Origin: a virus
DNA length: 64,000 nucleotides
Direction: 5' to 3' (one strand)
IMG/VR virus record: IMGVR_UViG_3300030390_000715
Coordinates: 1 to 64,000 of that record
In this document: positions 1 through 64,000 of the stretch, piece by piece
Layout: every line of letters begins with the position of its first letter
Numbering within the stretch: the first letter of the stretch is position 1
Position numbers and translations under genes: made by a program
The notes under the pieces: generated by a model
Databases searched by the model: none
What the model was told of the DNA's origin: nothing
What the model saw: only the letters and a program-made list of their open reading frames with translations

Positions 1-2
1 AA

Positions 3-662
3 GGCGACAAGGGTGACTCTGTTAAAGGCGACTCCATAAAGGGTGATAAAGGCGACAAGGGTGACAAAGGCGACTCTGTTAAAGGAGACAAAGGCGACTC
101 GATAAAGGGTGACAAAGGCGACAAAGGTGATACACCGGATATTGAAGCTAAGTTCGAAGAAGCCTTAGCGCAATTTAATGATAAATTGAATAGCAACCAA
201 AAGCTGGTCAAAACTAACACTGATACAATGCTCTCTAATGTTCAGAAGCAATTGTCTACTTTAGGTGGTGGTGGTTCTTACAAGATACTTGATAATGCTG
301 ATGTAGAAAAAACGAAATTAAGTTCAGTAGCCGGTGATAGTATACTGGTTTACGACCCTACAAAAAAGCTGTTTGTTGTAACTCCTTTTTTGTCAATATT
401 AGAAAGATTACGAGCGGAGTTAGAGGTGCAATACGATAAACTAATAGACGAAACTGACGCGACTGCCCATCCTCACGCACATCACCATGTTGGTTCCACG
501 TTTGTGGGTGAAGCGGCTCCCGGCTCTCTTAGAACCGCTGCGGTATGGAGAATAAAAAGAATATATGAATTGGCAGATAATCAAATCGAAATAATCTACG
601 CTAATGGTAGTGCTGATTTCGATAAAGTTTGGGATGATCGACTAACTTATACATTCGACTAA
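3..662 (+). CDS. Collagen-like (GDK repeat) virion fibre protein, 5'-truncated by window edge
   Basis: Frame is open from nt 3 (GDKGDSVKGDSIKGDKGDKG...) into the 186..662 ORF; C-terminal GEAAPG...WRIKRI...WDDRLTY domain. Confidence 0.75.
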   Translation, partial: GDKGDSVKGDSIKGDKGDKGDKGDSVKGDKGDSIKGDKGDKGDTPDIEAKFEEALAQFNDKLNSNQKLVKTNTDTMLSNVQKQLSTLGGGGSYKILDNADVEKTKLSSVAGDSILVYDPTKKLFVVTPFLSILERLRAELEVQYDKLIDETDATAHPHAHHHVGSTFVGEAAPGSLRTAAVWRIKRIYELADNQIEIIYANGSADFDKVWDDRLTYTFD

Positions 663-672
663 TGTTTAAACG

Positions 673-680
673 TATAAATA
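673..680 (+). promoter_or_regulatory. T4-type late promoter
   Basis: TATAAATA 40 nt upstream of the 721 ORF (GGAG RBS). Confidence 0.75.
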
Positions 681-720
681 GAATGTATACAAAAACTAAC
701 AATATTGGAGAGTTTCAACA

Positions 721-2037
721 ATGGCACTGATCACTGATCCAGATGACCTAAACCAAGGTACTGAAATTACTTTGGATACAGCCGCATTAACTTTTGAACT
801 AACGGTTACGGGCAATTTAAGCAATGATGGGGCGACCGGTCAGGCTTTATACTCGTTTCTAAAAGAAGAATGGAAAAACGATTCTTCTCTTATTCCTTAT
901 CCTTTCCCGATGGTATCGATCACACCGGAGCAGTTTGAATTTATTAAAGGATGGAAGCCAGCAAACGACACCACTCGCAACTTAATGCGATCATGTGGTT
1001 GGCGTGAGATTAACGCGGCTGGTGTTGTAAATCGTGAGTATATTGGTATTATAACACTTGGTGATATCGATAACGCAGATACAGGGTACTACGCATTCAG
1101 CTCCGACAGTGGTAAAACAGATTTCGATTTTCCTGGCGAAGTGAATCAGGGTGTTCAGACCTTCGGTGACTCAACTAATGGCAACTTTGACAAGCGTAGT
1201 AACGCATTAACTACTTTCATAAGAATTGCAGGCAAGATATATGGTTCTGCGACATCCGGAAGTATTGGTCTAACAGCACTTAACTACATTGCTAACCGAT
1301 TCCCTCTTGCTGAAAGCCTAGACGGTAAAATTACAGCGAGTGACGCGACTATCGCGTCTGCTTTACCTTATACAGGGATGAGCATTACTTACGGGGCAGT
1401 GACTCGATCTATCGGTGGAATATCAAGAAACTTTGGTGTAGTTATTGATGGTAATAACGGTACAGCCGAGCAAATCTATGAATTTGTACAGTACTCTTTA
1501 CGTCAAGCGACTGATATTGATGCTGATGGTACAGGCGTAGAAATAGGATCTCTAGCAACTAGTCTATTGAGCTTTGTTGGTGACACGTTGGTGACTCAAA
1601 ATGCATTCATCGACAACTTCCAATCTAATGATACTAACAGATTGACCTTCACCGATACTGGTGGCACAGAACGCACGTTCCCATTCGTAGCCGCAGGAAC
1701 ACTTAGTCCTAACCCCAACTTGACCGCAGATGGAAACGCGATCTATAGAGCGTTCTTTACTGCAGGCTTCGGTACAGCGGGTGCTTTGATCGTAAACGAT
1801 AACAGTGGCAATCCTATCTCCGGTACTATCAGCGGTAGTTCATCTATAGCGTTCGACTTTGATTATGATGGAAATACTCAAGGTGGTCGTACAGCGGGCA
1901 CAGACGCAGAAATAACGGTAGTAGCTATTGGATTAAACTCCGCGCAGTATGTAAGTGCGACAGCTACAATCGGTCGAGCGACTGGTCAGAACATCTCATT
2001 GGTTGCGCCTTTGGAAAGAAACTACAGCAATCCATAA
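721..2037 (+). CDS. Putative virion structural protein
   Basis: 438 aa, G/T/S/D-rich, late promoter, ends ERNYSNP. Confidence 0.6.
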   Translation: MALITDPDDLNQGTEITLDTAALTFELTVTGNLSNDGATGQALYSFLKEEWKNDSSLIPYPFPMVSITPEQFEFIKGWKPANDTTRNLMRSCGWREINAAGVVNREYIGIITLGDIDNADTGYYAFSSDSGKTDFDFPGEVNQGVQTFGDSTNGNFDKRSNALTTFIRIAGKIYGSATSGSIGLTALNYIANRFPLAESLDGKITASDATIASALPYTGMSITYGAVTRSIGGISRNFGVVIDGNNGTAEQIYEFVQYSLRQATDIDADGTGVEIGSLATSLLSFVGDTLVTQNAFIDNFQSNDTNRLTFTDTGGTERTFPFVAAGTLSPNPNLTADGNAIYRAFFTAGFGTAGALIVNDNSGNPISGTISGSSSIAFDFDYDGNTQGGRTAGTDAEITVVAIGLNSAQYVSATATIGRATGQNISLVAPLERNYSNP

Positions 2038-2049
2038 GGGGTATTTTGA

Positions 2050-3291
2050 GTGACATATTTGGTAAGCCTACAAGCTCTATCGCCTGACCATCTATGGGAA
2101 TTCGATGGCGACTTCGACGATACTGTCGGAGTCGCTAACGGCACCAATACTGACTTTACGTTTCTAGGACAAATTGTCGATGGTGCTAGTAGTTCCGCAG
2201 ATTGTGATGCAACTGATGCTCGTGTCACTTTAGCAAATAGAGCGACTATTACAGGAACCCTAGACCGCAAAGTAATGGGTGGTTGGGTTCGATTGGACTC
2301 TATACAACTTCCGCCAAAATCAATTTATCGTGAGGGAGAAGATAACGACCAGTTTAATTTGGTGTTATGGGCAGGCAATAACTTGCTCTTTGAAATTGTT
2401 GTGGGAGGTGTTATTTTTCAAGCATATAGCAACAATGTTCTTCTTCCTGGGCGTACTTACCATATACTCGCAAGAGTAGAAGGTAGTGCTTACGGCGATA
2501 CTTTTGCTTTATATATTGATGGAATTAAACAAGATCAAACTGAGCCAAGGTCCGGAGTATTTGGCATTGCTAGTTTAGCACAAAGATTTAATGCAGTGTG
2601 GGGAGAGCCTGCTGGTGTTACCCGAGTAGGAGACACAAACGTAGTTTTAAACGGTTGCGAAAGGTGTCGTTATTCATATTGGGCTTCTTTTAGCGGAGCT
2701 AACGCACAGCTAACAGATACAGAAATACGTGAAGTTTTATTTGAACAAGGTGCGATACCTAGTGCAACTATTACTACAGGCACACAGGCTCAAATGCAAA
2801 CACAGATAGATGCGGGAGCCAATTCATTTAGAAGTGACGCGCCTCTGAACGTCAGAGTAGAACCTGTCAGTGGAGGAGGAGATTTTACGTTGATTGCTAA
2901 CAATGTCACTCACGATCCTCTTGCTTCTATTCATATCCAATACACGGGCACAGATACGCTAAATTATATTAACGCAAATGGTTCCAACGCCAGTATCGGG
3001 TCTACCCCAAATGGTGGAACAATCAACTTTATTACTCCTTCGACTATAACTGTATCACCGTTAATTCCTGGAACAGAGGTTAGAATATATGAGTCGGGCA
3101 CTGAAACTGAGTTGGGTGGAGTCGAAAACTCAACGACGAGTTTCAGTTTATTAGTTCAAACTCCTAATGTAGATGTTGTTATACATAATGAAGAATACGT
3201 ATATGTTCGAGTTGACAATCTAGATATGACATCTGGTGACTTAGCATTACCAGTTTCACAGCAATTTGATAGAGGTTACAATAACCCATAA
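2050..3291 (+). CDS. LamG/ConA-like domain virion protein
   Basis: PDHLWEFDG, YHILAR, LYIDG LamG-like motifs; paralogous to the C-terminal half of 3291..5486. Confidence 0.6.
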   Translation: MTYLVSLQALSPDHLWEFDGDFDDTVGVANGTNTDFTFLGQIVDGASSSADCDATDARVTLANRATITGTLDRKVMGGWVRLDSIQLPPKSIYREGEDNDQFNLVLWAGNNLLFEIVVGGVIFQAYSNNVLLPGRTYHILARVEGSAYGDTFALYIDGIKQDQTEPRSGVFGIASLAQRFNAVWGEPAGVTRVGDTNVVLNGCERCRYSYWASFSGANAQLTDTEIREVLFEQGAIPSATITTGTQAQMQTQIDAGANSFRSDAPLNVRVEPVSGGGDFTLIANNVTHDPLASIHIQYTGTDTLNYINANGSNASIGSTPNGGTINFITPSTITVSPLIPGTEVRIYESGTETELGGVENSTTSFSLLVQTPNVDVVIHNEEYVYVRVDNLDMTSGDLALPVSQQFDRGYNNP

Positions 3292-5486
3292 TGGCTATTT
3301 CATTAGTCGGAACTAATATACAAGACACCGGTTCAGGTAACGCATTAACCTTTGCTGTACCTGGAGCCGCGCAAGCGGACGATCTAATATTAGTAGCCGT
3401 AAAACAATCTGATAATGGTGCCGCCGGAATATGGGACGATGACGGTGGTGGTGGACGCGGTTACACACAGCTTGCATATAATAGAAGCACCGGTGGTCGA
3501 GATCAAGAAACTGCCATTTACTTTAAGGTGCATAGCGGGTCAGAATCTAATCCGACGTTCACATGGAGATTAGGCGTTACCGGTGAACCCATGTCGGGCG
3601 CGATGCTTATCTATCGAGGCGTCGATACTTCTGACCCAATCGCAAACTTTGGATTCCTTAATGGCCAGAATAACGCGGCTCCAGCTAACCCTACTGCCAA
3701 TGTATCCGGTCCGTCACAAGTTGTTGTAGTACATGCCGCTACGCACGATGACATTGTTTCGCCACAACCGCCTACGGACTTCACGATGCGGGCTCAGGTG
3801 TGGGCAGGCACTAGCAATGATCACCGTAACCTTTTTGTTGCAGACAAATTTGTAGGTGATCTGGGCTTTTACAGTCCGGGTGCTTGGAATCATACGGTTA
3901 GTAGTACAACACCGGAATTTCATACATACACTTTAGTACTATCAGAACTACAGAGTGTAGGCTTTACTAATATTCCGAGTGGTAATGAATTCGGAACAAG
4001 TGTGACAGTAGAAGGCTTTGACTTTGGATCTGTCCAAGGATCGGGAAAAATAGAGCTATGGAGTGATGCGACCGGAACAATTAAAGTTAACCAAACTGTA
4101 ACGTCTTGGTCAGACACTTCTGTCTCTTTCCTAGCGGTACAGGGGACGCTAAGTAATAACACGACATTATACGTAGTACTAACAAACAATGCAGGTGATG
4201 AAACATTCGCCACCGCAATTATATTTGGAATTCCGTCTTACACTCAACTCGTCACGCAATTGGCGCCTGATCATTACTGGACCTTTAACAACAATTACAT
4301 CGATGTTATCAACGGCAATACTATTAACCTTAATGTCCAAGGATCAGGGAACTTCGTTACTCAACCAATTGCAGAAAACTCACCGGTCTCGTGGTTGAGC
4401 CTAGGTGGTAGACGCGGTCCCGATAACAGTAGTGTAATGAACACTGCGACTACAGTTAATGGAGTAAGGGCTGGCTGGATTCGAGTTAACACACTTCCAA
4501 AACCATTAACTTGCATTTATGAAGAAGGTGGTGGTGTAAATAACTTAGCGTTCTTTCTAGGCATGGGCAACAAGCTTATCGCCCAGTTAGCTGATACGAA
4601 TGACGATAACGTACAAGTATTTAGTGATTTTGCGCTCGTTGTTGGTCGTTCATATCATATCTTACTTAGATTTTCGTATGATGGTTCTGAACCTGTCAAT
4701 GAACTTGCACTTTATATAGATGGTATTAAACAGCAAGTGTCCGCTGGTAATCCTCTAACGGCTACGAATCTCGACGCGCACCCCGGAGCAATAACATTCG
4801 GAGGAACAGGTGGTAACCTAGAGGTCGGCGGAACCAACGTGGATTTTCTAGAGCAAGAGAACACAAACTTTTCTAATTGGGTTTCTTTTTCGACCAACAA
4901 AAGTGCGACCGAACTTTACCCTCTCTTTGCGCGAGGCGCAATTCCAGAAGTCACTTTTCCTGAGTCTACAGTGGCTTCACTACAAAGCCAGTTAGATGCA
5001 TATAGTGATCAAACTTTCCAGAACGTCGGTCCTCTTGCTTTAAGAATATCGGGTGCAACTACTATCGCTGATCTAACTCTCACTGCCAATGATATTGTTT
5101 TTGATGAAGCTATTTCGTTATTTTTAGAATGGCGAGGGCTTTCTCAATTGACCATAATTAACAAAGGCACAAGTAATTTTAGAGCGGAGAAGTGTATAGT
5201 AACAAGTACCTTAGGCTCTATCGTTATCATAGATGCACCACTTTTAACATTGACGGGCATACAAGCAGGATCAGAGGTAAGAGTATACGATAGTTCTACT
5301 AACCAAGAACTGGCGGGCTCCGAATCTGTTACAGGCACCTTTACAGCTTCATTGGAATCCACTACCGTGAATATTGTAGTTGTTAGTGTTCAATACGAAT
5401 ACCTGAGAATTGAAGATGTAGTTTTGAATCAAGATTTAACACTACCAATTCTGCAACAATTCGATAGGAATTATTCAAATGAGTGA
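3291..5486 (+). CDS. Large LamG/ConA-like fibre or adhesin protein
   Basis: 731 aa; PDHYWTFN, YHILLR, LYIDG; Ig-like segment (TSWSDTSV); ends DRNYSNE. Confidence 0.6.
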   Translation: MAISLVGTNIQDTGSGNALTFAVPGAAQADDLILVAVKQSDNGAAGIWDDDGGGGRGYTQLAYNRSTGGRDQETAIYFKVHSGSESNPTFTWRLGVTGEPMSGAMLIYRGVDTSDPIANFGFLNGQNNAAPANPTANVSGPSQVVVVHAATHDDIVSPQPPTDFTMRAQVWAGTSNDHRNLFVADKFVGDLGFYSPGAWNHTVSSTTPEFHTYTLVLSELQSVGFTNIPSGNEFGTSVTVEGFDFGSVQGSGKIELWSDATGTIKVNQTVTSWSDTSVSFLAVQGTLSNNTTLYVVLTNNAGDETFATAIIFGIPSYTQLVTQLAPDHYWTFNNNYIDVINGNTINLNVQGSGNFVTQPIAENSPVSWLSLGGRRGPDNSSVMNTATTVNGVRAGWIRVNTLPKPLTCIYEEGGGVNNLAFFLGMGNKLIAQLADTNDDNVQVFSDFALVVGRSYHILLRFSYDGSEPVNELALYIDGIKQQVSAGNPLTATNLDAHPGAITFGGTGGNLEVGGTNVDFLEQENTNFSNWVSFSTNKSATELYPLFARGAIPEVTFPESTVASLQSQLDAYSDQTFQNVGPLALRISGATTIADLTLTANDIVFDEAISLFLEWRGLSQLTIINKGTSNFRAEKCIVTSTLGSIVIIDAPLLTLTGIQAGSEVRVYDSSTNQELAGSESVTGTFTASLESTTVNIVVVSVQYEYLRIEDVVLNQDLTLPILQQFDRNYSNE

Positions 5487-5997
5487 TGCAGTTTTTGACG
5501 GCGACAATCTATACATAACACTACCCAGTCTAGGCTCGTATAATGCTGAGGTAGATTTATATTCGGCTTGGAAAGAATGGATTATTCTAGTCGATAACGC
5601 TAAATTTCCTATCGCATTCTCTACTACTGGTGGAGATGATATTGGTTCAGGTGATTCGTTAGCGCCAGCATTCTTTGTCAGAAATGATTTAGGTTGGAGA
5701 ATAAAAATGCCTAGTGCATCTGGTGAAATAAAAATCGATGGTAACATATTTCCAAGAGATCCTACACTGGACATGTTCGAAGCTACTGACGGGTTTGACG
5801 CGTTTGTTAGCCTTAAGACTTCAGCTAATGCGCTTGTCGTTAGCGCGGACGCTGAAGCCGCCACGATTACTACTGGCGATATAAATGCAATTGCCGCTAA
5901 AGTATGGGATACAATATTAGAAGATCACCTGACTAATGGCACTACAGGCAAAAAGCTGAACGATAACTTAAAGAAGACTCTCTTCTTAGCAGATTAA
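5479..5997 (+). CDS. Putative virion structural protein
   Basis: DLYSAWKEW/GWRI motifs resemble the N-terminus of the 721 ORF (ALYSFLKEEW/GWK). Confidence 0.5.
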   Translation: MSDAVFDGDNLYITLPSLGSYNAEVDLYSAWKEWIILVDNAKFPIAFSTTGGDDIGSGDSLAPAFFVRNDLGWRIKMPSASGEIKIDGNIFPRDPTLDMFEATDGFDAFVSLKTSANALVVSADAEAATITTGDINAIAAKVWDTILEDHLTNGTTGKKLNDNLKKTLFLAD

Positions 5998-6052
5998 CAA
6001 AACGCTATATATGACATTAAATGATAACATAACTATGAACTACGGAGAATGT

Positions 6053-6310
6053 ATGAGTGATAACGATGTAATTGTCGACGAGATTAAAAGCGAAGATGCG
6101 GAGCCTATTGTAACTGGATCTAATGGCATCGAAGACTTGATCGATGCAATTGGTAGCGAAGATTTCGGCACTGCTGAAACTTGCTTTAACGATCTCGTGG
6201 GTTCGCGATTGTCCGATACTCTTGACCAAGCGAAGATTAAAGTAGCTGACAGTATCTTTAACGCACAATTGGACGATGAACCAGCAGTCGAACCCGAAGA
6301 AGAAGTGTAA
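6053..6310 (+). CDS. Acidic prohead core protein (gp67-like by synteny)
   Basis: Small acidic ORF upstream of gp21; GGAG RBS before ATG 6053. Confidence 0.5.
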   Translation: MSDNDVIVDEIKSEDAEPIVTGSNGIEDLIDAIGSEDFGTAETCFNDLVGSRLSDTLDQAKIKVADSIFNAQLDDEPAVEPEEEV

Positions 6311-6321
6311 AACTTCTTTTG

Positions 6322-6329
6322 TATAAATA
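6322..6329 (+). promoter_or_regulatory. T4-type late promoter
   Basis: TATAAATA ahead of the head-assembly genes. Confidence 0.7.
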
Positions 6330-6968
6330 ATGATAGTAGATAAAAAGTTCGAGAAAACTCTCGAAGATTTAGCGGAAAAACAACTCTTTTATGTAATGAA
6401 GAATAAAGGGTTGTTTTCCGATCCTACACATCTTAGCACTGTTCAATATATGAATGCGAAGAATTGTAGAAATCAGATTAAGTTTAACGAACTTCTCTAT
6501 AATAAGCTAGTGAAACATGATAGCAAGGGAGTGTATCTGGACATTGGAGTTGGTCCAGCCTTCTTAGAGTTATGCAATAGTAAGCTCGGCAATAAGTTAC
6601 ATTTATCGACCGTTGAATGGGAAGAACAGATTGACCAGTTCAAGGTAGTAAGAGATGAATGGGATGTTAATGTCGATTATGTATGTAATGACATACTAGC
6701 AGATGATTTTAAAATATATAATTGTGAGACATTTTACGATTATGTAATATTACAAAGATTCTTTCCAGTCTATAAATCAGACGTAACAGAAAGAATCGAT
6801 GAAGTGTTGAAGAAATTTATACCTTATGCGAAAAAGGCTATTATAGTCGAGGCAGATAATAACTGGTGCTCCAATCAATGGGAGCATTTACTTGCAATAT
6901 CTGAGAAACGCGTGAAGGTGTACGGAAGCTTTAATATGTTTCTCATTAATTTGGAGCGATATAAATGA
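6330..6968 (+). CDS. Class I SAM-dependent methyltransferase-like protein
   Basis: YLDIGVGPAF motif I; FYDYVI motif. Confidence 0.6.
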   Translation: MIVDKKFEKTLEDLAEKQLFYVMKNKGLFSDPTHLSTVQYMNAKNCRNQIKFNELLYNKLVKHDSKGVYLDIGVGPAFLELCNSKLGNKLHLSTVEWEEQIDQFKVVRDEWDVNVDYVCNDILADDFKIYNCETFYDYVILQRFFPVYKSDVTERIDEVLKKFIPYAKKAIIVEADNNWCSNQWEHLLAISEKRVKVYGSFNMFLINLERYK

Positions 6969-7177
6969 TCACATTCGGTCAAATCAGAGTAGTAAGCGAA
7001 GCTAGTAAAATGCCCAAGGGTGAACATGTTTGGGATAAGAAAGTTGGTAAAGTTAAAGTTATGATACACAAAGAGCCAAAAGGCTTCACCACTTATATTG
7101 ACGGTGATAAATTAGATACCTATAAAACTCAAAAAGAAGCCGAGAAGATGGGTATTACATTCGCTAAGGAAATGTAA
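6965..7177 (+). CDS. Small prohead core protein (gp68-like position)
   Basis: Directly before gp21; N-terminus MITFGQIRVVSE resembles a capsid-targeting sequence. Confidence 0.45.
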   Translation: MITFGQIRVVSEASKMPKGEHVWDKKVGKVKVMIHKEPKGFTTYIDGDKLDTYKTQKEAEKMGITFAKEM

Positions 7178-7846
7178 ATGAAACTTATTACAGAATATAC
7201 AGAAAATGATGTGCATTGCATTGTAGAGAAAAAAGAGAATGGTGAGAAATCATACATGATCGAAGGTGTATTCATGCAAGCAGAATCAAAGAATAGAAAT
7301 GGTCGTATTTACCCTAAGCAGATTATGGAAAAAGCTGTGGATAAATATGTCAAAGAACAAGTAAGTACGAAACGAGCGGTTGGTGAATTGAACCATCCCG
7401 AAGGTCCTACTGTAAATCTTGATAAAGTTTCACATCTCATTACTGACCTTCAGTGGGAAGGCAATGATGTTGTTGGAAAGGCACAAATATTGGATACTCC
7501 AATGGGTAGGATTGTTAAAGGTCTTCTCGAAGGTGGCGTTCAACTAGGTGTGTCAACTCGTGGTATGGGTAGTCTTGAGAGTAGAAGTGGCGTTATGTAC
7601 GTCAAATCCGATTTTCTTTTGAACACTGTAGATATTGTCCAAGATCCTAGTGCGCCTAGTGCGTTCGTTAATGGAATCATGGAAGGTGTAGACTGGGTTT
7701 GGAATAATGGTATTCTATCACCTCAAGTAATTGAAAATATGGAGACAGAAATAAGAAATGCTCCGAAAGCGTACAGTTCCGCTGTACAAATTCGTGAGTA
7801 CAAAAATTTCCTCTCGTTACTCAAATCTAACTTTAAGGAGTTATAA
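7178..7846 (+). CDS. 21: Prohead protease gp21
   Basis: MKLITE, NRNGRIY, GELNHP, GVSTRGMGSL, DPSAP motifs. Confidence 0.95.
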   Translation: MKLITEYTENDVHCIVEKKENGEKSYMIEGVFMQAESKNRNGRIYPKQIMEKAVDKYVKEQVSTKRAVGELNHPEGPTVNLDKVSHLITDLQWEGNDVVGKAQILDTPMGRIVKGLLEGGVQLGVSTRGMGSLESRSGVMYVKSDFLLNTVDIVQDPSAPSAFVNGIMEGVDWVWNNGILSPQVIENMETEIRNAPKAYSSAVQIREYKNFLSLLKSNFKEL

Positions 7847-7847
7847 C

Positions 7848-8888
7848 ATGTCAGATAACGATATGGATACAAAACTTCCTGTTGATGAGGATAACTCAAT
7901 CGAGGAAGCTAGTACTCAACAAATGCCAGTAGGCACAGAAGCGGATTCTATTTCGTCTGTAGATAAGGCAGAGGATGGAGTTAAGAGCAAAGCACCAGTA
8001 CGTAAGGGTGATAGCACTAAGCAAGATCCAGCACCAAAGACTAAAGCCGGTTTACTAAATGCTATGTACGGGAAACTATCTTCTATGAAGAAAGCTGACC
8101 TGAACGCTGTTTTCAGTAAGTTCTCCGAAGATTTCGAAATGGAAGAGTCAGATGCAATTGTATTGCCTGAGTTCTCTGTTACGGATGAATTGAATGATCT
8201 TGTTGAATCAGAAAGCACATTGTCAGATGAATTCAAAGCGAAAACCGCTGTAATCTTTGCAACTGCTGTCAAAGCTAAAATCTCGGAAGAGACTGATAGA
8301 TTAGAAGATGTATACCAATCACGACTTGACGAAGAGCTAGAGGCAACTCGAAGCGACCTTGTTGAGAAAGTGGATTCATATCTCAATTATGTTGTTGAGA
8401 ACTGGATGAAAGAGAATCAGGTAGCTGTAGAATCTGGTTTACGTACTGAGATAGCAGAAGGTTTCATGGCTAGTCTTAAAGACTTGTTTGTTGAATCTTA
8501 TATCGATGTACCTGAGTCTAAGGTGAATCTAGTAGACGAACTAGCGGAGCAAGTTGAAGAGTTAGAAACTAAACTCAACGATTCTGTAGGTTCATCTATT
8601 GCAATGTCAGAAGAATTAGAAGGGCTAAAGCGTTCACAGATTATCCGTGAAAATGCTGGTGACCTTGCTGACACACAGATCGAAAAGCTAGCCTCATTAG
8701 TTGAATCACTCGATTTTGAAGATGCTGAATCCTTTGCAGAGAAAGTTAAGACTGTAAAAGAGTCGTACTTCAAACAAGAAGTGGCTACAACTGAAGAAGC
8801 GATCATGGAAGATGTAGCCTCTGCGCCTGAAGAAGTTTCTGGCGTAATGGGACAATACCTTTCAGCACTTAAAACAATCAAAAAGTAA
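7848..8888 (+). CDS. 22: Prohead scaffold protein gp22
   Basis: VDSYLNYVVENW, LRTEIAEGF motifs; AAGGAG RBS before ATG 7848. Confidence 0.92.
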   Translation: MSDNDMDTKLPVDEDNSIEEASTQQMPVGTEADSISSVDKAEDGVKSKAPVRKGDSTKQDPAPKTKAGLLNAMYGKLSSMKKADLNAVFSKFSEDFEMEESDAIVLPEFSVTDELNDLVESESTLSDEFKAKTAVIFATAVKAKISEETDRLEDVYQSRLDEELEATRSDLVEKVDSYLNYVVENWMKENQVAVESGLRTEIAEGFMASLKDLFVESYIDVPESKVNLVDELAEQVEELETKLNDSVGSSIAMSEELEGLKRSQIIRENAGDLADTQIEKLASLVESLDFEDAESFAEKVKTVKESYFKQEVATTEEAIMEDVASAPEEVSGVMGQYLSALKTIKK

Positions 8889-8917
8889 CTTAATTTTTTA
8901 AATACGGAGTATTAAAA

Positions 8918-10258
8918 ATGCAACAATCATACGACAATTTAGTCGAAAAGTGGGGAGCAATCCTCAACGAAGAGTCTGCAGGAACAATCGCAGACAGCCA
9001 CCGTCGATCGGTAACAGCCGCTGTTCTTGAGAACCAAGAAAAAGCTATGGGTGAGCAAGCCGCAATGCTTTCTGAGTCACCTACTAACACTAACGCTACT
9101 GTAACTGGCGCTGATGGCAACTGGAATCCTATCCTTATTGCTCTAGTTCGACGCGCTATGCCTAACTTGATGGCATACGACCTAGCTGGTGTTCAGCCAA
9201 TGACTGGACCTACTGGTCTTATCTTCGCTATGAAGAGCCAGTACAAAACAACTCGTGCCGGAGCTACTACTGGTGACGAAGCGTTTTTCAGCGAAGCAGT
9301 CACCGGCTTCTCTGGTGACAGTTCAGCTACCACAGATGGACGTGGACCTTCTGGTCTTGTCGGCGCAACTGATACTGATGCTGACGGAACCCTAGTTGAT
9401 TCTGGCGCTGTTTATGTTCCTAAAGTTGGCGGAGCTATGCCTACTGTAGATGCAGAAGCACTCGGAAGCACTGGATCTGCGTTCGCAGAGATGGGATTCA
9501 CTATCGAGAAAGCTACTGTAACAGCTAAGTCACGTGCCCTGAAAGCGGCTTACTCGCTCGAATTAGCGCAAGACTTGAAAGCTATCCACGGTCTTGATGC
9601 TGAGACTGAGCTTGCTAACATTCTTTCTACTGAGATCCTTTCAGAGATGAATCGCGAGATCATCCGTACTATCAACAGCCAAGCTAAAATCGGTTGTTTG
9701 CAAGCTAACACAGCAACTAACGGTATCTTTGACTTGTCAACTGATGCTGATGGTCGTTGGAGTGTTGAGAAGTTCAAGGGTCTATTAGTACAATTAGATC
9801 GTGAGTGTAACGTCATTGCTAAAGAAACTCGACGTGGTAAAGGTAATGTAGTGATCTGTTCTTCAGACGTTGCTACTGCTCTAACTGCGGCTGGAATGCT
9901 TGATTATGCTCCTGCTCTTGCTACTAGCTTGAACGTAGATGATACCGGTAATACTTTTGCTGGTGTTCTTAACGGTCGAATCAAAGTCTATATCGATCCA
10001 TATGCTGTCGGTGATTATGTCACTGTTGGTTATAAGGGTACTAACCCATATGATGCTGGTATTTTCTACTGCCCATATGTGCCTTTACAGATGGTTCGTG
10101 CGATTGGCGAAGATGACTTCCAACCACGTATCGGGTTTAAGACTCGTTATGGTATGGTATCTAACCCATATGTCGGAGCTTCTGCGGCTGATGGACTTGC
10201 TACTGCTCGTACCAATCAGTACTACAGGATCTTCCGAGTCGACAATATCTTGGCATAA
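8918..10258 (+). CDS. 23: Major capsid protein gp23
   Basis: GVQPMTGPTGLIFA, ELAQDLKAIHGLDAE, FYCPYVPL, IGFKTRYG. Confidence 0.98.
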   Translation: MQQSYDNLVEKWGAILNEESAGTIADSHRRSVTAAVLENQEKAMGEQAAMLSESPTNTNATVTGADGNWNPILIALVRRAMPNLMAYDLAGVQPMTGPTGLIFAMKSQYKTTRAGATTGDEAFFSEAVTGFSGDSSATTDGRGPSGLVGATDTDADGTLVDSGAVYVPKVGGAMPTVDAEALGSTGSAFAEMGFTIEKATVTAKSRALKAAYSLELAQDLKAIHGLDAETELANILSTEILSEMNREIIRTINSQAKIGCLQANTATNGIFDLSTDADGRWSVEKFKGLLVQLDRECNVIAKETRRGKGNVVICSSDVATALTAAGMLDYAPALATSLNVDDTGNTFAGVLNGRIKVYIDPYAVGDYVTVGYKGTNPYDAGIFYCPYVPLQMVRAIGEDDFQPRIGFKTRYGMVSNPYVGASAADGLATARTNQYYRIFRVDNILA

Positions 10259-10294
10259 GCTTTGTCAAGACAATAAGAAACATGCAGTAACATT

Positions 10295-10323
10295 AAGGGA
10301 GTCTTTCGAGACTCCCTTTTTTT
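10295..10323 (+). terminator. Rho-independent terminator after gp23
   Basis: AAGGGAGTCT-TTCG-AGACTCCCTT hairpin followed by a T run. Confidence 0.9.
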
Positions 10324-10332
10324 AGGTCTACT

Positions 10333-10788
10333 CTATATCAAAAGTTCATCATAATCAGCTTCGTACAATGGCACATCTTTCTTTGACTGATAGCGTGTAA
10401 CTGTATAGATGTCTGTCACTCTATTCAGATGCTCGGCACACCAATCATCTATCGTCCCGTGATTTAAAGCGAACACATGATTGCATGTGAATACTAAATG
10501 TCTGCCGGTCGACAATGACTCGGGCAATGATCGTGCTGTCCAGCGATGATCCATTATGTTAGAATCAAATCTAGAACTAGTCACCTTCACTCCGAGCGAT
10601 CTTGCGGCTCTCACTATATCCATTCTATGAGCCGAACAACTATGTTTTCGCCCTTGTCTCTTTAAAGCAACGAAAGCTGTTATAATGTCTACATTACATG
10701 TTTTCGCAACGGCTTGCACTGAACAATTGTTGTAATCATTATAGGCTTTACTTCTAAGATTGTCTCGTTCTCGTTGTTTTGGAGTCAT
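10333..10788 (-). CDS. Hypothetical protein, possible Cys-His-Asp (papain/C39-like) fold
   Basis: NNCSVQAVA...NHVFAL...IDDW; has its own sigma70 promoter at 10820-10847 on the - strand. Confidence 0.55.
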   Translation of the reverse strand: MTPKQRERDNLRSKAYNDYNNCSVQAVAKTCNVDIITAFVALKRQGRKHSCSAHRMDIVRAARSLGVKVTSSRFDSNIMDHRWTARSLPESLSTGRHLVFTCNHVFALNHGTIDDWCAEHLNRVTDIYTVTRYQSKKDVPLYEADYDELLI

Positions 10789-10795
10789 ATAATTA

Positions 10796-10847
10796 CTCTT
10801 TCTTGGTTAATGAAGTACTATTATATCACATCGAAAGTTGTTGTCAA
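10796..10847 (-). promoter_or_regulatory. Early sigma70 promoter cassette
   Basis: Reverse complement reads TTGACA-N16-TATAAT-AGTACTTCATTAACCAAGAAAGAG. Confidence 0.8.
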
Positions 10848-10851
10848 CCGT

Positions 10852-10859
10852 TATAAATA
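10852..10859 (+). promoter_or_regulatory. T4-type late promoter for gp3
   Basis: TATAAATA. Confidence 0.75.
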
Positions 10860-10884
10860 AGTCTATATAACTCGGAATGATACT

Positions 10885-11394
10885 ATGACTACTAACACTG
10901 ATTTTACTTGCGACCCAAACTATCTCACAGCCAATCAATTCAAATTGGTAATTTCACGTAAAGATTATCCTGCCATTTCATTCTTCGCACAGCAAGTTAT
11001 GCATCCAAGCGTAGAGTTGGGCGAAGCTGATCTTGGATTTCCAAGAACGGCTCTAACTATGCCGGGTGACGTTCTGACATTCGGTACGTTATCGATGGAC
11101 ATTCTACTAGACGAAAAGATGGTTGTCTATGAAGAGATGTTTCAATGGATGAAACGTGTTGTCGAAACCAAAAATTCACCTAATACTGGATCGCTATATA
11201 ATAGTGAGACCGCTAGCCAGTACGCAGATATTCAATTACTTGTATTAACAAGCTCAAACAATGCTAGTAGGTCATTTAAGTATGTGAACGCATATCCTAT
11301 TTCATTAGGTGACATTACGTTTACAGCTACGAGTGACGGAGCGTTCATAACATTCCCGATCTCATTTAGATATGATTATTTTGATTTTGAATAA
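10885..11394 (+). CDS. 3: Tail completion/tube terminator gp3
   Basis: NYLTANQFKL, LDEKMVVYEEMFQW, YPISLG; synteny gp23-gp3-uvsY. Confidence 0.85.
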   Translation: MTTNTDFTCDPNYLTANQFKLVISRKDYPAISFFAQQVMHPSVELGEADLGFPRTALTMPGDVLTFGTLSMDILLDEKMVVYEEMFQWMKRVVETKNSPNTGSLYNSETASQYADIQLLVLTSSNNASRSFKYVNAYPISLGDITFTATSDGAFITFPISFRYDYFDFE

Positions 11395-11408
11395 CAAGGT
11401 GGAATATT

Positions 11409-11852
11409 ATGGATTTACAAGCAATACTAGCAGACTGGAAAAAAGACTGCGAAATTGAATTTAACGCATTAGATGTAGCCTCTGTGGAGACACCCAGACT
11501 TCACTCCAAATATCTTACCATGCTGTCAGACTCTAGACTTAAATTAAAAGATTTAGAATTTAGACAGAAACACTTATTGAAAGACAAGTGGCAATGGTAT
11601 CACGGTAAAATGTCTCAAGAAGAAATCGAGAAGAAGGGTTGGAATCCTGATCCTTTTAATGGTCTTCGTGTACTAAAAGGGGAGATGGATTACTACTACA
11701 ATAGCGATCCAGAAATCATGAAGAGCGAAGCGCGTATCTTATTGCAGAAAGAAGGTTGCGATGTCCTAAAAGAAATACTCGAAAACATAAAATGGCGACA
11801 CCAAACAATTGGTAACGCTATTCGCTGGAAACAGTTTGAGGCAGGATTCTAG
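11409..11852 (+). CDS. uvsY: Recombination mediator UvsY
   Basis: PRLHSKYL, WYHGK, IGNAIRWKQFEAG. Confidence 0.88.
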   Translation: MDLQAILADWKKDCEIEFNALDVASVETPRLHSKYLTMLSDSRLKLKDLEFRQKHLLKDKWQWYHGKMSQEEIEKKGWNPDPFNGLRVLKGEMDYYYNSDPEIMKSEARILLQKEGCDVLKEILENIKWRHQTIGNAIRWKQFEAGF

Positions 11853-12052
11853 TGGGCATGGAGTACGACGAGAGCGGCGAAAAACCGAGGGATAAGTTTT
11901 TGCTAGATAATGCTAGAGATCATATCGATTATTGTATTGATCGGGGCTATCTCGATCCGAATCTTCGTGAAGTGACGATCTCAAAGTATTACGACAAACT
12001 AGAAAAAGACGCTAAGAAGAACAGGGAACTTTTGAAAAATGCAGGTAATTAG
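11852..12052 (+). CDS. Hypothetical protein
   Basis: 66-aa ORF coupled between uvsY and uvsW. Confidence 0.5.
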   Translation: MGMEYDESGEKPRDKFLLDNARDHIDYCIDRGYLDPNLREVTISKYYDKLEKDAKKNRELLKNAGN

Positions 12053-13514
12053 ACTCAAAATGAAAGACTATGCATATCTACAATTAGTAGAGTGCGAGCC
12101 TGGCATTGTACAAGAGTTGAACGAGTATTTTTGTTTCGAAGTCCCGGGTGCTAAGTTCATGCCCGCGGTTCGTGCCAAAAGATGGGATGGTAAAGTCAGA
12201 CTTTTAAATAAACTGACTGGTGAGATTAATGCGGGTTTATACTACGCGATCAAGAAATTTGCGATGCAACGAGGGTATGGCATCAAGGTGGAAGAAGGAC
12301 CATTCGGTTTCCCGTACTCTACCAACAAACTCAATCATGTAGAGACTATGAATTGGATGGATACTTTGAATCTTCCGTTCAAACCTCGCGACTATCAGTA
12401 TGATGCGATAACACATGCAATTCAATATAAACGATGTGTTCTTATATCACCGACTGGTTCAGGTAAGTCTTTTATAATCTATTTGCTTATGCAATGGTAT
12501 CTTAAAAATCACGATGAAAAAATTCTTGTCATTGTTCCTACTACGTCTTTGGTTGAGCAGATGTACGCTGATTTTAAATCGTACGGAATGGACGTTGACA
12601 ATGAGGTTCATAAGATATACTCTGGTAAAGACAAACAGACAGATAAGCGCATTATTGTGACAACTTGGCAATCTATCTATAAATTGCATCCTGTTTGGTT
12701 CAATGATTATGGTGCTATATTTGGCGATGAAGTCCACGGCTTTAAATCTAAGTCACTATCATCGATCATGAATAAATCAAAAAATGCTGAATATCGGTGG
12801 GGAACTACGGGCACATTAGACGGTACGCAAGTACATAAATTAGTGCTAGAGGGGCTATTCGGACCAGTGCATAGAGTAACAACCACTCACGCACTCCAAA
12901 AGAATAAAACACTCGCTGAATTAAGTATAGATATAATACTATTGAAATACAGCGAAGAATACTGTAAACTGACAGAAGGAAGAACTTATCAAGAAGAAAT
13001 TGATTTTATCGTATCTTACGAAAAGCGGAACAAGTTTATCGCGAATCTGGCAATCGCTCAGAAAGGAAACACTCTCGTTCTATTCAATCTGGTTGATAGG
13101 CATGGCAAAGTCCTTCGGGATATAATTGAAAGTAAACTGAAAGAGGGTCAAAGATTATTTTATGTTAGCGGCGAAACTAATACAACTGATAGAGAACATA
13201 TCCGTAATATTGTTGATAAGCATCCTAATTCTATTATCGTCGCTTCTCTTGGTACCTTTTCTACTGGTATTAACATTAGAAATTTGCATAATATTATATT
13301 CGCGAGTCCGAGCAAATCCCAAATACGTGTGCTACAGTCTATTGGACGAGGTTTAAGGCAAAGTGATGACGGTACAACTGCTAAGTTATATGACATTGCA
13401 GATGATTTACATTTAGAAAAGAAAGCAAACTTTACGCTTCGCCATAGTGCAGAAAGAATTAAGATATATAAAGCAGAGCAATTTGAATATAAGATAACTC
13501 AGGTAGATATATAA
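12039..13514 (+). CDS. uvsW: DNA helicase UvsW
   Basis: SPTGSGKS, DEVH, TTGT, QSIGRGLR. Confidence 0.95.
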   Translation: MQVIRLKMKDYAYLQLVECEPGIVQELNEYFCFEVPGAKFMPAVRAKRWDGKVRLLNKLTGEINAGLYYAIKKFAMQRGYGIKVEEGPFGFPYSTNKLNHVETMNWMDTLNLPFKPRDYQYDAITHAIQYKRCVLISPTGSGKSFIIYLLMQWYLKNHDEKILVIVPTTSLVEQMYADFKSYGMDVDNEVHKIYSGKDKQTDKRIIVTTWQSIYKLHPVWFNDYGAIFGDEVHGFKSKSLSSIMNKSKNAEYRWGTTGTLDGTQVHKLVLEGLFGPVHRVTTTHALQKNKTLAELSIDIILLKYSEEYCKLTEGRTYQEEIDFIVSYEKRNKFIANLAIAQKGNTLVLFNLVDRHGKVLRDIIESKLKEGQRLFYVSGETNTTDREHIRNIVDKHPNSIIVASLGTFSTGINIRNLHNIIFASPSKSQIRVLQSIGRGLRQSDDGTTAKLYDIADDLHLEKKANFTLRHSAERIKIYKAEQFEYKITQVDI

Positions 13515-13981
13515 TGATAGAAAATCCAGACATAGCACAATTTAAACTAGTCAATGGTAATGAAGTCGTATGCGAAGTAGTAGAATGGAGTAATGATAAT
13601 CAACCTGATATGATTGTCAGAAATGCTATGCAAGTGGTTGGTGGTTATGATGCAGAAACAGATGAAGCATTCTTTATATTTCGACCATGGTGTAGTTTTG
13701 TAGAATCACATTCTGAATTGATTGTTCTTAACTCGGCACATATTCTTTCTACTAATAAGGTCAATAGAGGTCTTTTCATTGAATGGTCGCAGGCTGTTAT
13801 CTCCATGCACAAAAATGCTCTTGATCGTCAACACCAGTTTGCGCGTGAAGATGCTCGAATGCAGGCTCACTTAGAAAAAACTCTTATGGAGATGTCCGAA
13901 GAAAAAACAAGCGTAGATGCTGGAGTGTCAACGACCAACGTCCTAAGCTTTCCTAATAAAGACACTGAAACAATTCATTGA
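13514..13981 (+). CDS. Conserved T4-like hypothetical protein (Sm-like N-terminus)
   Basis: QFKLVNGNEVVCEV...FRPW; usual position after uvsW. Confidence 0.6.
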   Translation: MIENPDIAQFKLVNGNEVVCEVVEWSNDNQPDMIVRNAMQVVGGYDAETDEAFFIFRPWCSFVESHSELIVLNSAHILSTNKVNRGLFIEWSQAVISMHKNALDRQHQFAREDARMQAHLEKTLMEMSEEKTSVDAGVSTTNVLSFPNKDTETIH

Positions 13982-14003
13982 TGCGCTAAAAACTTCTAAG
14001 TGC

Positions 14004-14032
14004 ATTATAACAGGCTACCCTGTGGCTGTCAA
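14004..14032 (-). promoter_or_regulatory. Perfect sigma70 promoter pointing antisense into 13514..13981 and uvsW
   Basis: Reverse complement reads TTGACA-gccacagggtagcctgt-TATAAT (17-nt spacer). Confidence 0.65.
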
Positions 14033-14085
14033 GCTTTATTTTCGATTTATTTTAATTAAATTGCAGTAGCTTCAAAAAAAAAAGC

Positions 14086-14137
14086 TTGACAATCTTTCTA
14101 TTTGTGGTATAATAGTACTTCATTAACCAAGAAAGAG
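14086..14137 (+). promoter_or_regulatory. Early sigma70 promoter cassette
   Basis: TTGACA-N16-TATAAT-AGTACTTCATTAACCAAGAAAGAG. Confidence 0.8.
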
Positions 14138-14147
14138 AAATTATATT

Positions 14148-14513
14148 ATGAACACTTTCCTTAAAGAGAACTTCGAATATAGCGGTGGTTACCTAATGTA
14201 CAAAGGACCATATGATGGTCAGAAGACTTACGGCGAAACTCTTGGAATAGAGTCGTGTCATCCAACTATGAAAGATATTCCGATGCCTTTGTTCGTTGCT
14301 CGATTCAAGCATCCCGGACCAATCACTAAAGCAGTATTTCAAAAAGAGTTGATCGGTTCTTATATGACTGTAGAGCGATATGCTGAACAGATGGCTGATC
14401 GTAAAACACCAGTCGACATTCTTCGCACCAACAGCCCTAACTGGTACGAAGTTGTCATGAACAAGTGGAAATTAAAGCATGGTATATCTTTGGATTATAA
14501 TACCCGATCTTGA
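14148..14513 (+). CDS. Hypothetical early protein
   Basis: 121-aa ORF downstream of the promoter. Confidence 0.65.
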   Translation: MNTFLKENFEYSGGYLMYKGPYDGQKTYGETLGIESCHPTMKDIPMPLFVARFKHPGPITKAVFQKELIGSYMTVERYAEQMADRKTPVDILRTNSPNWYEVVMNKWKLKHGISLDYNTRS

Positions 14514-14579
14514 ATTAAAAAATAGCTTGACAAAACCCTAAGTGTCGTGTATGCTTAGGGATATTAAATAAATTGAAGG

Positions 14580-14960
14580 ATGAAGTATATGCAACTGGAC
14601 CTACAAGCAGGATCAGAGATAAACGGTAGAGTATTAGATACGATGGATGAAGACCAACTAGGTACATTCATTGACTTTCTTGCATCAGGTAACCACACCG
14701 ACGCAAAAGTGAGGGAAGAACTAGAAACCCTTTTTGCGCCCTCGCCTATCTGGTCAGATAAATTAGACGAAGAAGATGATCGAACGTGGGTGTTGTGTTT
14801 TCTCAGTCATTCATCGCCCGAAGAGACTGATCATACTGGTTGGGTATGCAATTCGAATTCTGATGGATATAAGGAGCATCGTCAAACATGGCAGTGGCCA
14901 TACGCCACACCCATTGACTTGAATCTGCGGTATTCCCACGTGGTGCGTTGTTGTTTATGA
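14580..14960 (+). CDS. Hypothetical protein
   Basis: 126-aa ORF; TTGACA..TATGCT promoter upstream at ~14527. Confidence 0.6.
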   Translation: MKYMQLDLQAGSEINGRVLDTMDEDQLGTFIDFLASGNHTDAKVREELETLFAPSPIWSDKLDEEDDRTWVLCFLSHSSPEETDHTGWVCNSNSDGYKEHRQTWQWPYATPIDLNLRYSHVVRCCL

Positions 14961-15385
14961 GTAGAATTAAAATGAAAGTGGGGTTTACATGTTCAGCCTT
15001 TGACCTTCTTCACGCGGGTCATGTTCAGATGCTTCGTGCGGCAAAAGAGCAATGTGACTATTTAATAGTAGGTCTTCAGATTGATCCAAGTACTGATCGA
15101 GTAGGCAAGAATTCGCCTGTTCAATCTATTGTTGAGCGTTACACCCAACTTCATGCATGTAAGTATGTAGACGAGATTGTGCCGTATGGTAATGAGTCTG
15201 ACCTTACCGACATTCTTTCTATGTTTGATATTGATGTGCGAATACTAGGTGAAGAATATAAGACCCAAGACTTCACTGGTAGAGATATCTGTAGGGCTCG
15301 AAATATTGAGGTATATTTCAACGAGCGTTCTCATAGATTTTCTACGTCAAACCTTCGAAATAGAGTGAAAGAAGAATTGCCATAA
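14957..15385 (+). CDS. Glycerol-3-phosphate cytidylyltransferase-like (TagD family)
   Basis: FDLLHAGH, YVDEI, RSHRFSTS motifs. Confidence 0.85.
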   Translation: MSRIKMKVGFTCSAFDLLHAGHVQMLRAAKEQCDYLIVGLQIDPSTDRVGKNSPVQSIVERYTQLHACKYVDEIVPYGNESDLTDILSMFDIDVRILGEEYKTQDFTGRDICRARNIEVYFNERSHRFSTSNLRNRVKEELP

Positions 15386-15456
15386 TCGAAAACCACTTGA
15401 CTTTAAGAATTAAACCTGTTATAATACCGTATAACTTAAAATAAAGATGGAACGAT

Positions 15457-16089
15457 ATGCCAAAGTCTAAAACTACAGCTAAAGTTAAACCTAAAGATAA
15501 GCCGCATTACGTAAACAACGCACAGTTTTCCCAAGCTGTAGTTGACTATGTGACTGATAAACATGACCGAGTAGCACGTGGCGAGAAAGCGCCAATCGTG
15601 ACTAACTATATCGCTTCTTGTTTTCTTAAAATATGCGAAGGTCTATCCCATAAATCCAACTTCGTTCGATACACTTATCGCGATGAAATGGTCATGGATG
15701 CTGTAGAGAATTGTCTGAAGGCTATCGAGAATTATAATCTTGAGTTTGCTACGCGTACAGGCAAGCCTAATGCATTCGCATATTTTACTCAGATATCTTG
15801 GTACGCCTTTCTTAGACGTATCGAAAAGGAAAAGAAACAGCAGGATATTAAAGTGCGGTATCTGGCTGAGTCTGGGTTGTCTGATTTGGTGAGCAACGAG
15901 GGCGACGAGCAATCTAATCAGCAAGCGCAAGCCTTTGTGGATTCACTCAGAGATCGGGTTGATTATGTCAGAACAAACGATAGGTTGATAAGCGAATATA
16001 AAAAGAGTGAGAAGAAAGCGAAGCGCAGAAGTCGCTCGGTCGATTCTGATCTAACAGGTTTTCTCTTGGGTGAAGAGGACCGGTCATGA
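15457..16089 (+). CDS. 55: Late-transcription sigma factor gp55
   Basis: HYVNN, NFVRYTYRDEMVMDAVENC, NAFAYFTQI. Confidence 0.93.
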   Translation: MPKSKTTAKVKPKDKPHYVNNAQFSQAVVDYVTDKHDRVARGEKAPIVTNYIASCFLKICEGLSHKSNFVRYTYRDEMVMDAVENCLKAIENYNLEFATRTGKPNAFAYFTQISWYAFLRRIEKEKKQQDIKVRYLAESGLSDLVSNEGDEQSNQQAQAFVDSLRDRVDYVRTNDRLISEYKKSEKKAKRRSRSVDSDLTGFLLGEEDRS

Positions 16090-17162
16090 AGATTGCTTTT
16101 CTAAATGATACGCATTGCGGTGTGCGAAATTCTTCTGACATATTCATGGAATATCAAGAGGCGTTCTATAGAGACATATTCTTTCCATATTTGAAAAAGC
16201 ATAATATCACTAAGATCGTCCATCTAGGCGATTACTATGAAAATCGAAAGTTCATTAACTTCAAGGCTCTTGAACATAACAGACAGATATTCCTTGAGAA
16301 GCTTCGAGAGTATGGTATTCATATGGATATTATACCTGGCAATCATGATGTCTACTATAAGAATACCAACGATCTCAATTCTTTAAAAGAACTTCTTGGT
16401 CACTATATGACTGAAGTTCGAATTATTGAGAAACCCACGGTCGTTAATTATGATGGTCTAGACATCGCTATGGTGCCTTGGATCAACCAAGAAAATGAAG
16501 CTAGGACTATAGAATTTCTTACTAACTGCAAAGCTAGTTATGTTGGCGCGCATTTAGAGTTAGAAGGATTCGAAATGTCTGCGGGCATTCCATGCTCCCA
16601 CGGTCAAATTCCAGCATCATTGTTTGATAGATTCGAGATGGTTTTATCAGGACACTTTCACACAAAATCGCAACAAGGAGCAATTCATTATCTAGGTTCT
16701 CAGTACGAGTTTTTCTGGAGTGACGCGCACGATCCTAAATACTTCCATGTATTAGACACTGACACTCGCGAGTTAACACCTGTACATAATCCTTTGACAA
16801 TATACGAAAGAGTCTACTACGACGATTTGCAGGAGAAAGCTGAATTCAAGTATAGCGTAGGTCAATTGCCTGACGTGGATAAGAAGTTCGTAAAGTTGAT
16901 TGTTCTTAATAAATCTAATCCTAAGTTGTTCGAGAGATTTGTTGATCGTCTACAGATGAAGCGAATACATGAGTTAAAGATTGCAGAAAACTTCTCGGAG
17001 TTTGTAGGAGAGAATGTTGAAGATGATAAAATAACGGTTGACACTACCGAAGAATTACTGTATACTTACATAGACAACGTAGATACGGTACTAGATAAAA
17101 ATCGTATTAAATCGGAAGTGCGACAATTAATGATTGAAGCCCAGACATTGGAGATAGCGTAA
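16086..17162 (+). CDS. 47: Recombination endonuclease subunit gp47 (Mre11/SbcD-like)
   Basis: DTHCG, HLGD, GNHD, SGHFH. Confidence 0.93.
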   Translation: MKIAFLNDTHCGVRNSSDIFMEYQEAFYRDIFFPYLKKHNITKIVHLGDYYENRKFINFKALEHNRQIFLEKLREYGIHMDIIPGNHDVYYKNTNDLNSLKELLGHYMTEVRIIEKPTVVNYDGLDIAMVPWINQENEARTIEFLTNCKASYVGAHLELEGFEMSAGIPCSHGQIPASLFDRFEMVLSGHFHTKSQQGAIHYLGSQYEFFWSDAHDPKYFHVLDTDTRELTPVHNPLTIYERVYYDDLQEKAEFKYSVGQLPDVDKKFVKLIVLNKSNPKLFERFVDRLQMKRIHELKIAENFSEFVGENVEDDKITVDTTEELLYTYIDNVDTVLDKNRIKSEVRQLMIEAQTLEIA

Positions 17163-18868
17163 TTATAGTCTTTCAGAAACTCAGATACAAGAATTTTCTC
17201 AGTACCGGTGATAATTTCACAGAGGTAGAGTTAAATCGATCACGATCTACTTTAGTAGTTGGACAAAATGGTGCAGGCAAGTCCACAATGCTTGATGCGC
17301 TATCATTTGGGCTGTTCGGTAAAGCGCATAGGTCTATCACAAAGAATCAATTGATCAATTCTATTAACAATGGTAAGACTGAGGTTGAAGTAGAGTTCGC
17401 TGTTGGAAGTGCCCACTATAAGATTCATCGTGGTATTAAGCCTAACACGTTCGAGATATGGAAAGATGGTGTACTTGTTAACCAAGACAGCCATAGTAAA
17501 GAATATCAATCTGTACTTGAAAAGAATATTCTCAAACTCAATCATAAGTCGTTTCACCAGATTGTAGTGCTTGGTTCATCATCGTTTGTTCCATTTATGC
17601 AGTTACCAGCACAACACCGAAGAGATGTGATTGAGGATTTGCTTGACATTAACGTATTCTCTAAAATGAATGGTATTCTGAAAGAGCGTATGTCGGTACT
17701 TCGTGAGACTTCACGAACTAATCAGGTGCAGTTAGAACTGGTCCGCGATAAGATAAAGAATCAAGAGCGTTATGTTGTCAAGATTCAGAAGATGGCTAAC
17801 GAACATAAAGCTAGTAAACAGAAAGAGATTGATGACGTATTAAAGCAGATCAGTGGTGCTATAGAGAATGATATCGGCAATCTTAAATCCTCGCTATCTT
17901 CACTCGAACATGAAATGAAAACATTAGATGATAAGATACGCGGTATCGAAAAGTTCGATCACCAGTATGCTGTAAAGCAAAAAGAATTAAATAAAGAAAT
18001 TAAATTTTATGAAAATAACCAAATCTGTCCCACCTGTGACCAAGACATTGACGAAGGACTTAGAACAGAGAAGACGGAATGCGCTCAAGGAAAACACGAT
18101 AAGCTCCAAGAAGGAAGAACGAAAGTCGTCCTGTCACTCGGCGAATTCAACGATAAACTGCAATATTTAAAAAAGTCGCATTCAGACGTTACTGAGGTTG
18201 TTAATGCCCAGAATATACGTGACATACAATTGCAGGAGTTGAATCGCCGAGTGACGAAGCTAAGAGCAGAATTGGCTAAGTTTGACGAGCAAGAAGGTGA
18301 CATCGATCAAGCTATGTCTCAGTTAGCCGAGTATAATGCTACCAAAGATAAGATAATGGAAGATCATATCATCATTTCGGACAACGGTTCATACGGTCTT
18401 GTCATTGCAGAACTTTTAAAAGATACTGGTATTAAGACGAAGATTATTAAGCAGTACTTGCCAGTAATCAATAAGCTTGTTAATCAGTACCTACAGATAC
18501 TAGATTTTTACGTGTCGTTCGATCTTGACGATACTTTTAAGGAGACAATAAAATCTCGCCACCGTGATATGTTTTCGTATGATTCATTCTCCGAAGGTGA
18601 GAAACAAAGAATTGATCTGGCATTATTATTCACTTGGCGCATGATCGCTAAGATGAAAAATAGTGTTGCAACTAACTTACTAATCCTCGATGAAACATTC
18701 GATAGTAGCTTGGATGCTGATGGGGTAGATAACCTCACTAAGATCATTGGTAGCATGGACGAAGATTCAAGCGTTTTTGTTATCAGCCACAAAGGTGCAA
18801 TCTTAGATCAGTATTTTGACAATAAGATCGAGTTTGTTAAAGATAAAAACTTTAGTAAAATAGCTTGA
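17162..18868 (+). CDS. 46: Recombination ATPase gp46 (Rad50/SbcC-like); start inferred at ATT 17162
   Basis: In-frame IIVFQKLRYKNFLSTG...GQNGAGKST lies upstream of ATG 17288; CPTC hook, FSEGEK, LDE. Confidence 0.9.
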   Translation: MIVFQKLRYKNFLSTGDNFTEVELNRSRSTLVVGQNGAGKSTMLDALSFGLFGKAHRSITKNQLINSINNGKTEVEVEFAVGSAHYKIHRGIKPNTFEIWKDGVLVNQDSHSKEYQSVLEKNILKLNHKSFHQIVVLGSSSFVPFMQLPAQHRRDVIEDLLDINVFSKMNGILKERMSVLRETSRTNQVQLELVRDKIKNQERYVVKIQKMANEHKASKQKEIDDVLKQISGAIENDIGNLKSSLSSLEHEMKTLDDKIRGIEKFDHQYAVKQKELNKEIKFYENNQICPTCDQDIDEGLRTEKTECAQGKHDKLQEGRTKVVLSLGEFNDKLQYLKKSHSDVTEVVNAQNIRDIQLQELNRRVTKLRAELAKFDEQEGDIDQAMSQLAEYNATKDKIMEDHIIISDNGSYGLVIAELLKDTGIKTKIIKQYLPVINKLVNQYLQILDFYVSFDLDDTFKETIKSRHRDMFSYDSFSEGEKQRIDLALLFTWRMIAKMKNSVATNLLILDETFDSSLDADGVDNLTKIIGSMDEDSSVFVISHKGAILDQYFDNKIEFVKDKNFSKIA

Positions 18869-18922
18869 CCTTTACTATGAATTATGTTATAATTAACCCA
18901 CAAACACAACTTGGAATATATC

Positions 18923-19600
18923 ATGGAATTAACAGAAAAGACGATGCAGGTTCTAAAGAATTACGCGTCGATTAACCCTAACATTGTTATACAAGAAGGC
19001 AATGTTCTCAAAACAATCTCCGAAGCAAAGAATGTACTAAGTTCTGTAGAGCTAGATGTAACATTTCCTAAGACTGTAGGCATATATGAACTTAATGAGT
19101 TTCTATCGGTTCTGTCTCTGGTTGATCGACCTCGACTAAAATTTGAAGATGATCACGTTCTTGTTAGCGACACCTCGGGTAGATCACGAATCAAGTACTT
19201 TTATTCTGACATTGACATGTTGACAACACCAGCAAAAGATATTGTTATGCCCGAATCACAAGTCAACTTTACTTTAGATGGTGCAACGCTATCAAGTATC
19301 AAACGTGCGGCTTCTGTACTGGGTCACGCTGAAATGTCTGTTCGCGCTGTCAATGGTGCGGTGTCTTTATCTGTTATAGATAACAATGATAAAACATCGA
19401 ATGCATATTCCATTGATGTGGACGGAACATTCGAGCAACCAGATTTCAACTTTATTTTTAACATCTCTAATCTTAAAATGATTGATGGTGATTATCAAGT
19501 CGGTATCTCGGAGAAGCTAATCTCGCATTTTGTGAACATCGAGTCTGGTGTTCAATATTGGTGCGCTCTAGAAAAAACTAGTACATACGGAGATAAGTAA
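18923..19600 (+). CDS. 45: Sliding clamp gp45
   Basis: LKNYASIN, GIYELNEFL, YWCALE; sigma70-like promoter at ~18865. Confidence 0.92.
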   Translation: MELTEKTMQVLKNYASINPNIVIQEGNVLKTISEAKNVLSSVELDVTFPKTVGIYELNEFLSVLSLVDRPRLKFEDDHVLVSDTSGRSRIKYFYSDIDMLTTPAKDIVMPESQVNFTLDGATLSSIKRAASVLGHAEMSVRAVNGAVSLSVIDNNDKTSNAYSIDVDGTFEQPDFNFIFNISNLKMIDGDYQVGISEKLISHFVNIESGVQYWCALEKTSTYGDK

Positions 19601-19809
19601 TGAGTAAGGAAAGTAATGCAGTAGAAAGTAAGGTCGAAGAATTAGTTAAGATTTGTGCGAATTCTTCGCGCTCTACTACAGCAGTAATTGATGCGCTAAC
19701 AGCACGAGGCGCATTTCGAGGCGAAGAATTATCGTCAGTAGGAAAACTACGGGACCAATGTATACATTTAGTCCAGTTGTGTGAAGAGCTTCAGGCTTCT
19801 GAAGCGTAG
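19600..19809 (+). CDS. Hypothetical protein
   Basis: 69 aa, IDALTARGAFRGEELSSVG motif. Confidence 0.6.
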   Translation: MSKESNAVESKVEELVKICANSSRSTTAVIDALTARGAFRGEELSSVGKLRDQCIHLVQLCEELQASEA

Positions 19810-19830
19810 TAATTTGTTGGGTGTACGACC

Positions 19831-19900
19831 CCTCGGACATTAGATTGCCCCCAAGCGCCTTAAATGGTTGCCCCCAAGCGTCTAATGTTCGAGGTTTTTT
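19831..19900 (+). terminator. Large hairpin with T-tract enclosing two 13-nt direct repeats
   Basis: CCTCGGACATTAGA / TCTAATGTTCGAGG arms, TTGCCCCCAAGCG x2, followed by T6. Confidence 0.55.
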
Positions 19901-19924
19901 ATATAATATATTATGAGGTAATAC

Positions 19925-20872
19925 ATGAGTCAAAAAGATTTCATCTGGGTCGAGAAATATCGCCCTCAAACCATTGAAGATACAATTCTACCACCAGCCC
20001 TAAAGGCTGTATTTAAAAAGATCGTAAAAACAGGCGAACTGCCTAATATGCTATTCACTGGTTCAGCCGGTCTTGGTAAAACTACAGTAGCTAGAGCTAT
20101 ATGCGAAGTTCTAGGTTATGATTATATCATTGTTAACTGTTCCGAAGACGGCAATATCGATACTCTACGTGGCAAGATCAGACGATTTGCGTCCACTGTA
20201 TCACTAGCTGGTGGTGTAAAAGTCGTTATTCTTGACGAGGCTGATTATCTAAACGCACAGTCAACTCAACCTGCTTTGCGTGGTTTTATCGAAGAGTTCT
20301 CGGATAACTGTAGATTCATTCTAACATGTAACTTTAAAAATCGAATTATCGAACCTCTTCACTCACGATGTGGCGAATATCAATTCAACACATCTAAGAA
20401 AGATATGGCTCAACTTTGTGGTCAATTCATGAAGCGTCTGCAATTTATTCTTGACAGCGAAGGTGTTACGTATAATAATGAAGTGATCGGTAAGATGATC
20501 ATGAAACATGCGCCTGACTGGCGACGAGTCGTAAATGAAGCGCAGAAGTTTTCGATGGGTGGTCAGCTTGAGACCGTTGCGGTAGATGCTAACAATGGCG
20601 ATGCCTTTGAAAGTCTGTTCGAGCATTTGAAAGCGAAAGACTTTAAGAAGATGCGAACGTGGGTCGTTAACAACGTGGATGTCGATGCGTCGGTAATCTT
20701 TCGTGCGGTGTATGATATGATGTACGATAAGGTGAGTGATGATGGTCAGTCCATACCTCAACTTGTTCTTATTCTCGCTGATTATCAATACAAGAATGCG
20801 TTCGTAGCAGATCACGAACTTAATATAGTGGCTTGCATGACCGAGATCATGGCAAACGTGAGTATAAAATAA
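19925..20872 (+). CDS. 44: Clamp loader large subunit gp44
   Basis: WVEKYRP, GSAGLGKTT, LDEAD, SRC. Confidence 0.95.
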   Translation: MSQKDFIWVEKYRPQTIEDTILPPALKAVFKKIVKTGELPNMLFTGSAGLGKTTVARAICEVLGYDYIIVNCSEDGNIDTLRGKIRRFASTVSLAGGVKVVILDEADYLNAQSTQPALRGFIEEFSDNCRFILTCNFKNRIIEPLHSRCGEYQFNTSKKDMAQLCGQFMKRLQFILDSEGVTYNNEVIGKMIMKHAPDWRRVVNEAQKFSMGGQLETVAVDANNGDAFESLFEHLKAKDFKKMRTWVVNNVDVDASVIFRAVYDMMYDKVSDDGQSIPQLVLILADYQYKNAFVADHELNIVACMTEIMANVSIK

Positions 20873-21477
20873 TGATTAACATATATGATTATGAAACATT
20901 GAGTACTGATTTACGGACTGCTCCTGTGGTAAACATAGCGGCTATGTCTATTGATGAAGACCATTTCCTATCAGATACGCCATATGCGTACATGGATATA
21001 GTAGACCAAGCTAAAGAGATGAAGTTTGACGTTAAAGATCAGGTCGAAAACTACGGTCGTGTTATCAATAAAGATACACTCGATTGGTGGAAGAACCAAG
21101 GTCCTGATGCATTAAAGCAGTTAGCACCTAGTCCGGACGATCATTCAATCGAAGACTTGCCAGGATTTTTGCGTGGTGTATTGTCTTCGGGCGATCTAGT
21201 CTATACGCGAGGCAATTCATTTGATCCTGTTCTGACAACATCTATATTCGATATGTTAGGGCAACATGAGCCATACAAGTTCTGGGATGTTCGTGACACT
21301 AGATCCTTTCTTGAGGGTATCGCAGTAGGTCACGGATTGAGTGTCAGGAATTCGTTTATTCCAAAGGGTGTTCCTGAGGGTGCTTTTATTGCTCACAATC
21401 CTTCGCATGATATCGCGATGGACGTATATAGAATGCAGTCATTACTACGCGGAGTTTATTTCAATGAACCCATTTGA
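20872..21477 (+). CDS. dexA: DexA-like 3'-5' exonuclease (DEDDh)
   Basis: YDYETL, RGNSFD, RDTRS, HNPSHDIAMD. Confidence 0.75.
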   Translation: MINIYDYETLSTDLRTAPVVNIAAMSIDEDHFLSDTPYAYMDIVDQAKEMKFDVKDQVENYGRVINKDTLDWWKNQGPDALKQLAPSPDDHSIEDLPGFLRGVLSSGDLVYTRGNSFDPVLTTSIFDMLGQHEPYKFWDVRDTRSFLEGIAVGHGLSVRNSFIPKGVPEGAFIAHNPSHDIAMDVYRMQSLLRGVYFNEPI

Positions 21478-21841
21478 TTATCTGAAAGCGATAAACATGG
21501 ATAAGAAAGATGTCATGGTTGATGATGTGACAGAAAAGGGTTATGCTCCTTATGTGGTGAATAAATCACTATCTTACTTCGCTGATACGGTTGCTATGGC
21601 GAATGCGATGAACATGCACCACCAATTAGATAAAAAACTACAATTTCACTTTTTGCTAAATATAGTCAGAAGAAGGAAGCGATTCTCTAAATGGGCAAAG
21701 CCGACTATTTCTAATGACATTGACGCAGTGAAAGAGTATTATGGATATAGTAGTGCTAAAGCGAATTCCGCCTTGCGACTCCTAACTGATGATCAAATAA
21801 TTGAAATCAAAAAAAGGATCAGTAAAGGTGGAAGGAATTAG
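21464..21841 (+). CDS. 62: Clamp loader small subunit gp62
   Basis: MNPFDYLKAIN, KRFSKWAK, KEYYGYS. Confidence 0.9.
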   Translation: MNPFDYLKAINMDKKDVMVDDVTEKGYAPYVVNKSLSYFADTVAMANAMNMHHQLDKKLQFHFLLNIVRRRKRFSKWAKPTISNDIDAVKEYYGYSSAKANSALRLLTDDQIIEIKKRISKGGRN

Positions 21842-22232
21842 ATTATGGACTTCGTCCGATATGTTAGAAGTTATTCTCAAGGAGCCAGATGACTTTCTGA
21901 AAGTGAGAGAGACATTAACACGAATGGGAGTGGCTTCCCGTAAGGAACAGAAGTTGTTCCAGTCTTGTCATATACTTCATAAGCAAGGCAGATATTTCAT
22001 TGTGCATTTCAAAGAGTTGTTCTTATTAGACGGCAAAAAGTCTAATCTCGAAGATGGTGACTTACAACGTAGAAATAGCATTACACAACTATTATCCGAT
22101 TGGGGTTTAGTTAAGATTGTTGATACAAAGATGGTGGCTGACCAAGCATCTCTTAGAACGATCAAGATTATATCTCATAAAGAGAAAGATCAATGGGAGT
22201 TATGCCCCAAATATAATATAGGTAATAAATGA
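21828..22232 (+). CDS. regA: Translational repressor RegA
   Basis: DDFLKVRETLTRMG, QSCHILHKQGRYFIVHFKELF, PKYNIG. Confidence 0.95.
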   Translation: MEGIRLWTSSDMLEVILKEPDDFLKVRETLTRMGVASRKEQKLFQSCHILHKQGRYFIVHFKELFLLDGKKSNLEDGDLQRRNSITQLLSDWGLVKIVDTKMVADQASLRTIKIISHKEKDQWELCPKYNIGNK

Positions 22233-22408
22233 AAGTAGAAGAGCATATCAGTGCGATGGAAGAGTTATTCGGTACTCTTCCAGAGCCTGAACATCATCCC
22301 AAAAGATTTGCGTATTTAGTTAAATTATATAAGTTTTATTTGCAAAATTCACATAAAACTGTTATAAATAACGAGGCAGATCAAAAGCAAGACCAGTCTA
22401 AAAAGTAA
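22229..22408 (+). CDS. Small hypothetical protein (59 aa, not in ORF track)
   Basis: MKVEEHISAMEELFGTLPEPEHHPKRFAYLVKLY...; overlaps regA stop. Confidence 0.5.
   Translation: MKVEEHISAMEELFGTLPEPEHHPKRFAYLVKLYKFYLQNSHKTVINNEADQKQDQSKK
22363..22370 (+). promoter_or_regulatory. T4-type late promoter
   Basis: TATAAATA ahead of a structured leader. Confidence 0.6.
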
Positions 22409-22418
22409 CAAAACGAAC

Positions 22419-22483
22419 AGCACCACGGTGACTGCTACCCTTTCGAGGGTACTACATGTCGGGCGGCTTTAAATCGTCACGAC
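22419..22483 (+). ncRNA. Candidate structured leader RNA
   Basis: Three consecutive hairpins including TACCCT-TTCG-AGGGTA. Confidence 0.4.
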
Positions 22484-22520
22484 TAAATTTAATCTTAACT
22501 AATAAGGAACCTCAAAAGTT

Positions 22521-22649
22521 ATGGCAATTTTACTCAGAGCGACACGACGAGTATCACGCCCAGAGATTATCACAACCGCACAGACAACGCTCACGTTAAT
22601 GATACCCGCGTTTACTGTCTGGTTAGCGATATCAGCAAGCACATTATAA
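22521..22649 (+). CDS. Small membrane peptide (42 aa, not in ORF track)
   Basis: AAGGA RBS; MAILLRATRRVSRPEIITTAQTTLTLMIPAFTVWLAISASTL; basic N-terminus and hydrophobic C-terminus. Confidence 0.5.
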   Translation: MAILLRATRRVSRPEIITTAQTTLTLMIPAFTVWLAISASTL

Positions 22650-22721
22650 GAAGTGTATAAACAGTTTCATGGGGTCTACTGTTAAAACAAGCCCCACCCA
22701 AATTCTATAAGTGAGTGATTG

Positions 22722-23444
22722 ATGATTGAAGCATATATGGGAGTTGATTTTAATAATCCTCTTGCAGTTAAATATAATGAATTGTCCATAAAGTCATTCG
22801 CACCAGTTTCGCATTATTTCAATATTAACGTCATACAGTGTATCACTCCTGGTACACTTTTAGATTCGATCACGTTATCAAAACATAAAGATCGATCTCC
22901 TCAAGAGCAGGCACATATACATTCCACCTACAGATTGATGAAAAGAATCGCTAACGGTGAGCGGCTATGGATTATGGAGCATGATGCATATCTTTATCCG
23001 GAACATGTTGACTTGTTCGAGCGTATTATGTTAAAATACAAAGAAATGCCAACATGCAACATAGGTATCGCTCTGGAGTGCTATACGGTTGCTCCAATCG
23101 TCGCCTCCCTGTTCTGTTCCTATATTGAACATGATGACAGTCATAATTGCAGAGGACCAATGTCTGTTCTTCATACTATCACCGACAAACACTGCGCGAA
23201 TGTGGACAATCGCATACGTAATGTTTACTGGCCCAAGAACGGTATGGAGAATTTGACGGGTGTTTCAACTAATGTTTCGAACGCGCATAATAGACCCGAA
23301 GTTATTTTACCTAGTCCGGTCACTCAACTGATAGACGAAAGCTTGGGTTGTACAGTTACAGATAGAACTAGATTTCAAGGTAAAGATAGGTTCTATAACG
23401 AAACGACACATCCAAACTTTCATTTCGTGACACTTGACAAATAG
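22722..23444 (+). CDS. Glycosyltransferase family 25-like protein
   Basis: AHIHSTYRLMK...WIMEHDA resembles the GT25 'SH..LW...ILEHDA' motif. Confidence 0.45.
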   Translation: MIEAYMGVDFNNPLAVKYNELSIKSFAPVSHYFNINVIQCITPGTLLDSITLSKHKDRSPQEQAHIHSTYRLMKRIANGERLWIMEHDAYLYPEHVDLFERIMLKYKEMPTCNIGIALECYTVAPIVASLFCSYIEHDDSHNCRGPMSVLHTITDKHCANVDNRIRNVYWPKNGMENLTGVSTNVSNAHNRPEVILPSPVTQLIDESLGCTVTDRTRFQGKDRFYNETTHPNFHFVTLDK

Positions 23445-23485
23445 CACAAAACCTAGTATAATGCGCTATACACTATGGAGAAACT

Positions 23486-25927
23486 ATGAAATTTTATACT
23501 AACGTGACCCGATATGGTAACAAACTTCTTTATCGCGGTTATGACAATGGCACACAAATACAGCACCGCATACCTTATCAACCCACATTATTTGTCACTT
23601 CGACTAAAGCTACAGGTGAATTCAAGACCCTATATGATATTCCAGTTGAGCCTATGGAATTTGATGATATGAAGGAAGCATCCGATTTCTCAAAGCAATA
23701 CGAAGGCGTCAAAAACTTTGATGTTCACGGGCAGACTAATTTCGTTACGCAGTTTATCAGTAAGACGTTTAAGCAAGAAGACCTAGAATGGAATCTCGAG
23801 GATATCAATATCTGTTACTTTGATATCGAAGTTCTATCCACAAACGGATTCCCTAAGCCGCGTGATGCAGAAGCTCCTGTCACGGCTATTTGCTGTAAGA
23901 GTAGCAAGCAAGGCTCATTTATTGTATGGGGTCTAAAGCCATACGACCCTTCTATGAATCCTGATAATCATCCTATCGAATACTATCTAATGCAAGACGA
24001 GAAGGCTTTGCTTCGTGCCTACTTAGACTGGTGGAGTGCTAATTGCCCTGATGTTGTTACCGGATGGAATTCTAAGATGTTTGATATTCCTTATCTAGTC
24101 AACCGCATTGCCAAGATCATAAACGCTGATGCTATCAAAGCATTATCACCATGGGGCTTGGTGCGTGAACGAGAGGTCCGTACTGCATATAGTACAGAGC
24201 AGACATATGATATCGAAGGTGTTTCCCATCTTGATTATCTTGACCTATTCAAAAAGTTCGGTAAGCAGATATACGGTGAGCAAGAATCTTATAGACTCGG
24301 TCATGTAGCCCAGACTATTCTTGGTGTAGACAAGTTAGCGTTTGAAGAAGATAATTTGTCGGAGTTATATGCGAATGATCACCAAACGTACATCGACTAT
24401 AATATTAGAGATGTAGACTTGATCATGAGGTTCGAAGAGAAGACGGCTCTTATTGCACTAGCATTGACTATGGCATATCAAGCAAAAGTTAATTATACTG
24501 ATACTTTCGGTACAACTTCTATATGGGATTCGATCATCTATAATGAGTTGATACGAAAGAATGTTATCATACCTCCTAGACCACCCTTAGATCATGATGT
24601 CGATAAGATCGTAGGTGGTTATGTTAAAGATCCACAAGTCGGATCGCACAATTGGGTAACGTCCTTTGATTTAAACTCTCTGTATCCTAACATTCTTGTC
24701 CAATACAATATGTCACCCGAGACTATGTGCTACGATGAAGATATTCCTACAGCCCGAGCGGCTAACGGTGCTTCATTTAGAAAAGATAAAGAGGGTGTTA
24801 TTCCTACTGTTATTCGTAAGTACTATTCGAATCGTGCTGTCATTAAAAAGAATATGATTAAAGCGCAACAAGAATACGAGACTGCACCGACTAAGGTATT
24901 AGAGAATCAAATTGCTACCATGAATAATCAGCAGATGGCTATTAAGATTCTTATGAACAGTTTGTATGGCGCACTGGCTAACAAATACTTCAGATACTTT
25001 GATCAGCGAATTGCCGAGGGTGTCACTATGTCAGGGCAACGCGCAATCAAACATGCCGAAGTCGCTGTTAATGACGAGATGAATAAGCTCCTCAAGTCTG
25101 ATAAAGATTATGTCATCGCAATGGATACAGATTCCCTCTACATTAATATGGAAGCTCTTGTCGATAAGTTCAAGCCTGATAATCCAGTTAAGTTTCTTGA
25201 TAAGATATGTTCTGAACATTTTGAGAAAGTGTTGAAGTCTTCGTATGCAACATTAGCAGAAGATACAGGCGCATACATGAATCGTATGGAAATGGGTCGA
25301 GAGGTCATTGCGGATCGTGGAATATGGTTAGCAAAGAAGCGGTATATTTTAAATGTGCATAATAATGAAGGTGTACAGTACGCAGAACCTAAATTAAAGA
25401 TGATGGGCATCGAAGCTATTAAATCATCGACACCTCAGATAGTTCGTCAAAAGTTTAAAGAAGTCTTCAAGGTTATCATTGAAGGTAGTGAAGATGATGC
25501 ACAGGCGTTTATTCGTAAGTTCAAGCGTGAATTCAGTTCGCTTAATCCAGAAGATGTCGCGTTTCCTAGAGGCATTTCTGACTTGACTAAGTATAAAGAT
25601 CGTGTGAGTATATACGGTAAGAAGTGTCCGATTCATGTTCGAGGCGCGCTTCTATATAATCATTATATCGAGAAAGCTGGATTACAAGACAAGTATGAGC
25701 TAGTCAAAGATGGTGAGAAAGTCAAGTTTCTTTATCTAAAGCTTCCGAATCGAATTAAGGAGAATGTTGTTGCGTTTCCTGTTCGATTACCAAAAGAGAT
25801 AGGTGTTCATCCACAGATTGATTTTGATACTCAATACAAAAAAGCTTTTCTTGACCCGCTTGAGCCCATTCTGAGTGCAGTTGGATGGAGTTCTGAACCC
25901 AGATCGTCATTAGAGGATTTCTTTTAG
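23486..25927 (+). CDS. 43: Family B DNA polymerase gp43
   Basis: [43 protein letters not shown] promoter at ~23434. Confidence 0.97.
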
Positions 25928-25928
25928 A

Positions 25929-26519
25929 ATGAACTTAAATCATTTATCATTCCCCGACTTTGGTTGGGGTTACATGCCACCAACTCAACAAGTGTTCGAC
26001 GCGTTCGAGTTTGTTCAAAGTGTCTATGCACCAAAGTCGGTGTTAGAGATCGGATTTCATATAGGGCATTCTACCACATATCAACTAGAGATATACAAAG
26101 ACGCGAAAATAGTGGGAGTGTCTCCTGATAATGAAGTTATAGGTCGACCGGGTGATAGCATTGATCCTCAAGTTAGACGAGATATGGTCGGGATTCTCAA
26201 TGAAAAGTATATCAATCGATTCACGTGGATCAAAGGTAAGACAAAAGAAAGTCATGTAGCAGAGGCACTTGATCAATACCATTTCGACTTTGCGCTAGTT
26301 GACGGCAATCATTCAGAGGATGCGGCTACTGTAGATATGATAATGATGTACGACTTGAACATACCAAATCTATTGATCGATAACTGGGACCAACGACCCG
26401 TCAAAGAGGCTGTCGACAAGCATGGTATGTATGAGCTAGTAAAAGAATTCGACTATCGCCAGACATTCAAAGGTAAGACCGTGACGAATCAGATGGCAGT
26501 CCTACGGATGAAGAGATAA
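25929..26519 (+). CDS. Class I SAM-dependent methyltransferase
   Basis: VLEIGFHIGHS, FDFALVDGNH. Confidence 0.75.
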   Translation: MNLNHLSFPDFGWGYMPPTQQVFDAFEFVQSVYAPKSVLEIGFHIGHSTTYQLEIYKDAKIVGVSPDNEVIGRPGDSIDPQVRRDMVGILNEKYINRFTWIKGKTKESHVAEALDQYHFDFALVDGNHSEDAATVDMIMMYDLNIPNLLIDNWDQRPVKEAVDKHGMYELVKEFDYRQTFKGKTVTNQMAVLRMKR

Positions 26520-26561
26520 AAAAACTATTGACATTGATTGCAGAACCTGCTATAATACATT

Positions 26562-27497
26562 ATGAATTATAAACTGACTATATTTAAAAACAGATACGAC
26601 AACGTAACTTCAAAAACTATGTGCTTTAATACGTGGCACGAGTTCGTTTCCCTGCTAAATAAACTTGCGAAAGTGAATAACACTAAGGCTACAGCACCAC
26701 TAATTAGCCCTGCAATATACACAGAAGAAACTACAAGGAGTAACAAGAATGTTGAAGTCTGGGCGGGGTGGTGCGCACTTGATGTGGATGATCATAGCTT
26801 CGGCAATGACATTCACGTTCTTCAGTCTGAGCTTACACGATTGTTTGCTCCTTATGATTTTGTGTGCTACAGTACTGCTAGTAGTAATCCTGATTGCCTT
26901 AAGTTTCGCCTTGTCTTTCGAATTGACTCTCATATCGAAAGGGAACAGATTCCTAAGTTTTGGTTCGCTCTCAACGCTGAAGTTGGTGAGATCGGAGACG
27001 CGCAAACAAAGGATCTCTCGCGCATGTATTACGTACCTGCCAATTATACTGGAGCTTCTAACTTCTGTTTTAGTCACGACGGCGGCTCTCCAATTGATTC
27101 ATTCGCTTTAATAATAAAGCACCCTTATGTACAGAAGACTGGCAATTCATTCTTAGATCGACTACCTCCAGAAATGCAGAAAGCTGTGGTCGAACATCGA
27201 AAAACTTCTATGACTACCACCGATATCTATTGGACAAACTACAAAGATTGCCCTTTCTTTCCTAGGCGTTTGGGTGTAGAATATCAAACAATGACAGAAA
27301 CTGGTTGGTATAGAAAAATGTATCAGATAATGATTGCAGTCGCAGGTTCTGCGATTAAACGCGGTTATCCAATTACCGCAAAGCAAGTAGCTGATATGTG
27401 TAGACAGCTAGATAATGACACAGGTAATTGGTATGAGACTAGACCGTTAGAAGTAGAAGCTGATAGAGCAGTAGAATATGCGTATCGAAATAATTAA
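26562..27497 (+). CDS. Primase-polymerase-like (AEP-type) protein
   Basis: LDVDD, YSTAS, KFRLV, DAQTKDLSRMYYVP; own sigma70 promoter at ~26528. Confidence 0.6.
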   Translation: MNYKLTIFKNRYDNVTSKTMCFNTWHEFVSLLNKLAKVNNTKATAPLISPAIYTEETTRSNKNVEVWAGWCALDVDDHSFGNDIHVLQSELTRLFAPYDFVCYSTASSNPDCLKFRLVFRIDSHIEREQIPKFWFALNAEVGEIGDAQTKDLSRMYYVPANYTGASNFCFSHDGGSPIDSFALIIKHPYVQKTGNSFLDRLPPEMQKAVVEHRKTSMTTTDIYWTNYKDCPFFPRRLGVEYQTMTETGWYRKMYQIMIAVAGSAIKRGYPITAKQVADMCRQLDNDTGNWYETRPLEVEADRAVEYAYRNN

Positions 27498-27520
27498 ACT
27501 TAACTAGAAGGTAGATGTAA

Positions 27521-28435
27521 ATGAGTGATGAAGTAGAAGATGGTGTGGTAGTGCCTATGCGTGAGGACATGGCAATGATGGCTACTGGTGAGCAACCGGT
27601 CGAAGATAAAAGATCACAAAAACTAAGGATTGGTGTTGTGGGTAATGATCTAGTAGCTAATGCTATGGGTATAGCCTTTGATCCTAATATCGTCGAGGTT
27701 ATGCGCGTCGATGGTTTAGAGCAGATCGATGACTTGATCGATTGGCATCCAGGTGTTACGTTCTTATGCAGTCCAATTAAAGTTCTTGAGAATGATTCGG
27801 TCGACGATGCTGATCTTATCAATATGATAGCCAAGCTTATCAAAAGTTGTGGTAGCGGTATTTGTATTAGAAGTACTTTGGCTATTGAAACTGTCGAGCG
27901 ATTGATTAAAGCTTTGAGTTACGAAGTTGTATTGAATAAAGTTGTTTATAATCCTGTCATGTCTGATAGCACTGATGTAGGAGCTATTCTGACTCCTTCA
28001 ATCGAGTATTTCGGTGCAAGCGACGATGTGTTATCAAAGCATATGGATATTATGAGAGGCACTTCTATTATGTCGGTGTCGCAGATCCGATCGGGTAGTA
28101 TCTTTGAAGTCGTATATGCAAAGTTAGCCATTAACGGTTTTAAAGCTGTTAAACAAACTTTCTTTAATCAGTTGCATGATACTATTATGGATTGTGGTGG
28201 AGCAAGCCCGTCCAATGTTCGAAGATTAATTGAAACAAGTGAAGCACTCACAGATCGAAGCGCGATGGTTCCAACATTCGTTCGTGCGAAGGCTGATAGT
28301 GGCATGACTCACAAACGGGCTCGCTCATTTAGTGGTGAATTTGAAAATGATGTTCGAGTACTTTCGAGCATGACCGATAAAATACCTCTGCTTGACGAGT
28401 GCATTAACTATAAAAATATTGTTGATAAGGATTAA
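27521..28435 (+). CDS. Degenerate UDP-glucose dehydrogenase-like protein
   Basis: IRST, VYNP, KLAINGFKAVKQTFFNQ motifs present; Gly-rich loop and GGxC motif are degenerate. Confidence 0.6.
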   Translation: MSDEVEDGVVVPMREDMAMMATGEQPVEDKRSQKLRIGVVGNDLVANAMGIAFDPNIVEVMRVDGLEQIDDLIDWHPGVTFLCSPIKVLENDSVDDADLINMIAKLIKSCGSGICIRSTLAIETVERLIKALSYEVVLNKVVYNPVMSDSTDVGAILTPSIEYFGASDDVLSKHMDIMRGTSIMSVSQIRSGSIFEVVYAKLAINGFKAVKQTFFNQLHDTIMDCGGASPSNVRRLIETSEALTDRSAMVPTFVRAKADSGMTHKRARSFSGEFENDVRVLSSMTDKIPLLDECINYKNIVDKD

Positions 28436-28438
28436 TAT

Positions 28439-29467
28439 ATGAGTATAATGGATAAATTGAAGAGTAATTCCAAGATTAAAGAAACTGCTACGATGTCAAA
28501 ATCACAGTATTTTCAAGCTAAACAATCTACTATAACTGATGTGCCCATGTTGAATGTGGCACTATCAGGTGAATTGGAGGGCGGTCTTATTCCTGGTATG
28601 ACAGTTTTAGCTGGACCCAGTAAGCACTTTAAAACTTCGTTTGCATTAAAGATCGCTAGTGCATATCTAAAGGCTGACCCTGAAGCTATCATGTTATTTT
28701 ATGATTCTGAGTTTGGTTCTCCTCAAGGCTACTTCGAGAATTTTGGTATTGATGTGAGTCGTGTTCTACACACACCCATCATTAATGTCGAAAAGCTAAA
28801 GTTCGATATTATGAGCCAACTTGAGCAGATCGAAAAGAAAGATAAGGTTATTATTGTTATCGATTCTATTGGTAACCTAGCCTCTAAGAAAGAAATGGAA
28901 GATGCGCTGAGTGAAAAAAGTGTTGCGGATATGTCCCGAGCAAAAGCTTTGAAAGGTTTGTTCCGTATGATCACGCCTTACTTGAAGATGCGAGAGATTC
29001 CACTTTTAGCTATCAATCATACGTACAAAGAGATTGGTCTATATCCTAAAGATATTGTTGGTGGCGGTACAGGCATTTATTATAGTGCTGATACTATCTG
29101 GATTATTGGTCGTCGCCAGAACAAGACTGGCACAGAGATTGATGGCTATGACTTTATCATTAAAGTAGAGAAGTCTAGATTTGTCAAAGAGCAGTCAAAG
29201 ATACCGATCACAGTAACTTGGGAAGGTGGTATTGAGACTTATTCTGGTCTACTTGACGTAGCACTTCTTGGTGGCTTTGTGACTAAACCATCGAACGGTT
29301 GGTATCAGAAAGCTGGTGCTGAAAATAAAGTTCGTATGAAAGATACACTCACCAAAGAGTTCTGGAATGATATTCTTGCTAATTCTGAGTTTCAAGACTT
29401 TATGGAAAAGCAATATCAGATTGGTAAAAAAGCTGATGTCACACTAGAAATTGAGGAAGCATACTAA
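28439..29467 (+). CDS. uvsX: RecA-like recombinase UvsX
   Basis: AGPSKHFKT, YDSEFG, DSIGNLAS, GGGTG. Confidence 0.95.
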   Translation: MSIMDKLKSNSKIKETATMSKSQYFQAKQSTITDVPMLNVALSGELEGGLIPGMTVLAGPSKHFKTSFALKIASAYLKADPEAIMLFYDSEFGSPQGYFENFGIDVSRVLHTPIINVEKLKFDIMSQLEQIEKKDKVIIVIDSIGNLASKKEMEDALSEKSVADMSRAKALKGLFRMITPYLKMREIPLLAINHTYKEIGLYPKDIVGGGTGIYYSADTIWIIGRRQNKTGTEIDGYDFIIKVEKSRFVKEQSKIPITVTWEGGIETYSGLLDVALLGGFVTKPSNGWYQKAGAENKVRMKDTLTKEFWNDILANSEFQDFMEKQYQIGKKADVTLEIEEAY

Positions 29468-29820
29468 TGGCTGGATTAGTTGAGGGGACTGACTACGTGT
29501 TAGTCCCCGCTGATGGTTCACACGGCAACGATCAAGCGTGGGATGTCAGAATCGAAAGAGGACCTTACACCGAGACTGTATTGAGATATGGTAATATAAA
29601 AGCCGACGAAAATAATGGTTGCCTTAAGTTCAGTTTTATGATACAATCTAGTCCTAGCGAAGTTACTACTGAAGATCCAGCGATGCAAGAGTACGCAGGT
29701 TTGGTTCTTGAAAGTTTGCTAGAAACTGCCGCAGAAGATGGATCATTACAAGCTACCTCTGCGAAAGATGGTTGGAAAGAAATCTCGGAAGAGCAACACG
29801 ACAATTTAATGAGAACCTAG
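29467..29820 (+). CDS. gp40-like head vertex assembly chaperone
   Basis: Synteny uvsX-40-41; GPYTETVLRYGNI. Confidence 0.55.
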   Translation: MAGLVEGTDYVLVPADGSHGNDQAWDVRIERGPYTETVLRYGNIKADENNGCLKFSFMIQSSPSEVTTEDPAMQEYAGLVLESLLETAAEDGSLQATSAKDGWKEISEEQHDNLMRT

Positions 29821-29827
29821 GTAATAC

Positions 29828-31204
29828 ATGAAAATAGATTTAGAACAAACTATATTAAGAAACTTGTTGACGAATGAACCTTATTTACGTAAGGTCATTC
29901 CTCATCTGAAAAGAGAATACTTCGAAGGTGTGTACGCTCTATTGTTCTCTGAAGTTACCCAATTTGTAGCCAAGTATAATAAGCTTCCTACGATTGAATC
30001 GTTCAAGATAGAGATAGACGAATCCGAGAAGTTCAACGAACAGAATTATCTACATGCAATTGATATTATGCCCACTATCTTTCAGTATTCTGAGGAGAAC
30101 GAAGAGTGGTTGTTAGATAAGACTGAGAAGTGGTGCCAAGATCGAGCAGTATATCTTGCTATCATGGAATCGATTCAAGTGATCGACGGTAAGCACGATC
30201 TGTATACAAAAGATGCGTTACCTGAGATTCTACAGAATGCGCTTGCAGTATGTTTTGATAACAATGTAGGTCATGATTATCTAGAAGATATTGATGAACG
30301 ATACAGATTTTATCATGAGCAAGAAGAGCGCATTCCGTTTGATCTTGATCTGTTCAATAAGATCACGAAGGGTGGATTACCTAACAAAACTTTGAATATA
30401 TGTCTTGCAGGTACTGGAGTCGGTAAGTCGCTATTTATGTGTCATATGGCAGCCGCCGCATTAGCGCAGGGAAGAAACATTCTTTATATTACAATGGAAA
30501 TGGCTGAAGAGCGAATCGCAGAACGGATAGATGCTAACTTACTTAATGTACCTATTGATCAGTTAGAGAATCTATCTCAAAAAATGTTTACCGATAGAGT
30601 TCAGAAGGTAGCATCGGGCACTACAGGCAAGATGATCATCAAGGAGTATCCTACTGGTGCGGCTCATAGCGGTCACTTTAGAGCCCTCTTGAATGAACTG
30701 AAGCTGAAGAAAAAGTTTACACCTGATGTTGTTTTTATTGATTACTTGAATATATGTTCTAGTGCTAGAATGAAGTCTATGGGTGGTGCGATTAACTCAT
30801 ATACTTATATTAAAGCAATTGCCGAAGAGTTACGAGGTCTTGCTGTAGAGTTTAATGTTCCTATTATGTCTGCAACTCAAACGACACGATCTGGATTCGG
30901 TAATTCTGATCCGGGTCTGGAAGACACTTCAGAGTCATTTGGCTTGCCTGCTACTGCTGACCTTATGTTTGCTTTAATCAGCAACGAAGACTTAGCGGGA
31001 TTAGGGCAGATCATGGTCAAGCAATTGAAGAATAGGTATAATGATGCCACAGGTGCGAACGAAAGATTTGTTATAGGAGTCGACCGATCTAAAATGAGAC
31101 TGTATGACATTGACGAGACTGAACAAACATTGACGGCTCAACCGGAGCAGGGTATGTTTGACGGTCAAAAGACTAATAAATTTAAAGATATAAAAATCAG
31201 CTAG
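29828..31204 (+). CDS. 41: Replicative helicase gp41
   Basis: AGTGVGKS, IDYLNI, SATQT, KQLKNRY. Confidence 0.95.
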   Translation: MKIDLEQTILRNLLTNEPYLRKVIPHLKREYFEGVYALLFSEVTQFVAKYNKLPTIESFKIEIDESEKFNEQNYLHAIDIMPTIFQYSEENEEWLLDKTEKWCQDRAVYLAIMESIQVIDGKHDLYTKDALPEILQNALAVCFDNNVGHDYLEDIDERYRFYHEQEERIPFDLDLFNKITKGGLPNKTLNICLAGTGVGKSLFMCHMAAAALAQGRNILYITMEMAEERIAERIDANLLNVPIDQLENLSQKMFTDRVQKVASGTTGKMIIKEYPTGAAHSGHFRALLNELKLKKKFTPDVVFIDYLNICSSARMKSMGGAINSYTYIKAIAEELRGLAVEFNVPIMSATQTTRSGFGNSDPGLEDTSESFGLPATADLMFALISNEDLAGLGQIMVKQLKNRYNDATGANERFVIGVDRSKMRLYDIDETEQTLTAQPEQGMFDGQKTNKFKDIKIS

Positions 31205-31217
31205 GAGAGCTTATACA

Positions 31218-31433
31218 ATGGAAATTCATCCAGTACATATTCACGCGATTATATCGTCCGCATTAATTATATTTTCTTATTATATAGGACATACGATTGG
31301 ATTTAAGAGTGGGGTTCGAGGTGTCATGGTGTTGATCTGCGAATTGTATAAGGCAAAAAGTATTAGAGTAGATGAAGAAACTGGCGAACTTATCGTCACC
31401 GATGAAAACGACAACGAGAGAAAGGTTAATTAA
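31218..31433 (+). CDS. Small membrane protein
   Basis: GGAG RBS; N-terminal hydrophobic helix. Confidence 0.55.
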   Translation: MEIHPVHIHAIISSALIIFSYYIGHTIGFKSGVRGVMVLICELYKAKSIRVDEETGELIVTDENDNERKVN

Positions 31434-31435
31434 TT

Positions 31436-31897
31436 ATGGCAGTAGATTACAAGTTCAACGAAAAATTATTGGTCGAAGAAATTATGGATTACATTAATTC
31501 GACATATGGTGCGCATTACGGTGCAAACGGATTGCAGTCCAGTGAGGTGATAGTAGATCGAGGTAGAGGTCTAGATTTCTTTCTAGGAAATATTGACAAG
31601 TACAATGGTAGATATGGTTCAAAAGGTGACAGTCCAGATGATTACAGAAAGGATTTAATGAAGATCGTTCACTATGGCATACTGTCATTATATGAGCATG
31701 ATCGAAGATACGAGCGAGTTCCGGTCGAAGAAGAGTCTTCGCAAACGCAACCTATTGATAATCGTCGATCAATTAATGATCCGACACCCGAAGAATGGGA
31801 CCTCGTCAACAGGAAGCAGAAAGAGCTGACACAGGAACTTATTGATAATCGATTAATTATCGAGAGATGCGAGAAAACGCAGGTGAAGATGAAGTGA
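31436..31897 (+). CDS. DUF3310/SaV-like protein
   Basis: TYGAHY, FFLGNIDKYNGRYG, DLMKIVHY. Confidence 0.6.
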   Translation: MAVDYKFNEKLLVEEIMDYINSTYGAHYGANGLQSSEVIVDRGRGLDFFLGNIDKYNGRYGSKGDSPDDYRKDLMKIVHYGILSLYEHDRRYERVPVEEESSQTQPIDNRRSINDPTPEEWDLVNRKQKELTQELIDNRLIIERCEKTQVKMK

Positions 31898-31980
31898 GAC
31901 GAACGGCTAATAATAGAAGTTTGAGTAGATCACGTTCGAGAGTTTGGTTTAATATTAATGAAAATAAAAGGGAATATGAG

Positions 31981-32226
31981 ATGGATGTAAAGAAGTTTGT
32001 AGAAGCGGCAAGAATGGGTGAAGTGACAGTAAGCTTCGAAAAGATTAATGATGGCGGGTTACGTGTTATGCCATGCACTCTAAACAGAGCTTTGAGCGGA
32101 GATAGAGTGCCCGAAGTGTATGAAATCAATGAGGAAAGTGATAACATAGCTGTTTGGTGTATTGACAAAGAAGCTTGGAGATCATTTCGAATCGATACAG
32201 TAGTTGATTGGGAGATAACAGTTTAA
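31981..32226 (+). CDS. WYL/SH3-like conserved phage protein
   Basis: VTVSFEK..G.RVMPCTL...WRSFRID. Confidence 0.65.
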   Translation: MDVKKFVEAARMGEVTVSFEKINDGGLRVMPCTLNRALSGDRVPEVYEINEESDNIAVWCIDKEAWRSFRIDTVVDWEITV

Positions 32227-32318
32227 AATTAATTTGAAATAAAGACGGGTAAGGGTTGACACTCTTACCTTTTTTCATTATAGTGGTCTAACAAATTAAT
32301 CATAGAGCGAGAAATCTC

Positions 32319-32636
32319 ATGGGCATTATGAACGGTCACCGATATACAACTAATATTACTGATACTATTACTACCTGCCCGCTAGGTGGTAAAGAAGAGC
32401 TAACGGTCGAGCGAAGATACTTTGGATTCTTAAATGGTTTCGGTGCTTCGATAATGCGCTTCAATGATGACATGCTGTGGGAATTAGCGGTACTTGAGTG
32501 TACTAGCGTCGAAAATGATGAATGGTCTATAACATACGACACTGCTATCACGGGCGATGTGATAGCACACAAAACTGACTGTGAGATCGCCAGTCTTTTA
32601 AATAAAATATCTAATTTAAAAATGAAAAAAGCTTGA
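32319..32636 (+). CDS. Hypothetical early protein
   Basis: FLNGFGAS..WELAVL..TGDV motif; promoter at ~32257. Confidence 0.65.
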   Translation: MGIMNGHRYTTNITDTITTCPLGGKEELTVERRYFGFLNGFGASIMRFNDDMLWELAVLECTSVENDEWSITYDTAITGDVIAHKTDCEIASLLNKISNLKMKKA

Positions 32637-32678
32637 CACCTTTATGGACCCTGATACAATAGTACTTCATTAACGAGA
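32626..32678 (+). repeat. Early promoter cassette, copy 1 of 3
   Basis: AAAAAGCTTGACACCTTTATGGACCCTGATACAATAGTACTTCATTAACGAGA. Confidence 0.9.
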
Positions 32679-32691
32679 GAGAGCATTTATC

Positions 32692-32916
32692 ATGAACAAC
32701 TTATTAGCTAAAGCAATCGAGTTCGCAGATAATAACTTAGTCGGCACTAGTTGCGACTACCCGAAGTTGACTGAGTATGTTGACGCGTTTCCTTGTACTA
32801 AAAAAATGAAAAATAGCATCTTGTATCAGATCGGTAGCACAAGAACTTGTGCGGTCGCTTACGATACTGACTTCGTAACCAAGTATGGTACTTTAACTAT
32901 TAAGAGTGAGAAATAG
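32692..32916 (+). CDS. Hypothetical early protein
   Basis: ORF directly after promoter copy 1. Confidence 0.6.
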   Translation: MNNLLAKAIEFADNNLVGTSCDYPKLTEYVDAFPCTKKMKNSILYQIGSTRTCAVAYDTDFVTKYGTLTIKSEK

Positions 32917-32918
32917 AC

Positions 32919-33302
32919 ATGGCATTTATAAATCAAGAGATGAAGAAGAGAATCGCCCCAGGTGTTAAGGCGGTCTTAGCCAAGTACAACATGAAAGGTA
33001 CTATGAAAATACGAGATCATATGGTTCTTTCTGTCACCATTAAGTCTGGTGAAATCGATATGATGAAGAATTGCGACTATCAGCGTGATCATATGCAAGT
33101 CAATCCGTATTGGATCGCAGACAACTTTGAGACTGTTGCCGCTTCTTTCCTTATAGAACTGAAAGCCGCGATGGAGGGACCTGAGTGGTTCGATGAAAGC
33201 GACTTTCAGACTGATTATCACCACTGTAGTCACTACTTAGAAATTAACGCTGGCACTTATAAAAAGCCATATGTTTACACTCCCGCTGAAGAAAAAGCTT
33301 GA
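32919..33302 (+). CDS. Conserved phage hypothetical protein, paralog of 34095..34514
   Basis: APGVKAVLAKYNMKGT...FDESDFQTDY. Confidence 0.7.
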   Translation: MAFINQEMKKRIAPGVKAVLAKYNMKGTMKIRDHMVLSVTIKSGEIDMMKNCDYQRDHMQVNPYWIADNFETVAASFLIELKAAMEGPEWFDESDFQTDYHHCSHYLEINAGTYKKPYVYTPAEEKA

Positions 33303-33346
33303 CACCTTTATGGACTCTGATACAATAGTACTTCATTAACGAGATA
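33287..33346 (+). repeat. Early promoter cassette, copy 2 of 3
   Basis: 60 bp identical to 34018..34077. Confidence 0.92.
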
Positions 33347-33359
33347 GAGCGAGAAGATT

Positions 33360-33674
33360 ATGAAAGACAGAATTTTTAACTACGCCAAGACGCAAGACAC
33401 CAACGTGTTTTACTTCAACCGTGTAGCCGATGCCTTCACTTCTAAGTTAGATTGGTACGACAACGATGACGTTGATATGATCGTCGTTGATGCTACTAAC
33501 ACTTCGCAAGAGACTGACAACATCTTCTCTTTCCTTTACCAAACTGAACCTAACACTGATCAAGTATGGATGCGCTTCGCCAAAGAGTATGAAGTGGCTA
33601 ATGCTGATCTGATTCTTGATCCAACTAAACCCGCTTACATTATACAGACATTATACAATACAGGTGTGAAATAA
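33360..33674 (+). CDS. Hypothetical early protein
   Basis: ORF after promoter copy 2. Confidence 0.6.
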   Translation: MKDRIFNYAKTQDTNVFYFNRVADAFTSKLDWYDNDDVDMIVVDATNTSQETDNIFSFLYQTEPNTDQVWMRFAKEYEVANADLILDPTKPAYIIQTLYNTGVK

Positions 33675-33675
33675 T

Positions 33676-33855
33676 ATGAATATTGATGAAAGCTATGATT
33701 CAAAAGAATTTATGAATGATGTTTATGATAATTTGATGAAAAACCAGCAACACAATCCGTTGGATTTTTCAAAAACTGATTTTGATTCTTGTCTTGATCT
33801 TGATGATTTAACAATCACCATCGGAAATTTTAAACTTAAATTAATGCAGGTGTGA
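33676..33855 (+). CDS. AT-rich acidic 59-aa ORF flanked by a 23-bp direct repeat
   Basis: MNIDESYDSKEF...KLMQV; CAGGTGTGAAATAATATGAATAT at 33661 and 33847. Confidence 0.55.
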   Translation: MNIDESYDSKEFMNDVYDNLMKNQQHNPLDFSKTDFDSCLDLDDLTITIGNFKLKLMQV

Positions 33856-33861
33856 AATAAT

Positions 33862-34014
33862 ATGAATATGGAAATATGGTGTGCAGAGTATTACGACCAA
33901 TTCGGTAAGAGAATAATCGAATGGAATATTAACCCAGACCGAATCGAGGCTGAGCTAGTAGCTAAGGGTATAAAGGCTGAAACGATTGATGTATATGTAA
34001 AAGACGTTTCATAA
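33862..34014 (+). CDS. Hypothetical 50-aa protein (not in ORF track)
   Basis: MNMEIWCAEYYDQFG...KDVS. Confidence 0.5.
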   Translation: MNMEIWCAEYYDQFGKRIIEWNINPDRIEAELVAKGIKAETIDVYVKDVS

Positions 34015-34017
34015 AGG

Positions 34018-34077
34018 TGAAGAAAAAGCTTGACACCTTTATGGACTCTGATACAATAGTACTTCATTAACGAGATA
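34018..34077 (+). repeat. Early promoter cassette, copy 3 of 3
   Basis: 60 bp identical to 33287..33346. Confidence 0.92.
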
Positions 34078-34094
34078 ACACAGGGAATATTGAC

Positions 34095-34514
34095 ATGGCA
34101 TATGTAAGCAAGCAAGACAAATTAGACCTTACTCCAGGCATCAAAGCTGTCCTGAAGAAATATGATGTTAAAGGTACCATATCTGTTCAGCACCACAGCA
34201 CTCTTGTTGTTAAACTTAAATCTGGTGCAGTCGATTTCAACGCTGATAATATAGTCACTGAGGACATCTTCGGCGAGCCTGACACTAGAGATTACCACGA
34301 CAATCATACTATAAACACTTATCACATAGACCGTCGCTGGAAAGGTGAAGCTAAAGCCTTCCTCTATGAACTTAAAGAAGCTATGGAAGGCGAAGCCTTC
34401 TTCAACCACGACGATAGCATGACCGACTACTTCTTTCGTTCACATTACATCGATGTTAAAGTTGGTTATAACGCTCCGTACGCATGTACTGCCGCAGACT
34501 CAATTGCGGCTTAA
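34095..34514 (+). CDS. Conserved phage hypothetical protein, paralog of 32919..33302
   Basis: TPGIKAVLKKYDVKGT...FNHDDSMTDYF. Confidence 0.7.
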   Translation: MAYVSKQDKLDLTPGIKAVLKKYDVKGTISVQHHSTLVVKLKSGAVDFNADNIVTEDIFGEPDTRDYHDNHTINTYHIDRRWKGEAKAFLYELKEAMEGEAFFNHDDSMTDYFFRSHYIDVKVGYNAPYACTAADSIAA

Positions 34515-34542
34515 TAATTAATTATATAAATGAGGAAAGATC

Positions 34543-34947
34543 ATGGGTATGATAAACGGAAGATATACGACTAGTGCGGAAGAAATTCGAGTTCTTGAGA
34601 AAGAGCTTCATATGATGCGCCTTAAATTCGATAAAATACTTTCTTTTGTGGAAGAAGAATTTCCACTAGGGCGTCCTTTTGACTATATGGGGGTGGAAAT
34701 GTGTACGACTAGTATTGATGTTACACAGCCTCGAGGTGTCAAATCCTTTAGTAGGGAAGATGCCGTGAAAGTGCATTCTGAGGCAATGTCTGGTTTAGTT
34801 GAAATTCCTGAGGTTCGACCCGCATATAATGCTGAGGGTAAGATTGTATTAAATAGCGAATATTTTAATCCAGTGACTGGACTATTCACGCCTAAGTCTT
34901 TCGGCAGTGAGCATTTCACGCCACGATTCCTTGAAAGTGATGTGTAA
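34543..34947 (+). CDS. Hypothetical protein
   Basis: GAGG RBS; N-terminus MGMINGRYTT resembles the 32319 ORF (MGIMNGHRYTT). Confidence 0.6.
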   Translation: MGMINGRYTTSAEEIRVLEKELHMMRLKFDKILSFVEEEFPLGRPFDYMGVEMCTTSIDVTQPRGVKSFSREDAVKVHSEAMSGLVEIPEVRPAYNAEGKIVLNSEYFNPVTGLFTPKSFGSEHFTPRFLESDV

Positions 34948-35099
34948 CTTATGACTAGACGAGCTAAAATAATATTAATGTTCCCGATCTTAATCACGTG
35001 GGACGCATTCTATTTTCTGATTAAACAATTAACTCGACTTTGCGATTATATAGATATTGAGGGTGCAAAGATTATCGATAAAATATTGGAGAATGGCGT

Positions 35100-35915
35100 T
35101 TGAGAAAGCAGAATATAGTAGTAGCGGGATGGGGTGCGGTGGGTCAATGCGTAGGCGAAGCCTTGCGACCGGTCGCGAACATTCTCATTGACGATCCATA
35201 TCATGACAATCCAGATTATAGATCGACTCAACCCTCTGACTTGAATGATCTTGATGCGGTAATCATATGTGTAGCCACGCCGGCGAACGTGCATAATAAT
35301 AGTTGTGATACCAGTTTTGTAGAAGAAGTTATCGAAAAGTATGGAACAAAGCCAAGGTATCTACTCAAGTCGACCATCACCCCCGATTTCTTTGCAAAAC
35401 CTTATATGCTAGATGGTGTTGAATGTAAGATTACATATAGTCCAGAATATATTCGCGGCACGACAGGTAATGATTACGTCACTGATTTTAAAAACGCGAC
35501 CTTTGCAATATACGGTGGTGGTGAGATGCGTTGGTGGGACGAGTTGTTTCGTTTAGTCCAACCCAACATTAAAGATGTTCGGTACATGACTGCGGTACAG
35601 GCTTCTTTTACTAAGTATTTTCTTAATTGCTATTTAGCCGCTAAGACCACATTCTTTAACCACATGAAAGACATAGTTGATCATATGCCCTCTATGGGCG
35701 ATCCTGACTATGACATTATTATCGATGGTCTATGTTTAGATCCTAGAGTCAGTAAGTCACATACTCAAGTACCAGGACCAGACGGTAAGAAAGGATTTGG
35801 GGGACATTGTTTCCCAAAAGATGTATCAGCGATGTCATGGATGTCGACTGATCTGGGTGTAGAGAATAACTTCCTCGACACCGTATTAAACTTTAATGAT
35901 ACTTATAGAAAATAA
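35100..35915 (+). CDS. UDP-glucose/GDP-mannose dehydrogenase-like protein
   Basis: GWGAVG, CVATP, KST, SPE, KYFLN, GFGGHCFPKD. Confidence 0.85.
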   Translation: MRKQNIVVAGWGAVGQCVGEALRPVANILIDDPYHDNPDYRSTQPSDLNDLDAVIICVATPANVHNNSCDTSFVEEVIEKYGTKPRYLLKSTITPDFFAKPYMLDGVECKITYSPEYIRGTTGNDYVTDFKNATFAIYGGGEMRWWDELFRLVQPNIKDVRYMTAVQASFTKYFLNCYLAAKTTFFNHMKDIVDHMPSMGDPDYDIIIDGLCLDPRVSKSHTQVPGPDGKKGFGGHCFPKDVSAMSWMSTDLGVENNFLDTVLNFNDTYRK

Positions 35916-35927
35916 AAAGGAAACGAT

Positions 35928-36203
35928 ATGAAAAGCGAAAGTGGTATGTACGTAACGGATTATAATGTTGTATTAAAAGAGACCGAGGTTCAAAACCAAT
36001 CATCAGGTGGTATCATTCTATCAGGTGATGTATCAACTGGCAACAAGCCCGGTATCGTGGTCGCAGTAGGTCCTGACGTATCTAATCTAGTTCCAGGTCT
36101 GAAAGTCTACCTTGATTGGAAAGAAGCGATGCCCTTTGAATATAAAGGCGTTAAGATGGCTGTAGTTGATCAAGGTGCTATCAAGGTTATTTGCGATGAA
36201 TGA
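35928..36203 (+). CDS. GroES-like co-chaperonin
   Basis: SSGGIIL, GIVVAVGP. Confidence 0.8.
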   Translation: MKSESGMYVTDYNVVLKETEVQNQSSGGIILSGDVSTGNKPGIVVAVGPDVSNLVPGLKVYLDWKEAMPFEYKGVKMAVVDQGAIKVICDE

Positions 36204-36423
36204 TGCACCCTTTGCGGCTTCATTATATAATGACGAATCTGATAATGAATCAGCTACGCGATGGCATTTAAAAATGCTCATTGAGGATCTTGATGATATG
36301 GGCATTTACATTAATGCAAACGGAGAACAATACGACGAGGATACTCCTCAATTTAAAGAGATGGCGTATATACTTCGAAGGACTCTAGAATATGTTAGTA
36401 AAACAGGAGAGGTACATATCTAA
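36196..36423 (+). CDS. Hypothetical protein
   Basis: Translationally coupled ORF. Confidence 0.5.
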   Translation: MNDAPFAASLYNDESDNESATRWHLKMLIEDLDDMGIYINANGEQYDEDTPQFKEMAYILRRTLEYVSKTGEVHI

Positions 36424-36818
36424 TGATAGGAATTATTCGTAATGCGATGAAAACACCTGACGGAACGATTCTGGAGTCCAGACATCGACATGATTTTAAA
36501 TCACATAAAGACGCGAATGGCAAAGAATATATCATCGACGGTGGACAATCATATCTTCGAAGATCCGCGTGGGACGACCAAGTAGATTTGTCTGTATCGC
36601 TTATGGATGGTCATGATAGAGTTCGAAATGCATTAGAATGGGGAACATATGGTGTTACCGGAGACATGCCTCTGACGTATCTTACCCTTAAAGATATGGA
36701 TACTGATCACATTGAAACTATTCTAGAACTTCAAAATCCAGTGGCTTCGTTTAAAGAAGCGTTTAAAAACGAGCTATCATACAGAAAGGAAACGGGTCAA
36801 TGGCAAACAGCGATTTAG
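36423..36818 (+). CDS. Conserved phage hypothetical protein
   Basis: ESRHRHDF, IDGGQSYLRR, WGTYG. Confidence 0.7.
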   Translation: MIGIIRNAMKTPDGTILESRHRHDFKSHKDANGKEYIIDGGQSYLRRSAWDDQVDLSVSLMDGHDRVRNALEWGTYGVTGDMPLTYLTLKDMDTDHIETILELQNPVASFKEAFKNELSYRKETGQWQTAI

Positions 36819-37405
36819 TAAATAAAGCCCACATGAAAGTCGCCAATGTGTATGCGCAACTTAGTACAGCAAAGAAGTTGAAAGTTGGTTGTATTATCGT
36901 TAAAGACAATCGCGTCATATCAATTGGATATAATGGTATGCCAAGTGGGTGGAGCAACGAATGTGAGGAGCCATGGACAAGAGAAGGTAATCTAGTAACA
37001 AAGCCCGAAGTTCTTCATGCCGAAGCTAATGCAATAACTAAAGTAGCACGTAGTTCTGAGTCGTGCGAAGGCGCAACACTATATTGTACTCACGCACCAT
37101 GTATAGAATGTGCCAAGTTGATCGCGCAGTCGGGTATCAAGGAAGTGTATTATGAAACTCCTTATCTAGCCTCAAAAGGTTCGGGGCTAAATTTTCTCGT
37201 AGAATGTGACATTAATGTTGTCACTATTGAGCGACCGATTATGCCTCTGAACGAGAATGCGCTTGGAATGACTAATGACTTTGACAGGCTACAGCCAACA
37301 GGCTATAATGACTTTGACAGGCTACAGCCAACAGGCTATAATGACTTTGACAGGCTACAGCCAACAGGCTACAGCCATTATAAGAATGGCATCGCCCACA
37401 AATGA
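36800..37405 (+). CDS. cd: dCMP deaminase
   Basis: GYNG, HAEANA, PCIEC; C-terminal NDFDRLQPTGY x3. Confidence 0.92.
   Translation: MANSDLVNKAHMKVANVYAQLSTAKKLKVGCIIVKDNRVISIGYNGMPSGWSNECEEPWTREGNLVTKPEVLHAEANAITKVARSSESCEGATLYCTHAPCIECAKLIAQSGIKEVYYETPYLASKGSGLNFLVECDINVVTIERPIMPLNENALGMTNDFDRLQPTGYNDFDRLQPTGYNDFDRLQPTGYSHYKNGIAHK
37274..37372 (+). repeat. 33-bp tandem repeat x3 containing two perfect sigma70 promoters
   Basis: AATGACTTTGACAGGCTACAGCCAACAGGCTAT units; TTGACA-N17-TATAAT spans the unit boundaries. Confidence 0.9.
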
Positions 37406-37411
37406 AATTGG

Positions 37412-37440
37412 TTGACATGAGCCTAGAATATCATTATAAT
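37412..37440 (+). promoter_or_regulatory. Early sigma70 promoter
   Basis: TTGACA-N17-TATAAT. Confidence 0.75.
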
Positions 37441-37523
37441 GTACTCTTACCGACCATGGAGTCGCCTATGATATTCGTAATTAACAGAGATGCAATTGCA
37501 ATGACTTTTGGTTATATCGGTGC

Positions 37524-37961
37524 ATGTTTTATGATGGTATTCTAGGTGTGATATATTTTATTGAAGGAGGTGATCCTACATACAATTCGATTATAATGGT
37601 ATCTTATGTCGATCACTTGATGAAGAAGCTCGGCATTGAATGCATTCCTGATGTAGAAGTTAATATTAATATTACTAACGAAGCACTCGACTCCACTACC
37701 GATATGGGGCACACTTGGGGCGATAGTGACGAGATGAATATCACAATCACTACCAAGAATTGTAGCATTGTAGATCGAATGTTGACACTCGCCCATGAAA
37801 TGGTTCATGTCAAGCAGTACCTTCTAGGCGAGTTATCCACTGACAATGGTTACTTAGAATGGCATGGTGAACCTGCGAAAAAGTACAAGAAAGAATCAAG
37901 ACCACCATGGGAAGTAGAAGCCTATGCGTTGGAATCAGAATTGCTTAATACCTGGCAATAA
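37524..37961 (+). CDS. Zincin-like metallopeptidase (HExxH)
   Basis: LAHEMVHVKQY...PWEVEAY. Confidence 0.7.
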   Translation: MFYDGILGVIYFIEGGDPTYNSIIMVSYVDHLMKKLGIECIPDVEVNINITNEALDSTTDMGHTWGDSDEMNITITTKNCSIVDRMLTLAHEMVHVKQYLLGELSTDNGYLEWHGEPAKKYKKESRPPWEVEAYALESELLNTWQ

Positions 37962-38015
37962 AAAGTCTTAACATGTTGTTAAGCATTGAATGTAACATTA
38001 CCAAAGGAAAAGTTT

Positions 38016-38261
38016 ATGATTAGTAGTCCCGCAGACAAGCAGAAGATCAAAGGTGCCATTAAGGAACTGTCTGATTCTATGCTCCGAACTGATGCAGAAA
38101 AAGATTTGCAAAAAGATATCATCGAAGTTACTTTCGAAGACACTGGTATCGACAAAAAGCACCTACGAAAGATCGCAACCATTTACCATAAGCAGTCTAT
38201 GAATGATGTTAAGAGCGATTACGAAGAAGTCGAAACACTATACGACCAGCTATTCTCCTAA
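38016..38261 (+). CDS. dsbA: dsDNA-binding protein DsbA (T4-type)
   Basis: IKELSDSM, KHLRKIATIYHKQ, ETLYD. Confidence 0.75.
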   Translation: MISSPADKQKIKGAIKELSDSMLRTDAEKDLQKDIIEVTFEDTGIDKKHLRKIATIYHKQSMNDVKSDYEEVETLYDQLFS

Positions 38262-38276
38262 CTATCAACACCGCGC

Positions 38277-38340
38277 GTGACCATTTCTTTTAGTCCGGTC
38301 ACTCGCGGTGCTTGACACCAAAGCTCCACTAATGTATAAT
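38277..38340 (+). promoter_or_regulatory. Palindrome GTGACC-N14-GGTCAC plus sigma70 promoter
   Basis: Same geometry as 46533..46595. Confidence 0.7.
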
Positions 38341-38370
38341 CATATCTTATTAACTCGACAGGAAATAGTT

Positions 38371-38538
38371 ATGACTGATTATACGCTAAAGAGTTGGAAT
38401 GATTTGACTTCATTAAAGAAGCGAATCACCGAAGACAAAACAAGCGAGAGTGTAGTTGAATTTACTGGATACTCTCTGATAACTAACCACTTCGTCTATA
38501 CACTATATGATGGAATATTAACAAGGGTGAAAAAATGA
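38371..38538 (+). CDS. Hypothetical protein
   Basis: ORF downstream of the promoter with AGGA RBS. Confidence 0.55.
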   Translation: MTDYTLKSWNDLTSLKKRITEDKTSESVVEFTGYSLITNHFVYTLYDGILTRVKK

Positions 38539-38723
38539 ATCTATACGAAGCAATGACTTTAGGATTTTTTATGGCTGTTGGAGTCTGTTGCGCTGTCGGC
38601 ATGGCGATGGCGTTCATCGCCTCTGGAAGGGTGCATCAACGAGAGTGGAACTTAGCTGTTCCAATGTTTGGTTTATGTTCTTCTGTGGGCGTAGTTACGT
38701 TTATGTTATCCTATGGAGCATGA
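38535..38723 (+). CDS. Small 2-TM membrane protein
   Basis: Two hydrophobic segments. Confidence 0.5.
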   Translation: MNLYEAMTLGFFMAVGVCCAVGMAMAFIASGRVHQREWNLAVPMFGLCSSVGVVTFMLSYGA

Positions 38724-38965
38724 TAATGTCAGAACGCTATAGACAGGAAACTACAGATTGGGGCACGTTAAAAATTCTCAATCACATATATATCACTGAG
38801 GGTGAGCAACTAGTCGGTTATATACCTCTCGGTGGTAAAGAGATCCGTTACAAGAAATCAAAGAAGCAATGGTCTTCTGCCAAGCGAAAGTTCCGTGATC
38901 TGACCAAGAATGAGATTGCTTACATAAAAGAAAATGGTAGCTTTATCGAAGGAGGTAAAGTATGA
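38720..38965 (+). CDS. Hypothetical protein
   Basis: QETTDW..NHIY..GYI..KRKF motif. Confidence 0.6.
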   Translation: MIMSERYRQETTDWGTLKILNHIYITEGEQLVGYIPLGGKEIRYKKSKKQWSSAKRKFRDLTKNEIAYIKENGSFIEGGKV

Positions 38966-39357
38966 TTGCTAAGTTTCTCGTAGGAATGATAGTGACACTA
39001 TGTTTGGGTCAGTGGCTACACTACACCTTTCAGTATAAGCCTTTACAAGAGGATTACGCTGAAGCTAAAAATCTTATAAGCGCACAGGCTGTTCGAGAAG
39101 CTGAACAGGTTATAACTATCAGTAAGCTCGAAGACAACCTAGCGAAAACTAGTGAAGCGTTACAAGTGCAGACTCGACGCAATTCTGAAATAGAAGCCGA
39201 GAAAGATTTATACCTCGATATTTTTCGTCGACATAAACTATCTCAACTAGCCGCGGCTAAACCTGGTCGCATTGAACCCTTATTTAACAAAGGTACTAAA
39301 GATGTATTCGATTCAATTGAAGCGAGTAGTTCTATTATTGACGCTCTTAACGATTAG
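38962..39357 (+). CDS. Inner-membrane spanin (Rz-like)
   Basis: N-terminal TM, coiled coil, AKPGRIE..NKGT; overlaps a lipoprotein gene. Confidence 0.7.
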   Translation: MIAKFLVGMIVTLCLGQWLHYTFQYKPLQEDYAEAKNLISAQAVREAEQVITISKLEDNLAKTSEALQVQTRRNSEIEAEKDLYLDIFRRHKLSQLAAAKPGRIEPLFNKGTKDVFDSIEASSSIIDALND

Positions 39358-39694
39358 TGGCTGTAGTCTATGGGGTAAGAAAGATGCTCCTATCGTAGAG
39401 GTACGAACAATAGAAGTGAAAGTTCCTATTGTGCATCCGGTATTACCACGAGCCATTAATCTTAAAGAACCTTATTTTCACGTGGTGAGCAGGGTGAACC
39501 TCGATGAATTCATCGAAGACTTCGAGAAGCGAAATGACGTTCTAGTGTTCACCGCAATGTCAATTGGCGATTATGAGTTGATGGCATATAATATGCAAGA
39601 AATAAAAAGATATATTGACCAATTGAAAGAAGTTATAGTATACTATAGAAAAATAAATGATGATGAAGGAGTGAAGAGTGATGAAGCTAAGTAG
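39302..39694 (+). CDS. Outer-membrane spanin (Rz1-like lipoprotein)
   Basis: Lipobox LTISGC, Pro-rich segment, DYELMAYNMQEIKRYI. Confidence 0.72.
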   Translation: MYSIQLKRVVLLLTLLTISGCSLWGKKDAPIVEVRTIEVKVPIVHPVLPRAINLKEPYFHVVSRVNLDEFIEDFEKRNDVLVFTAMSIGDYELMAYNMQEIKRYIDQLKEVIVYYRKINDDEGVKSDEAK

Positions 39695-39920
39695 CGAAAC
39701 ACTGAACGCAATAGGTTATTTCTTTAGTTATAAAGGACTTGATAGGTGGAGTGGATGGGAAAGAGAGCAAAAGGTGATACTTCAAGAACTACCTACGCTA
39801 AAAATGTATCTGGATAAAGAGAAAGAGCTAGAGGATTTAAGGTTAGCTGTTAAGGACGAATTAAAAACTTATTACGAGAAACGTAGCCTGTCGCAATATA
39901 CGAGCGACCCCGAAGTCTAG
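39678..39920 (+). CDS. Hypothetical protein
   Basis: 80-aa coupled ORF. Confidence 0.55.
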   Translation: MMKLSSETLNAIGYFFSYKGLDRWSGWEREQKVILQELPTLKMYLDKEKELEDLRLAVKDELKTYYEKRSLSQYTSDPEV

Positions 39921-39930
39921 TAACCGGGAC

Positions 39931-40147
39931 AATTTAACTCGCATGACCCCTTGAGGTAGGATCTCACTGGTAAATGCTAAGGGTGGAGTAGAACGTGAAT
40001 AGTAGTCGTGCTTGGTCGCTTGACGAACTTGAAACAGAATCGCTCTAATAGTATGAAGCGTATTCCTAACCAGTTGATCGTTAGTACAAACTTAGTAAAC
40101 CTGTCCTACAAATCAAGGCGCCTGAGAACGGCGATGCGAGGCCAATT
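39931..40147 (+). ncRNA. Candidate ~215-nt structured non-coding RNA of unknown family
   Basis: Nested pairings CTCGCAT/ATGCGAG, CCTTGA/TCAAGG, GTAGGA/TCCTAC, ACTGG/CCAGT; hairpin CGCC..GGCG; no ORF in the track. Confidence 0.6.
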
Positions 40148-40182
40148 AAAATAGTAAAGCAACATTAAAAGGAAGCAAGCAA

Positions 40183-40317
40183 ATGAGTAGTTCAAGCATA
40201 CGACGAGGTGCAGTCAAAACGGTTGAATGGTGGAAACACTTGCGTAGTAGAAAACGAGCGCAAAATAAACTTGTGAGACAGGACGGTAAGGCGATAACAA
40301 AAGAGGAAAGCAAATGA
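40183..40317 (+). CDS. Basic 44-aa protein, short paralog (not in ORF track)
   Basis: MSSSSIRRGAVKTVEWWKHLRSRKRAQNKLVRQDGKAITKEESK. Confidence 0.6.
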   Translation: MSSSSIRRGAVKTVEWWKHLRSRKRAQNKLVRQDGKAITKEESK

Positions 40318-40499
40318 TAAAAATGAGTAGTTCAAGCATGCGACGAGGTGCAGTCAACCCGCCCGATCAACGTGGAGACTTACTAGAATGGTGGAAACAC
40401 TTGCGTAGTGACAAATATTTTAATCAATTGAATCAACGAGCGCAAAATAAACTTGTGAGACAGGACGGTAAGGCGATAACAAAGGAGGCAAGCAAATGA
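40314..40499 (+). CDS. Basic protein, long paralog with two in-frame inserts
   Basis: Near-identical to 40183..40317 outside two blocks. Confidence 0.6.
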   Translation: MIKMSSSSMRRGAVNPPDQRGDLLEWWKHLRSDKYFNQLNQRAQNKLVRQDGKAITKEASK

Positions 40500-40732
40500 G
40501 ATACATTGCCCGGTTTAGCGCGAGTAGAAGCGCATGGTGCGTTCATTGGCTTGAGGAGAGCAATGCCTCTAGTTATATTGTGGATTTGGATTCTGTTATA
40601 ATACAAAAGTATGGGACAAAAGAGTTGGCTGAAGCTAAGTGCTTGCAGTTGAACGAGGAGAAAGACAAATTCCTAGCAAGCCCATCTTTTGAACCCCAAC
40701 TTGAACTAGACCTAGAGGAAACAAGCGAATGA
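40496..40732 (+). CDS. Hypothetical protein
   Basis: Coupled ORF (ATGA overlap). Confidence 0.55.
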   Translation: MRYIARFSASRSAWCVHWLEESNASSYIVDLDSVIIQKYGTKELAEAKCLQLNEEKDKFLASPSFEPQLELDLEETSE

Positions 40733-40956
40733 ACGAATACATGAGAACAAGTGTGAAGTCAAAGTCATTTTGGGAAACAGTAATGCTGATAGTTCTACTC
40801 TGCCTCGTCATAAGCGTGGTTTATTCTGTTGCAAACAAAGAACCTCCGCAAAACAAGTGTATTGACGGAACTCTTTACCGACCAACCGATCAAGGTTACT
40901 GGCTGGCATACAATCAAAAGTGCAAGTCTTTACCGATAGAGGAGATAAGCGAATGA
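40729..40956 (+). CDS. Small membrane-anchored protein flanked by a 21-bp imperfect direct repeat
   Basis: TM helix plus Cys pair; TAGAGGA.A.AAGCGAATGAA at 40713 and 40937. Confidence 0.55.
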   Translation: MNEYMRTSVKSKSFWETVMLIVLLCLVISVVYSVANKEPPQNKCIDGTLYRPTDQGYWLAYNQKCKSLPIEEISE

Positions 40957-41129
40957 AAATGGCAGTGTTTTGTTTTTGGTGGCTTATGTTGATTTTTGTA
41001 GATCATATTCTGGCATTAAATGTTATTAATTACGAGTCTGTTAGTAAAGATGGATTGTTATTACGGGCATTTATTTTGACCTATTGCAGTGTCAGCTACA
41101 GCGGCTTCAAAGAGGGCATACGACTATGA
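40953..41129 (+). CDS. Small membrane protein
   Basis: Hydrophobic coupled ORF. Confidence 0.5.
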   Translation: MKMAVFCFWWLMLIFVDHILALNVINYESVSKDGLLLRAFILTYCSVSYSGFKEGIRL

Positions 41130-41305
41130 ATACAATGAATTTAAAAGGATTTACTATAGCATTTATGGTTTGCTATATCATGCTTAGTATCATGCTAAGA
41201 TATAGCGGTGTAGTTCTAGGCGCAGAGCAGGTAGTTTTGTCTACCGCGTTTACAATATATCTACTCTTTCAGATACCTCGAAAGAGAAAAAAGAGGAATA
41301 TGTAA
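41126..41305 (+). CDS. Small 2-TM membrane protein
   Basis: Two TM segments and a basic tail. Confidence 0.5.
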   Translation: MNTMNLKGFTIAFMVCYIMLSIMLRYSGVVLGAEQVVLSTAFTIYLLFQIPRKRKKRNM

Positions 41306-41383
41306 TTAAAACAAATAAAGTCTTGACAATAGTTGACTGACCCGTTATAATAACATCTTACTTAATTGAGAAGGTATTATATT

Positions 41384-42343
41384 ATGTCACATGAATTAGA
41401 AATTGTTAACGGTAAAGCTATGATGGCTTATGCAGGAGATACTCCATGGCATGGTCTAGGTACACGAGTAAACACTGATCTAGCACCTCGTGAAATGATG
41501 GTAGAAGCCGGACTAGATTGGGGAGTCGAGAAACACCCTTGCTTCATTGATGTCAATGGCGAATCAATCGCTACAGGTCAAGAAGCACTCATTCGAACAG
41601 ACACCAACGCAGTACTTACTAATGTAGGAAAGGGTTGGAATCCTGTTCAAAACCATGAAGCGTTTGATTTTTTTGCTGAGTATTGTGCCGCTGGTGATAT
41701 GGAAATGCACACGGCTGGCTCACTTAAAGATGGTCAGATTACTTGGGTTCTTGCTAAAGTGAACGAGTCGTTTGATGTACTTGGCGACGATAAGATCGAT
41801 TCTTACTTATTACTATCTAATCCACACCAATACGGTAAAGCGATCAATGTACGATTCACCCCTATTAGGGTTGTCTGTAACAACACCTTAAGCTTTTCGC
41901 TTAGTACTAGCTCTAAGAACACTGTTAATTTGAATCACCGCAACAAGTTTAACCCTGATATGGTTAAAGATCAGATGGGAATTGCGCACGAGAAGTTTTC
42001 GCTATACAAAGATATGGCTCAACACTTAGCCCATAAGACCGCAAGCTTTGATGATTTGATTACATATTTCAATGAAGTCTTTCCTGTCGCCAACTCGCAA
42101 AAACGTGATGCCAGAGCCTACGCTGATCTTTCAAGAACTGCTAAACTTGCGTTCGATCAACTAAACACACAGCCCGGAGCAGACTATGCACGTGGTTCTT
42201 GGTGGCAAGCACTTAACGCTGTTACTTACACCACTGATCACTTACTTGGTCGAACAGCGGATGCTCGAATGACTTCAGCATGGTTCGGAGCGAATCAGTC
42301 AAAGAAAACGAACGCTGTCAACCTAGCTGTAGAGATGGCATAA
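41384..42343 (+). CDS. DUF932 family protein
   Basis: TPWHGLG, PVQN.EAF.FF, TAGSL, TPIRVVCNNTL; promoter at ~41323. Confidence 0.85.
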   Translation: MSHELEIVNGKAMMAYAGDTPWHGLGTRVNTDLAPREMMVEAGLDWGVEKHPCFIDVNGESIATGQEALIRTDTNAVLTNVGKGWNPVQNHEAFDFFAEYCAAGDMEMHTAGSLKDGQITWVLAKVNESFDVLGDDKIDSYLLLSNPHQYGKAINVRFTPIRVVCNNTLSFSLSTSSKNTVNLNHRNKFNPDMVKDQMGIAHEKFSLYKDMAQHLAHKTASFDDLITYFNEVFPVANSQKRDARAYADLSRTAKLAFDQLNTQPGADYARGSWWQALNAVTYTTDHLLGRTADARMTSAWFGANQSKKTNAVNLAVEMA

Positions 42344-42421
42344 CCCACAAAGGTGCGATCAGTACTTGCTATTGGTCGCACCATGTTTTATAATGACACT
42401 TCATTGATAAAGGAACTATTT

Positions 42422-42967
42422 ATGTCTGTTTATGAAAGAGCGTCTTTGATTGCGGAAGCCTTGCATATCGATCACGTTAGAAAATATACTGGTGAAGCCT
42501 ATATCGCCCACCCGAGAAAGGTCGCTGAAAATGCTGAAGCTGTTATACGGCATATGTTCAAAGAATCTCGTTCTTGGTTATATAGTGATATGTCCGTGTA
42601 TTCTAAAATGCCGCTCGACGAATTTATCGATATCGTTAAAACTATTGCGGTGTTACATGATACGGTCGAAGATACTGCCGCGAACATCGAATACATTCAA
42701 GAAGAATTTGGTGATGAAGTCGCAAGAGGTGTTTGGTACTTATCAGACCCAGATAAGTTTGTGGGTAACAGAGTAACGAGAAAAGCCTTAACAAAAGATC
42801 GCTTGCGTAATGCTCCCGCTTATGTTAAACTAATCAAAATATGTGATATTAATCATAACAGAGGTTCGATAGCAGAGTATGATCCTAAGTTTCTTTTACA
42901 GTTTGACCTAGAAACGAACGCGCTGATCGAAGCTATGAATTTACGTACACTTAATGAAACAGTGTAA
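42422..42967 (+). CDS. HD-domain hydrolase, Mesh1/SpoT-HD-like
   Basis: H..HVRKYTGEAYIAHP, AVLHDTVEDT, IKICD..HN. Confidence 0.8.
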   Translation: MSVYERASLIAEALHIDHVRKYTGEAYIAHPRKVAENAEAVIRHMFKESRSWLYSDMSVYSKMPLDEFIDIVKTIAVLHDTVEDTAANIEYIQEEFGDEVARGVWYLSDPDKFVGNRVTRKALTKDRLRNAPAYVKLIKICDINHNRGSIAEYDPKFLLQFDLETNALIEAMNLRTLNETV

Positions 42968-42996
42968 ACTTAATGAAACAAAATAAAGGTAACAGC

Positions 42997-43236
42997 ATGG
43001 AAAATTTAGACGCCGCAATAGATACTATACAGTCCATAGCTTCGGCGATTATAGACACCCAAGAAGCTATAGCCACTCTGCAAGAAGAAACCCTAATAAC
43101 GCTTCAATGTGCAGGCAGAGAGTGCTTAAGGCTTGAGACAGCTTTAAAGGAATTACAGCTAGAGTCCCAAGCTGATATTGATGATAGAAGATATTCACGT
43201 ATGGCGAACGTACCGTACTCCGAGGTAACAGCATGA
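42997..43236 (+). CDS. Hypothetical coiled-coil protein
   Basis: AGGTAACAGCATG junction; ends EVTA. Confidence 0.55.
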   Translation: MENLDAAIDTIQSIASAIIDTQEAIATLQEETLITLQCAGRECLRLETALKELQLESQADIDDRRYSRMANVPYSEVTA

Positions 43237-43433
43237 GCTATATTATAATTCAAGATAATTCTTATGATGGTAAAGACGTTAGATACTGTGATGATCGAAA
43301 GGAACTTATACGCGTACTTAAAGCTAAAGGCTATCATGGTTATGAGTGGCCTGTCGCTGATTTAGAAGTATATGCTGTGGGTAATGCCTTAACTATAAAT
43401 GAACTAACAACACTAAGAGAGGTGACAGCATGA
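43233..43433 (+). CDS. Hypothetical protein flanked by a 16-bp direct repeat
   Basis: GAGGTRACAGCATGAG at 43222 and 43419; ends EVTA. Confidence 0.55.
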   Translation: MSYIIIQDNSYDGKDVRYCDDRKELIRVLKAKGYHGYEWPVADLEVYAVGNALTINELTTLREVTA

Positions 43434-44578
43434 GAGATGATACGGCTCGAGGAGAAGCGACAGGAGAAGCGACTCCTATACTCTATAAAAAAGACTCGAA
43501 AGGCAAGACGCGAACTTGGCAAGCAGAATTTCAGTCGACCAATGGTCGCTATTTATGGCGAACCGTTAGCGGCATCGAAGGTGGCAAATTAGTGCGCTCT
43601 GGATGGAAGTCTGTAGAATGTAAGAACGTCGGTAAAATTAACGAGACTGATCAGAAAGGTCAAGCTATTAGCGAAATGTTCGCCAGCTATGAGTTGAAGG
43701 CTGAAGGGGAATATTTTAAAGATCGCAACGACATTGATAAGTACGACAAGATCAAGCCGATGTTAGCGTCAAAACACGAAGATCGCGAGTACGATTGGGC
43801 AACTGGTCAATACTTCTCTCAGCCTAAACTAGACGGTATTCGTTGTATCGCTCGTAAAGATGGATTGTGGTCACGCTCGGGTAAATTGATAGTTAGTATT
43901 CCACATATTAGCGAAGAGTTGAAACCTCTATTCGAGAAGTATCCTGATGCAATTCTTGACGGTGAACTTTACAACCATTGCCTGCGAGATAACTTTAACA
44001 AGATCACATCGCTTGTTCGTAAGACAAAGCCCACCTCCAATGATCTTGAAGAGACTGTGGAGTTAGTTCAATACCACGTTTACGATAAGGTCGATGCTGA
44101 CTTAACTTTTGTAGATAGAAACCTTTGGCTCAATAGTGAAGTACCGCAGTCAAAGGCAGTGAGATTAGTCACTACGGTTGAAGTCTCTGATAAAGATACG
44201 CTCGATATAATATACAGTGGATATCTTGAGGATGGCTATGAAGGTCAAATGATTAGAACTAATCTCGGTTACGAGAAGAGCAAGCGTTCGAAATCCCTTA
44301 TCAAGCGTAAAGAATTTTTCACTGATGAATACCCGGTGTGTCGAGTAGAAGAGGGCAACGGAAACTGGTCAGGTCACATCAAACGATTTGTACTGGTAAC
44401 AGAAAGTGGTGTAGAGTTCGGTGCTGGTGTAAGAGGCAATCAAGCCACGCTAAGTAGCATGTATCAGAACAAAGAAACGCCTGATTGGTGTACGTTACGA
44501 TACTTCACGCCAACGCCAGACGGCATACCGAGATTCCCAGTAGTTATTGATTGGGGTTATGGAAAAAGGGAAGACTAG
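43430..44578 (+). CDS. ATP-dependent DNA ligase
   Basis: KPMLA, QPKLDGIRC, LDGELY, YEGQMIR, KRK, GIPRFP. Confidence 0.92.
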   Translation: MRDDTARGEATGEATPILYKKDSKGKTRTWQAEFQSTNGRYLWRTVSGIEGGKLVRSGWKSVECKNVGKINETDQKGQAISEMFASYELKAEGEYFKDRNDIDKYDKIKPMLASKHEDREYDWATGQYFSQPKLDGIRCIARKDGLWSRSGKLIVSIPHISEELKPLFEKYPDAILDGELYNHCLRDNFNKITSLVRKTKPTSNDLEETVELVQYHVYDKVDADLTFVDRNLWLNSEVPQSKAVRLVTTVEVSDKDTLDIIYSGYLEDGYEGQMIRTNLGYEKSKRSKSLIKRKEFFTDEYPVCRVEEGNGNWSGHIKRFVLVTESGVEFGAGVRGNQATLSSMYQNKETPDWCTLRYFTPTPDGIPRFPVVIDWGYGKRED

Positions 44579-44587
44579 GAGAATAAA

Positions 44588-44767
44588 ATGGAACAAACAT
44601 TACTTGATAGACTACGTGGAATAAAGCGGGTCGATGAAAGCCTCTATTATCAAAATAAAGATTGCATACCGATGATTTGCTTTGAAGCGGCTCTAAGGAT
44701 CGAGTTTCTAGAGAATGCGCTAGTAGAACAAGGCAATGAATTAAGGGGTTTGAGCCTAAAACCATGA
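44588..44767 (+). CDS. Hypothetical 59-aa protein (not in ORF track)
   Basis: AGGAG RBS; MEQTLLDRLRG...EAALRIEFLE. Confidence 0.5.
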   Translation: MEQTLLDRLRGIKRVDESLYYQNKDCIPMICFEAALRIEFLENALVEQGNELRGLSLKP

Positions 44768-45771
44768 TAGAGTTTGATCATTTAAAAACTATAGCCAAAG
44801 AAATTGGCAATGCAATTAAAAGTAGGAAGAAGCTTGGTCCTCAGAGAATCCTTGTTACCGGTGGTGCGGGATTCATTGGATCACAATTGCTGAGGCGTTT
44901 GACCGAACAAGGACATAACGCTGTTGGAATTGACAACTTTAATAGTCACTTATATGATGCTAGTGTAAAGCGTGAAAGAGTCCGAGTTATGAAGCTGAAC
45001 GTATTGGATTGTGATCTTCGCGACGAATACGCAATGAAAGTCATGATCACGACTATGCAACCCACGTTTATATTTCATCTGGGAGCTTTGGCGGGGGTGA
45101 GAGATTCGTACGGAAAGGAAAGAGATTATCATAGTAGTAATATCGATGGTACTCAAACTCTTATCGAGCAGACTAAGGCGATTGTTCCTGATTGTCGAGT
45201 GATCTATGCTTCTACGTCTAGCGTTTATAGTAGCACCAAAGAACTGCCGTGGAAAGAAGACAATGTTCAGGCTCACCAATTGAACCCGTACTCGTATACA
45301 AAGTACGCAAACGAATGTATGTTCAAGATGTCAGGGTTGAATAATACCGGTCTAAGATTCTTCACAGTCTACGGACCATGGGGTAGACCCGACATGGCTC
45401 TATTCGATTTTACTAAAAAGATACTTGCGGGTGAAGAGATTGAGGTGTATAATTACGGAGACATGAAACGAGATTTCACTTTTGTCGATGATATAATAGA
45501 CGGCATACTCTGCGTGATGGTTAATCCTACAGAGAGTGGTGAGATTTATAATATAGGAAGAGGTCGACAAGTTCCTATAATGGACTTCATTGAAGAGATC
45601 GAAAAGAATTGTCGTGTAAAGGCTATTGTCAAGTTGTCGCCACCTCATCCAGCTGATGCTCTTGAAACATGGTCCGATACATCAAAGCTCGAAGCATTAG
45701 GTTATTCTCCATCCACAGATATAGCCACAGGCATCAAAAGATTTTACGAGTGGTATGTCAAATATCATTAA
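44764..45771 (+). CDS. NAD-dependent epimerase (UDP-glucuronate 4-epimerase-like)
   Basis: TGGAGFIG, ASTSSVY, YSYTK, RFFTVYGPWGRPDMA. Confidence 0.9.
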   Translation: MIEFDHLKTIAKEIGNAIKSRKKLGPQRILVTGGAGFIGSQLLRRLTEQGHNAVGIDNFNSHLYDASVKRERVRVMKLNVLDCDLRDEYAMKVMITTMQPTFIFHLGALAGVRDSYGKERDYHSSNIDGTQTLIEQTKAIVPDCRVIYASTSSVYSSTKELPWKEDNVQAHQLNPYSYTKYANECMFKMSGLNNTGLRFFTVYGPWGRPDMALFDFTKKILAGEEIEVYNYGDMKRDFTFVDDIIDGILCVMVNPTESGEIYNIGRGRQVPIMDFIEEIEKNCRVKAIVKLSPPHPADALETWSDTSKLEALGYSPSTDIATGIKRFYEWYVKYH

Positions 45772-45908
45772 GGATAAGAAAGTTGCTTTGTTTCTTGAAA
45801 CGGTCGAAACTAAGATACAGCAGGAAATAGACATTCTATTGCCCGAAGCAATTGGGGAAGTCTACAGAAAAGTGTTCGAAATTACTTATAACGAGGAGAT
45901 CATAAAAC

Positions 45909-46505
45909 ATGATAGTAGTGGCTCAGCCTAGATCAGGCGCAACTAGAATATGCATGGACATGGCGAAGAGAATAGGCATAGAGTTTATCGGTGAATTAAA
46001 TTCTCGAAATACTCAGGTGACTACTCGCATGAACAAAGGCATTATTCACGAGACTAATTTCAATCCACCATTGTCTAGTTATACCTATTGTAAAGCGTTA
46101 AAGGGTGATGTCCAATCAATTTGTCTAGTCAATGGTCCCGGCTTTGAGTATATGGCGCCAAGAGCAGACTTAATTATTCTTAGAAAGGACTTGCGAAAAG
46201 CCGTACTTAGTTTCGCGTCTTATGTTCCTAAACTAAAATGTCAAGACGGTCTCAAGGTGCCAGAAGAGGCTAAGGCTAATTGGCTACACTATAATATCAT
46301 GACACTTCTTGATGGTGTATTGGGATTAACTAACTATCTCGTTCAAACCCCTGATGCGCCTATTTTATGGTATGAAGATCATTTTCCGCACGTAAACACG
46401 AGGTATGATGTCAGTCGTGAAATGTGTGTGGACATAGATAACTGCATCCGCTTTATATATCCCACAATTACGGATAACATGAAGGTATTATTAAGTAGAT
46501 ATTAA
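45909..46505 (+). CDS. Sulfotransferase-like protein
   Basis: AQPRSGAT (5'-PSB-like), LRKD...LS, WYED. Confidence 0.5.
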   Translation: MIVVAQPRSGATRICMDMAKRIGIEFIGELNSRNTQVTTRMNKGIIHETNFNPPLSSYTYCKALKGDVQSICLVNGPGFEYMAPRADLIILRKDLRKAVLSFASYVPKLKCQDGLKVPEEAKANWLHYNIMTLLDGVLGLTNYLVQTPDAPILWYEDHFPHVNTRYDVSREMCVDIDNCIRFIYPTITDNMKVLLSRY

Positions 46506-46532
46506 CTCTACTCTCAAACACCCTCCTCTACA

Positions 46533-46595
46533 GTGACCCAGTCTTTTGATTGGGTCACTCGTTTCTGTTGACAATAACTTCCAATACGATATAAT
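46533..46595 (+). promoter_or_regulatory. Palindrome/hairpin GTGACC-N14-GGTCAC plus sigma70 promoter
   Basis: AGTGACCCAGTC-TTTT-GATTGGGTCACT then TTGACA-N16-TATAAT. Confidence 0.7.
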
Positions 46596-46648
46596 AGTAG
46601 TCTAGTTGAGCAAAGATGCTCGTGTTATTTACCAGGGAGGGTTAAATT

Positions 46649-46966
46649 GTGTCAGAATTATTCGCTATGTTTATGTCAATTTGCATACATGCAGACGTTA
46701 TGAATTGTGAGCAAGTCGAAGTAGAGTACGATAAAGTTAAGCCTGCATTCGCTGAAGCCTACTTATACAATACAGGACGGAGAAAGATTGTACTTGACAA
46801 TCGTTTGTCTAAGCGTGATTACGATGTTAAGCTAGGCTATCTAGTGCATGAAGTTGCTCATGTAGCTAACTTTCCTGACGGTGGTCACGGTAAAGCTTTT
46901 CAGAAAGAATGCCGTCGTTTGAGCGAAGTGATGGGAACTTATGTTGGACATTGTAAGTCCCACTAA
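46649..46966 (+). CDS. SprT-like metalloprotease domain protein
   Basis: LVHEVAH...GHGKAFQ. Confidence 0.65.
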   Translation: MSELFAMFMSICIHADVMNCEQVEVEYDKVKPAFAEAYLYNTGRRKIVLDNRLSKRDYDVKLGYLVHEVAHVANFPDGGHGKAFQKECRRLSEVMGTYVGHCKSH

Positions 46967-46983
46967 ATGATTTTAAAAAAGTG

Positions 46984-47030
46984 TTGACAACCACCGTCGA
47001 TATGATATAATAGCACTTCATTAACCAGAG
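46984..47030 (+). promoter_or_regulatory. Early promoter cassette (CACTTCATTAAC variant)
   Basis: TTGACA-N16-TATAAT-AGCACTTCATTAACC. Confidence 0.75.
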
Positions 47031-47040
47031 CGAGATTGAC

Positions 47041-47181
47041 ATGCCCGAATTAGATACTGCTACATTCATCGAAGTTACCGCAGAGTGGATGGACGAGGTA
47101 AACTTTGTTGAATGTTTTCTTCACTACTTTGAGTCCGTAGCCGACGCTAGAGAGTATTGGAAATTACTCAACCCGAGCTAA
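47041..47181 (+). CDS. Hypothetical acidic 46-aa protein
   Basis: MPELDTATFIEV... directly after the promoter. Confidence 0.45.
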   Translation: MPELDTATFIEVTAEWMDEVNFVECFLHYFESVADAREYWKLLNPS

Positions 47182-47246
47182 AAAAAAGCTTGACAATTCC
47201 TATATGATAGAATGTTACTTCAATTAGCCAATTTGAGAAAATTATT

Positions 47247-47438
47247 ATGAAAAAATTATCAATTGAACATATCGAAGCTGTAATCACTTCGCAAATGAGC
47301 AACCTAGCAGATGCTTGGGACAGCGCCGCAAAGCGTAAAGATACGCAAAGGCAGATGTCTTTAACTGATTCTGGCATGGAGTTGAGCATGTTATTAGATA
47401 CTTTAAAGCAAAAAGCTAGGAACTCGGGAGAGTCATGA
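47247..47438 (+). CDS. Hypothetical early protein
   Basis: Promoter TTGACA at ~47190. Confidence 0.55.
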   Translation: MKKLSIEHIEAVITSQMSNLADAWDSAAKRKDTQRQMSLTDSGMELSMLLDTLKQKARNSGES

Positions 47439-47725
47439 TGATAAAAGATGATGTAGAACTTTGCAAATGGTTACGCGATAATTCTAGCGGTATTTATCGC
47501 CCAAGCGCACTAGCGGCTAACAGGATAGAAGAGTTGTTAGTCCTAGTGTCAAAACTAGACGATATTTTCATAGCTCTAGAGAAGCTAAAAAACGATGACG
47601 AAGAAGGTGTATATTGGGGTCGTGATCAGGATATCTATAACATTGCTATTGACGATGTTATTCATTTTATAAGGGGAGAGTACAGTAGAGGGTTTTTTAA
47701 CAACTCGGAGAAAAATGATGACTAG
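47435..47725 (+). CDS. Hypothetical protein
   Basis: GGAG RBS, coupled. Confidence 0.55.
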   Translation: MMIKDDVELCKWLRDNSSGIYRPSALAANRIEELLVLVSKLDDIFIALEKLKNDDEEGVYWGRDQDIYNIAIDDVIHFIRGEYSRGFFNNSEKNDD

Positions 47726-47903
47726 AACTACCAAAAAAAATCCAAAGGACTTTAATGGCGGTGGTTGTCGAGAGTATTGGTCAAATAGACCACACAACAA
47801 AGGTGGAAGTGCCAGCATAGGTAAATACCAAAAGAGCAGAACCGCAAGAACGGAAAGGCGATTAGCCAAAGCAAAAACAGGAGAAAGTGATGGAACTAAT
47901 TAG
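47715..47903 (+). CDS. Basic hypothetical protein
   Basis: EYWSNRP...RTERR. Confidence 0.55.
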   Translation: MMTRTTKKNPKDFNGGGCREYWSNRPHNKGGSASIGKYQKSRTARTERRLAKAKTGESDGTN

Positions 47904-48141
47904 AGACGAAGAGATACTAAAGTTTTCGAAACAGAATTTAATCTTTACAAGGGATAATTCTGGGGAACTTGAGCTGTCAAGAGTGCTATGTGATGTTGAT
48001 AATGTTGCCCTTAGTGTTGGTTATGTTGGCGGTAATGTTGGTTATGTTGGCGGTAATGTTGATAATGTTCACGGTGGTGTTCGTTATGTTGAAGGTAATG
48101 TTGGCGGAAAGACAAACAGGGAGAATTTGAAGCCAGAGTAA
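47887..48141 (+). CDS. Hypothetical protein with VGGNV repeats
   Basis: 21-bp repeats GTTGGTTATGTTGGCGGTAAT. Confidence 0.5.
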   Translation: MMELIRDEEILKFSKQNLIFTRDNSGELELSRVLCDVDNVALSVGYVGGNVGYVGGNVDNVHGGVRYVEGNVGGKTNRENLKPE

Positions 48142-48222
48142 GAAAGTTGCCCATTCCTTTCACTTTTGCTAAGACATACGAAACAGTTCTGGAGAGCTTA
48201 AACTAACTAATCTGAGGAGAGA

Positions 48223-48477
48223 GTGATGAAGGAATATGTAATAGGAACAGCAGTTTTTATAGTCAAAAGAGGGTCAATGACTTGTCGTGCGCTTGATCCA
48301 GTTGCGTATTTTTCAAGACGTAGCAAAGCCGAGGCTTTTATCGCTAAAGATCGGAAATTCTATAATGGCGATTTGGGGGTTTCTGCCAAAGATTATGTGT
48401 ATCAAATAGAAATCATTCCACTAGACAATACATATTCGGAGATATCAGCGTCGCAGATACCTTATAGGAGAAAGTGA
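48223..48477 (+). CDS. Hypothetical protein
   Basis: AGGAGAGAGTGATG junction. Confidence 0.55.
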   Translation: MMKEYVIGTAVFIVKRGSMTCRALDPVAYFSRRSKAEAFIAKDRKFYNGDLGVSAKDYVYQIEIIPLDNTYSEISASQIPYRRK

Positions 48478-48479
48478 AG

Positions 48480-48644
48480 ATGACAAATGAAAATAATGAA
48501 ACAAATGCAACTGAATTTGATAACTGCACATTTACTGGCGTAGAAATTGAATTAAGGTGTCTTAAAACAGCCCTTGAAAATATGTTAGTAGCGGTGAAGA
48601 AGATTTCGACCTTTAATAATAACGAAGATGATAGATGGCGATGA
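48480..48644 (+). CDS. Hypothetical 54-aa protein (not in ORF track)
   Basis: MTNENNETNATEFDNCTFTGVEI... Confidence 0.45.
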   Translation: MTNENNETNATEFDNCTFTGVEIELRCLKTALENMLVAVKKISTFNNNEDDRWR

Positions 48645-48667
48645 CGCCCGAAAAACAGGAGAAAGTG

Positions 48668-49036
48668 ATGCGAGACATTAAATTTAGGCAGTGGGATAAA
48701 AGAAATAAACGGTTTCATTATTTTGGGTTTACTTTAGACGATTACTTCGAATTTACCTCGCCAGTAAGCCCCTGTAGGAAAAATTACCCAGTATCACAAT
48801 ACACTGGCTTAAAGGACTCAAAAGGCGTTGAGATTTATGAGGGTGATGTTGTCAACTCAAGACATCTTTCTCTGGCTGAGGTGGTTTTCTCAAAGAAAGC
48901 CGCGAAATTTTGCATACAAATCTATCGAATGAATCCTTACAAAGAAATGACTAAGCGAGTTTATAGTATTTTGTCGTGCGAAGTTGTAGGCAACATCTAC
49001 GAAAACCCTGAGCTATTAGGAGAAAGTAATGAATAA
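48668..49036 (+). CDS. YopX family protein
   Basis: MRDIKFRQWD, QYTGLKDSKGVEIYEGD, EVVGNIYENPELL. Confidence 0.88.
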   Translation: MRDIKFRQWDKRNKRFHYFGFTLDDYFEFTSPVSPCRKNYPVSQYTGLKDSKGVEIYEGDVVNSRHLSLAEVVFSKKAAKFCIQIYRMNPYKEMTKRVYSILSCEVVGNIYENPELLGESNE

Positions 49037-49229
49037 GGCCATATTGGAGCCAAATGTGGAGCGTACTCCAAGCGATCTCGAACTGCTTAGGCAAGGAAAA
49101 ATTAGAGCAGTCGGAAAAGTCAGGGCCAGAAAATTAAAGCGCAAAGGAGTTTCATGTTGGTGGTCACCTGAATTAAATAGCCGAGTAAGGGCAGGATTAA
49201 TTAAAGGAGAAAGTGATGCGAGAAATTAA
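49029..49229 (+). CDS. Basic hypothetical protein
   Basis: Between AGGAGAAAGT junctions. Confidence 0.5.
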   Translation: MNKAILEPNVERTPSDLELLRQGKIRAVGKVRARKLKRKGVSCWWSPELNSRVRAGLIKGESDARN

Positions 49230-49566
49230 ATTTAGAGCGTGGCATAGAGGTGCTGAGGAATTTTGTGAGGGCTTAACATCTAATATGTTTCAGTGGAGAG
49301 AAGATGGGCAACCCATAACACTTATGCAATACACCGGACTCAAAGATGCTAATGGTGTTGAGATGTACGAGGGTGATGTTCTTACTGCACAGAAAGGCTC
49401 TTACTCTGGGAAGTCCCTACCTATCAAGGGGGCATTAGAAGTCCACGGAATACATTGGTTTATTAACACAGGTGATATCCTAACGTATCTAGGGGGCGTC
49501 AGAAACATAAAAGTAATTGGCAACATATACGAAAACCCAGAACTAATCCGAGGAGATACAAAATGA
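49216..49566 (+). CDS. YopX family protein
   Basis: MREIKFRAW, MQYTGLKDANGVEMYEGD, VIGNIYENPEL. Confidence 0.88.
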   Translation: MREIKFRAWHRGAEEFCEGLTSNMFQWREDGQPITLMQYTGLKDANGVEMYEGDVLTAQKGSYSGKSLPIKGALEVHGIHWFINTGDILTYLGGVRNIKVIGNIYENPELIRGDTK

Positions 49567-49844
49567 TTGAACTAGAACAGATTGCAAAACAAGCCAAATC
49601 GTCAATAGTTGCCGCTGAAAAGCTTAGTGCATTGGACGATCTTCGTGTCGAGTACCTTGGTAAGAAAGGTAGGCTAACAGGCCTTCTTAAAGGTCTAGGC
49701 AGATTGTCGGCTGAAGAACGCCCGGCAGAGGGCGCTAAAATAAATGATGTCAAACAAAGCCTACAAGAGCTTATTGGGCAGCGAAAAGCTTATCTTGAGA
49801 GTATCGACCTGGATGCCACTTATACGCAAACCCAGAACTATTAG
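49563..49844 (+). CDS. Stand-alone N-terminal coiled-coil domain of phenylalanyl-tRNA synthetase alpha subunit (captured pheS fragment)
   Basis: ALDDLRVEYLGKKGRLT.LLKGLGRLSAEERPAEGAKINDVK...RKAYLE matches the proteobacterial PheS N-terminus (E. coli ALDNVRVEYLGKKGHLT...PEERPAAGAVINEAK). Confidence 0.85.
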   Translation: MIELEQIAKQAKSSIVAAEKLSALDDLRVEYLGKKGRLTGLLKGLGRLSAEERPAEGAKINDVKQSLQELIGQRKAYLESIDLDATYTQTQNY

Positions 49845-49850
49845 GAGAAA

Positions 49851-50057
49851 GTGATGGAAAACCTACGTTTAACTTATATTAATTTTTACACTTACAAAGG
49901 GTGGACTTTTGAATGGAAAAAAGACTGGCCTGTTGGCCCTTGGCCTTGTAAAAAAGACTTGGAGTTAAGGGCAAAAGCAGGTAGAAAATTCTGGGATATG
50001 TTTCAAGAATTCTCCGAATTAAGCGACGAGGAACAAGAACAGTACAGGGTTTTTTAA
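49851..50057 (+). CDS. Hypothetical protein
   Basis: GWTFEW..GPWP.KKD. Confidence 0.6.
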   Translation: MMENLRLTYINFYTYKGWTFEWKKDWPVGPWPCKKDLELRAKAGRKFWDMFQEFSELSDEEQEQYRVF

Positions 50058-50190
50058 CAACTAGGAGAATGTGCTTATTTCATGCCCCGTCAGGTCTAAA
50101 GTGTGGTTATAGTGTTGTAAATGTAATATTTGTTTGCTATAATGATCTTGTCATCGGGAGATGGCGCAACTATCTTAAAGGAATACAAAA

Positions 50191-50460
50191 ATGAATACTG
50201 CAAAAGACTTTGAAGTACTAATTACGTATAAGAGCGGACACAGTGAGATAGCTATAATTCCACTGACCCAGTACTGCTCGGAAATAGAAACACTACAGGG
50301 CAAACTGATGAAATACTGCATAAACACGAAAGACTATGAAGTACTAATTACGTATAAGAGTGGACACCGTGAGATAGCTATAATTCCACTGACCCAGTAC
50401 TCCTCAGAAATAGAAACACTACAGTCAGAAGGTCGGCTCGTAAGTATGGAGATTTTATAA
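50191..50460 (+). CDS. Hypothetical protein with internal tandem duplication
   Basis: 50203..50298 repeated at 50329..50424. Confidence 0.6.
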   Translation: MNTAKDFEVLITYKSGHSEIAIIPLTQYCSEIETLQGKLMKYCINTKDYEVLITYKSGHREIAIIPLTQYSSEIETLQSEGRLVSMEIL

Positions 50461-50461
50461 A

Positions 50462-50734
50462 ATGATTATTGATTTTGTAAAAAAAGCTGAAAAAGCTCTA
50501 GGCAAAAAGCGCATGAAGTTAGTCTCTTCAATTACACATGAGGCAGACATTATGGTGGTTAGCTTAAAACACCCATATATGCATACCCTTTATGACGAGA
50601 TTAGTTGGTTATATGGTGACGATTATGAGGATACTCAAGTTACAGTATTTAAGGATCTTTTAGACTGGTTTGACCTATATTATATCCGAAAAGTTACGGT
50701 TGAAAAATTGAAAAGCATAGGCGTATCTAAGTAA
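50462..50734 (+). CDS. Hypothetical protein
   Basis: GGAG RBS, 90 aa. Confidence 0.55.
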   Translation: MIIDFVKKAEKALGKKRMKLVSSITHEADIMVVSLKHPYMHTLYDEISWLYGDDYEDTQVTVFKDLLDWFDLYYIRKVTVEKLKSIGVSK

Positions 50735-50900
50735 GAAAAATTTAGGTTTTAACCAACCGCACTTTCGGGGCATATCAAAGGAATAGTTGAATGAGAGAAA
50801 GTCGCCTAATAAAGGAATATTTTTCGTAAAACGCTTGACGGATGTATTGAAAACATTTATAATACTTGTATTGATTAACTGACTAGAGCGAGAAAATATT

Positions 50901-51155
50901 ATGACTTTAAAAGCATTGTTTGAATTTCATCCTTCTGAGTGTTTGATTATTGAAGACAGTATGTTCGTCTTGTTAGCGAATCGCGCTATCGCAATTCAAG
51001 TTTGTCAAGATAAAACTTTTGTTGTTAGTGTTTGGCACGAAGATAAGTTGATGATCGAAGAAGTCGCGACTACGCGTTCATTAGATAGAGCCATGCGAAT
51101 CGCGGCTACTTATAACGTAACTCCATTAATTGACGAAGATGGTTGCCTATCATAA
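50901..51155 (+). CDS. Hypothetical early protein
   Basis: Promoter TTGACG..TATAAT at ~50835; AGAGCGAGA leader. Confidence 0.55.
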   Translation: MTLKALFEFHPSECLIIEDSMFVLLANRAIAIQVCQDKTFVVSVWHEDKLMIEEVATTRSLDRAMRIAATYNVTPLIDEDGCLS

Positions 51156-51222
51156 GTTTAAAAAGGGGTTGACAACTACTGCCAACCCGATAGAATAACA
51201 CTTCATTAGACAAAAGGAACAA

Positions 51223-51471
51223 TTGAAAATGAGAAAGCGAAGTGGTCGAAAAAACCAAAGCCGCGATTTTCCTACTCGTGCTAACCCTGTAGCTAAGAAC
51301 TTTGTGTTTGCCTGTGTAAACACCGACAATGTTGATGAAATTTGCTCTGATTGTTTTGTGGACACTCTTGAATATGCCCTTGAGATTCGAGAAGATCATC
51401 AAACTACATATTCGCTTATGTGGGACGGTGAAGATGTTAACACTGCCGTTATTATTGGAGAATTATCATGA
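51223..51471 (+). CDS. Hypothetical early protein
   Basis: Promoter at ~51169 with ACTTCATTAG motif. Confidence 0.55.
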   Translation: MKMRKRSGRKNQSRDFPTRANPVAKNFVFACVNTDNVDEICSDCFVDTLEYALEIREDHQTTYSLMWDGEDVNTAVIIGELS

Positions 51472-51845
51472 GTAATATTTGTTATTCGGAGCAGAAGGAT
51501 CTGGTGTTATGCAAGACGAGAGGTATGCTTTACTTCATTCCAAAGAGCGAAGTGTCAAGAATATATATACCTAAGTCTACCACTCTTGACCAAATTGCTA
51601 TAAGGCTAGCATCTCTACAACTTTCAGAATTCGCGGTCGATGCCAGAGACCCTAAAAATCCTTATGTCCTTAAGAATCGTCACACCGGAGATGTGGGCAC
51701 TAAAATATTCATAGGCATTTCAAAGCCCACAAACACAGCAACCTTTTATGCGAAAATGTCCAACACATTTTTCCAAGTTCCGTTTACACCGAAAAAAGAG
51801 TTTGACGAACCACACCACATGGACTATAATAGGTCCATAGACTAA
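51468..51845 (+). CDS. Hypothetical protein
   Basis: Coupled ORF, GGAG RBS. Confidence 0.55.
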   Translation: MSNICYSEQKDLVLCKTRGMLYFIPKSEVSRIYIPKSTTLDQIAIRLASLQLSEFAVDARDPKNPYVLKNRHTGDVGTKIFIGISKPTNTATFYAKMSNTFFQVPFTPKKEFDEPHHMDYNRSID

Positions 51846-51866
51846 CCAAAAGAGAAGATATTCATT

Positions 51867-52055
51867 ATGTATTTAATTGTTGATAAAAATAGTGGCTTTC
51901 CTGTCACGCAAGACCTTCTGACTACGGAATCTGAGGCTGAGAAGTATAAAGCCAAGCATTGTGGAGATGTTGATTGTGTAGTTGTTTCTGAGAGTAATTA
52001 TAACGAAGGGTTCTTTCATAGACGATGGCCCATGACTGCCACAAGGAGTCTATAG
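51867..52055 (+). CDS. Hypothetical protein
   Basis: Promoter at ~51801. Confidence 0.5.
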   Translation: MYLIVDKNSGFPVTQDLLTTESEAEKYKAKHCGDVDCVVVSESNYNEGFFHRRWPMTATRSL

Positions 52056-52056
52056 T

Positions 52057-52437
52057 ATGAAGTACCAATCTCATAGTGAAATACCAATCCAGTACCGCAA
52101 AATAATTCTTAGTGCAGTTTCCGAGAAACGCGTCAATAAAGTTGATATTATAAAATGTAATGATATCATCGAAGAGCATGATCGACACGAAGCGCAAATG
52201 GCACCACTTCGAAAGTTTCAGATTACCTATCAGAAAGGAAAGACTCGAAAGGTCTATGATTACAATAACGCTTCTGATGCTCTAACGACCCTTGACCAGT
52301 TAATTGGATTTGATGAACGCGATCCTGACGTTCTAGCTGTAGTGAAACAAGGTGATAGAATAGTACGTGGTTACTTTAAAGGCGAGTGGTATATTCCTGA
52401 GCCGCGTGATGCAATTAAATATGTTAATAGGGTGTAA
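52057..52437 (+). CDS. Hypothetical protein
   Basis: AGGAG RBS, 126 aa. Confidence 0.6.
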   Translation: MKYQSHSEIPIQYRKIILSAVSEKRVNKVDIIKCNDIIEEHDRHEAQMAPLRKFQITYQKGKTRKVYDYNNASDALTTLDQLIGFDERDPDVLAVVKQGDRIVRGYFKGEWYIPEPRDAIKYVNRV

Positions 52438-52442
52438 ATGAA

Positions 52443-52697
52443 ATGACAATGTTAAAAAATATAGCTATCATCACCAAAACCTGTGATGCAACTTTCGACG
52501 AGGCTTCTTTAAGGTCTGTTTACGATTTAGTTAAACGTATGGGATTAGATAGATGTGTCGAACTAGAAGAGTCTAATGATGGACAAAAATACACTATGGA
52601 AATGATGGAAGCGTTTCGCGGACCAAGGGCTGAAATAAGAAACCGCTCTCATGGGTCCCTGATAGAAGTGATTCATGTGCAAAGTAATCTATCATGA
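52443..52697 (+). CDS. Hypothetical protein
   Basis: 84-aa ORF. Confidence 0.5.
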   Translation: MTMLKNIAIITKTCDATFDEASLRSVYDLVKRMGLDRCVELEESNDGQKYTMEMMEAFRGPRAEIRNRSHGSLIEVIHVQSNLS

Positions 52698-53335
52698 ACA
52701 GTAACTTAGGGAATATTATATTAATTGACTGCGACGGTGTTCTGCTTAATTGGGAACACTCGTTCGTCCAATTCATGGAGACCTATTCAGATTTGAAACG
52801 ACTTCCTGATGCAGATAAGCATTATAATATCGCCAAACAATATGGCATCAGCAATAAATCTGGCAAATATTGGGCTGAGAGATTCAACACTAGTGCGGCA
52901 ATAGGTAGTCTACCACCGTTCCGTGATGCTATTAAGTATGTCCGCAAACTCCACGAAGAACATGGCTACGTGTTTCACTGCATTACTTCTATGAGCGATG
53001 ATAAGTACGCTGTTCAACTTAGAGTTGAAAACCTAGAGCGCGTATTTGGTAAGGGCATATTCGAGAGGATTGTTTGTCTTCCAGTAGGTGCTGATAAGAC
53101 CGATACACTATTCGAATATAAAGATAGCGACTATTACTGGATTGAAGATAAGGTTGCCAATGCTATGGTCGGATTAGATTTGGGGCTAGAACCTATTATC
53201 GTCGAGCATGTTAACACCGCTAATCAAGTAGAAGACGTGGAGAGTTTATTTCAATTATTTCAATCTCTCGGTAATTGTTTCTATGCTGTTAAATGGAAAG
53301 ACATCTACAACCACATTACTGGAGAAGAATCATGA
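52694..53335 (+). CDS. HAD-superfamily nucleotidase (T4 30.2-like)
   Basis: DCDGVL, CITS, K, WIEDK. Confidence 0.8.
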   Translation: MNSNLGNIILIDCDGVLLNWEHSFVQFMETYSDLKRLPDADKHYNIAKQYGISNKSGKYWAERFNTSAAIGSLPPFRDAIKYVRKLHEEHGYVFHCITSMSDDKYAVQLRVENLERVFGKGIFERIVCLPVGADKTDTLFEYKDSDYYWIEDKVANAMVGLDLGLEPIIVEHVNTANQVEDVESLFQLFQSLGNCFYAVKWKDIYNHITGEES

Positions 53336-53595
53336 GACTTATAAACAATTTACCTGAAAACTCGGATATAAAAGCGATTGATATTAGTTCCGAGCGAAAA
53401 CGCAAGTATTATTACCCGATGATCGACGGGAATGATGCTTACGATATCACCATAGATCGTCCTAAAATGGTGTATATCACACCCGAAGGCAATCATCGCG
53501 TTCTTGATGATTACGGTTGGGTCAGTCGTATTCCACCGGGTTGGTCTGTACTTAGTTGGTTACCTGGAACTGATCAACCTCACGTAGTAGCCTAA
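53332..53595 (+). CDS. Hypothetical protein
   Basis: DISSE..R.Y, GNHRVLD..G. Confidence 0.6.
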   Translation: MRLINNLPENSDIKAIDISSERKRKYYYPMIDGNDAYDITIDRPKMVYITPEGNHRVLDDYGWVSRIPPGWSVLSWLPGTDQPHVVA

Positions 53596-53660
53596 AAGTT
53601 TGACAATACTAACGCGTTCGTATATAATGATTATCTATTAATGAGACGAGGTTGAGAAAA

Positions 53661-54257
53661 ATGCAAAAATGGTCTAGTGTATTAGAATCGTTTGTTTGGG
53701 TTCTTTTGTCGTGTGTCGTGTTGACGGCGATAATAGGTTCTTATTATGACTTTAGAAAAGATAACGTAGTCGAACCGCCCGTGATTATATTCGAAGAAGG
53801 TGCGTTCGAACGAGAAGAGAACGTCGAGGTGCAGAAAGATGTACCAGACAACGACCAATTAGAATGTTTAGCCTTGAATACATATCACGAGAGTAGAGGG
53901 GAATCTATCGCAGGGCAATTAGCTGTCGCTCAAGTTGTTATGAATCGAGTCAAGAGCGAACGATTCCCTAATAGTGTTTGCGAGGTAGTCAAACAAGGTC
54001 CCACTTACGAAAACTGGAAAGGGAATGAGCTTCCGGTATTAAACAAGTGTCACTTTTCTTGGTACTGCGACGGTAAGAGTGACAACTACAATCCTAAGAC
54101 ATTAGATACTATACGAGATTTAGTGGTAGCCGTTATGGTCGATTCGCTAGATTACACCGATGGTGCGACTCACTATCACGCAGATTATGTTGACCCGTGG
54201 TGGGCAAAACATTACGAGGTCACTACACAAATTGATGACCACATATTTTACAAATAA
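53661..54257 (+). CDS. SleB-like cell wall hydrolase with N-terminal TM
   Basis: CLALNTYHESRGE, VMNRV, FSWYCDG, GATHYHA, HIFY. Confidence 0.92.
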   Translation: MQKWSSVLESFVWVLLSCVVLTAIIGSYYDFRKDNVVEPPVIIFEEGAFEREENVEVQKDVPDNDQLECLALNTYHESRGESIAGQLAVAQVVMNRVKSERFPNSVCEVVKQGPTYENWKGNELPVLNKCHFSWYCDGKSDNYNPKTLDTIRDLVVAVMVDSLDYTDGATHYHADYVDPWWAKHYEVTTQIDDHIFYK

Positions 54258-54300
54258 GTGAGAGTAAACTATAACCAATACTAAAAAGGGATTAAACAGC

Positions 54301-54486
54301 ATGAAAGCACATGATTTATATAGCGCAAAATGTAAAGCCGTCGAGCATTTTAAAGTACCCAAGAGTAAAAAACACCTTGTCGCAATCGAACCGGCATACG
54401 AAAACGAAACGGATGAATTTTGTGCTGGGTGGATTGCATTCTACAACCAAAAGAAAGTTGAGATTCTAAAAGAGATAACAGCATGA
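54301..54486 (+). CDS. Hypothetical protein flanked by AACAGCATGAAA repeat
   Basis: Ends EITA; repeat at 54295 and 54476. Confidence 0.5.
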   Translation: MKAHDLYSAKCKAVEHFKVPKSKKHLVAIEPAYENETDEFCAGWIAFYNQKKVEILKEITA

Positions 54487-54515
54487 AAATCAATAAATTG
54501 CTTAGACTATAACCA

Positions 54516-55619
54516 ATGGCATCATTATCATACGTCGACCTTCTGAAGCGCGACAACATTGAAGTTCTATTAGAAAGAATTGATAGCAGATCCACAATGA
54601 TTCTGGGTGCACGAGATGACGGTGAAGTAATCAATCTCTCGGGTGCTATCGAGTTGAATAATATCCGACACGAGAATTTATCGCCCGAAGAGTTGAGAGA
54701 GTTTCTTACTAAACGAACCTCGACTGATTCAATTCAGATAGAAACTAGTGACCAACGAATGATACGAGTAACGAAATTCTTTAAAGATAAATCGTTTGGT
54801 GGTGTGCCAGGTAAATCAAGTGGTGCAGGATCAGAACGTCAAGAGGAAGGTGTGATCGATGCTATTATAGGTTGCCTCGAGAGGTCTAATAACATCGCTA
54901 ATGATCACAGTCCTCTTCCTATAACAGTCACTACACTCAACTACCCGAGAATGGATCTAGAATATCCAAAGCCAATATTCATAGTCAACGCTTCAAAAAA
55001 TGAAGGTCTTAGTTCTATTGGCAAAGAGCCTTATATTGATGTCAACTTGGTATCAAATAAAGGTGAAGTCGTTGGCTGTTCTATGAAAGGTATGAGCGCA
55101 CCTTCACTCGCAGGTGGCGGTCTTGCCGGTATCAACACAGTAACACCACACTTAATGCCTCGATTATATACTTCGGTGACCAACCATTTAGTGTCCGAAG
55201 GCTACCATCATGGAGACATTGTAGACAATAAAGAATTGCCTGATCTATACTTACCTGTTCCTCTAACTGATACCCGAATTCTTATTGAAGGTACAAAAGA
55301 GATGGGTGGTCCAGTCCAGTTCATGTATGTCGGACCAATGGACGTAACATACACCTTTCAAAGAGACTTCGGGCAATATAACGTAGACCTCAACGGCAAC
55401 TTCTATTCTGTCGAAGAGTATATGCAGAAGATACCGGAGTTCTATTTTAGAGTGAGAAAGCGCGACCTAGACGTTGACAATAGAGTGCAAATAGATTATT
55501 ATAACTTAAACAAAGAGGGTTTTCCTAAACTATTTACTTCGCCAACGACTGGCAAGAATAATCTAAGAATAGTAGTAGTTGACAAGGTGCCCAAAACGGG
55601 TAAGAAATTGCCCTTATAA
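54516..55619 (+). CDS. Putative PD-(D/E)xK nuclease-like protein
   Basis: ERQE helix...EPYIDV...CSMK arrangement. Confidence 0.4.
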   Translation: MASLSYVDLLKRDNIEVLLERIDSRSTMILGARDDGEVINLSGAIELNNIRHENLSPEELREFLTKRTSTDSIQIETSDQRMIRVTKFFKDKSFGGVPGKSSGAGSERQEEGVIDAIIGCLERSNNIANDHSPLPITVTTLNYPRMDLEYPKPIFIVNASKNEGLSSIGKEPYIDVNLVSNKGEVVGCSMKGMSAPSLAGGGLAGINTVTPHLMPRLYTSVTNHLVSEGYHHGDIVDNKELPDLYLPVPLTDTRILIEGTKEMGGPVQFMYVGPMDVTYTFQRDFGQYNVDLNGNFYSVEEYMQKIPEFYFRVRKRDLDVDNRVQIDYYNLNKEGFPKLFTSPTTGKNNLRIVVVDKVPKTGKKLPL

Positions 55620-55622
55620 ATA
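55615..55622 (+). promoter_or_regulatory. T4-type late promoter
   Basis: TATAAATA; further copies at 56668 and 58545. Confidence 0.75.
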
Positions 55623-55642
55623 ACCGTATAACGGAGATTATA

Positions 55643-56863
55643 ATGGACTCGTTCGCTAACTTTTCACTCACCGAACAGAAGAATACTCATATGACTCACC
55701 TTGAAGATAAGGTGATATATGGTGGTGCTGACGGTACTCGTCAAGCAATCAATGCACTTCGCGATCTACGTAACATGCTGGCTGGTAAAAAGAAAGGTAG
55801 TATATCAGTCAAGTGGGATGGTGCACCCGCAGTATTCGCAGGAATTGATCCAACTGACGGCAAGTTCTTTGTCGCCAAGAAAAGTATCTTCAACAAGAAT
55901 CCTAAAGTCTATAAATCACCCGAAGATATCGATAGCGATACCTCGGGCGACCTCAATGATAAACTTCAACTCGCACTACAATATCTGCCCGAGTTAGGAA
56001 TAAAAGGCGTTATTCAAGGCGACTTCCTATACAAAAGATCAGAGCTAAAAACGAAATCAATTGGCACTGAGACATATGTAACATTTCATCCCAACACACT
56101 GGTCTATGCAGTACCCGTTGATCAAGCTAAAGTAGTTCTCGCTTCGAAAATAGGCATTGTGTGGCACACTACATATAAGGGTAGCTCGTTCGAAAGTATG
56201 AGTGCCTCGTATGGGGTAGATGTGAGCAAGTTAAATAAATCTAAAAATGTTTGGTCACAAGACGCTGTATTGCGCGATGTATCAAATGCAACTATGACAA
56301 AGAAAGAAACGGAGACAGTAAATGAATACCTTACGCAAATTGGTAAACTCTTTAATCAAATTTCTGGGACAACTCTTAGGACGCTCGGAGCCAATCAAGC
56401 CCTTGCCCAAACAATCGAAACCTTCGGCAACACCAAAGTCAGAAAAGGTCAAGTCATCGGCAACACGAAAAAGCACGCCGAAGACCTCATCCGGTACATC
56501 GAGACTAGATACGAAAAGGAAATTGAAAAGCGCAAAACTGAAAAAGGAAGAAGTAGCCAAAAGGCAAAACTCGAAGAAGTCCTCAAATTCTTCAGCCAAG
56601 AAAACAAAGAAAGTCTAATAAAAATGTTCGAATTGCAAAAGTTACTCATTTTAGTGAAGTTAAAACTTATAAATAACCTTAACAGATTGAGTAAATTTGA
56701 TACTTTCGTGAAGACCAGTAAGGGTTTTAAGACAACTGGTCAAGAAGGTTACGTAGCAATAGATACATTAGGTGGTGACGCGGTGAAACTTGTTGACAGA
56801 ATGGAATTTTCCTACAACAACTTTTCACCCAATATATTGAAGGGCTGGGATAAAGCTAAATAA
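55643..56863 (+). CDS. Conserved T4-like protein with RNA-ligase/capping-type nucleotidyltransferase motifs
   Basis: SVKWDG (KxDG), IQGD, EGYV, VKLV. Confidence 0.55.
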   Translation: MDSFANFSLTEQKNTHMTHLEDKVIYGGADGTRQAINALRDLRNMLAGKKKGSISVKWDGAPAVFAGIDPTDGKFFVAKKSIFNKNPKVYKSPEDIDSDTSGDLNDKLQLALQYLPELGIKGVIQGDFLYKRSELKTKSIGTETYVTFHPNTLVYAVPVDQAKVVLASKIGIVWHTTYKGSSFESMSASYGVDVSKLNKSKNVWSQDAVLRDVSNATMTKKETETVNEYLTQIGKLFNQISGTTLRTLGANQALAQTIETFGNTKVRKGQVIGNTKKHAEDLIRYIETRYEKEIEKRKTEKGRSSQKAKLEEVLKFFSQENKESLIKMFELQKLLILVKLKLINNLNRLSKFDTFVKTSKGFKTTGQEGYVAIDTLGGDAVKLVDRMEFSYNNFSPNILKGWDKAK

Positions 56864-56900
56864 TACTATATTGAATGGGTAAACCAAAAGGTACTAATCG

Positions 56901-57275
56901 ATGGCTGATCAACCATTATCGTTCAAGAGTTTCTTGGCGACGGATACACCTACCGAGGCGTTAGACTTCTCACAGAGACGCGCACGTGGTAGAGTGATGA
57001 AAAAGAATAAAGCAAAGATTGCTATGGGGCGCAGACGTGCCGCTAAGAAAACTGCTAGTGTAGAAGTCCTCAAAAAACGCGCTCGTAAAGGCGCAGTCAA
57101 TGACCTATTCAAAAAATTCTCTAAGGGTAAATCACGAGGCGAAATGCCTGCGGCTCGTCGCGCTGAGATAGAAAAGCGTATAAGTAAAATGAGTTCAAAG
57201 GTCGCAGTGATGACCCGTAAGAAACTACCACAGATTCGAAGTCTAGAAAAACAACGTAAGATGGGCAAAAAATGA
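56901..57275 (+). CDS. Highly basic late protein
   Basis: K/R-rich; SFKSFL...TE leader. Confidence 0.6.
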   Translation: MADQPLSFKSFLATDTPTEALDFSQRRARGRVMKKNKAKIAMGRRRAAKKTASVEVLKKRARKGAVNDLFKKFSKGKSRGEMPAARRAEIEKRISKMSSKVAVMTRKKLPQIRSLEKQRKMGKK

Positions 57276-58549
57276 TTCCTTCCTTTAAACAATATCTCGT
57301 AGAAGAAAACCGTGAAGTGTTCTTCTCATTCGGTCGTATGAATCCACCGACAATAGGGCACAGCAAGTTGGTGACTAGTCTAGCTACTAAAGCTGGCAAG
57401 AACCCATATTACATTTATCTTTCACAGACTAATAAGCCTAAAAAAGATCCTCTTGAATACACTCAAAAAGTGAAGCACGTTCGTAAGATGTTCCCTAAGC
57501 ATGGACGAAATGTTGTACTCGACAAGAAGGTGCGTGATGTATTCGACATTGCTGTCGGGCTATATGCTCAAGGATTTAATAAGATCACAATGGTCGTTGG
57601 TTCTGATCGCGTCACTGAATTCGAAACACTCCTGAATAAGTATAACGGTAAAGAAGGTCGACATGGAACGTATAACTTCGAGCGTATCACCGTAATATCA
57701 GGGGGTGAACGCGATCCTGATAGCGATGGTGTCGAAGGAATGTCTGCCTCTAAACAACGCGAAAATGCTCGAAACAATGATTTCTCTACATTCTCTCAAG
57801 GCTTACCTAAGAATGTAAACGCTAAAGATGCAAAGAAGTTGTTCAATGACGTTCGAGCGGGAATGGGGCTAGAAGAAACTACCTCGTTTAAAAATCATAT
57901 TGAGTTAGAGTCCGTTAGCGAAACCCGCGAGAAATTCGTAAAGGGTGAACTGTTCAATCTCACTGATAAAGTCGTTATCATAGAAGATCAGCGCACAGGC
58001 TATATTCAGACGATAGGCACTAATTATGTTATCGTAGCATTAGATGAAGGTGGTATTACTCGACAATGGATTGATTCAGTCGAGAGAATATCCGAGAGAT
58101 CACTTTCTAACTTAGCAATTGATTTTATCGACAAGAAGCTTAATGCTAAAAAGTACACTAGTGCTATACAGACTTTTATCAAAATCGCACGAAAGAATCC
58201 TGATAGCAATCAAAATGTGGTCAAAGCCGCGCAGGTTCATCGTCTTCCAGTACGCCAACTTCAAAGCATTATAAAAGACATGCTGAAGAGTAAAGACGCG
58301 CCCAAAGAATTGTTAAACTATAGAAAAATGTTCGAGTCTGCGCCTGAATGGGGCACAGATGAAGCTACTGAGAAGGCTAAAACTATGGTTCCAGGGCAGA
58401 ACGAAGAGAAAGAAGATGCCGTTGATACCGCACGTAAGGTCATAGCTAAAGATGACAAACTTGATAAAATTAAGCATGATCGTATTATGGATAGAGCAAG
58501 ACTAAATCGCGCTAGACGCAAAAATAAACAGACGAATCCAAAAGTATAA
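57272..58549 (+). CDS. HxGH nucleotidyltransferase (cytidyltransferase-like) with C-terminal modules
   Basis: FGRMNPPTIGH, VGSDR, RDPD...MSASK. Confidence 0.8.
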   Translation: MIPSFKQYLVEENREVFFSFGRMNPPTIGHSKLVTSLATKAGKNPYYIYLSQTNKPKKDPLEYTQKVKHVRKMFPKHGRNVVLDKKVRDVFDIAVGLYAQGFNKITMVVGSDRVTEFETLLNKYNGKEGRHGTYNFERITVISGGERDPDSDGVEGMSASKQRENARNNDFSTFSQGLPKNVNAKDAKKLFNDVRAGMGLEETTSFKNHIELESVSETREKFVKGELFNLTDKVVIIEDQRTGYIQTIGTNYVIVALDEGGITRQWIDSVERISERSLSNLAIDFIDKKLNAKKYTSAIQTFIKIARKNPDSNQNVVKAAQVHRLPVRQLQSIIKDMLKSKDAPKELLNYRKMFESAPEWGTDEATEKAKTMVPGQNEEKEDAVDTARKVIAKDDKLDKIKHDRIMDRARLNRARRKNKQTNPKV

Positions 58550-58557
58550 ATAGACTT

Positions 58558-59769
58558 ATGAAATCATTTAAAACTGTAATAGAATCTGTATCGCAAAGAG
58601 AACTAGACGACCTCGAGAAATTCGGGGACAGACTACTTAACAAATTTGACATCGATATAGAATTCACTCGACACTTCGCCGATCGTCTTAATGATAAGAG
58701 GAATAAGCCTGCTATTGACGTAGAAGAGCTAAAAACTCTATTCAAAAAGATGGCAGATAATAAAGGCAAGAAGATCAAAAAGCATGGTAACTCTGAAGTT
58801 ATTCTAAAAGATATGCAGGCTGATCTTAATCTACCTGTCGTGATTAACTGGAAGAACGGTGAGTTCGAAGTTGTTAACAAAACTATTATGAGAAAGAAGG
58901 GTTTTAAATCTCCTGACCCTATGCTAAAATACGAGTCTGTCGAAGAAGAGCGGAACTATCGCAAAGAATACGATAACTACCATAAAGACCCAATTCAAGT
59001 AAAAAGACGCGCAAAGAGAAATGAAGCGCGTCGAAGCTTACGCGGTAGAAAAGACTTGACGGATGATAAGGATGTGCATCATAAAGATAACGATCCAATG
59101 AACAACGATCCATCAAACTTAGCTATAGTAACACAACACTATAATCGCAGAGAACCGAGACTTCGCAAAGAGGAAACCGCTACAGTGAAAACTATACAGG
59201 ACATCATCAAAGAGTCAGGAGCGCGACGATTGACCAATCGCTTAAAGAAGGGCGGTGTTGATCTTGACAAACGAGCGAAAGAACGTGCCGCTAGTCATGC
59301 CGCATTAGTAAAGAAGTATGCGAGTGATAAGAAGGAAGAAGTCGATGAAATGAAAGACGATCCTTGTTGGAAAGATCACGAAATGGTCGGGCACAAGATG
59401 AAGAATGGTAAAAAAGTACCTAATTGTGTACCCAAAGAATCTGTTAAAGAAGCTCGAAGTATAAAGATTGCTAAGGGTGATAAAACTCGTACCGTTAATA
59501 AGCAAGAGCTATCTACATACAAGCAGATGGGCTGGAAAGTAGTCGCTGAATCTGCTCTTCTTGACGAAGAAACATTTTACATTGATTTTCTGAATAAGAA
59601 AAAGGGATTTAAACAAGATAGGATTAAGTTTAAATCTCACGATGCCGCAGTAAAATGGGCTAAGAAAAACATGGATAAGTTTAACAGCGATATGATAAAA
59701 ACAGAAAGTGTTAACCTTGAAGTCGAACGGGATTTCTTTGCTATTAGAGAAGCGACGAAGAAAAATTAA
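58558..59769 (+). CDS. Modular late (putative internal head) protein with HNH-like module
   Basis: MKSFKTVIE leader; DVHHKDNDPMNN; PCWKDH..KKVPNCVP. Confidence 0.6.
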   Translation: MKSFKTVIESVSQRELDDLEKFGDRLLNKFDIDIEFTRHFADRLNDKRNKPAIDVEELKTLFKKMADNKGKKIKKHGNSEVILKDMQADLNLPVVINWKNGEFEVVNKTIMRKKGFKSPDPMLKYESVEEERNYRKEYDNYHKDPIQVKRRAKRNEARRSLRGRKDLTDDKDVHHKDNDPMNNDPSNLAIVTQHYNRREPRLRKEETATVKTIQDIIKESGARRLTNRLKKGGVDLDKRAKERAASHAALVKKYASDKKEEVDEMKDDPCWKDHEMVGHKMKNGKKVPNCVPKESVKEARSIKIAKGDKTRTVNKQELSTYKQMGWKVVAESALLDEETFYIDFLNKKKGFKQDRIKFKSHDAAVKWAKKNMDKFNSDMIKTESVNLEVERDFFAIREATKKN

Positions 59770-59810
59770 TCAACTATATAACGGATCGACTTGATCGATA
59801 ACAATAAAAA

Positions 59811-60119
59811 ATGGCAGTCACTAACGCAGATAGATTAACAAGAATTGAAGACAAGCTCGACGCGATGGGCGAAGCATTGGTAGCTATCGCAAGAATTCAG
59901 GAGAAAGTTGCAGATTTGGAAAATCGACGAGAAGAGCAAAGCGATCGGCTCAACCATGAATCTAAAAAATTAGATGATATAGATACGAAAGTCACAGCAT
60001 TGATTACGAAAGTTGGAGCTATGCAAACCTATGGCATGGTAGCATTCTCGGCTCTAGCTTCAGTGATATTAGCAGTATTAACCGGTGCGATTGGAGTACC
60101 ACACATACCACACCCCTAG
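59811..60119 (+). CDS. Coiled-coil protein with C-terminal TM (XhlA/holin-like)
   Basis: RLTRIEDKLD...hydrophobic tail. Confidence 0.5.
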   Translation: MAVTNADRLTRIEDKLDAMGEALVAIARIQEKVADLENRREEQSDRLNHESKKLDDIDTKVTALITKVGAMQTYGMVAFSALASVILAVLTGAIGVPHIPHP

Positions 60120-60128
60120 GAGAACAAC

Positions 60129-61487
60129 ATGAACACCGAACACATTAATAGAATTGCTGACTTGTGGCGTAACATGCATACAGAAGCTAAAAAGCTCGAT
60201 CCAGTAGATGACAAGGCAAACGATAAAAAATTCAAAGATCGAAAAGACAAAGACATCGATAATGATGGTGATGTTGACGGTTCCGACAAGTTTCTGCATA
60301 AGAAGCGCAAAGCTATCGACAATGAGATTGATGGTGGTGAGAAGCCAGCGAAGAATGAGTCGACCGACCTTGATGAAGCAAAGGAACATACCTACACTGT
60401 AGTTCACGCTAAGAAAGGTAAGGTTGTAGTTAAAGCCCCCACCTCTTATGATGCCGCCATGAAAGCCGCCAAGGGATGGAAGTTGAAGTCTACGGCTGGT
60501 ATTGATTCTCACCTTATGGAAGAAACTCTTGACGAAGCGCAAGGCAAGTTAAATGCCAAAGGCGAGATCGAGATGACTGCGAAGAACTACGCCAAGGTTC
60601 ACAAAGACTTTAAGACCAAGATCAAAGGAACTTCTTATGCTATGCAGATAGATCCTAAGACTGGCGGTTCTGCACTGTTTCCTGTTACGTTCATCAAAGA
60701 ATCGGTCGAAGAAGCTTGTGGTGATGACAAGAAGATGATGAAAAAAGAAGACGATGCTGATGCAAAGATGACTGCTTGTTCTGATTGCGATGGATCTACT
60801 GACAATCACGACGAGGAATGCCCTACTAGTGGCTCAAAGAAGAAGCCAAAGAAGGGTGAGGACGATGATAAAGACCTCGAAGAAGCGGCTGAAGCATCTA
60901 ATTGGAATGTTCAGATACCCAAGCAAACTATCTCCGGCAAGACCGTAGGTGGTGGTAAGCAAGGTATCGTCGTTAAAGCAAAAACTGCTCGTCAAGCAAT
61001 CAGCATGGCAGCCAGACGTTTGGCTGTTGATTTCAAGATGCTTAGAGTCGGTAAGGTAATTAAAGAGGGGAAAGTTAATATGAAAGAGAATGCGGTTACA
61101 CATGCGAAACATGGTTACGGTGAAATTCTTCAGCGTACCGCTGAAGGCGTAGATGTCATGTTTGAACATGGTGTTGAGATGGGAATGGACGAGTCTGAGC
61201 TAATAGGTATTCTAGAGAAGAGTGCTACAGGTAGTCAGAAGCAAGCTAAAAATGTTCCTGGTGCTGGTGGCGAGAAGCATGGCGAAACGGCTTCTGCTGG
61301 TGAGAAAGCGTTTGCAAAAGGTTTAGGAAAAGATGGCGAGTCTGTCGGCACTGAAGAAGAAGATGGTGTCAATGACGTTAATAAAGCCTCTCGCGTAAAG
61401 GGTCAAGCACCTACGCGTGGTAGTGAGCCTCGAATTGGCGACAAAGCTATTGTTAAGCCAGTAACTGATCCTTCGAAGGGGAAATAA
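60129..61487 (+). CDS. Modular late (putative internal head) protein
   Basis: DKDIDNDGDVDGSD DxDxDG loop; modules delimited by (L/I/V)xE. Confidence 0.55.
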   Translation: MNTEHINRIADLWRNMHTEAKKLDPVDDKANDKKFKDRKDKDIDNDGDVDGSDKFLHKKRKAIDNEIDGGEKPAKNESTDLDEAKEHTYTVVHAKKGKVVVKAPTSYDAAMKAAKGWKLKSTAGIDSHLMEETLDEAQGKLNAKGEIEMTAKNYAKVHKDFKTKIKGTSYAMQIDPKTGGSALFPVTFIKESVEEACGDDKKMMKKEDDADAKMTACSDCDGSTDNHDEECPTSGSKKKPKKGEDDDKDLEEAAEASNWNVQIPKQTISGKTVGGGKQGIVVKAKTARQAISMAARRLAVDFKMLRVGKVIKEGKVNMKENAVTHAKHGYGEILQRTAEGVDVMFEHGVEMGMDESELIGILEKSATGSQKQAKNVPGAGGEKHGETASAGEKAFAKGLGKDGESVGTEEEDGVNDVNKASRVKGQAPTRGSEPRIGDKAIVKPVTDPSKGK

Positions 61488-61488
61488 G

Positions 61489-61764
61489 ATGATTAAAGGA
61501 CCAAGCAGATCAACACCTACAACACGTGGTTGGATATGTGATCGTACAGGCGAACTACTCAAGTCACAGCGAATAACACCCGATCAAATTTCAGAGTGGC
61601 ATGGCATGCCAGCTGTTGGTCAAGTACAGACATTGCATGAAGCACCTTATCAGGAAATTGCAATTGCAAAAGATGACTTAACGCACTACGAACTTAAAGA
61701 GCAAGAAGAGGAAGCGCCTAAACTTGGTCTTCTTGATACGTTCTTTGGTAAGCTATCCAAGTGA
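61489..61764 (+). CDS. Hypothetical protein
   Basis: PTTRGW...TGELLKS. Confidence 0.6.
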   Translation: MIKGPSRSTPTTRGWICDRTGELLKSQRITPDQISEWHGMPAVGQVQTLHEAPYQEIAIAKDDLTHYELKEQEEEAPKLGLLDTFFGKLSK

Positions 61765-62024
61765 CCGAAAAAGAAACCAAGCCTTCATTCGCTGAAAGGC
61801 AGATTGTATGGGCTGATAAGATGCGCGAAACACAGCGCAGAATGGCTTGGTTTTCTTTGTATGGTATGTTGTTATATCCGGTCACTCTAATTATATTAGA
61901 TGTACTGGGTAGAAAAGTTGCGATAGAGGCTCTAGTCGATATCGCTCCTACGTATTTCGTATCCGTAGCCGCGATTATAGCCGCATATTATACTAAAGAA
62001 GCTATTATCGAGAGATCGAAATAA
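61761..62024 (+). CDS. 2-TM membrane protein (holin-like)
   Basis: QRRMAWFSLYGMLLYP, two TM helices. Confidence 0.5.
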   Translation: MTEKETKPSFAERQIVWADKMRETQRRMAWFSLYGMLLYPVTLIILDVLGRKVAIEALVDIAPTYFVSVAAIIAAYYTKEAIIERSK

Positions 62025-62063
62025 ACACTATATACTGTTATAATCCTAAAGTATATCGAGCAT

Positions 62064-62432
62064 ATGAAATTTTTTGAGACACTAGACGAAAGCACGTTCA
62101 CTATTTTCGCGGCACATCATTACCAAAATCCAACATGCATTGATGCAGATGAATTTTACGAAGATATTAAGCGTTTCAAGTATATAAAACGTCTAGTCAA
62201 TAGACACCTCGAAGGTGGTAAGCTATCAGTCCATCTTATATTGAATCACTTGATCGTAGTCTTTAATGTGTTTGGTAATGGTGCAGGATTAAAGATGTTA
62301 GAGTATAAGCTAGAGGAACGGCATTGGTCAACGATCAAACCATTCATAATCTATCTTAGAATCGTCACAAACGAAAAATATACTGGTGTCGAAATGGACG
62401 CTGAAGTTGTCGAAGGGTTGAGAAAAATATGA
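62064..62432 (+). CDS. Conserved T4-like hypothetical protein
   Basis: YQNPTC..EFYEDIKRFKYIKRL, ILNHLIVVFNVFG. Confidence 0.7.
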   Translation: MKFFETLDESTFTIFAAHHYQNPTCIDADEFYEDIKRFKYIKRLVNRHLEGGKLSVHLILNHLIVVFNVFGNGAGLKMLEYKLEERHWSTIKPFIIYLRIVTNEKYTGVEMDAEVVEGLRKI

Positions 62433-63016
62433 GTCTAGCAAGTAAAGCTGGTGATCTGCTATACACGTTTCGCTTTCTAAAGATGTTAACCACACCTTGG
62501 GAAGAATCGGACGCGTTTAAGCTTGGGCTTATTGACGAGAATGGCAAACGTGTAAAAAGTGTGAAGATGGATTCTAAAGAGAAAAAACTCGCGCTAGGTC
62601 CTTTTGTTCGATTAGTGTTTAATCTTAAACGCGCTCTCAATAAAGTGCCCGGAGGCAAGACAACACTGGGTAGCTATGCGGCGGCTCTATTTCTACTCAA
62701 AGAACACTATGATATCAGCGACAAGAATATTAAAAAGATATTAGATACCGCGGGAGTTGATCCTCTTGATCTCATTAGCGAAGATCATTCTTGGTACATA
62801 CTTAATAACGGATGCCTCTCACCAGGAATATATCGAGTCAAAGAAGAAAAAGTTCTTGCTACCGGACTCGAAGACGTTGTTAATGCCAAAGATCAAATTC
62901 GTGTCAATGAATCAGCGCACCCAATAGGCGAAGTATTAGGCTTGCATGTTTTCGAAGCATATCATCTAAACACTCATAAGAGGGTGTACGTCACCGTCGG
63001 AGAAATCTACAAATGA
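62429..63016 (+). CDS. Conserved T4-like hypothetical protein
   Basis: YTFRFLKML.TPW..AFKLGLIDENG, RLVFNLKR, SYAAALFLLKE. Confidence 0.7.
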   Translation: MSLASKAGDLLYTFRFLKMLTTPWEESDAFKLGLIDENGKRVKSVKMDSKEKKLALGPFVRLVFNLKRALNKVPGGKTTLGSYAAALFLLKEHYDISDKNIKKILDTAGVDPLDLISEDHSWYILNNGCLSPGIYRVKEEKVLATGLEDVVNAKDQIRVNESAHPIGEVLGLHVFEAYHLNTHKRVYVTVGEIYK

Positions 63017-63195
63017 AAAAGTTCAATGATTACGTAATCCCATCCATAAAAGAAGAACCTACAATGACAACCGGACCTGGTATTGCAGGAACAAGTGATG
63101 GCGATACTGCTGATTGGATGCATGGTAAGAAGAAAAAACCTCTCACCCGAAGATTCATCGAGATCATGGGTAAAAGAAAAAAACTCGTAAAATAG
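63013..63195 (+). CDS. Small late protein
   Basis: MKKFNDY...IKEE leader followed by PTMTTG. Confidence 0.5.
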   Translation: MKKFNDYVIPSIKEEPTMTTGPGIAGTSDGDTADWMHGKKKKPLTRRFIEIMGKRKKLVK

Positions 63196-63279
63196 TAAAA
63201 TAAATCTAGATATTCTCGTTTTTATGGTGTATACTTACGCTATATAATTCCACTAACCCTAAATAAAAGAGAAAGGTAA

Positions 63280-64000
63280 ATGCCCGTAAAAATTGATAAA
63301 AATCGCGATGAATTATTAAAAGATTATGCTGTAGGAATGTTGCGCGATTTCTATATGACAGACAAAGAAACCTCACCACAGCAAGCCTATCGAAGAGCCG
63401 CAAGAGCATGGTCTTGTTACGAGGGTCAAATGGACGAAGCCCTAGCACAACGCTTATATGACTATGTTTCGAAAAAGTGGTTTATGTTCGCTTCCCCAGT
63501 TTTATCGAATGCGCCTGAAATGAGTAACGGTCTGTCTCCAAAGGGTATGCCTATATCATGTTTCTTGACATATGTTCCAGATACATTAGAGGGCTTGATT
63601 AGTCACACTTCTGAACTACGTTGGTTATCTGTTTATGGGGGTGGAGTTGGCGGACACTGGAGTGCTGTTCGGACTGTATCAGACGTAGCACCTGGTCCTA
63701 TGCCTTTTCTACATACAGTTGATGCAGACATGATCGCTTATAGACAAGGTAAAACGAGAAAGGGTTCATACGCGGCTTATATGGACATCTCTCACCCAGA
63801 CATTATCGAATTCTTAAATATGCGCGTACCTACAGGTGACGTACAGCGTAAAGCACTAAACCTTCATAACGCTATTAATATCACTGATGAATTCATGGAG
63901 GCGGTGCGATTCAATTACGAGTTTGCATTGCGTGATCCTAAAGACAACGGTATAAAGGAGATGATCAACGCTCGAAAGACTTGGGAACGTATTCTGGAAA
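63280..64000 (+). CDS. nrdA: Ribonucleotide reductase large subunit (class I, no ATP cone), 3'-truncated by window edge
   Basis: MPVKIDKNRDELL...WFMFASPVLSNAP, GMPISCFL, GGGVG, QGKTRKGSYAAY, SHPDIIEF. Confidence 0.9.
   Translation, partial: MPVKIDKNRDELLKDYAVGMLRDFYMTDKETSPQQAYRRAARAWSCYEGQMDEALAQRLYDYVSKKWFMFASPVLSNAPEMSNGLSPKGMPISCFLTYVPDTLEGLISHTSELRWLSVYGGGVGGHWSAVRTVSDVAPGPMPFLHTVDADMIAYRQGKTRKGSYAAYMDISHPDIIEFLNMRVPTGDVQRKALNLHNAINITDEFMEAVRFNYEFALRDPKDNGIKEMINARKTWERILE

Follow-up and report, generated by a model that had tools for sequence, protein, structure and literature searches.

Short gene-junction repeats and probable integrase-free shuffling of small gene cassettes in a T4-like marine phage

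The window analysed here is a stretch of 64,000 nt from a 152,753-bp viral record (IMGVR_UViG_3300030390_000715; GC 40.3%) in which a total of 219 ORFs lie on the plus strand, the strand to which all coordinates below refer. The phage is a T4-like marine one, and the repeats of interest are located in its variable early-gene region. The T4-like affiliation is reflected in profile matches to three genes: a RecA/UvsX-like recombinase (28550..29233; PF00154, 41.9 bits), UvsY (11436-11846; PF11056, 82.5 bits) and RegA (21861-22223; PF01818, 144.9 bits). UvsX and UvsY, invoked in the initial annotation as possible drivers of cassette movement, are therefore both encoded. We regard the examined interval as probably hyperplastic, with the same moderate confidence that we attach to the whole explanation developed below.

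All seven pairs of junction repeats reported in the initial annotation were recovered, with identities of 23/23 (33661/33847), 19/20 (40168/40481), 19/21 (40713/40937), 15/16 (43222/43419, with a partial third copy at 42986), 20/20 (47873/48651), 19/20 (49526/49821) and 12/12 (54295/54476). They bracket ORFs of 44-93 aa, and the matching protein tails that had been pointed out (SEVTA, REVTA and KEITA; EETSE and EEISE, each followed by a stop) are present. Reading frames and stop/start overlaps at the filled sites are all intact. When stop-centred junctions were compared across the whole record, exact words of at least 10, 12 and 15 nt were common to 9, 4 and 2 of the 218 neighbouring junction pairs, respectively, as against 0.61%, 0.12% and 0.014% of 21,736 distant pairs. 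Shuffling of the junction order gave means of 1.54, 0.39 and 0.08, and the observed counts were reached in 0, 12 and 60 of 20,000 shuffles, placing the adjacency above chance; six of the nine neighbouring pairs sharing at least 10 nt fall inside the interval flagged initially. A weak neighbour effect was also seen at 43 non-redundant distant ligase loci (9/1,368 neighbouring pairs with at least 12 nt, vs 0.13% of distant pairs). Promoters account for several of those nine pairs, and an overlap between called ORFs for one.

The proposal that the repeats differ from locus to locus did not hold, as several loci fall into a few common families: one comprises 42986, 43222, 43419 and 54472, and another seven junctions at 47878-49856. 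The seven pairs are of differing origins, namely one tandem gene duplication (40168/40481), one set of YopX gene tails (49526/49821) and, for the others, recurring junction families (GAGGTRACAGCATGA, AGGAGAAAGTGATG). Capture of foreign DNA at every pair is thereby contradicted, two of the seven being products of duplication or paralogy.

The pair at 33661/33847 encloses a 59-aa ORF (g59, 33676..33855) without a Pfam match, described initially as AT-rich and indeed of 27.8% GC. The left copy of its junction repeat, J2 (33657..33686), spans the end of a 104-aa ORF, the SD and the g59 start, and the right copy (33843..33872) spans the g59 end, the SD and the start of a 50-aa ORF; the copies agree at 28 of 30 positions, 23 nt being exact (33661-33683). 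Three independent contigs that are 97-99% identical to the window (L088, L089 and L090, the last equal to L091) carry a single J2 copy without g59, lacking the 186-bp unit 33661-33846 with a gap that slides over the 23 exact nt. The empty site sought by the initial annotation thus exists for this pair, and no other flagged pair has a clean single-copy site in relatives. Among the window and its close relatives, the filled allele is found in the window alone. The g59 body (33675-33842) is 86-87% identical at the DNA level to genes of L170 and L171, otherwise unrelated phage contigs; this foreign homology ends with the segment that the relatives lack, and J2 itself is shared with neither contig, the body again lying there between their own junction repeats (22/23 identical in L171). 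In all three contexts g59 is a GC outlier, at 28-33% vs 40-42%. The left and right junctions within the window match at 22/24 positions, the same cassette's 3' junction in L170/L171 matches them at just 15-16/24, and the two junctions of L170 match each other at just 14/24. Judging from these comparisons, g59 appears to have been inserted with duplication of the recipient's own junction, a direction that we infer, three-taxon distances giving none.

A second type of behaviour was observed at 54301..54486, a 61-aa ORF ending in the linker GAGATAACAGCATGA. The segment 54258-54475 is replaced in L090 by a different one of 396 nt, both alleles being bounded by (G)GTRACAGCATGA, and a counterpart of the ORF with 87% DNA identity sits between exact 15/15 linker copies in L172 and L173, again otherwise unrelated phage contigs. 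L170, L171 and L172 each match the 152.7-kb record over one gene only (blastn and tblastx). The 3' junction of the 54301 cassette agrees at 22/24 positions between genomes vs 17-19 within, and that of a further cassette, F12, at 18 vs 16. In both cases, the 3' junction would seem to move with the gene, rather than to arise by duplication of the target; the likeness to target-site duplications drawn in the initial annotation accordingly extends to g59 and not to these two. F12 provides a second filled/empty pair, L294 (F5-linker-F12-linker-F1) vs L295 (F5-linker-F1). In a comparison of linker breakpoints covering 8 of the 24 loci found with the upstream gene of L171, homology to L171 ended at the last base of the linker in L294, L295, L296 and L297 and two bases later in L298, and the downstream genes differ among these loci.

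Arrays of small ORFs between identical linkers are found in other phage contigs. The 14-nt linker core occurs at least twice in 5/118 loci, and a control core has 0 copies in 1.06 Mb. No paralogy was detected among the ORFs between identical linkers in L270, L282, L187, L203, L171 and L172 (local BLOSUM62 scores no higher than 31). Of 123 occurrences of the exact 15-mer, 96 are stop/start junctions, in contigs with a GC content of 0.40-0.64 (5th-95th percentile), so convergence rather than common descent may account for linkers shared across lineages. These figures also favour a purely functional account, in which the junctions are favoured sites for translation initiation or coupling, or are bound as operators by a regulator (RegA, for instance), expression alone explains the sharing, and mosaic boundaries coincide with gene ends only through selective loss of all other recombinants. 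In keeping with it, the motifs contain a strong SD (GAGGTGA) and a stop/start overlap (ATGA), RegA is encoded in this phage and motif families cluster by region. The account leaves unexplained, however, the identity of spacer and flanking bases (23/23 here, 22/23 in L171), the single-copy empty site and the extra copies at the same locus, against none for the control core, and we consider it unlikely.

Duplication does occur in this region. Five consecutive junctions of one family (ARAGGARRMAAGCRAATGA) span 40168..40956, at 40168, 40299, 40481, 40714 and 40937, and include a tandem duplication of a 182-bp unit (40253..40434) that yields two ORFs (40183-40317 and 40314-40499) with 65% identity. 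The 40168/40481 repeats, lying within it, extend to 37-72 nt. The unit is single-copy in L090, L092 and the strain of run X7, and its duplication is known from the window's record alone; in L092, junction 40937 shows a 12-nt tandem duplication. Further downstream, seven junctions of the family AGGAGARWGTGATG (47878..49856) lie in an array made up of small ORFs and YopX paralogues, a segment for the most part replaced in L090 and L092; for 47873/48651, no clean empty site was found in relatives. The two YopX paralogues (48668..49036, PF09643, 4e-19; and 49216-49566) are 35% identical, their conserved N- and C-terminal coding motifs being mosaic breakpoints, and the pair 49526/49821, together with a third copy at 48985, represents the coding 3' ends of YopX genes. 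At 49810..49861, an out-of-frame YopX 3' tail is fused to the end of an ORF (49563-49844) that matches the PheS N-terminal domain (PF02912, 4e-23), bearing out the pheS fragment suggested earlier; the TTATAC microhomology at the breakpoint, 49825, is a putative recombination scar.

It might be proposed from such cases that all pairs are the last remnants of tandem duplications, with junctions kept by selection on the RBS and coupling while the gene bodies diverged. The recent 182-bp example, the YopX paralogues with their conserved ends, and the tandem duplications of 12 and 30 nt that relatives carry at or close to junctions are in keeping with this. On the other hand, g59 shows no similarity to its neighbours (BLASTP, E 0.01), yet its repeat is 23/23; its body has close counterparts in unrelated contigs and a GC content 12 points below the genome, and the linker-bracketed ORFs of the six contigs named above show no paralogy. 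As a general explanation, tandem duplication is quite unlikely. BLASTP likewise gave no match at E 0.01 for 40496/40729 and 42973/43233. The latter ORFs belong to a stretch (42986..43433) where three consecutive copies of the linker GAGGTRACAGCATGA, at 42986, 43222 and 43419, bracket ORFs of 87 and 66 aa upstream of the DNA ligase gene. No empty site was found for 40713/40937 or 43222/43419, g40729 and g43233 being present in both relatives that cover the sites.

Five simple indels of at least 150 nt separate the window from its relatives, two with long endpoint repeats (23 and 49 nt) and three with 4, 6 and 8 exact nt. The 4-nt case is a segment with a 74-aa ORF (32676..32902; ORF 32692-32916) that is missing from L088 and L089, both endpoints falling in purine-rich SD regions. 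Tandem duplications of 12, 30, 33 and 182 nt are present in the window or its relatives, and in L092 an insert of 182 nt, situated away from any junction, is flanked by an imperfect 31-nt repeat. The claim that no integrase is recognisable was borne out by a profile search of the whole 152,753-bp record, which gave 0 matches to tyrosine or serine recombinases, HNH or GIY-YIG (PF00589, PF00239, PF01844, PF01541); a control search with PF00589 was positive in 14/14 genomes. As far as these two families go, the absence of PF00589 and PF00239 from the record likewise speaks against a transposon or IS. The insert ends have no terminal inverted repeats, and an inverted-repeat scan of three cassettes revealed no palindromes located at the ends.

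These results bear on a dedicated mobile element, in which an unrecognised enzyme of phage or host would insert single ORFs with a true target-site duplication of ~20-30 bp. In its favour, g59 is flanked by the recipient's own junction with only the insert being foreign, the L092 insert has its flanking repeat away from any junction, and three units are alike in size (182, 182 and 186 nt). Against it stand the missing recombinase, HNH and GIY-YIG genes, the lack of terminal inverted repeats, the size of the bracketed ORFs (<100 aa), the 3' linkers that other cassettes bring along, and several whole-gene indels with just 4-8 nt of repeat; we judge it very unlikely. Its wider form, dedicated insertion of promoterless ORFs in marine phages exactly at stop/start junctions, with the SD-to-start interval duplicated as a 20-30-bp target site, is a slim prospect; if true, each newcomer would be at once translationally coupled and precisely excisable, and the junction families of many contigs would be traces built up by one insertion after another. 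That the filled alleles are chimeric assembler joins at shared short words is scarcely credible: the filled g59 allele and the 182-bp duplication occur only in the window's own record, and contigs of runs X2 and X4 break near that duplication, but even a chimeric join presupposes some genome in which g59 lies between J2 copies, repeat-flanked homologues exist on the independent contigs L170, L171, L172, L173 and L294, and frames and stop/start overlaps are intact.

The reading that we favour, with moderate confidence, is that general phage recombination at short junction linkers gains, loses, duplicates and swaps small cassettes without a dedicated integrase. Single-gene cassettes would be moved by the general recombination and replication machinery, using as exchange sites the short sequences shared at gene boundaries (SD, spacer and overlapping stop/start junction, 15-30 nt) as well as the conserved coding ends of paralogues such as YopX and 60-nt early-promoter repeats. 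A cassette would usually possess a 3' linker and sit downstream of a similar one, and for this reason paired linkers look like direct repeats. Recombination between the two linkers of a cassette would leave a one-copy empty site, and recombination across genomes would swap the neighbouring gene. Where donor and recipient junctions are unlike, as with g59, crossovers or template switches at the start codon and SD could duplicate the recipient's SD-to-start interval and so resemble a target-site duplication. The integrase-free capture put forward initially is supported in part, by the g59 empty site, the sharing of cassettes, the 54301 replacement and the lack of recombinase genes in a record that encodes UvsX and UvsY; most pairs lend it no such support, and the repeats are not locus-specific.

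There is precedent for shuffling of this kind. For T4-type phages, the movement of cassettes by way of PeSLs (promoter-early stem-loops), free of any integrase and with mini-circles, has been published (Arbiol et al. 2010, PMC2839356); PeSL repeats terminate in an SD followed by a start codon, and mapped mini-circle crossovers fall between the SD/ATG and the -10 box. The likeness lies in small hyperplastic-region ORFans between short regulatory copies, a close relative with one copy and no gene, and general T4-type recombination in place of an integrase. The PeSL-type arrangement of an ORFan between two copies, with one copy and no ORF in a relative, was found here for g59 and also for F12 (L294 vs L295). 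Comeau et al. 2014 (PMC4122927) is reportedly a further reference on modular PeSL shuffling in T4-type phages. Unlike PeSLs, most repeats of the window are just 15-30-nt SD-spacer-stop/start junctions inside operons, lacking both promoter and stem-loop; part of their sequence codes for the C-terminal end of the preceding protein (EVTA and stop), and in one insertion the junction of the recipient itself seems to have been duplicated. Within the reading favoured above, the junctions are probably a translation-signal analogue of PeSL shuffling.

Modular evolution through conserved 'linker' sequences, attributed to Botstein and Campbell in the discussion of PMC2839356, similarly envisages, as outlined there, short conserved sequences for module exchange that place the incoming gene for expression; here, however, a module amounts to one gene of 40-100 codons, and it is the translation signal that serves as linker. 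Integron cassettes also form promoterless single-gene arrays with a recurring short sequence at the cassette 3' end, but an IntI-type tyrosine recombinase is absent (PF00589, 0 in the record) and the window's linkers are translation signals. For T4, deletion and duplication between short direct repeats are reported by Mosig et al. 1998 and by Singer et al. 1982, both cited in PMC2839356. Indel endpoints in the window and its relatives similarly carry repeats of 4-49 nt, and tandem duplications occur. Both studies are said to deal with resident DNA that is lost or duplicated, and a foreign gene body arriving between duplicated junctions differs from what they cover.

The window, too, holds 60-nt sigma-70-type promoter repeats. 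The early-promoter repeat at 33287..33346 is 100% identical to 34018-34077, with further copies at 32621-32680 (88%) and 46972-47031 (63%), and promoters are predicted in them at 32633, 33299, 34030 and 46984; these are PeSL-like linkers. On the plus strand, the junction repeats at 33661, 33847, 40168-40937, 43222, 43419 and 54476 are free of overlapping promoter-like sites, and a terminator scan gave no stem-loop at any junction repeat or in promoter repeats P1-P3. Terminator-like sites numbered 13 vs 12.3 expected, and composites of stem-loop and promoter were located at 32247-32284 and 46532-46595 only.

All seven pairs of direct repeats that the initial annotation had placed at gene junctions (33661/33847, 40168/40481, 40713/40937, 43222/43419, 47873/48651, 49526/49821 and 54295/54476) were recovered with its coordinates and identities, and the common C-terminal tails of the encoded proteins are real; the repeat observation is confirmed. 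Junction statistics covered the 219 plus-strand ORFs of the whole record, a junction being the 48 nt around each stop codon and the measure being the longest exact word common to two junctions. Words of at least 10 nt were found in 9 of 218 neighbour pairs vs 0.61% of 21,736 distant pairs (order-shuffled mean 1.54, with 9 reached in 0 of 20,000 shuffles), words of at least 12 nt in 4/218 vs 0.12% (mean 0.39; 4 reached in 12/20,000), and words of at least 15 nt in 2/218 vs 0.014% (mean 0.08; 2 reached in 60/20,000). Composition does not explain this neighbour excess, because order shuffling retains the SD and ATGA composition, and the proposed check against such shuffles leaves it in place (9 vs 1.54 at 10 nt or more). 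Six of the nine pairs lie inside the interval originally singled out (33661..54487), and one of the remaining three is a promoter repeat.

The window spans the initial 64 kb of a virus record that is 152,753 bp long, and the plus strand carries nearly all of its transcription. It encodes UvsY (11436-11846), RegA (21861-22223), a RecA/UvsX-like protein (28550-29233) and an ATP-dependent ligase (43430-44578), which among named phages is closest, at 48% identity, to those of Phaeobacter and Ruegeria phages; the sequence-bearing runs are labelled as marine metagenomes. The 32-52 kb region is rich in ORFs of 40-130 codons and has 15 sigma-70-like promoters on the plus strand that rank as strong, matching 11 or more of the 12 hexamer positions; we infer that it is the hyperplastic early region of a T4-like marine phage. 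Against a phage collection, 33-55 kb gave no megablast match and eight weak, partial matches in sensitive mode, and Rfam gave none over 32-56 kb. Promoter repeats of 60 nt, separate from the junction repeats, occur at 32621, 33287, 34018 and 46972, the second and third being 100% identical. At 37273-37371 a 33-nt unit is repeated three times exactly, with a perfect TTGACA-17-TATAAT promoter at every unit-unit joint; one copy is present in the relative L090 and in the strain of metagenome run X7, and a variant shorter by 49 nt in the relative L092. Internal repetition was also seen in ORF 50191-50460, where 95% identical 96-nt blocks spaced 126 nt apart (50203-50424) form a protein duplication, and in ORF 47887-48141, where four overlapping repeats of 21-nt period (47990-48104) indicate a heptad-like repetitive protein.

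Since the best match of the ligase in IMG/VR was just 64%, relatives were sought by exact junction pattern and in metagenome contigs. Two IMG/VR contigs (L088, L089) were found by exact search with the 23-nt repeat and two metagenome contigs (L090, identical to L091, and L092) via the ligase; their identity to the window is 97-99% over the stretches 21.5-36 kb, 33.0-55.2 kb and 34.8-53.5 kb. L090 and L091 are copies of the same 21-kb stretch, lying at a spacing of 154,366 bp on a single 308,986-bp contig, which suggests an assembled concatemer and a genome near 154 kb for this relative.

The clearest case is g59, the 59-aa ORF between the 23-nt repeats 33661/33847. The 186-bp unit 33661-33846 is missing in L088, L089 and L090, which all carry a single junction copy with its left flank from the first window copy and its right flank from the second; the empty-site allele that had been predicted is therefore present in these three relatives, and the filled allele of this site is found only in the window. 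Pairwise differences between the window, L088/L089 and L090 (left 11/17/21, right 13/5/11; three taxa, unrooted) yield no direction, and rooting the event from them was abandoned.

The repeat pairs are heterogeneous in nature. The 40168/40481 pair is a tandem duplication: similarity continues over 37, 24 and 72 nt, the two ORFs are 65% identical, and a single copy, lacking 40253-40434, is present in L090, L092 and the abundant strain of run X7, the 182-bp gap having a 49-nt exact endpoint repeat over which it slides. The 49526/49821 pair, together with 48985, represents coding 3' ends (IYENPELL...) of YopX genes; two YopX ORFs (48668-49036 and 49216-49566) match PF09643, and a further copy of the 3' tail (49810-49861) lies out of frame behind a PheS-N-domain ORF. 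L090 departs from the window exactly at 49825, after the common TTATAC, a breakpoint that we read as a probable recombination scar. The PheS ORF itself (49563-49844; 93 aa, free-standing) matches the phenylalanyl-tRNA synthetase alpha N-terminal domain (PF02912, 4e-23) and is 94% conserved in L090. L090 and L092 both carry the ORFs within 40713/40937 (g40729) and 43222/43419 (g43233). At 47873/48651, L092 joins the upstream gene via GGAGAAAGTGATG straight to a YopX gene, which is a different paralogue, so that L092 does not offer a clean empty site there.

The statement that the repeats differ between loci proved only partly right: outside the duplication and the YopX tails, the pairs fall into common junction families. 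The GGTRACAGCATGA family has 9 sites with up to 2 mismatches vs 2.47 expected, the best four (0-1 mismatch) being at 42988, 43224, 43421 and 54474; the CAGGAGARWGTGATG family has 8 matches vs 0.43 expected, seven of them at 47878-49856; and a third consensus is common to the five consecutive junctions of 40168-40937. Common junction words would also be open to a regulatory reading, in which RegA is a candidate binder of the GAGGUGACAGCAUGA junction.

Further simple indels that separate the window from its relatives and measure 150 nt or more comprise a 74-aa ORF segment (32676-32902) missing in L088/L089, with both ends within SD regions and a 4-nt exact endpoint repeat; 232 nt extra in L090 inside ORF 47435 (6 nt); and a 182-nt insert in L092 at window position 39901 (8 nt, within an imperfect 31-nt repeat). 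This last insert (L092 5069-5250) sits in the 3' end of an 80-aa ORF, flanked by the 31-nt direct repeat, has no ORF longer than 9 codons and no Rfam match, and is close in size to both the 182-bp duplication and the 186-bp g59 unit. Smaller tandem events measure 9, 12, 30 and 33 nt, the 12-nt one doubling the 40937 junction in L092. At 43218, L090, L092 and run X7 have 57 nt (19 codons, in frame) that are missing from the window; the gap lies at the 3' end of an 87-aa ORF just before the linker, the short SD/stop/start sequence, and has an endpoint repeat of only 2 nt.

Four replacements separate the window from L090: 47676-48980 (323 nt instead), the middle of the second YopX gene at 49236-49510 (293 nt instead, conserved N- and C-terminal motifs being retained), 49826-50789 (790 nt) and 54258-54475 (396 nt). 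The window's 61-aa ORF at 54301 and the alternative L090 segment both start after ...ACAGCATGA and finish at ...TAACAGCATGA. Among assembled contigs of the metagenome runs, 'go-back' joints 49542/49545 to 49216 in run X6 look like other YopX arrays, and a joint from 47675 to 49210 in run X7 is supported by a 33-nt side.

Nineteen pattern matches to g59 among viral contigs led to two relatives, in L170 (85.7% DNA identity) and L171 (86.8%), with similarity only over 33675/6-33842, the very stretch missing in the empty alleles; GC of g59 is low in all three settings. The 54301 ORF is matched in L172 and L173 at 86.9%, only over 54296-54486, and L174 has a protein of 61% identity that is not flanked by repeats. 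Compared by blastn and tblastx with the whole 152.7-kb record, the cassette contigs L170, L171 and L172 match nothing beyond the cassette. In L171 the g59 homologue lies between copies of TTTGTAGAGGTGACAG[C/T]ATGA (22/23), and the 54301 homologue of L172 is bracketed by exact 15/15 copies of GAGGTGACAGCATGA; no relative of g43233 was found among viral contigs. For the 92-aa gene that precedes g59 in L171, viral contigs hold 24 relatives, its own contig L293 included. Among the eight examined (L294-L301), DNA homology to L171 ends at the last base of the linker in L294, L295, L296 and L297 and two bases later in L298; the genes after the linker differ, and three more distant relatives have no linker. 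By ORF clustering, L295 reads F5-linker-F1 and L294 reads F5-linker-F12-linker-F1, while F12 follows the 54301 homologue in L172; unrelated small ORFs are therefore combined in differing orders at one junction sequence.

Among the matches listed, the exact 15-mer of the junction has at least 123 occurrences in at least 118 loci, on contigs of 35% to 70% GC; 96 of these 123 form the stop/start overlap of two open frames that are each 40 codons or longer. Given this GC span, convergent use of a good SD-ATGA junction may account for its occurrence in many lineages, and we rejected its wide sharing as a sign of common descent. Repeated copies at neighbouring junctions of one contig were found at 5/118 loci for the first core and 1/117 for the second family (among the matches listed), each family's core, taken as control, having 0 occurrences in about 1.05 Mb of the other's set; the ORFs between linker copies have no detectable relatedness. 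The neighbour effect is weak among more distant ligase loci (43, non-redundant), with 9/1,368 neighbour pairs of at least 12 nt vs 0.13% of distant pairs, several of the nine pairs being promoters.

As initially noted, no integrase is recognisable: the record, estimated 91% complete, has no tyrosine or serine recombinase, HNH or GIY-YIG genes, and the inserts have no terminal inverted repeats. The simplest account would be that the phage's own machinery recombines at short common sequences. A cassette whose 3' linker resembles the resident's could enter by homologous exchange, the repeats then being the two linkers; for the 54301 cassette (22/24 vs 17-19) and for F12 (18 vs 16), 3' junctions of different genomes resemble each other more than do the left and right junctions of a single genome. 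For g59 the two window copies match at 22/24, vs only 15-16/24 with the g59 3' junction elsewhere, and its second codon agrees with that of the downstream gene, not with its homologues'; judged by these matches, both junction copies are probably the recipient's. Two joins, the first at the start (ATGA.TAT) and the second immediately upstream of the SD, would duplicate the interval between them, from SD to start, because the recipient SD precedes the start. Concerted left and right junctions hold for g59 in the window and in L171 and fail for L170, the 54301 cassette and F12, and were rejected as a general rule. Cassette capture or shuffling thus appears partly supported by the sequence comparisons: the empty g59 site and the lack of an integrase speak for it, whereas g40729 and g43233 in both relatives, the 40168/40481 duplication and the 49526/49821 YopX tails do not.

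In the promoter-early stem-loop (PeSL) shuffling of T4-type phages, as outlined in PMC2839356 and PMC4122927, ORFans are bracketed by copies of a regulatory cassette that occurs once in a relative. The first of these accounts describes an integrase-free process with excised mini-circles demonstrated by inverse PCR, cassettes ending in an SD and start codon, and crossovers mapped alongside (PMC2839356). The junction repeats follow the same logic (PMC2839356, PMC4122927), but contain neither the promoter nor the stem-loop by which a PeSL is defined, and are therefore a functional analogue rather than a family member. A limited literature search at abstract level found no junction- or SD-only cassette capture, the PeSL papers alone being relevant. 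The acquisition of the many small accessory genes of large lytic phages is only partly accounted for, PeSL shuffling covering ORFans flanked by promoters in a few pairs of coliphages and vibriophages. It appears that PeSL-like logic works with a bare 15-30-nt translation junction, within operons, in uncultured marine phages, the same cassettes also turning up in otherwise unrelated phage contigs. If general, any two strong SD-ATGA junctions would be a potential exchange point, which would account for the common C-terminal tails of unrelated small phage proteins and offer a simple rule to spot recently moved genes in metagenomes.

Elsewhere in the record, distant junctions at 57.3, 110.2 and 138.2 kb have GTATAAATAGA-type words in common, which we take to resemble the T4 late-promoter core TATAAATA. 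Another group of AGGAGAAAGT-type and CAACAACTAGGAGA junctions lies beyond the window at 89.2-90.6 kb and resembles a further hyperplastic region that uses the same junction family.
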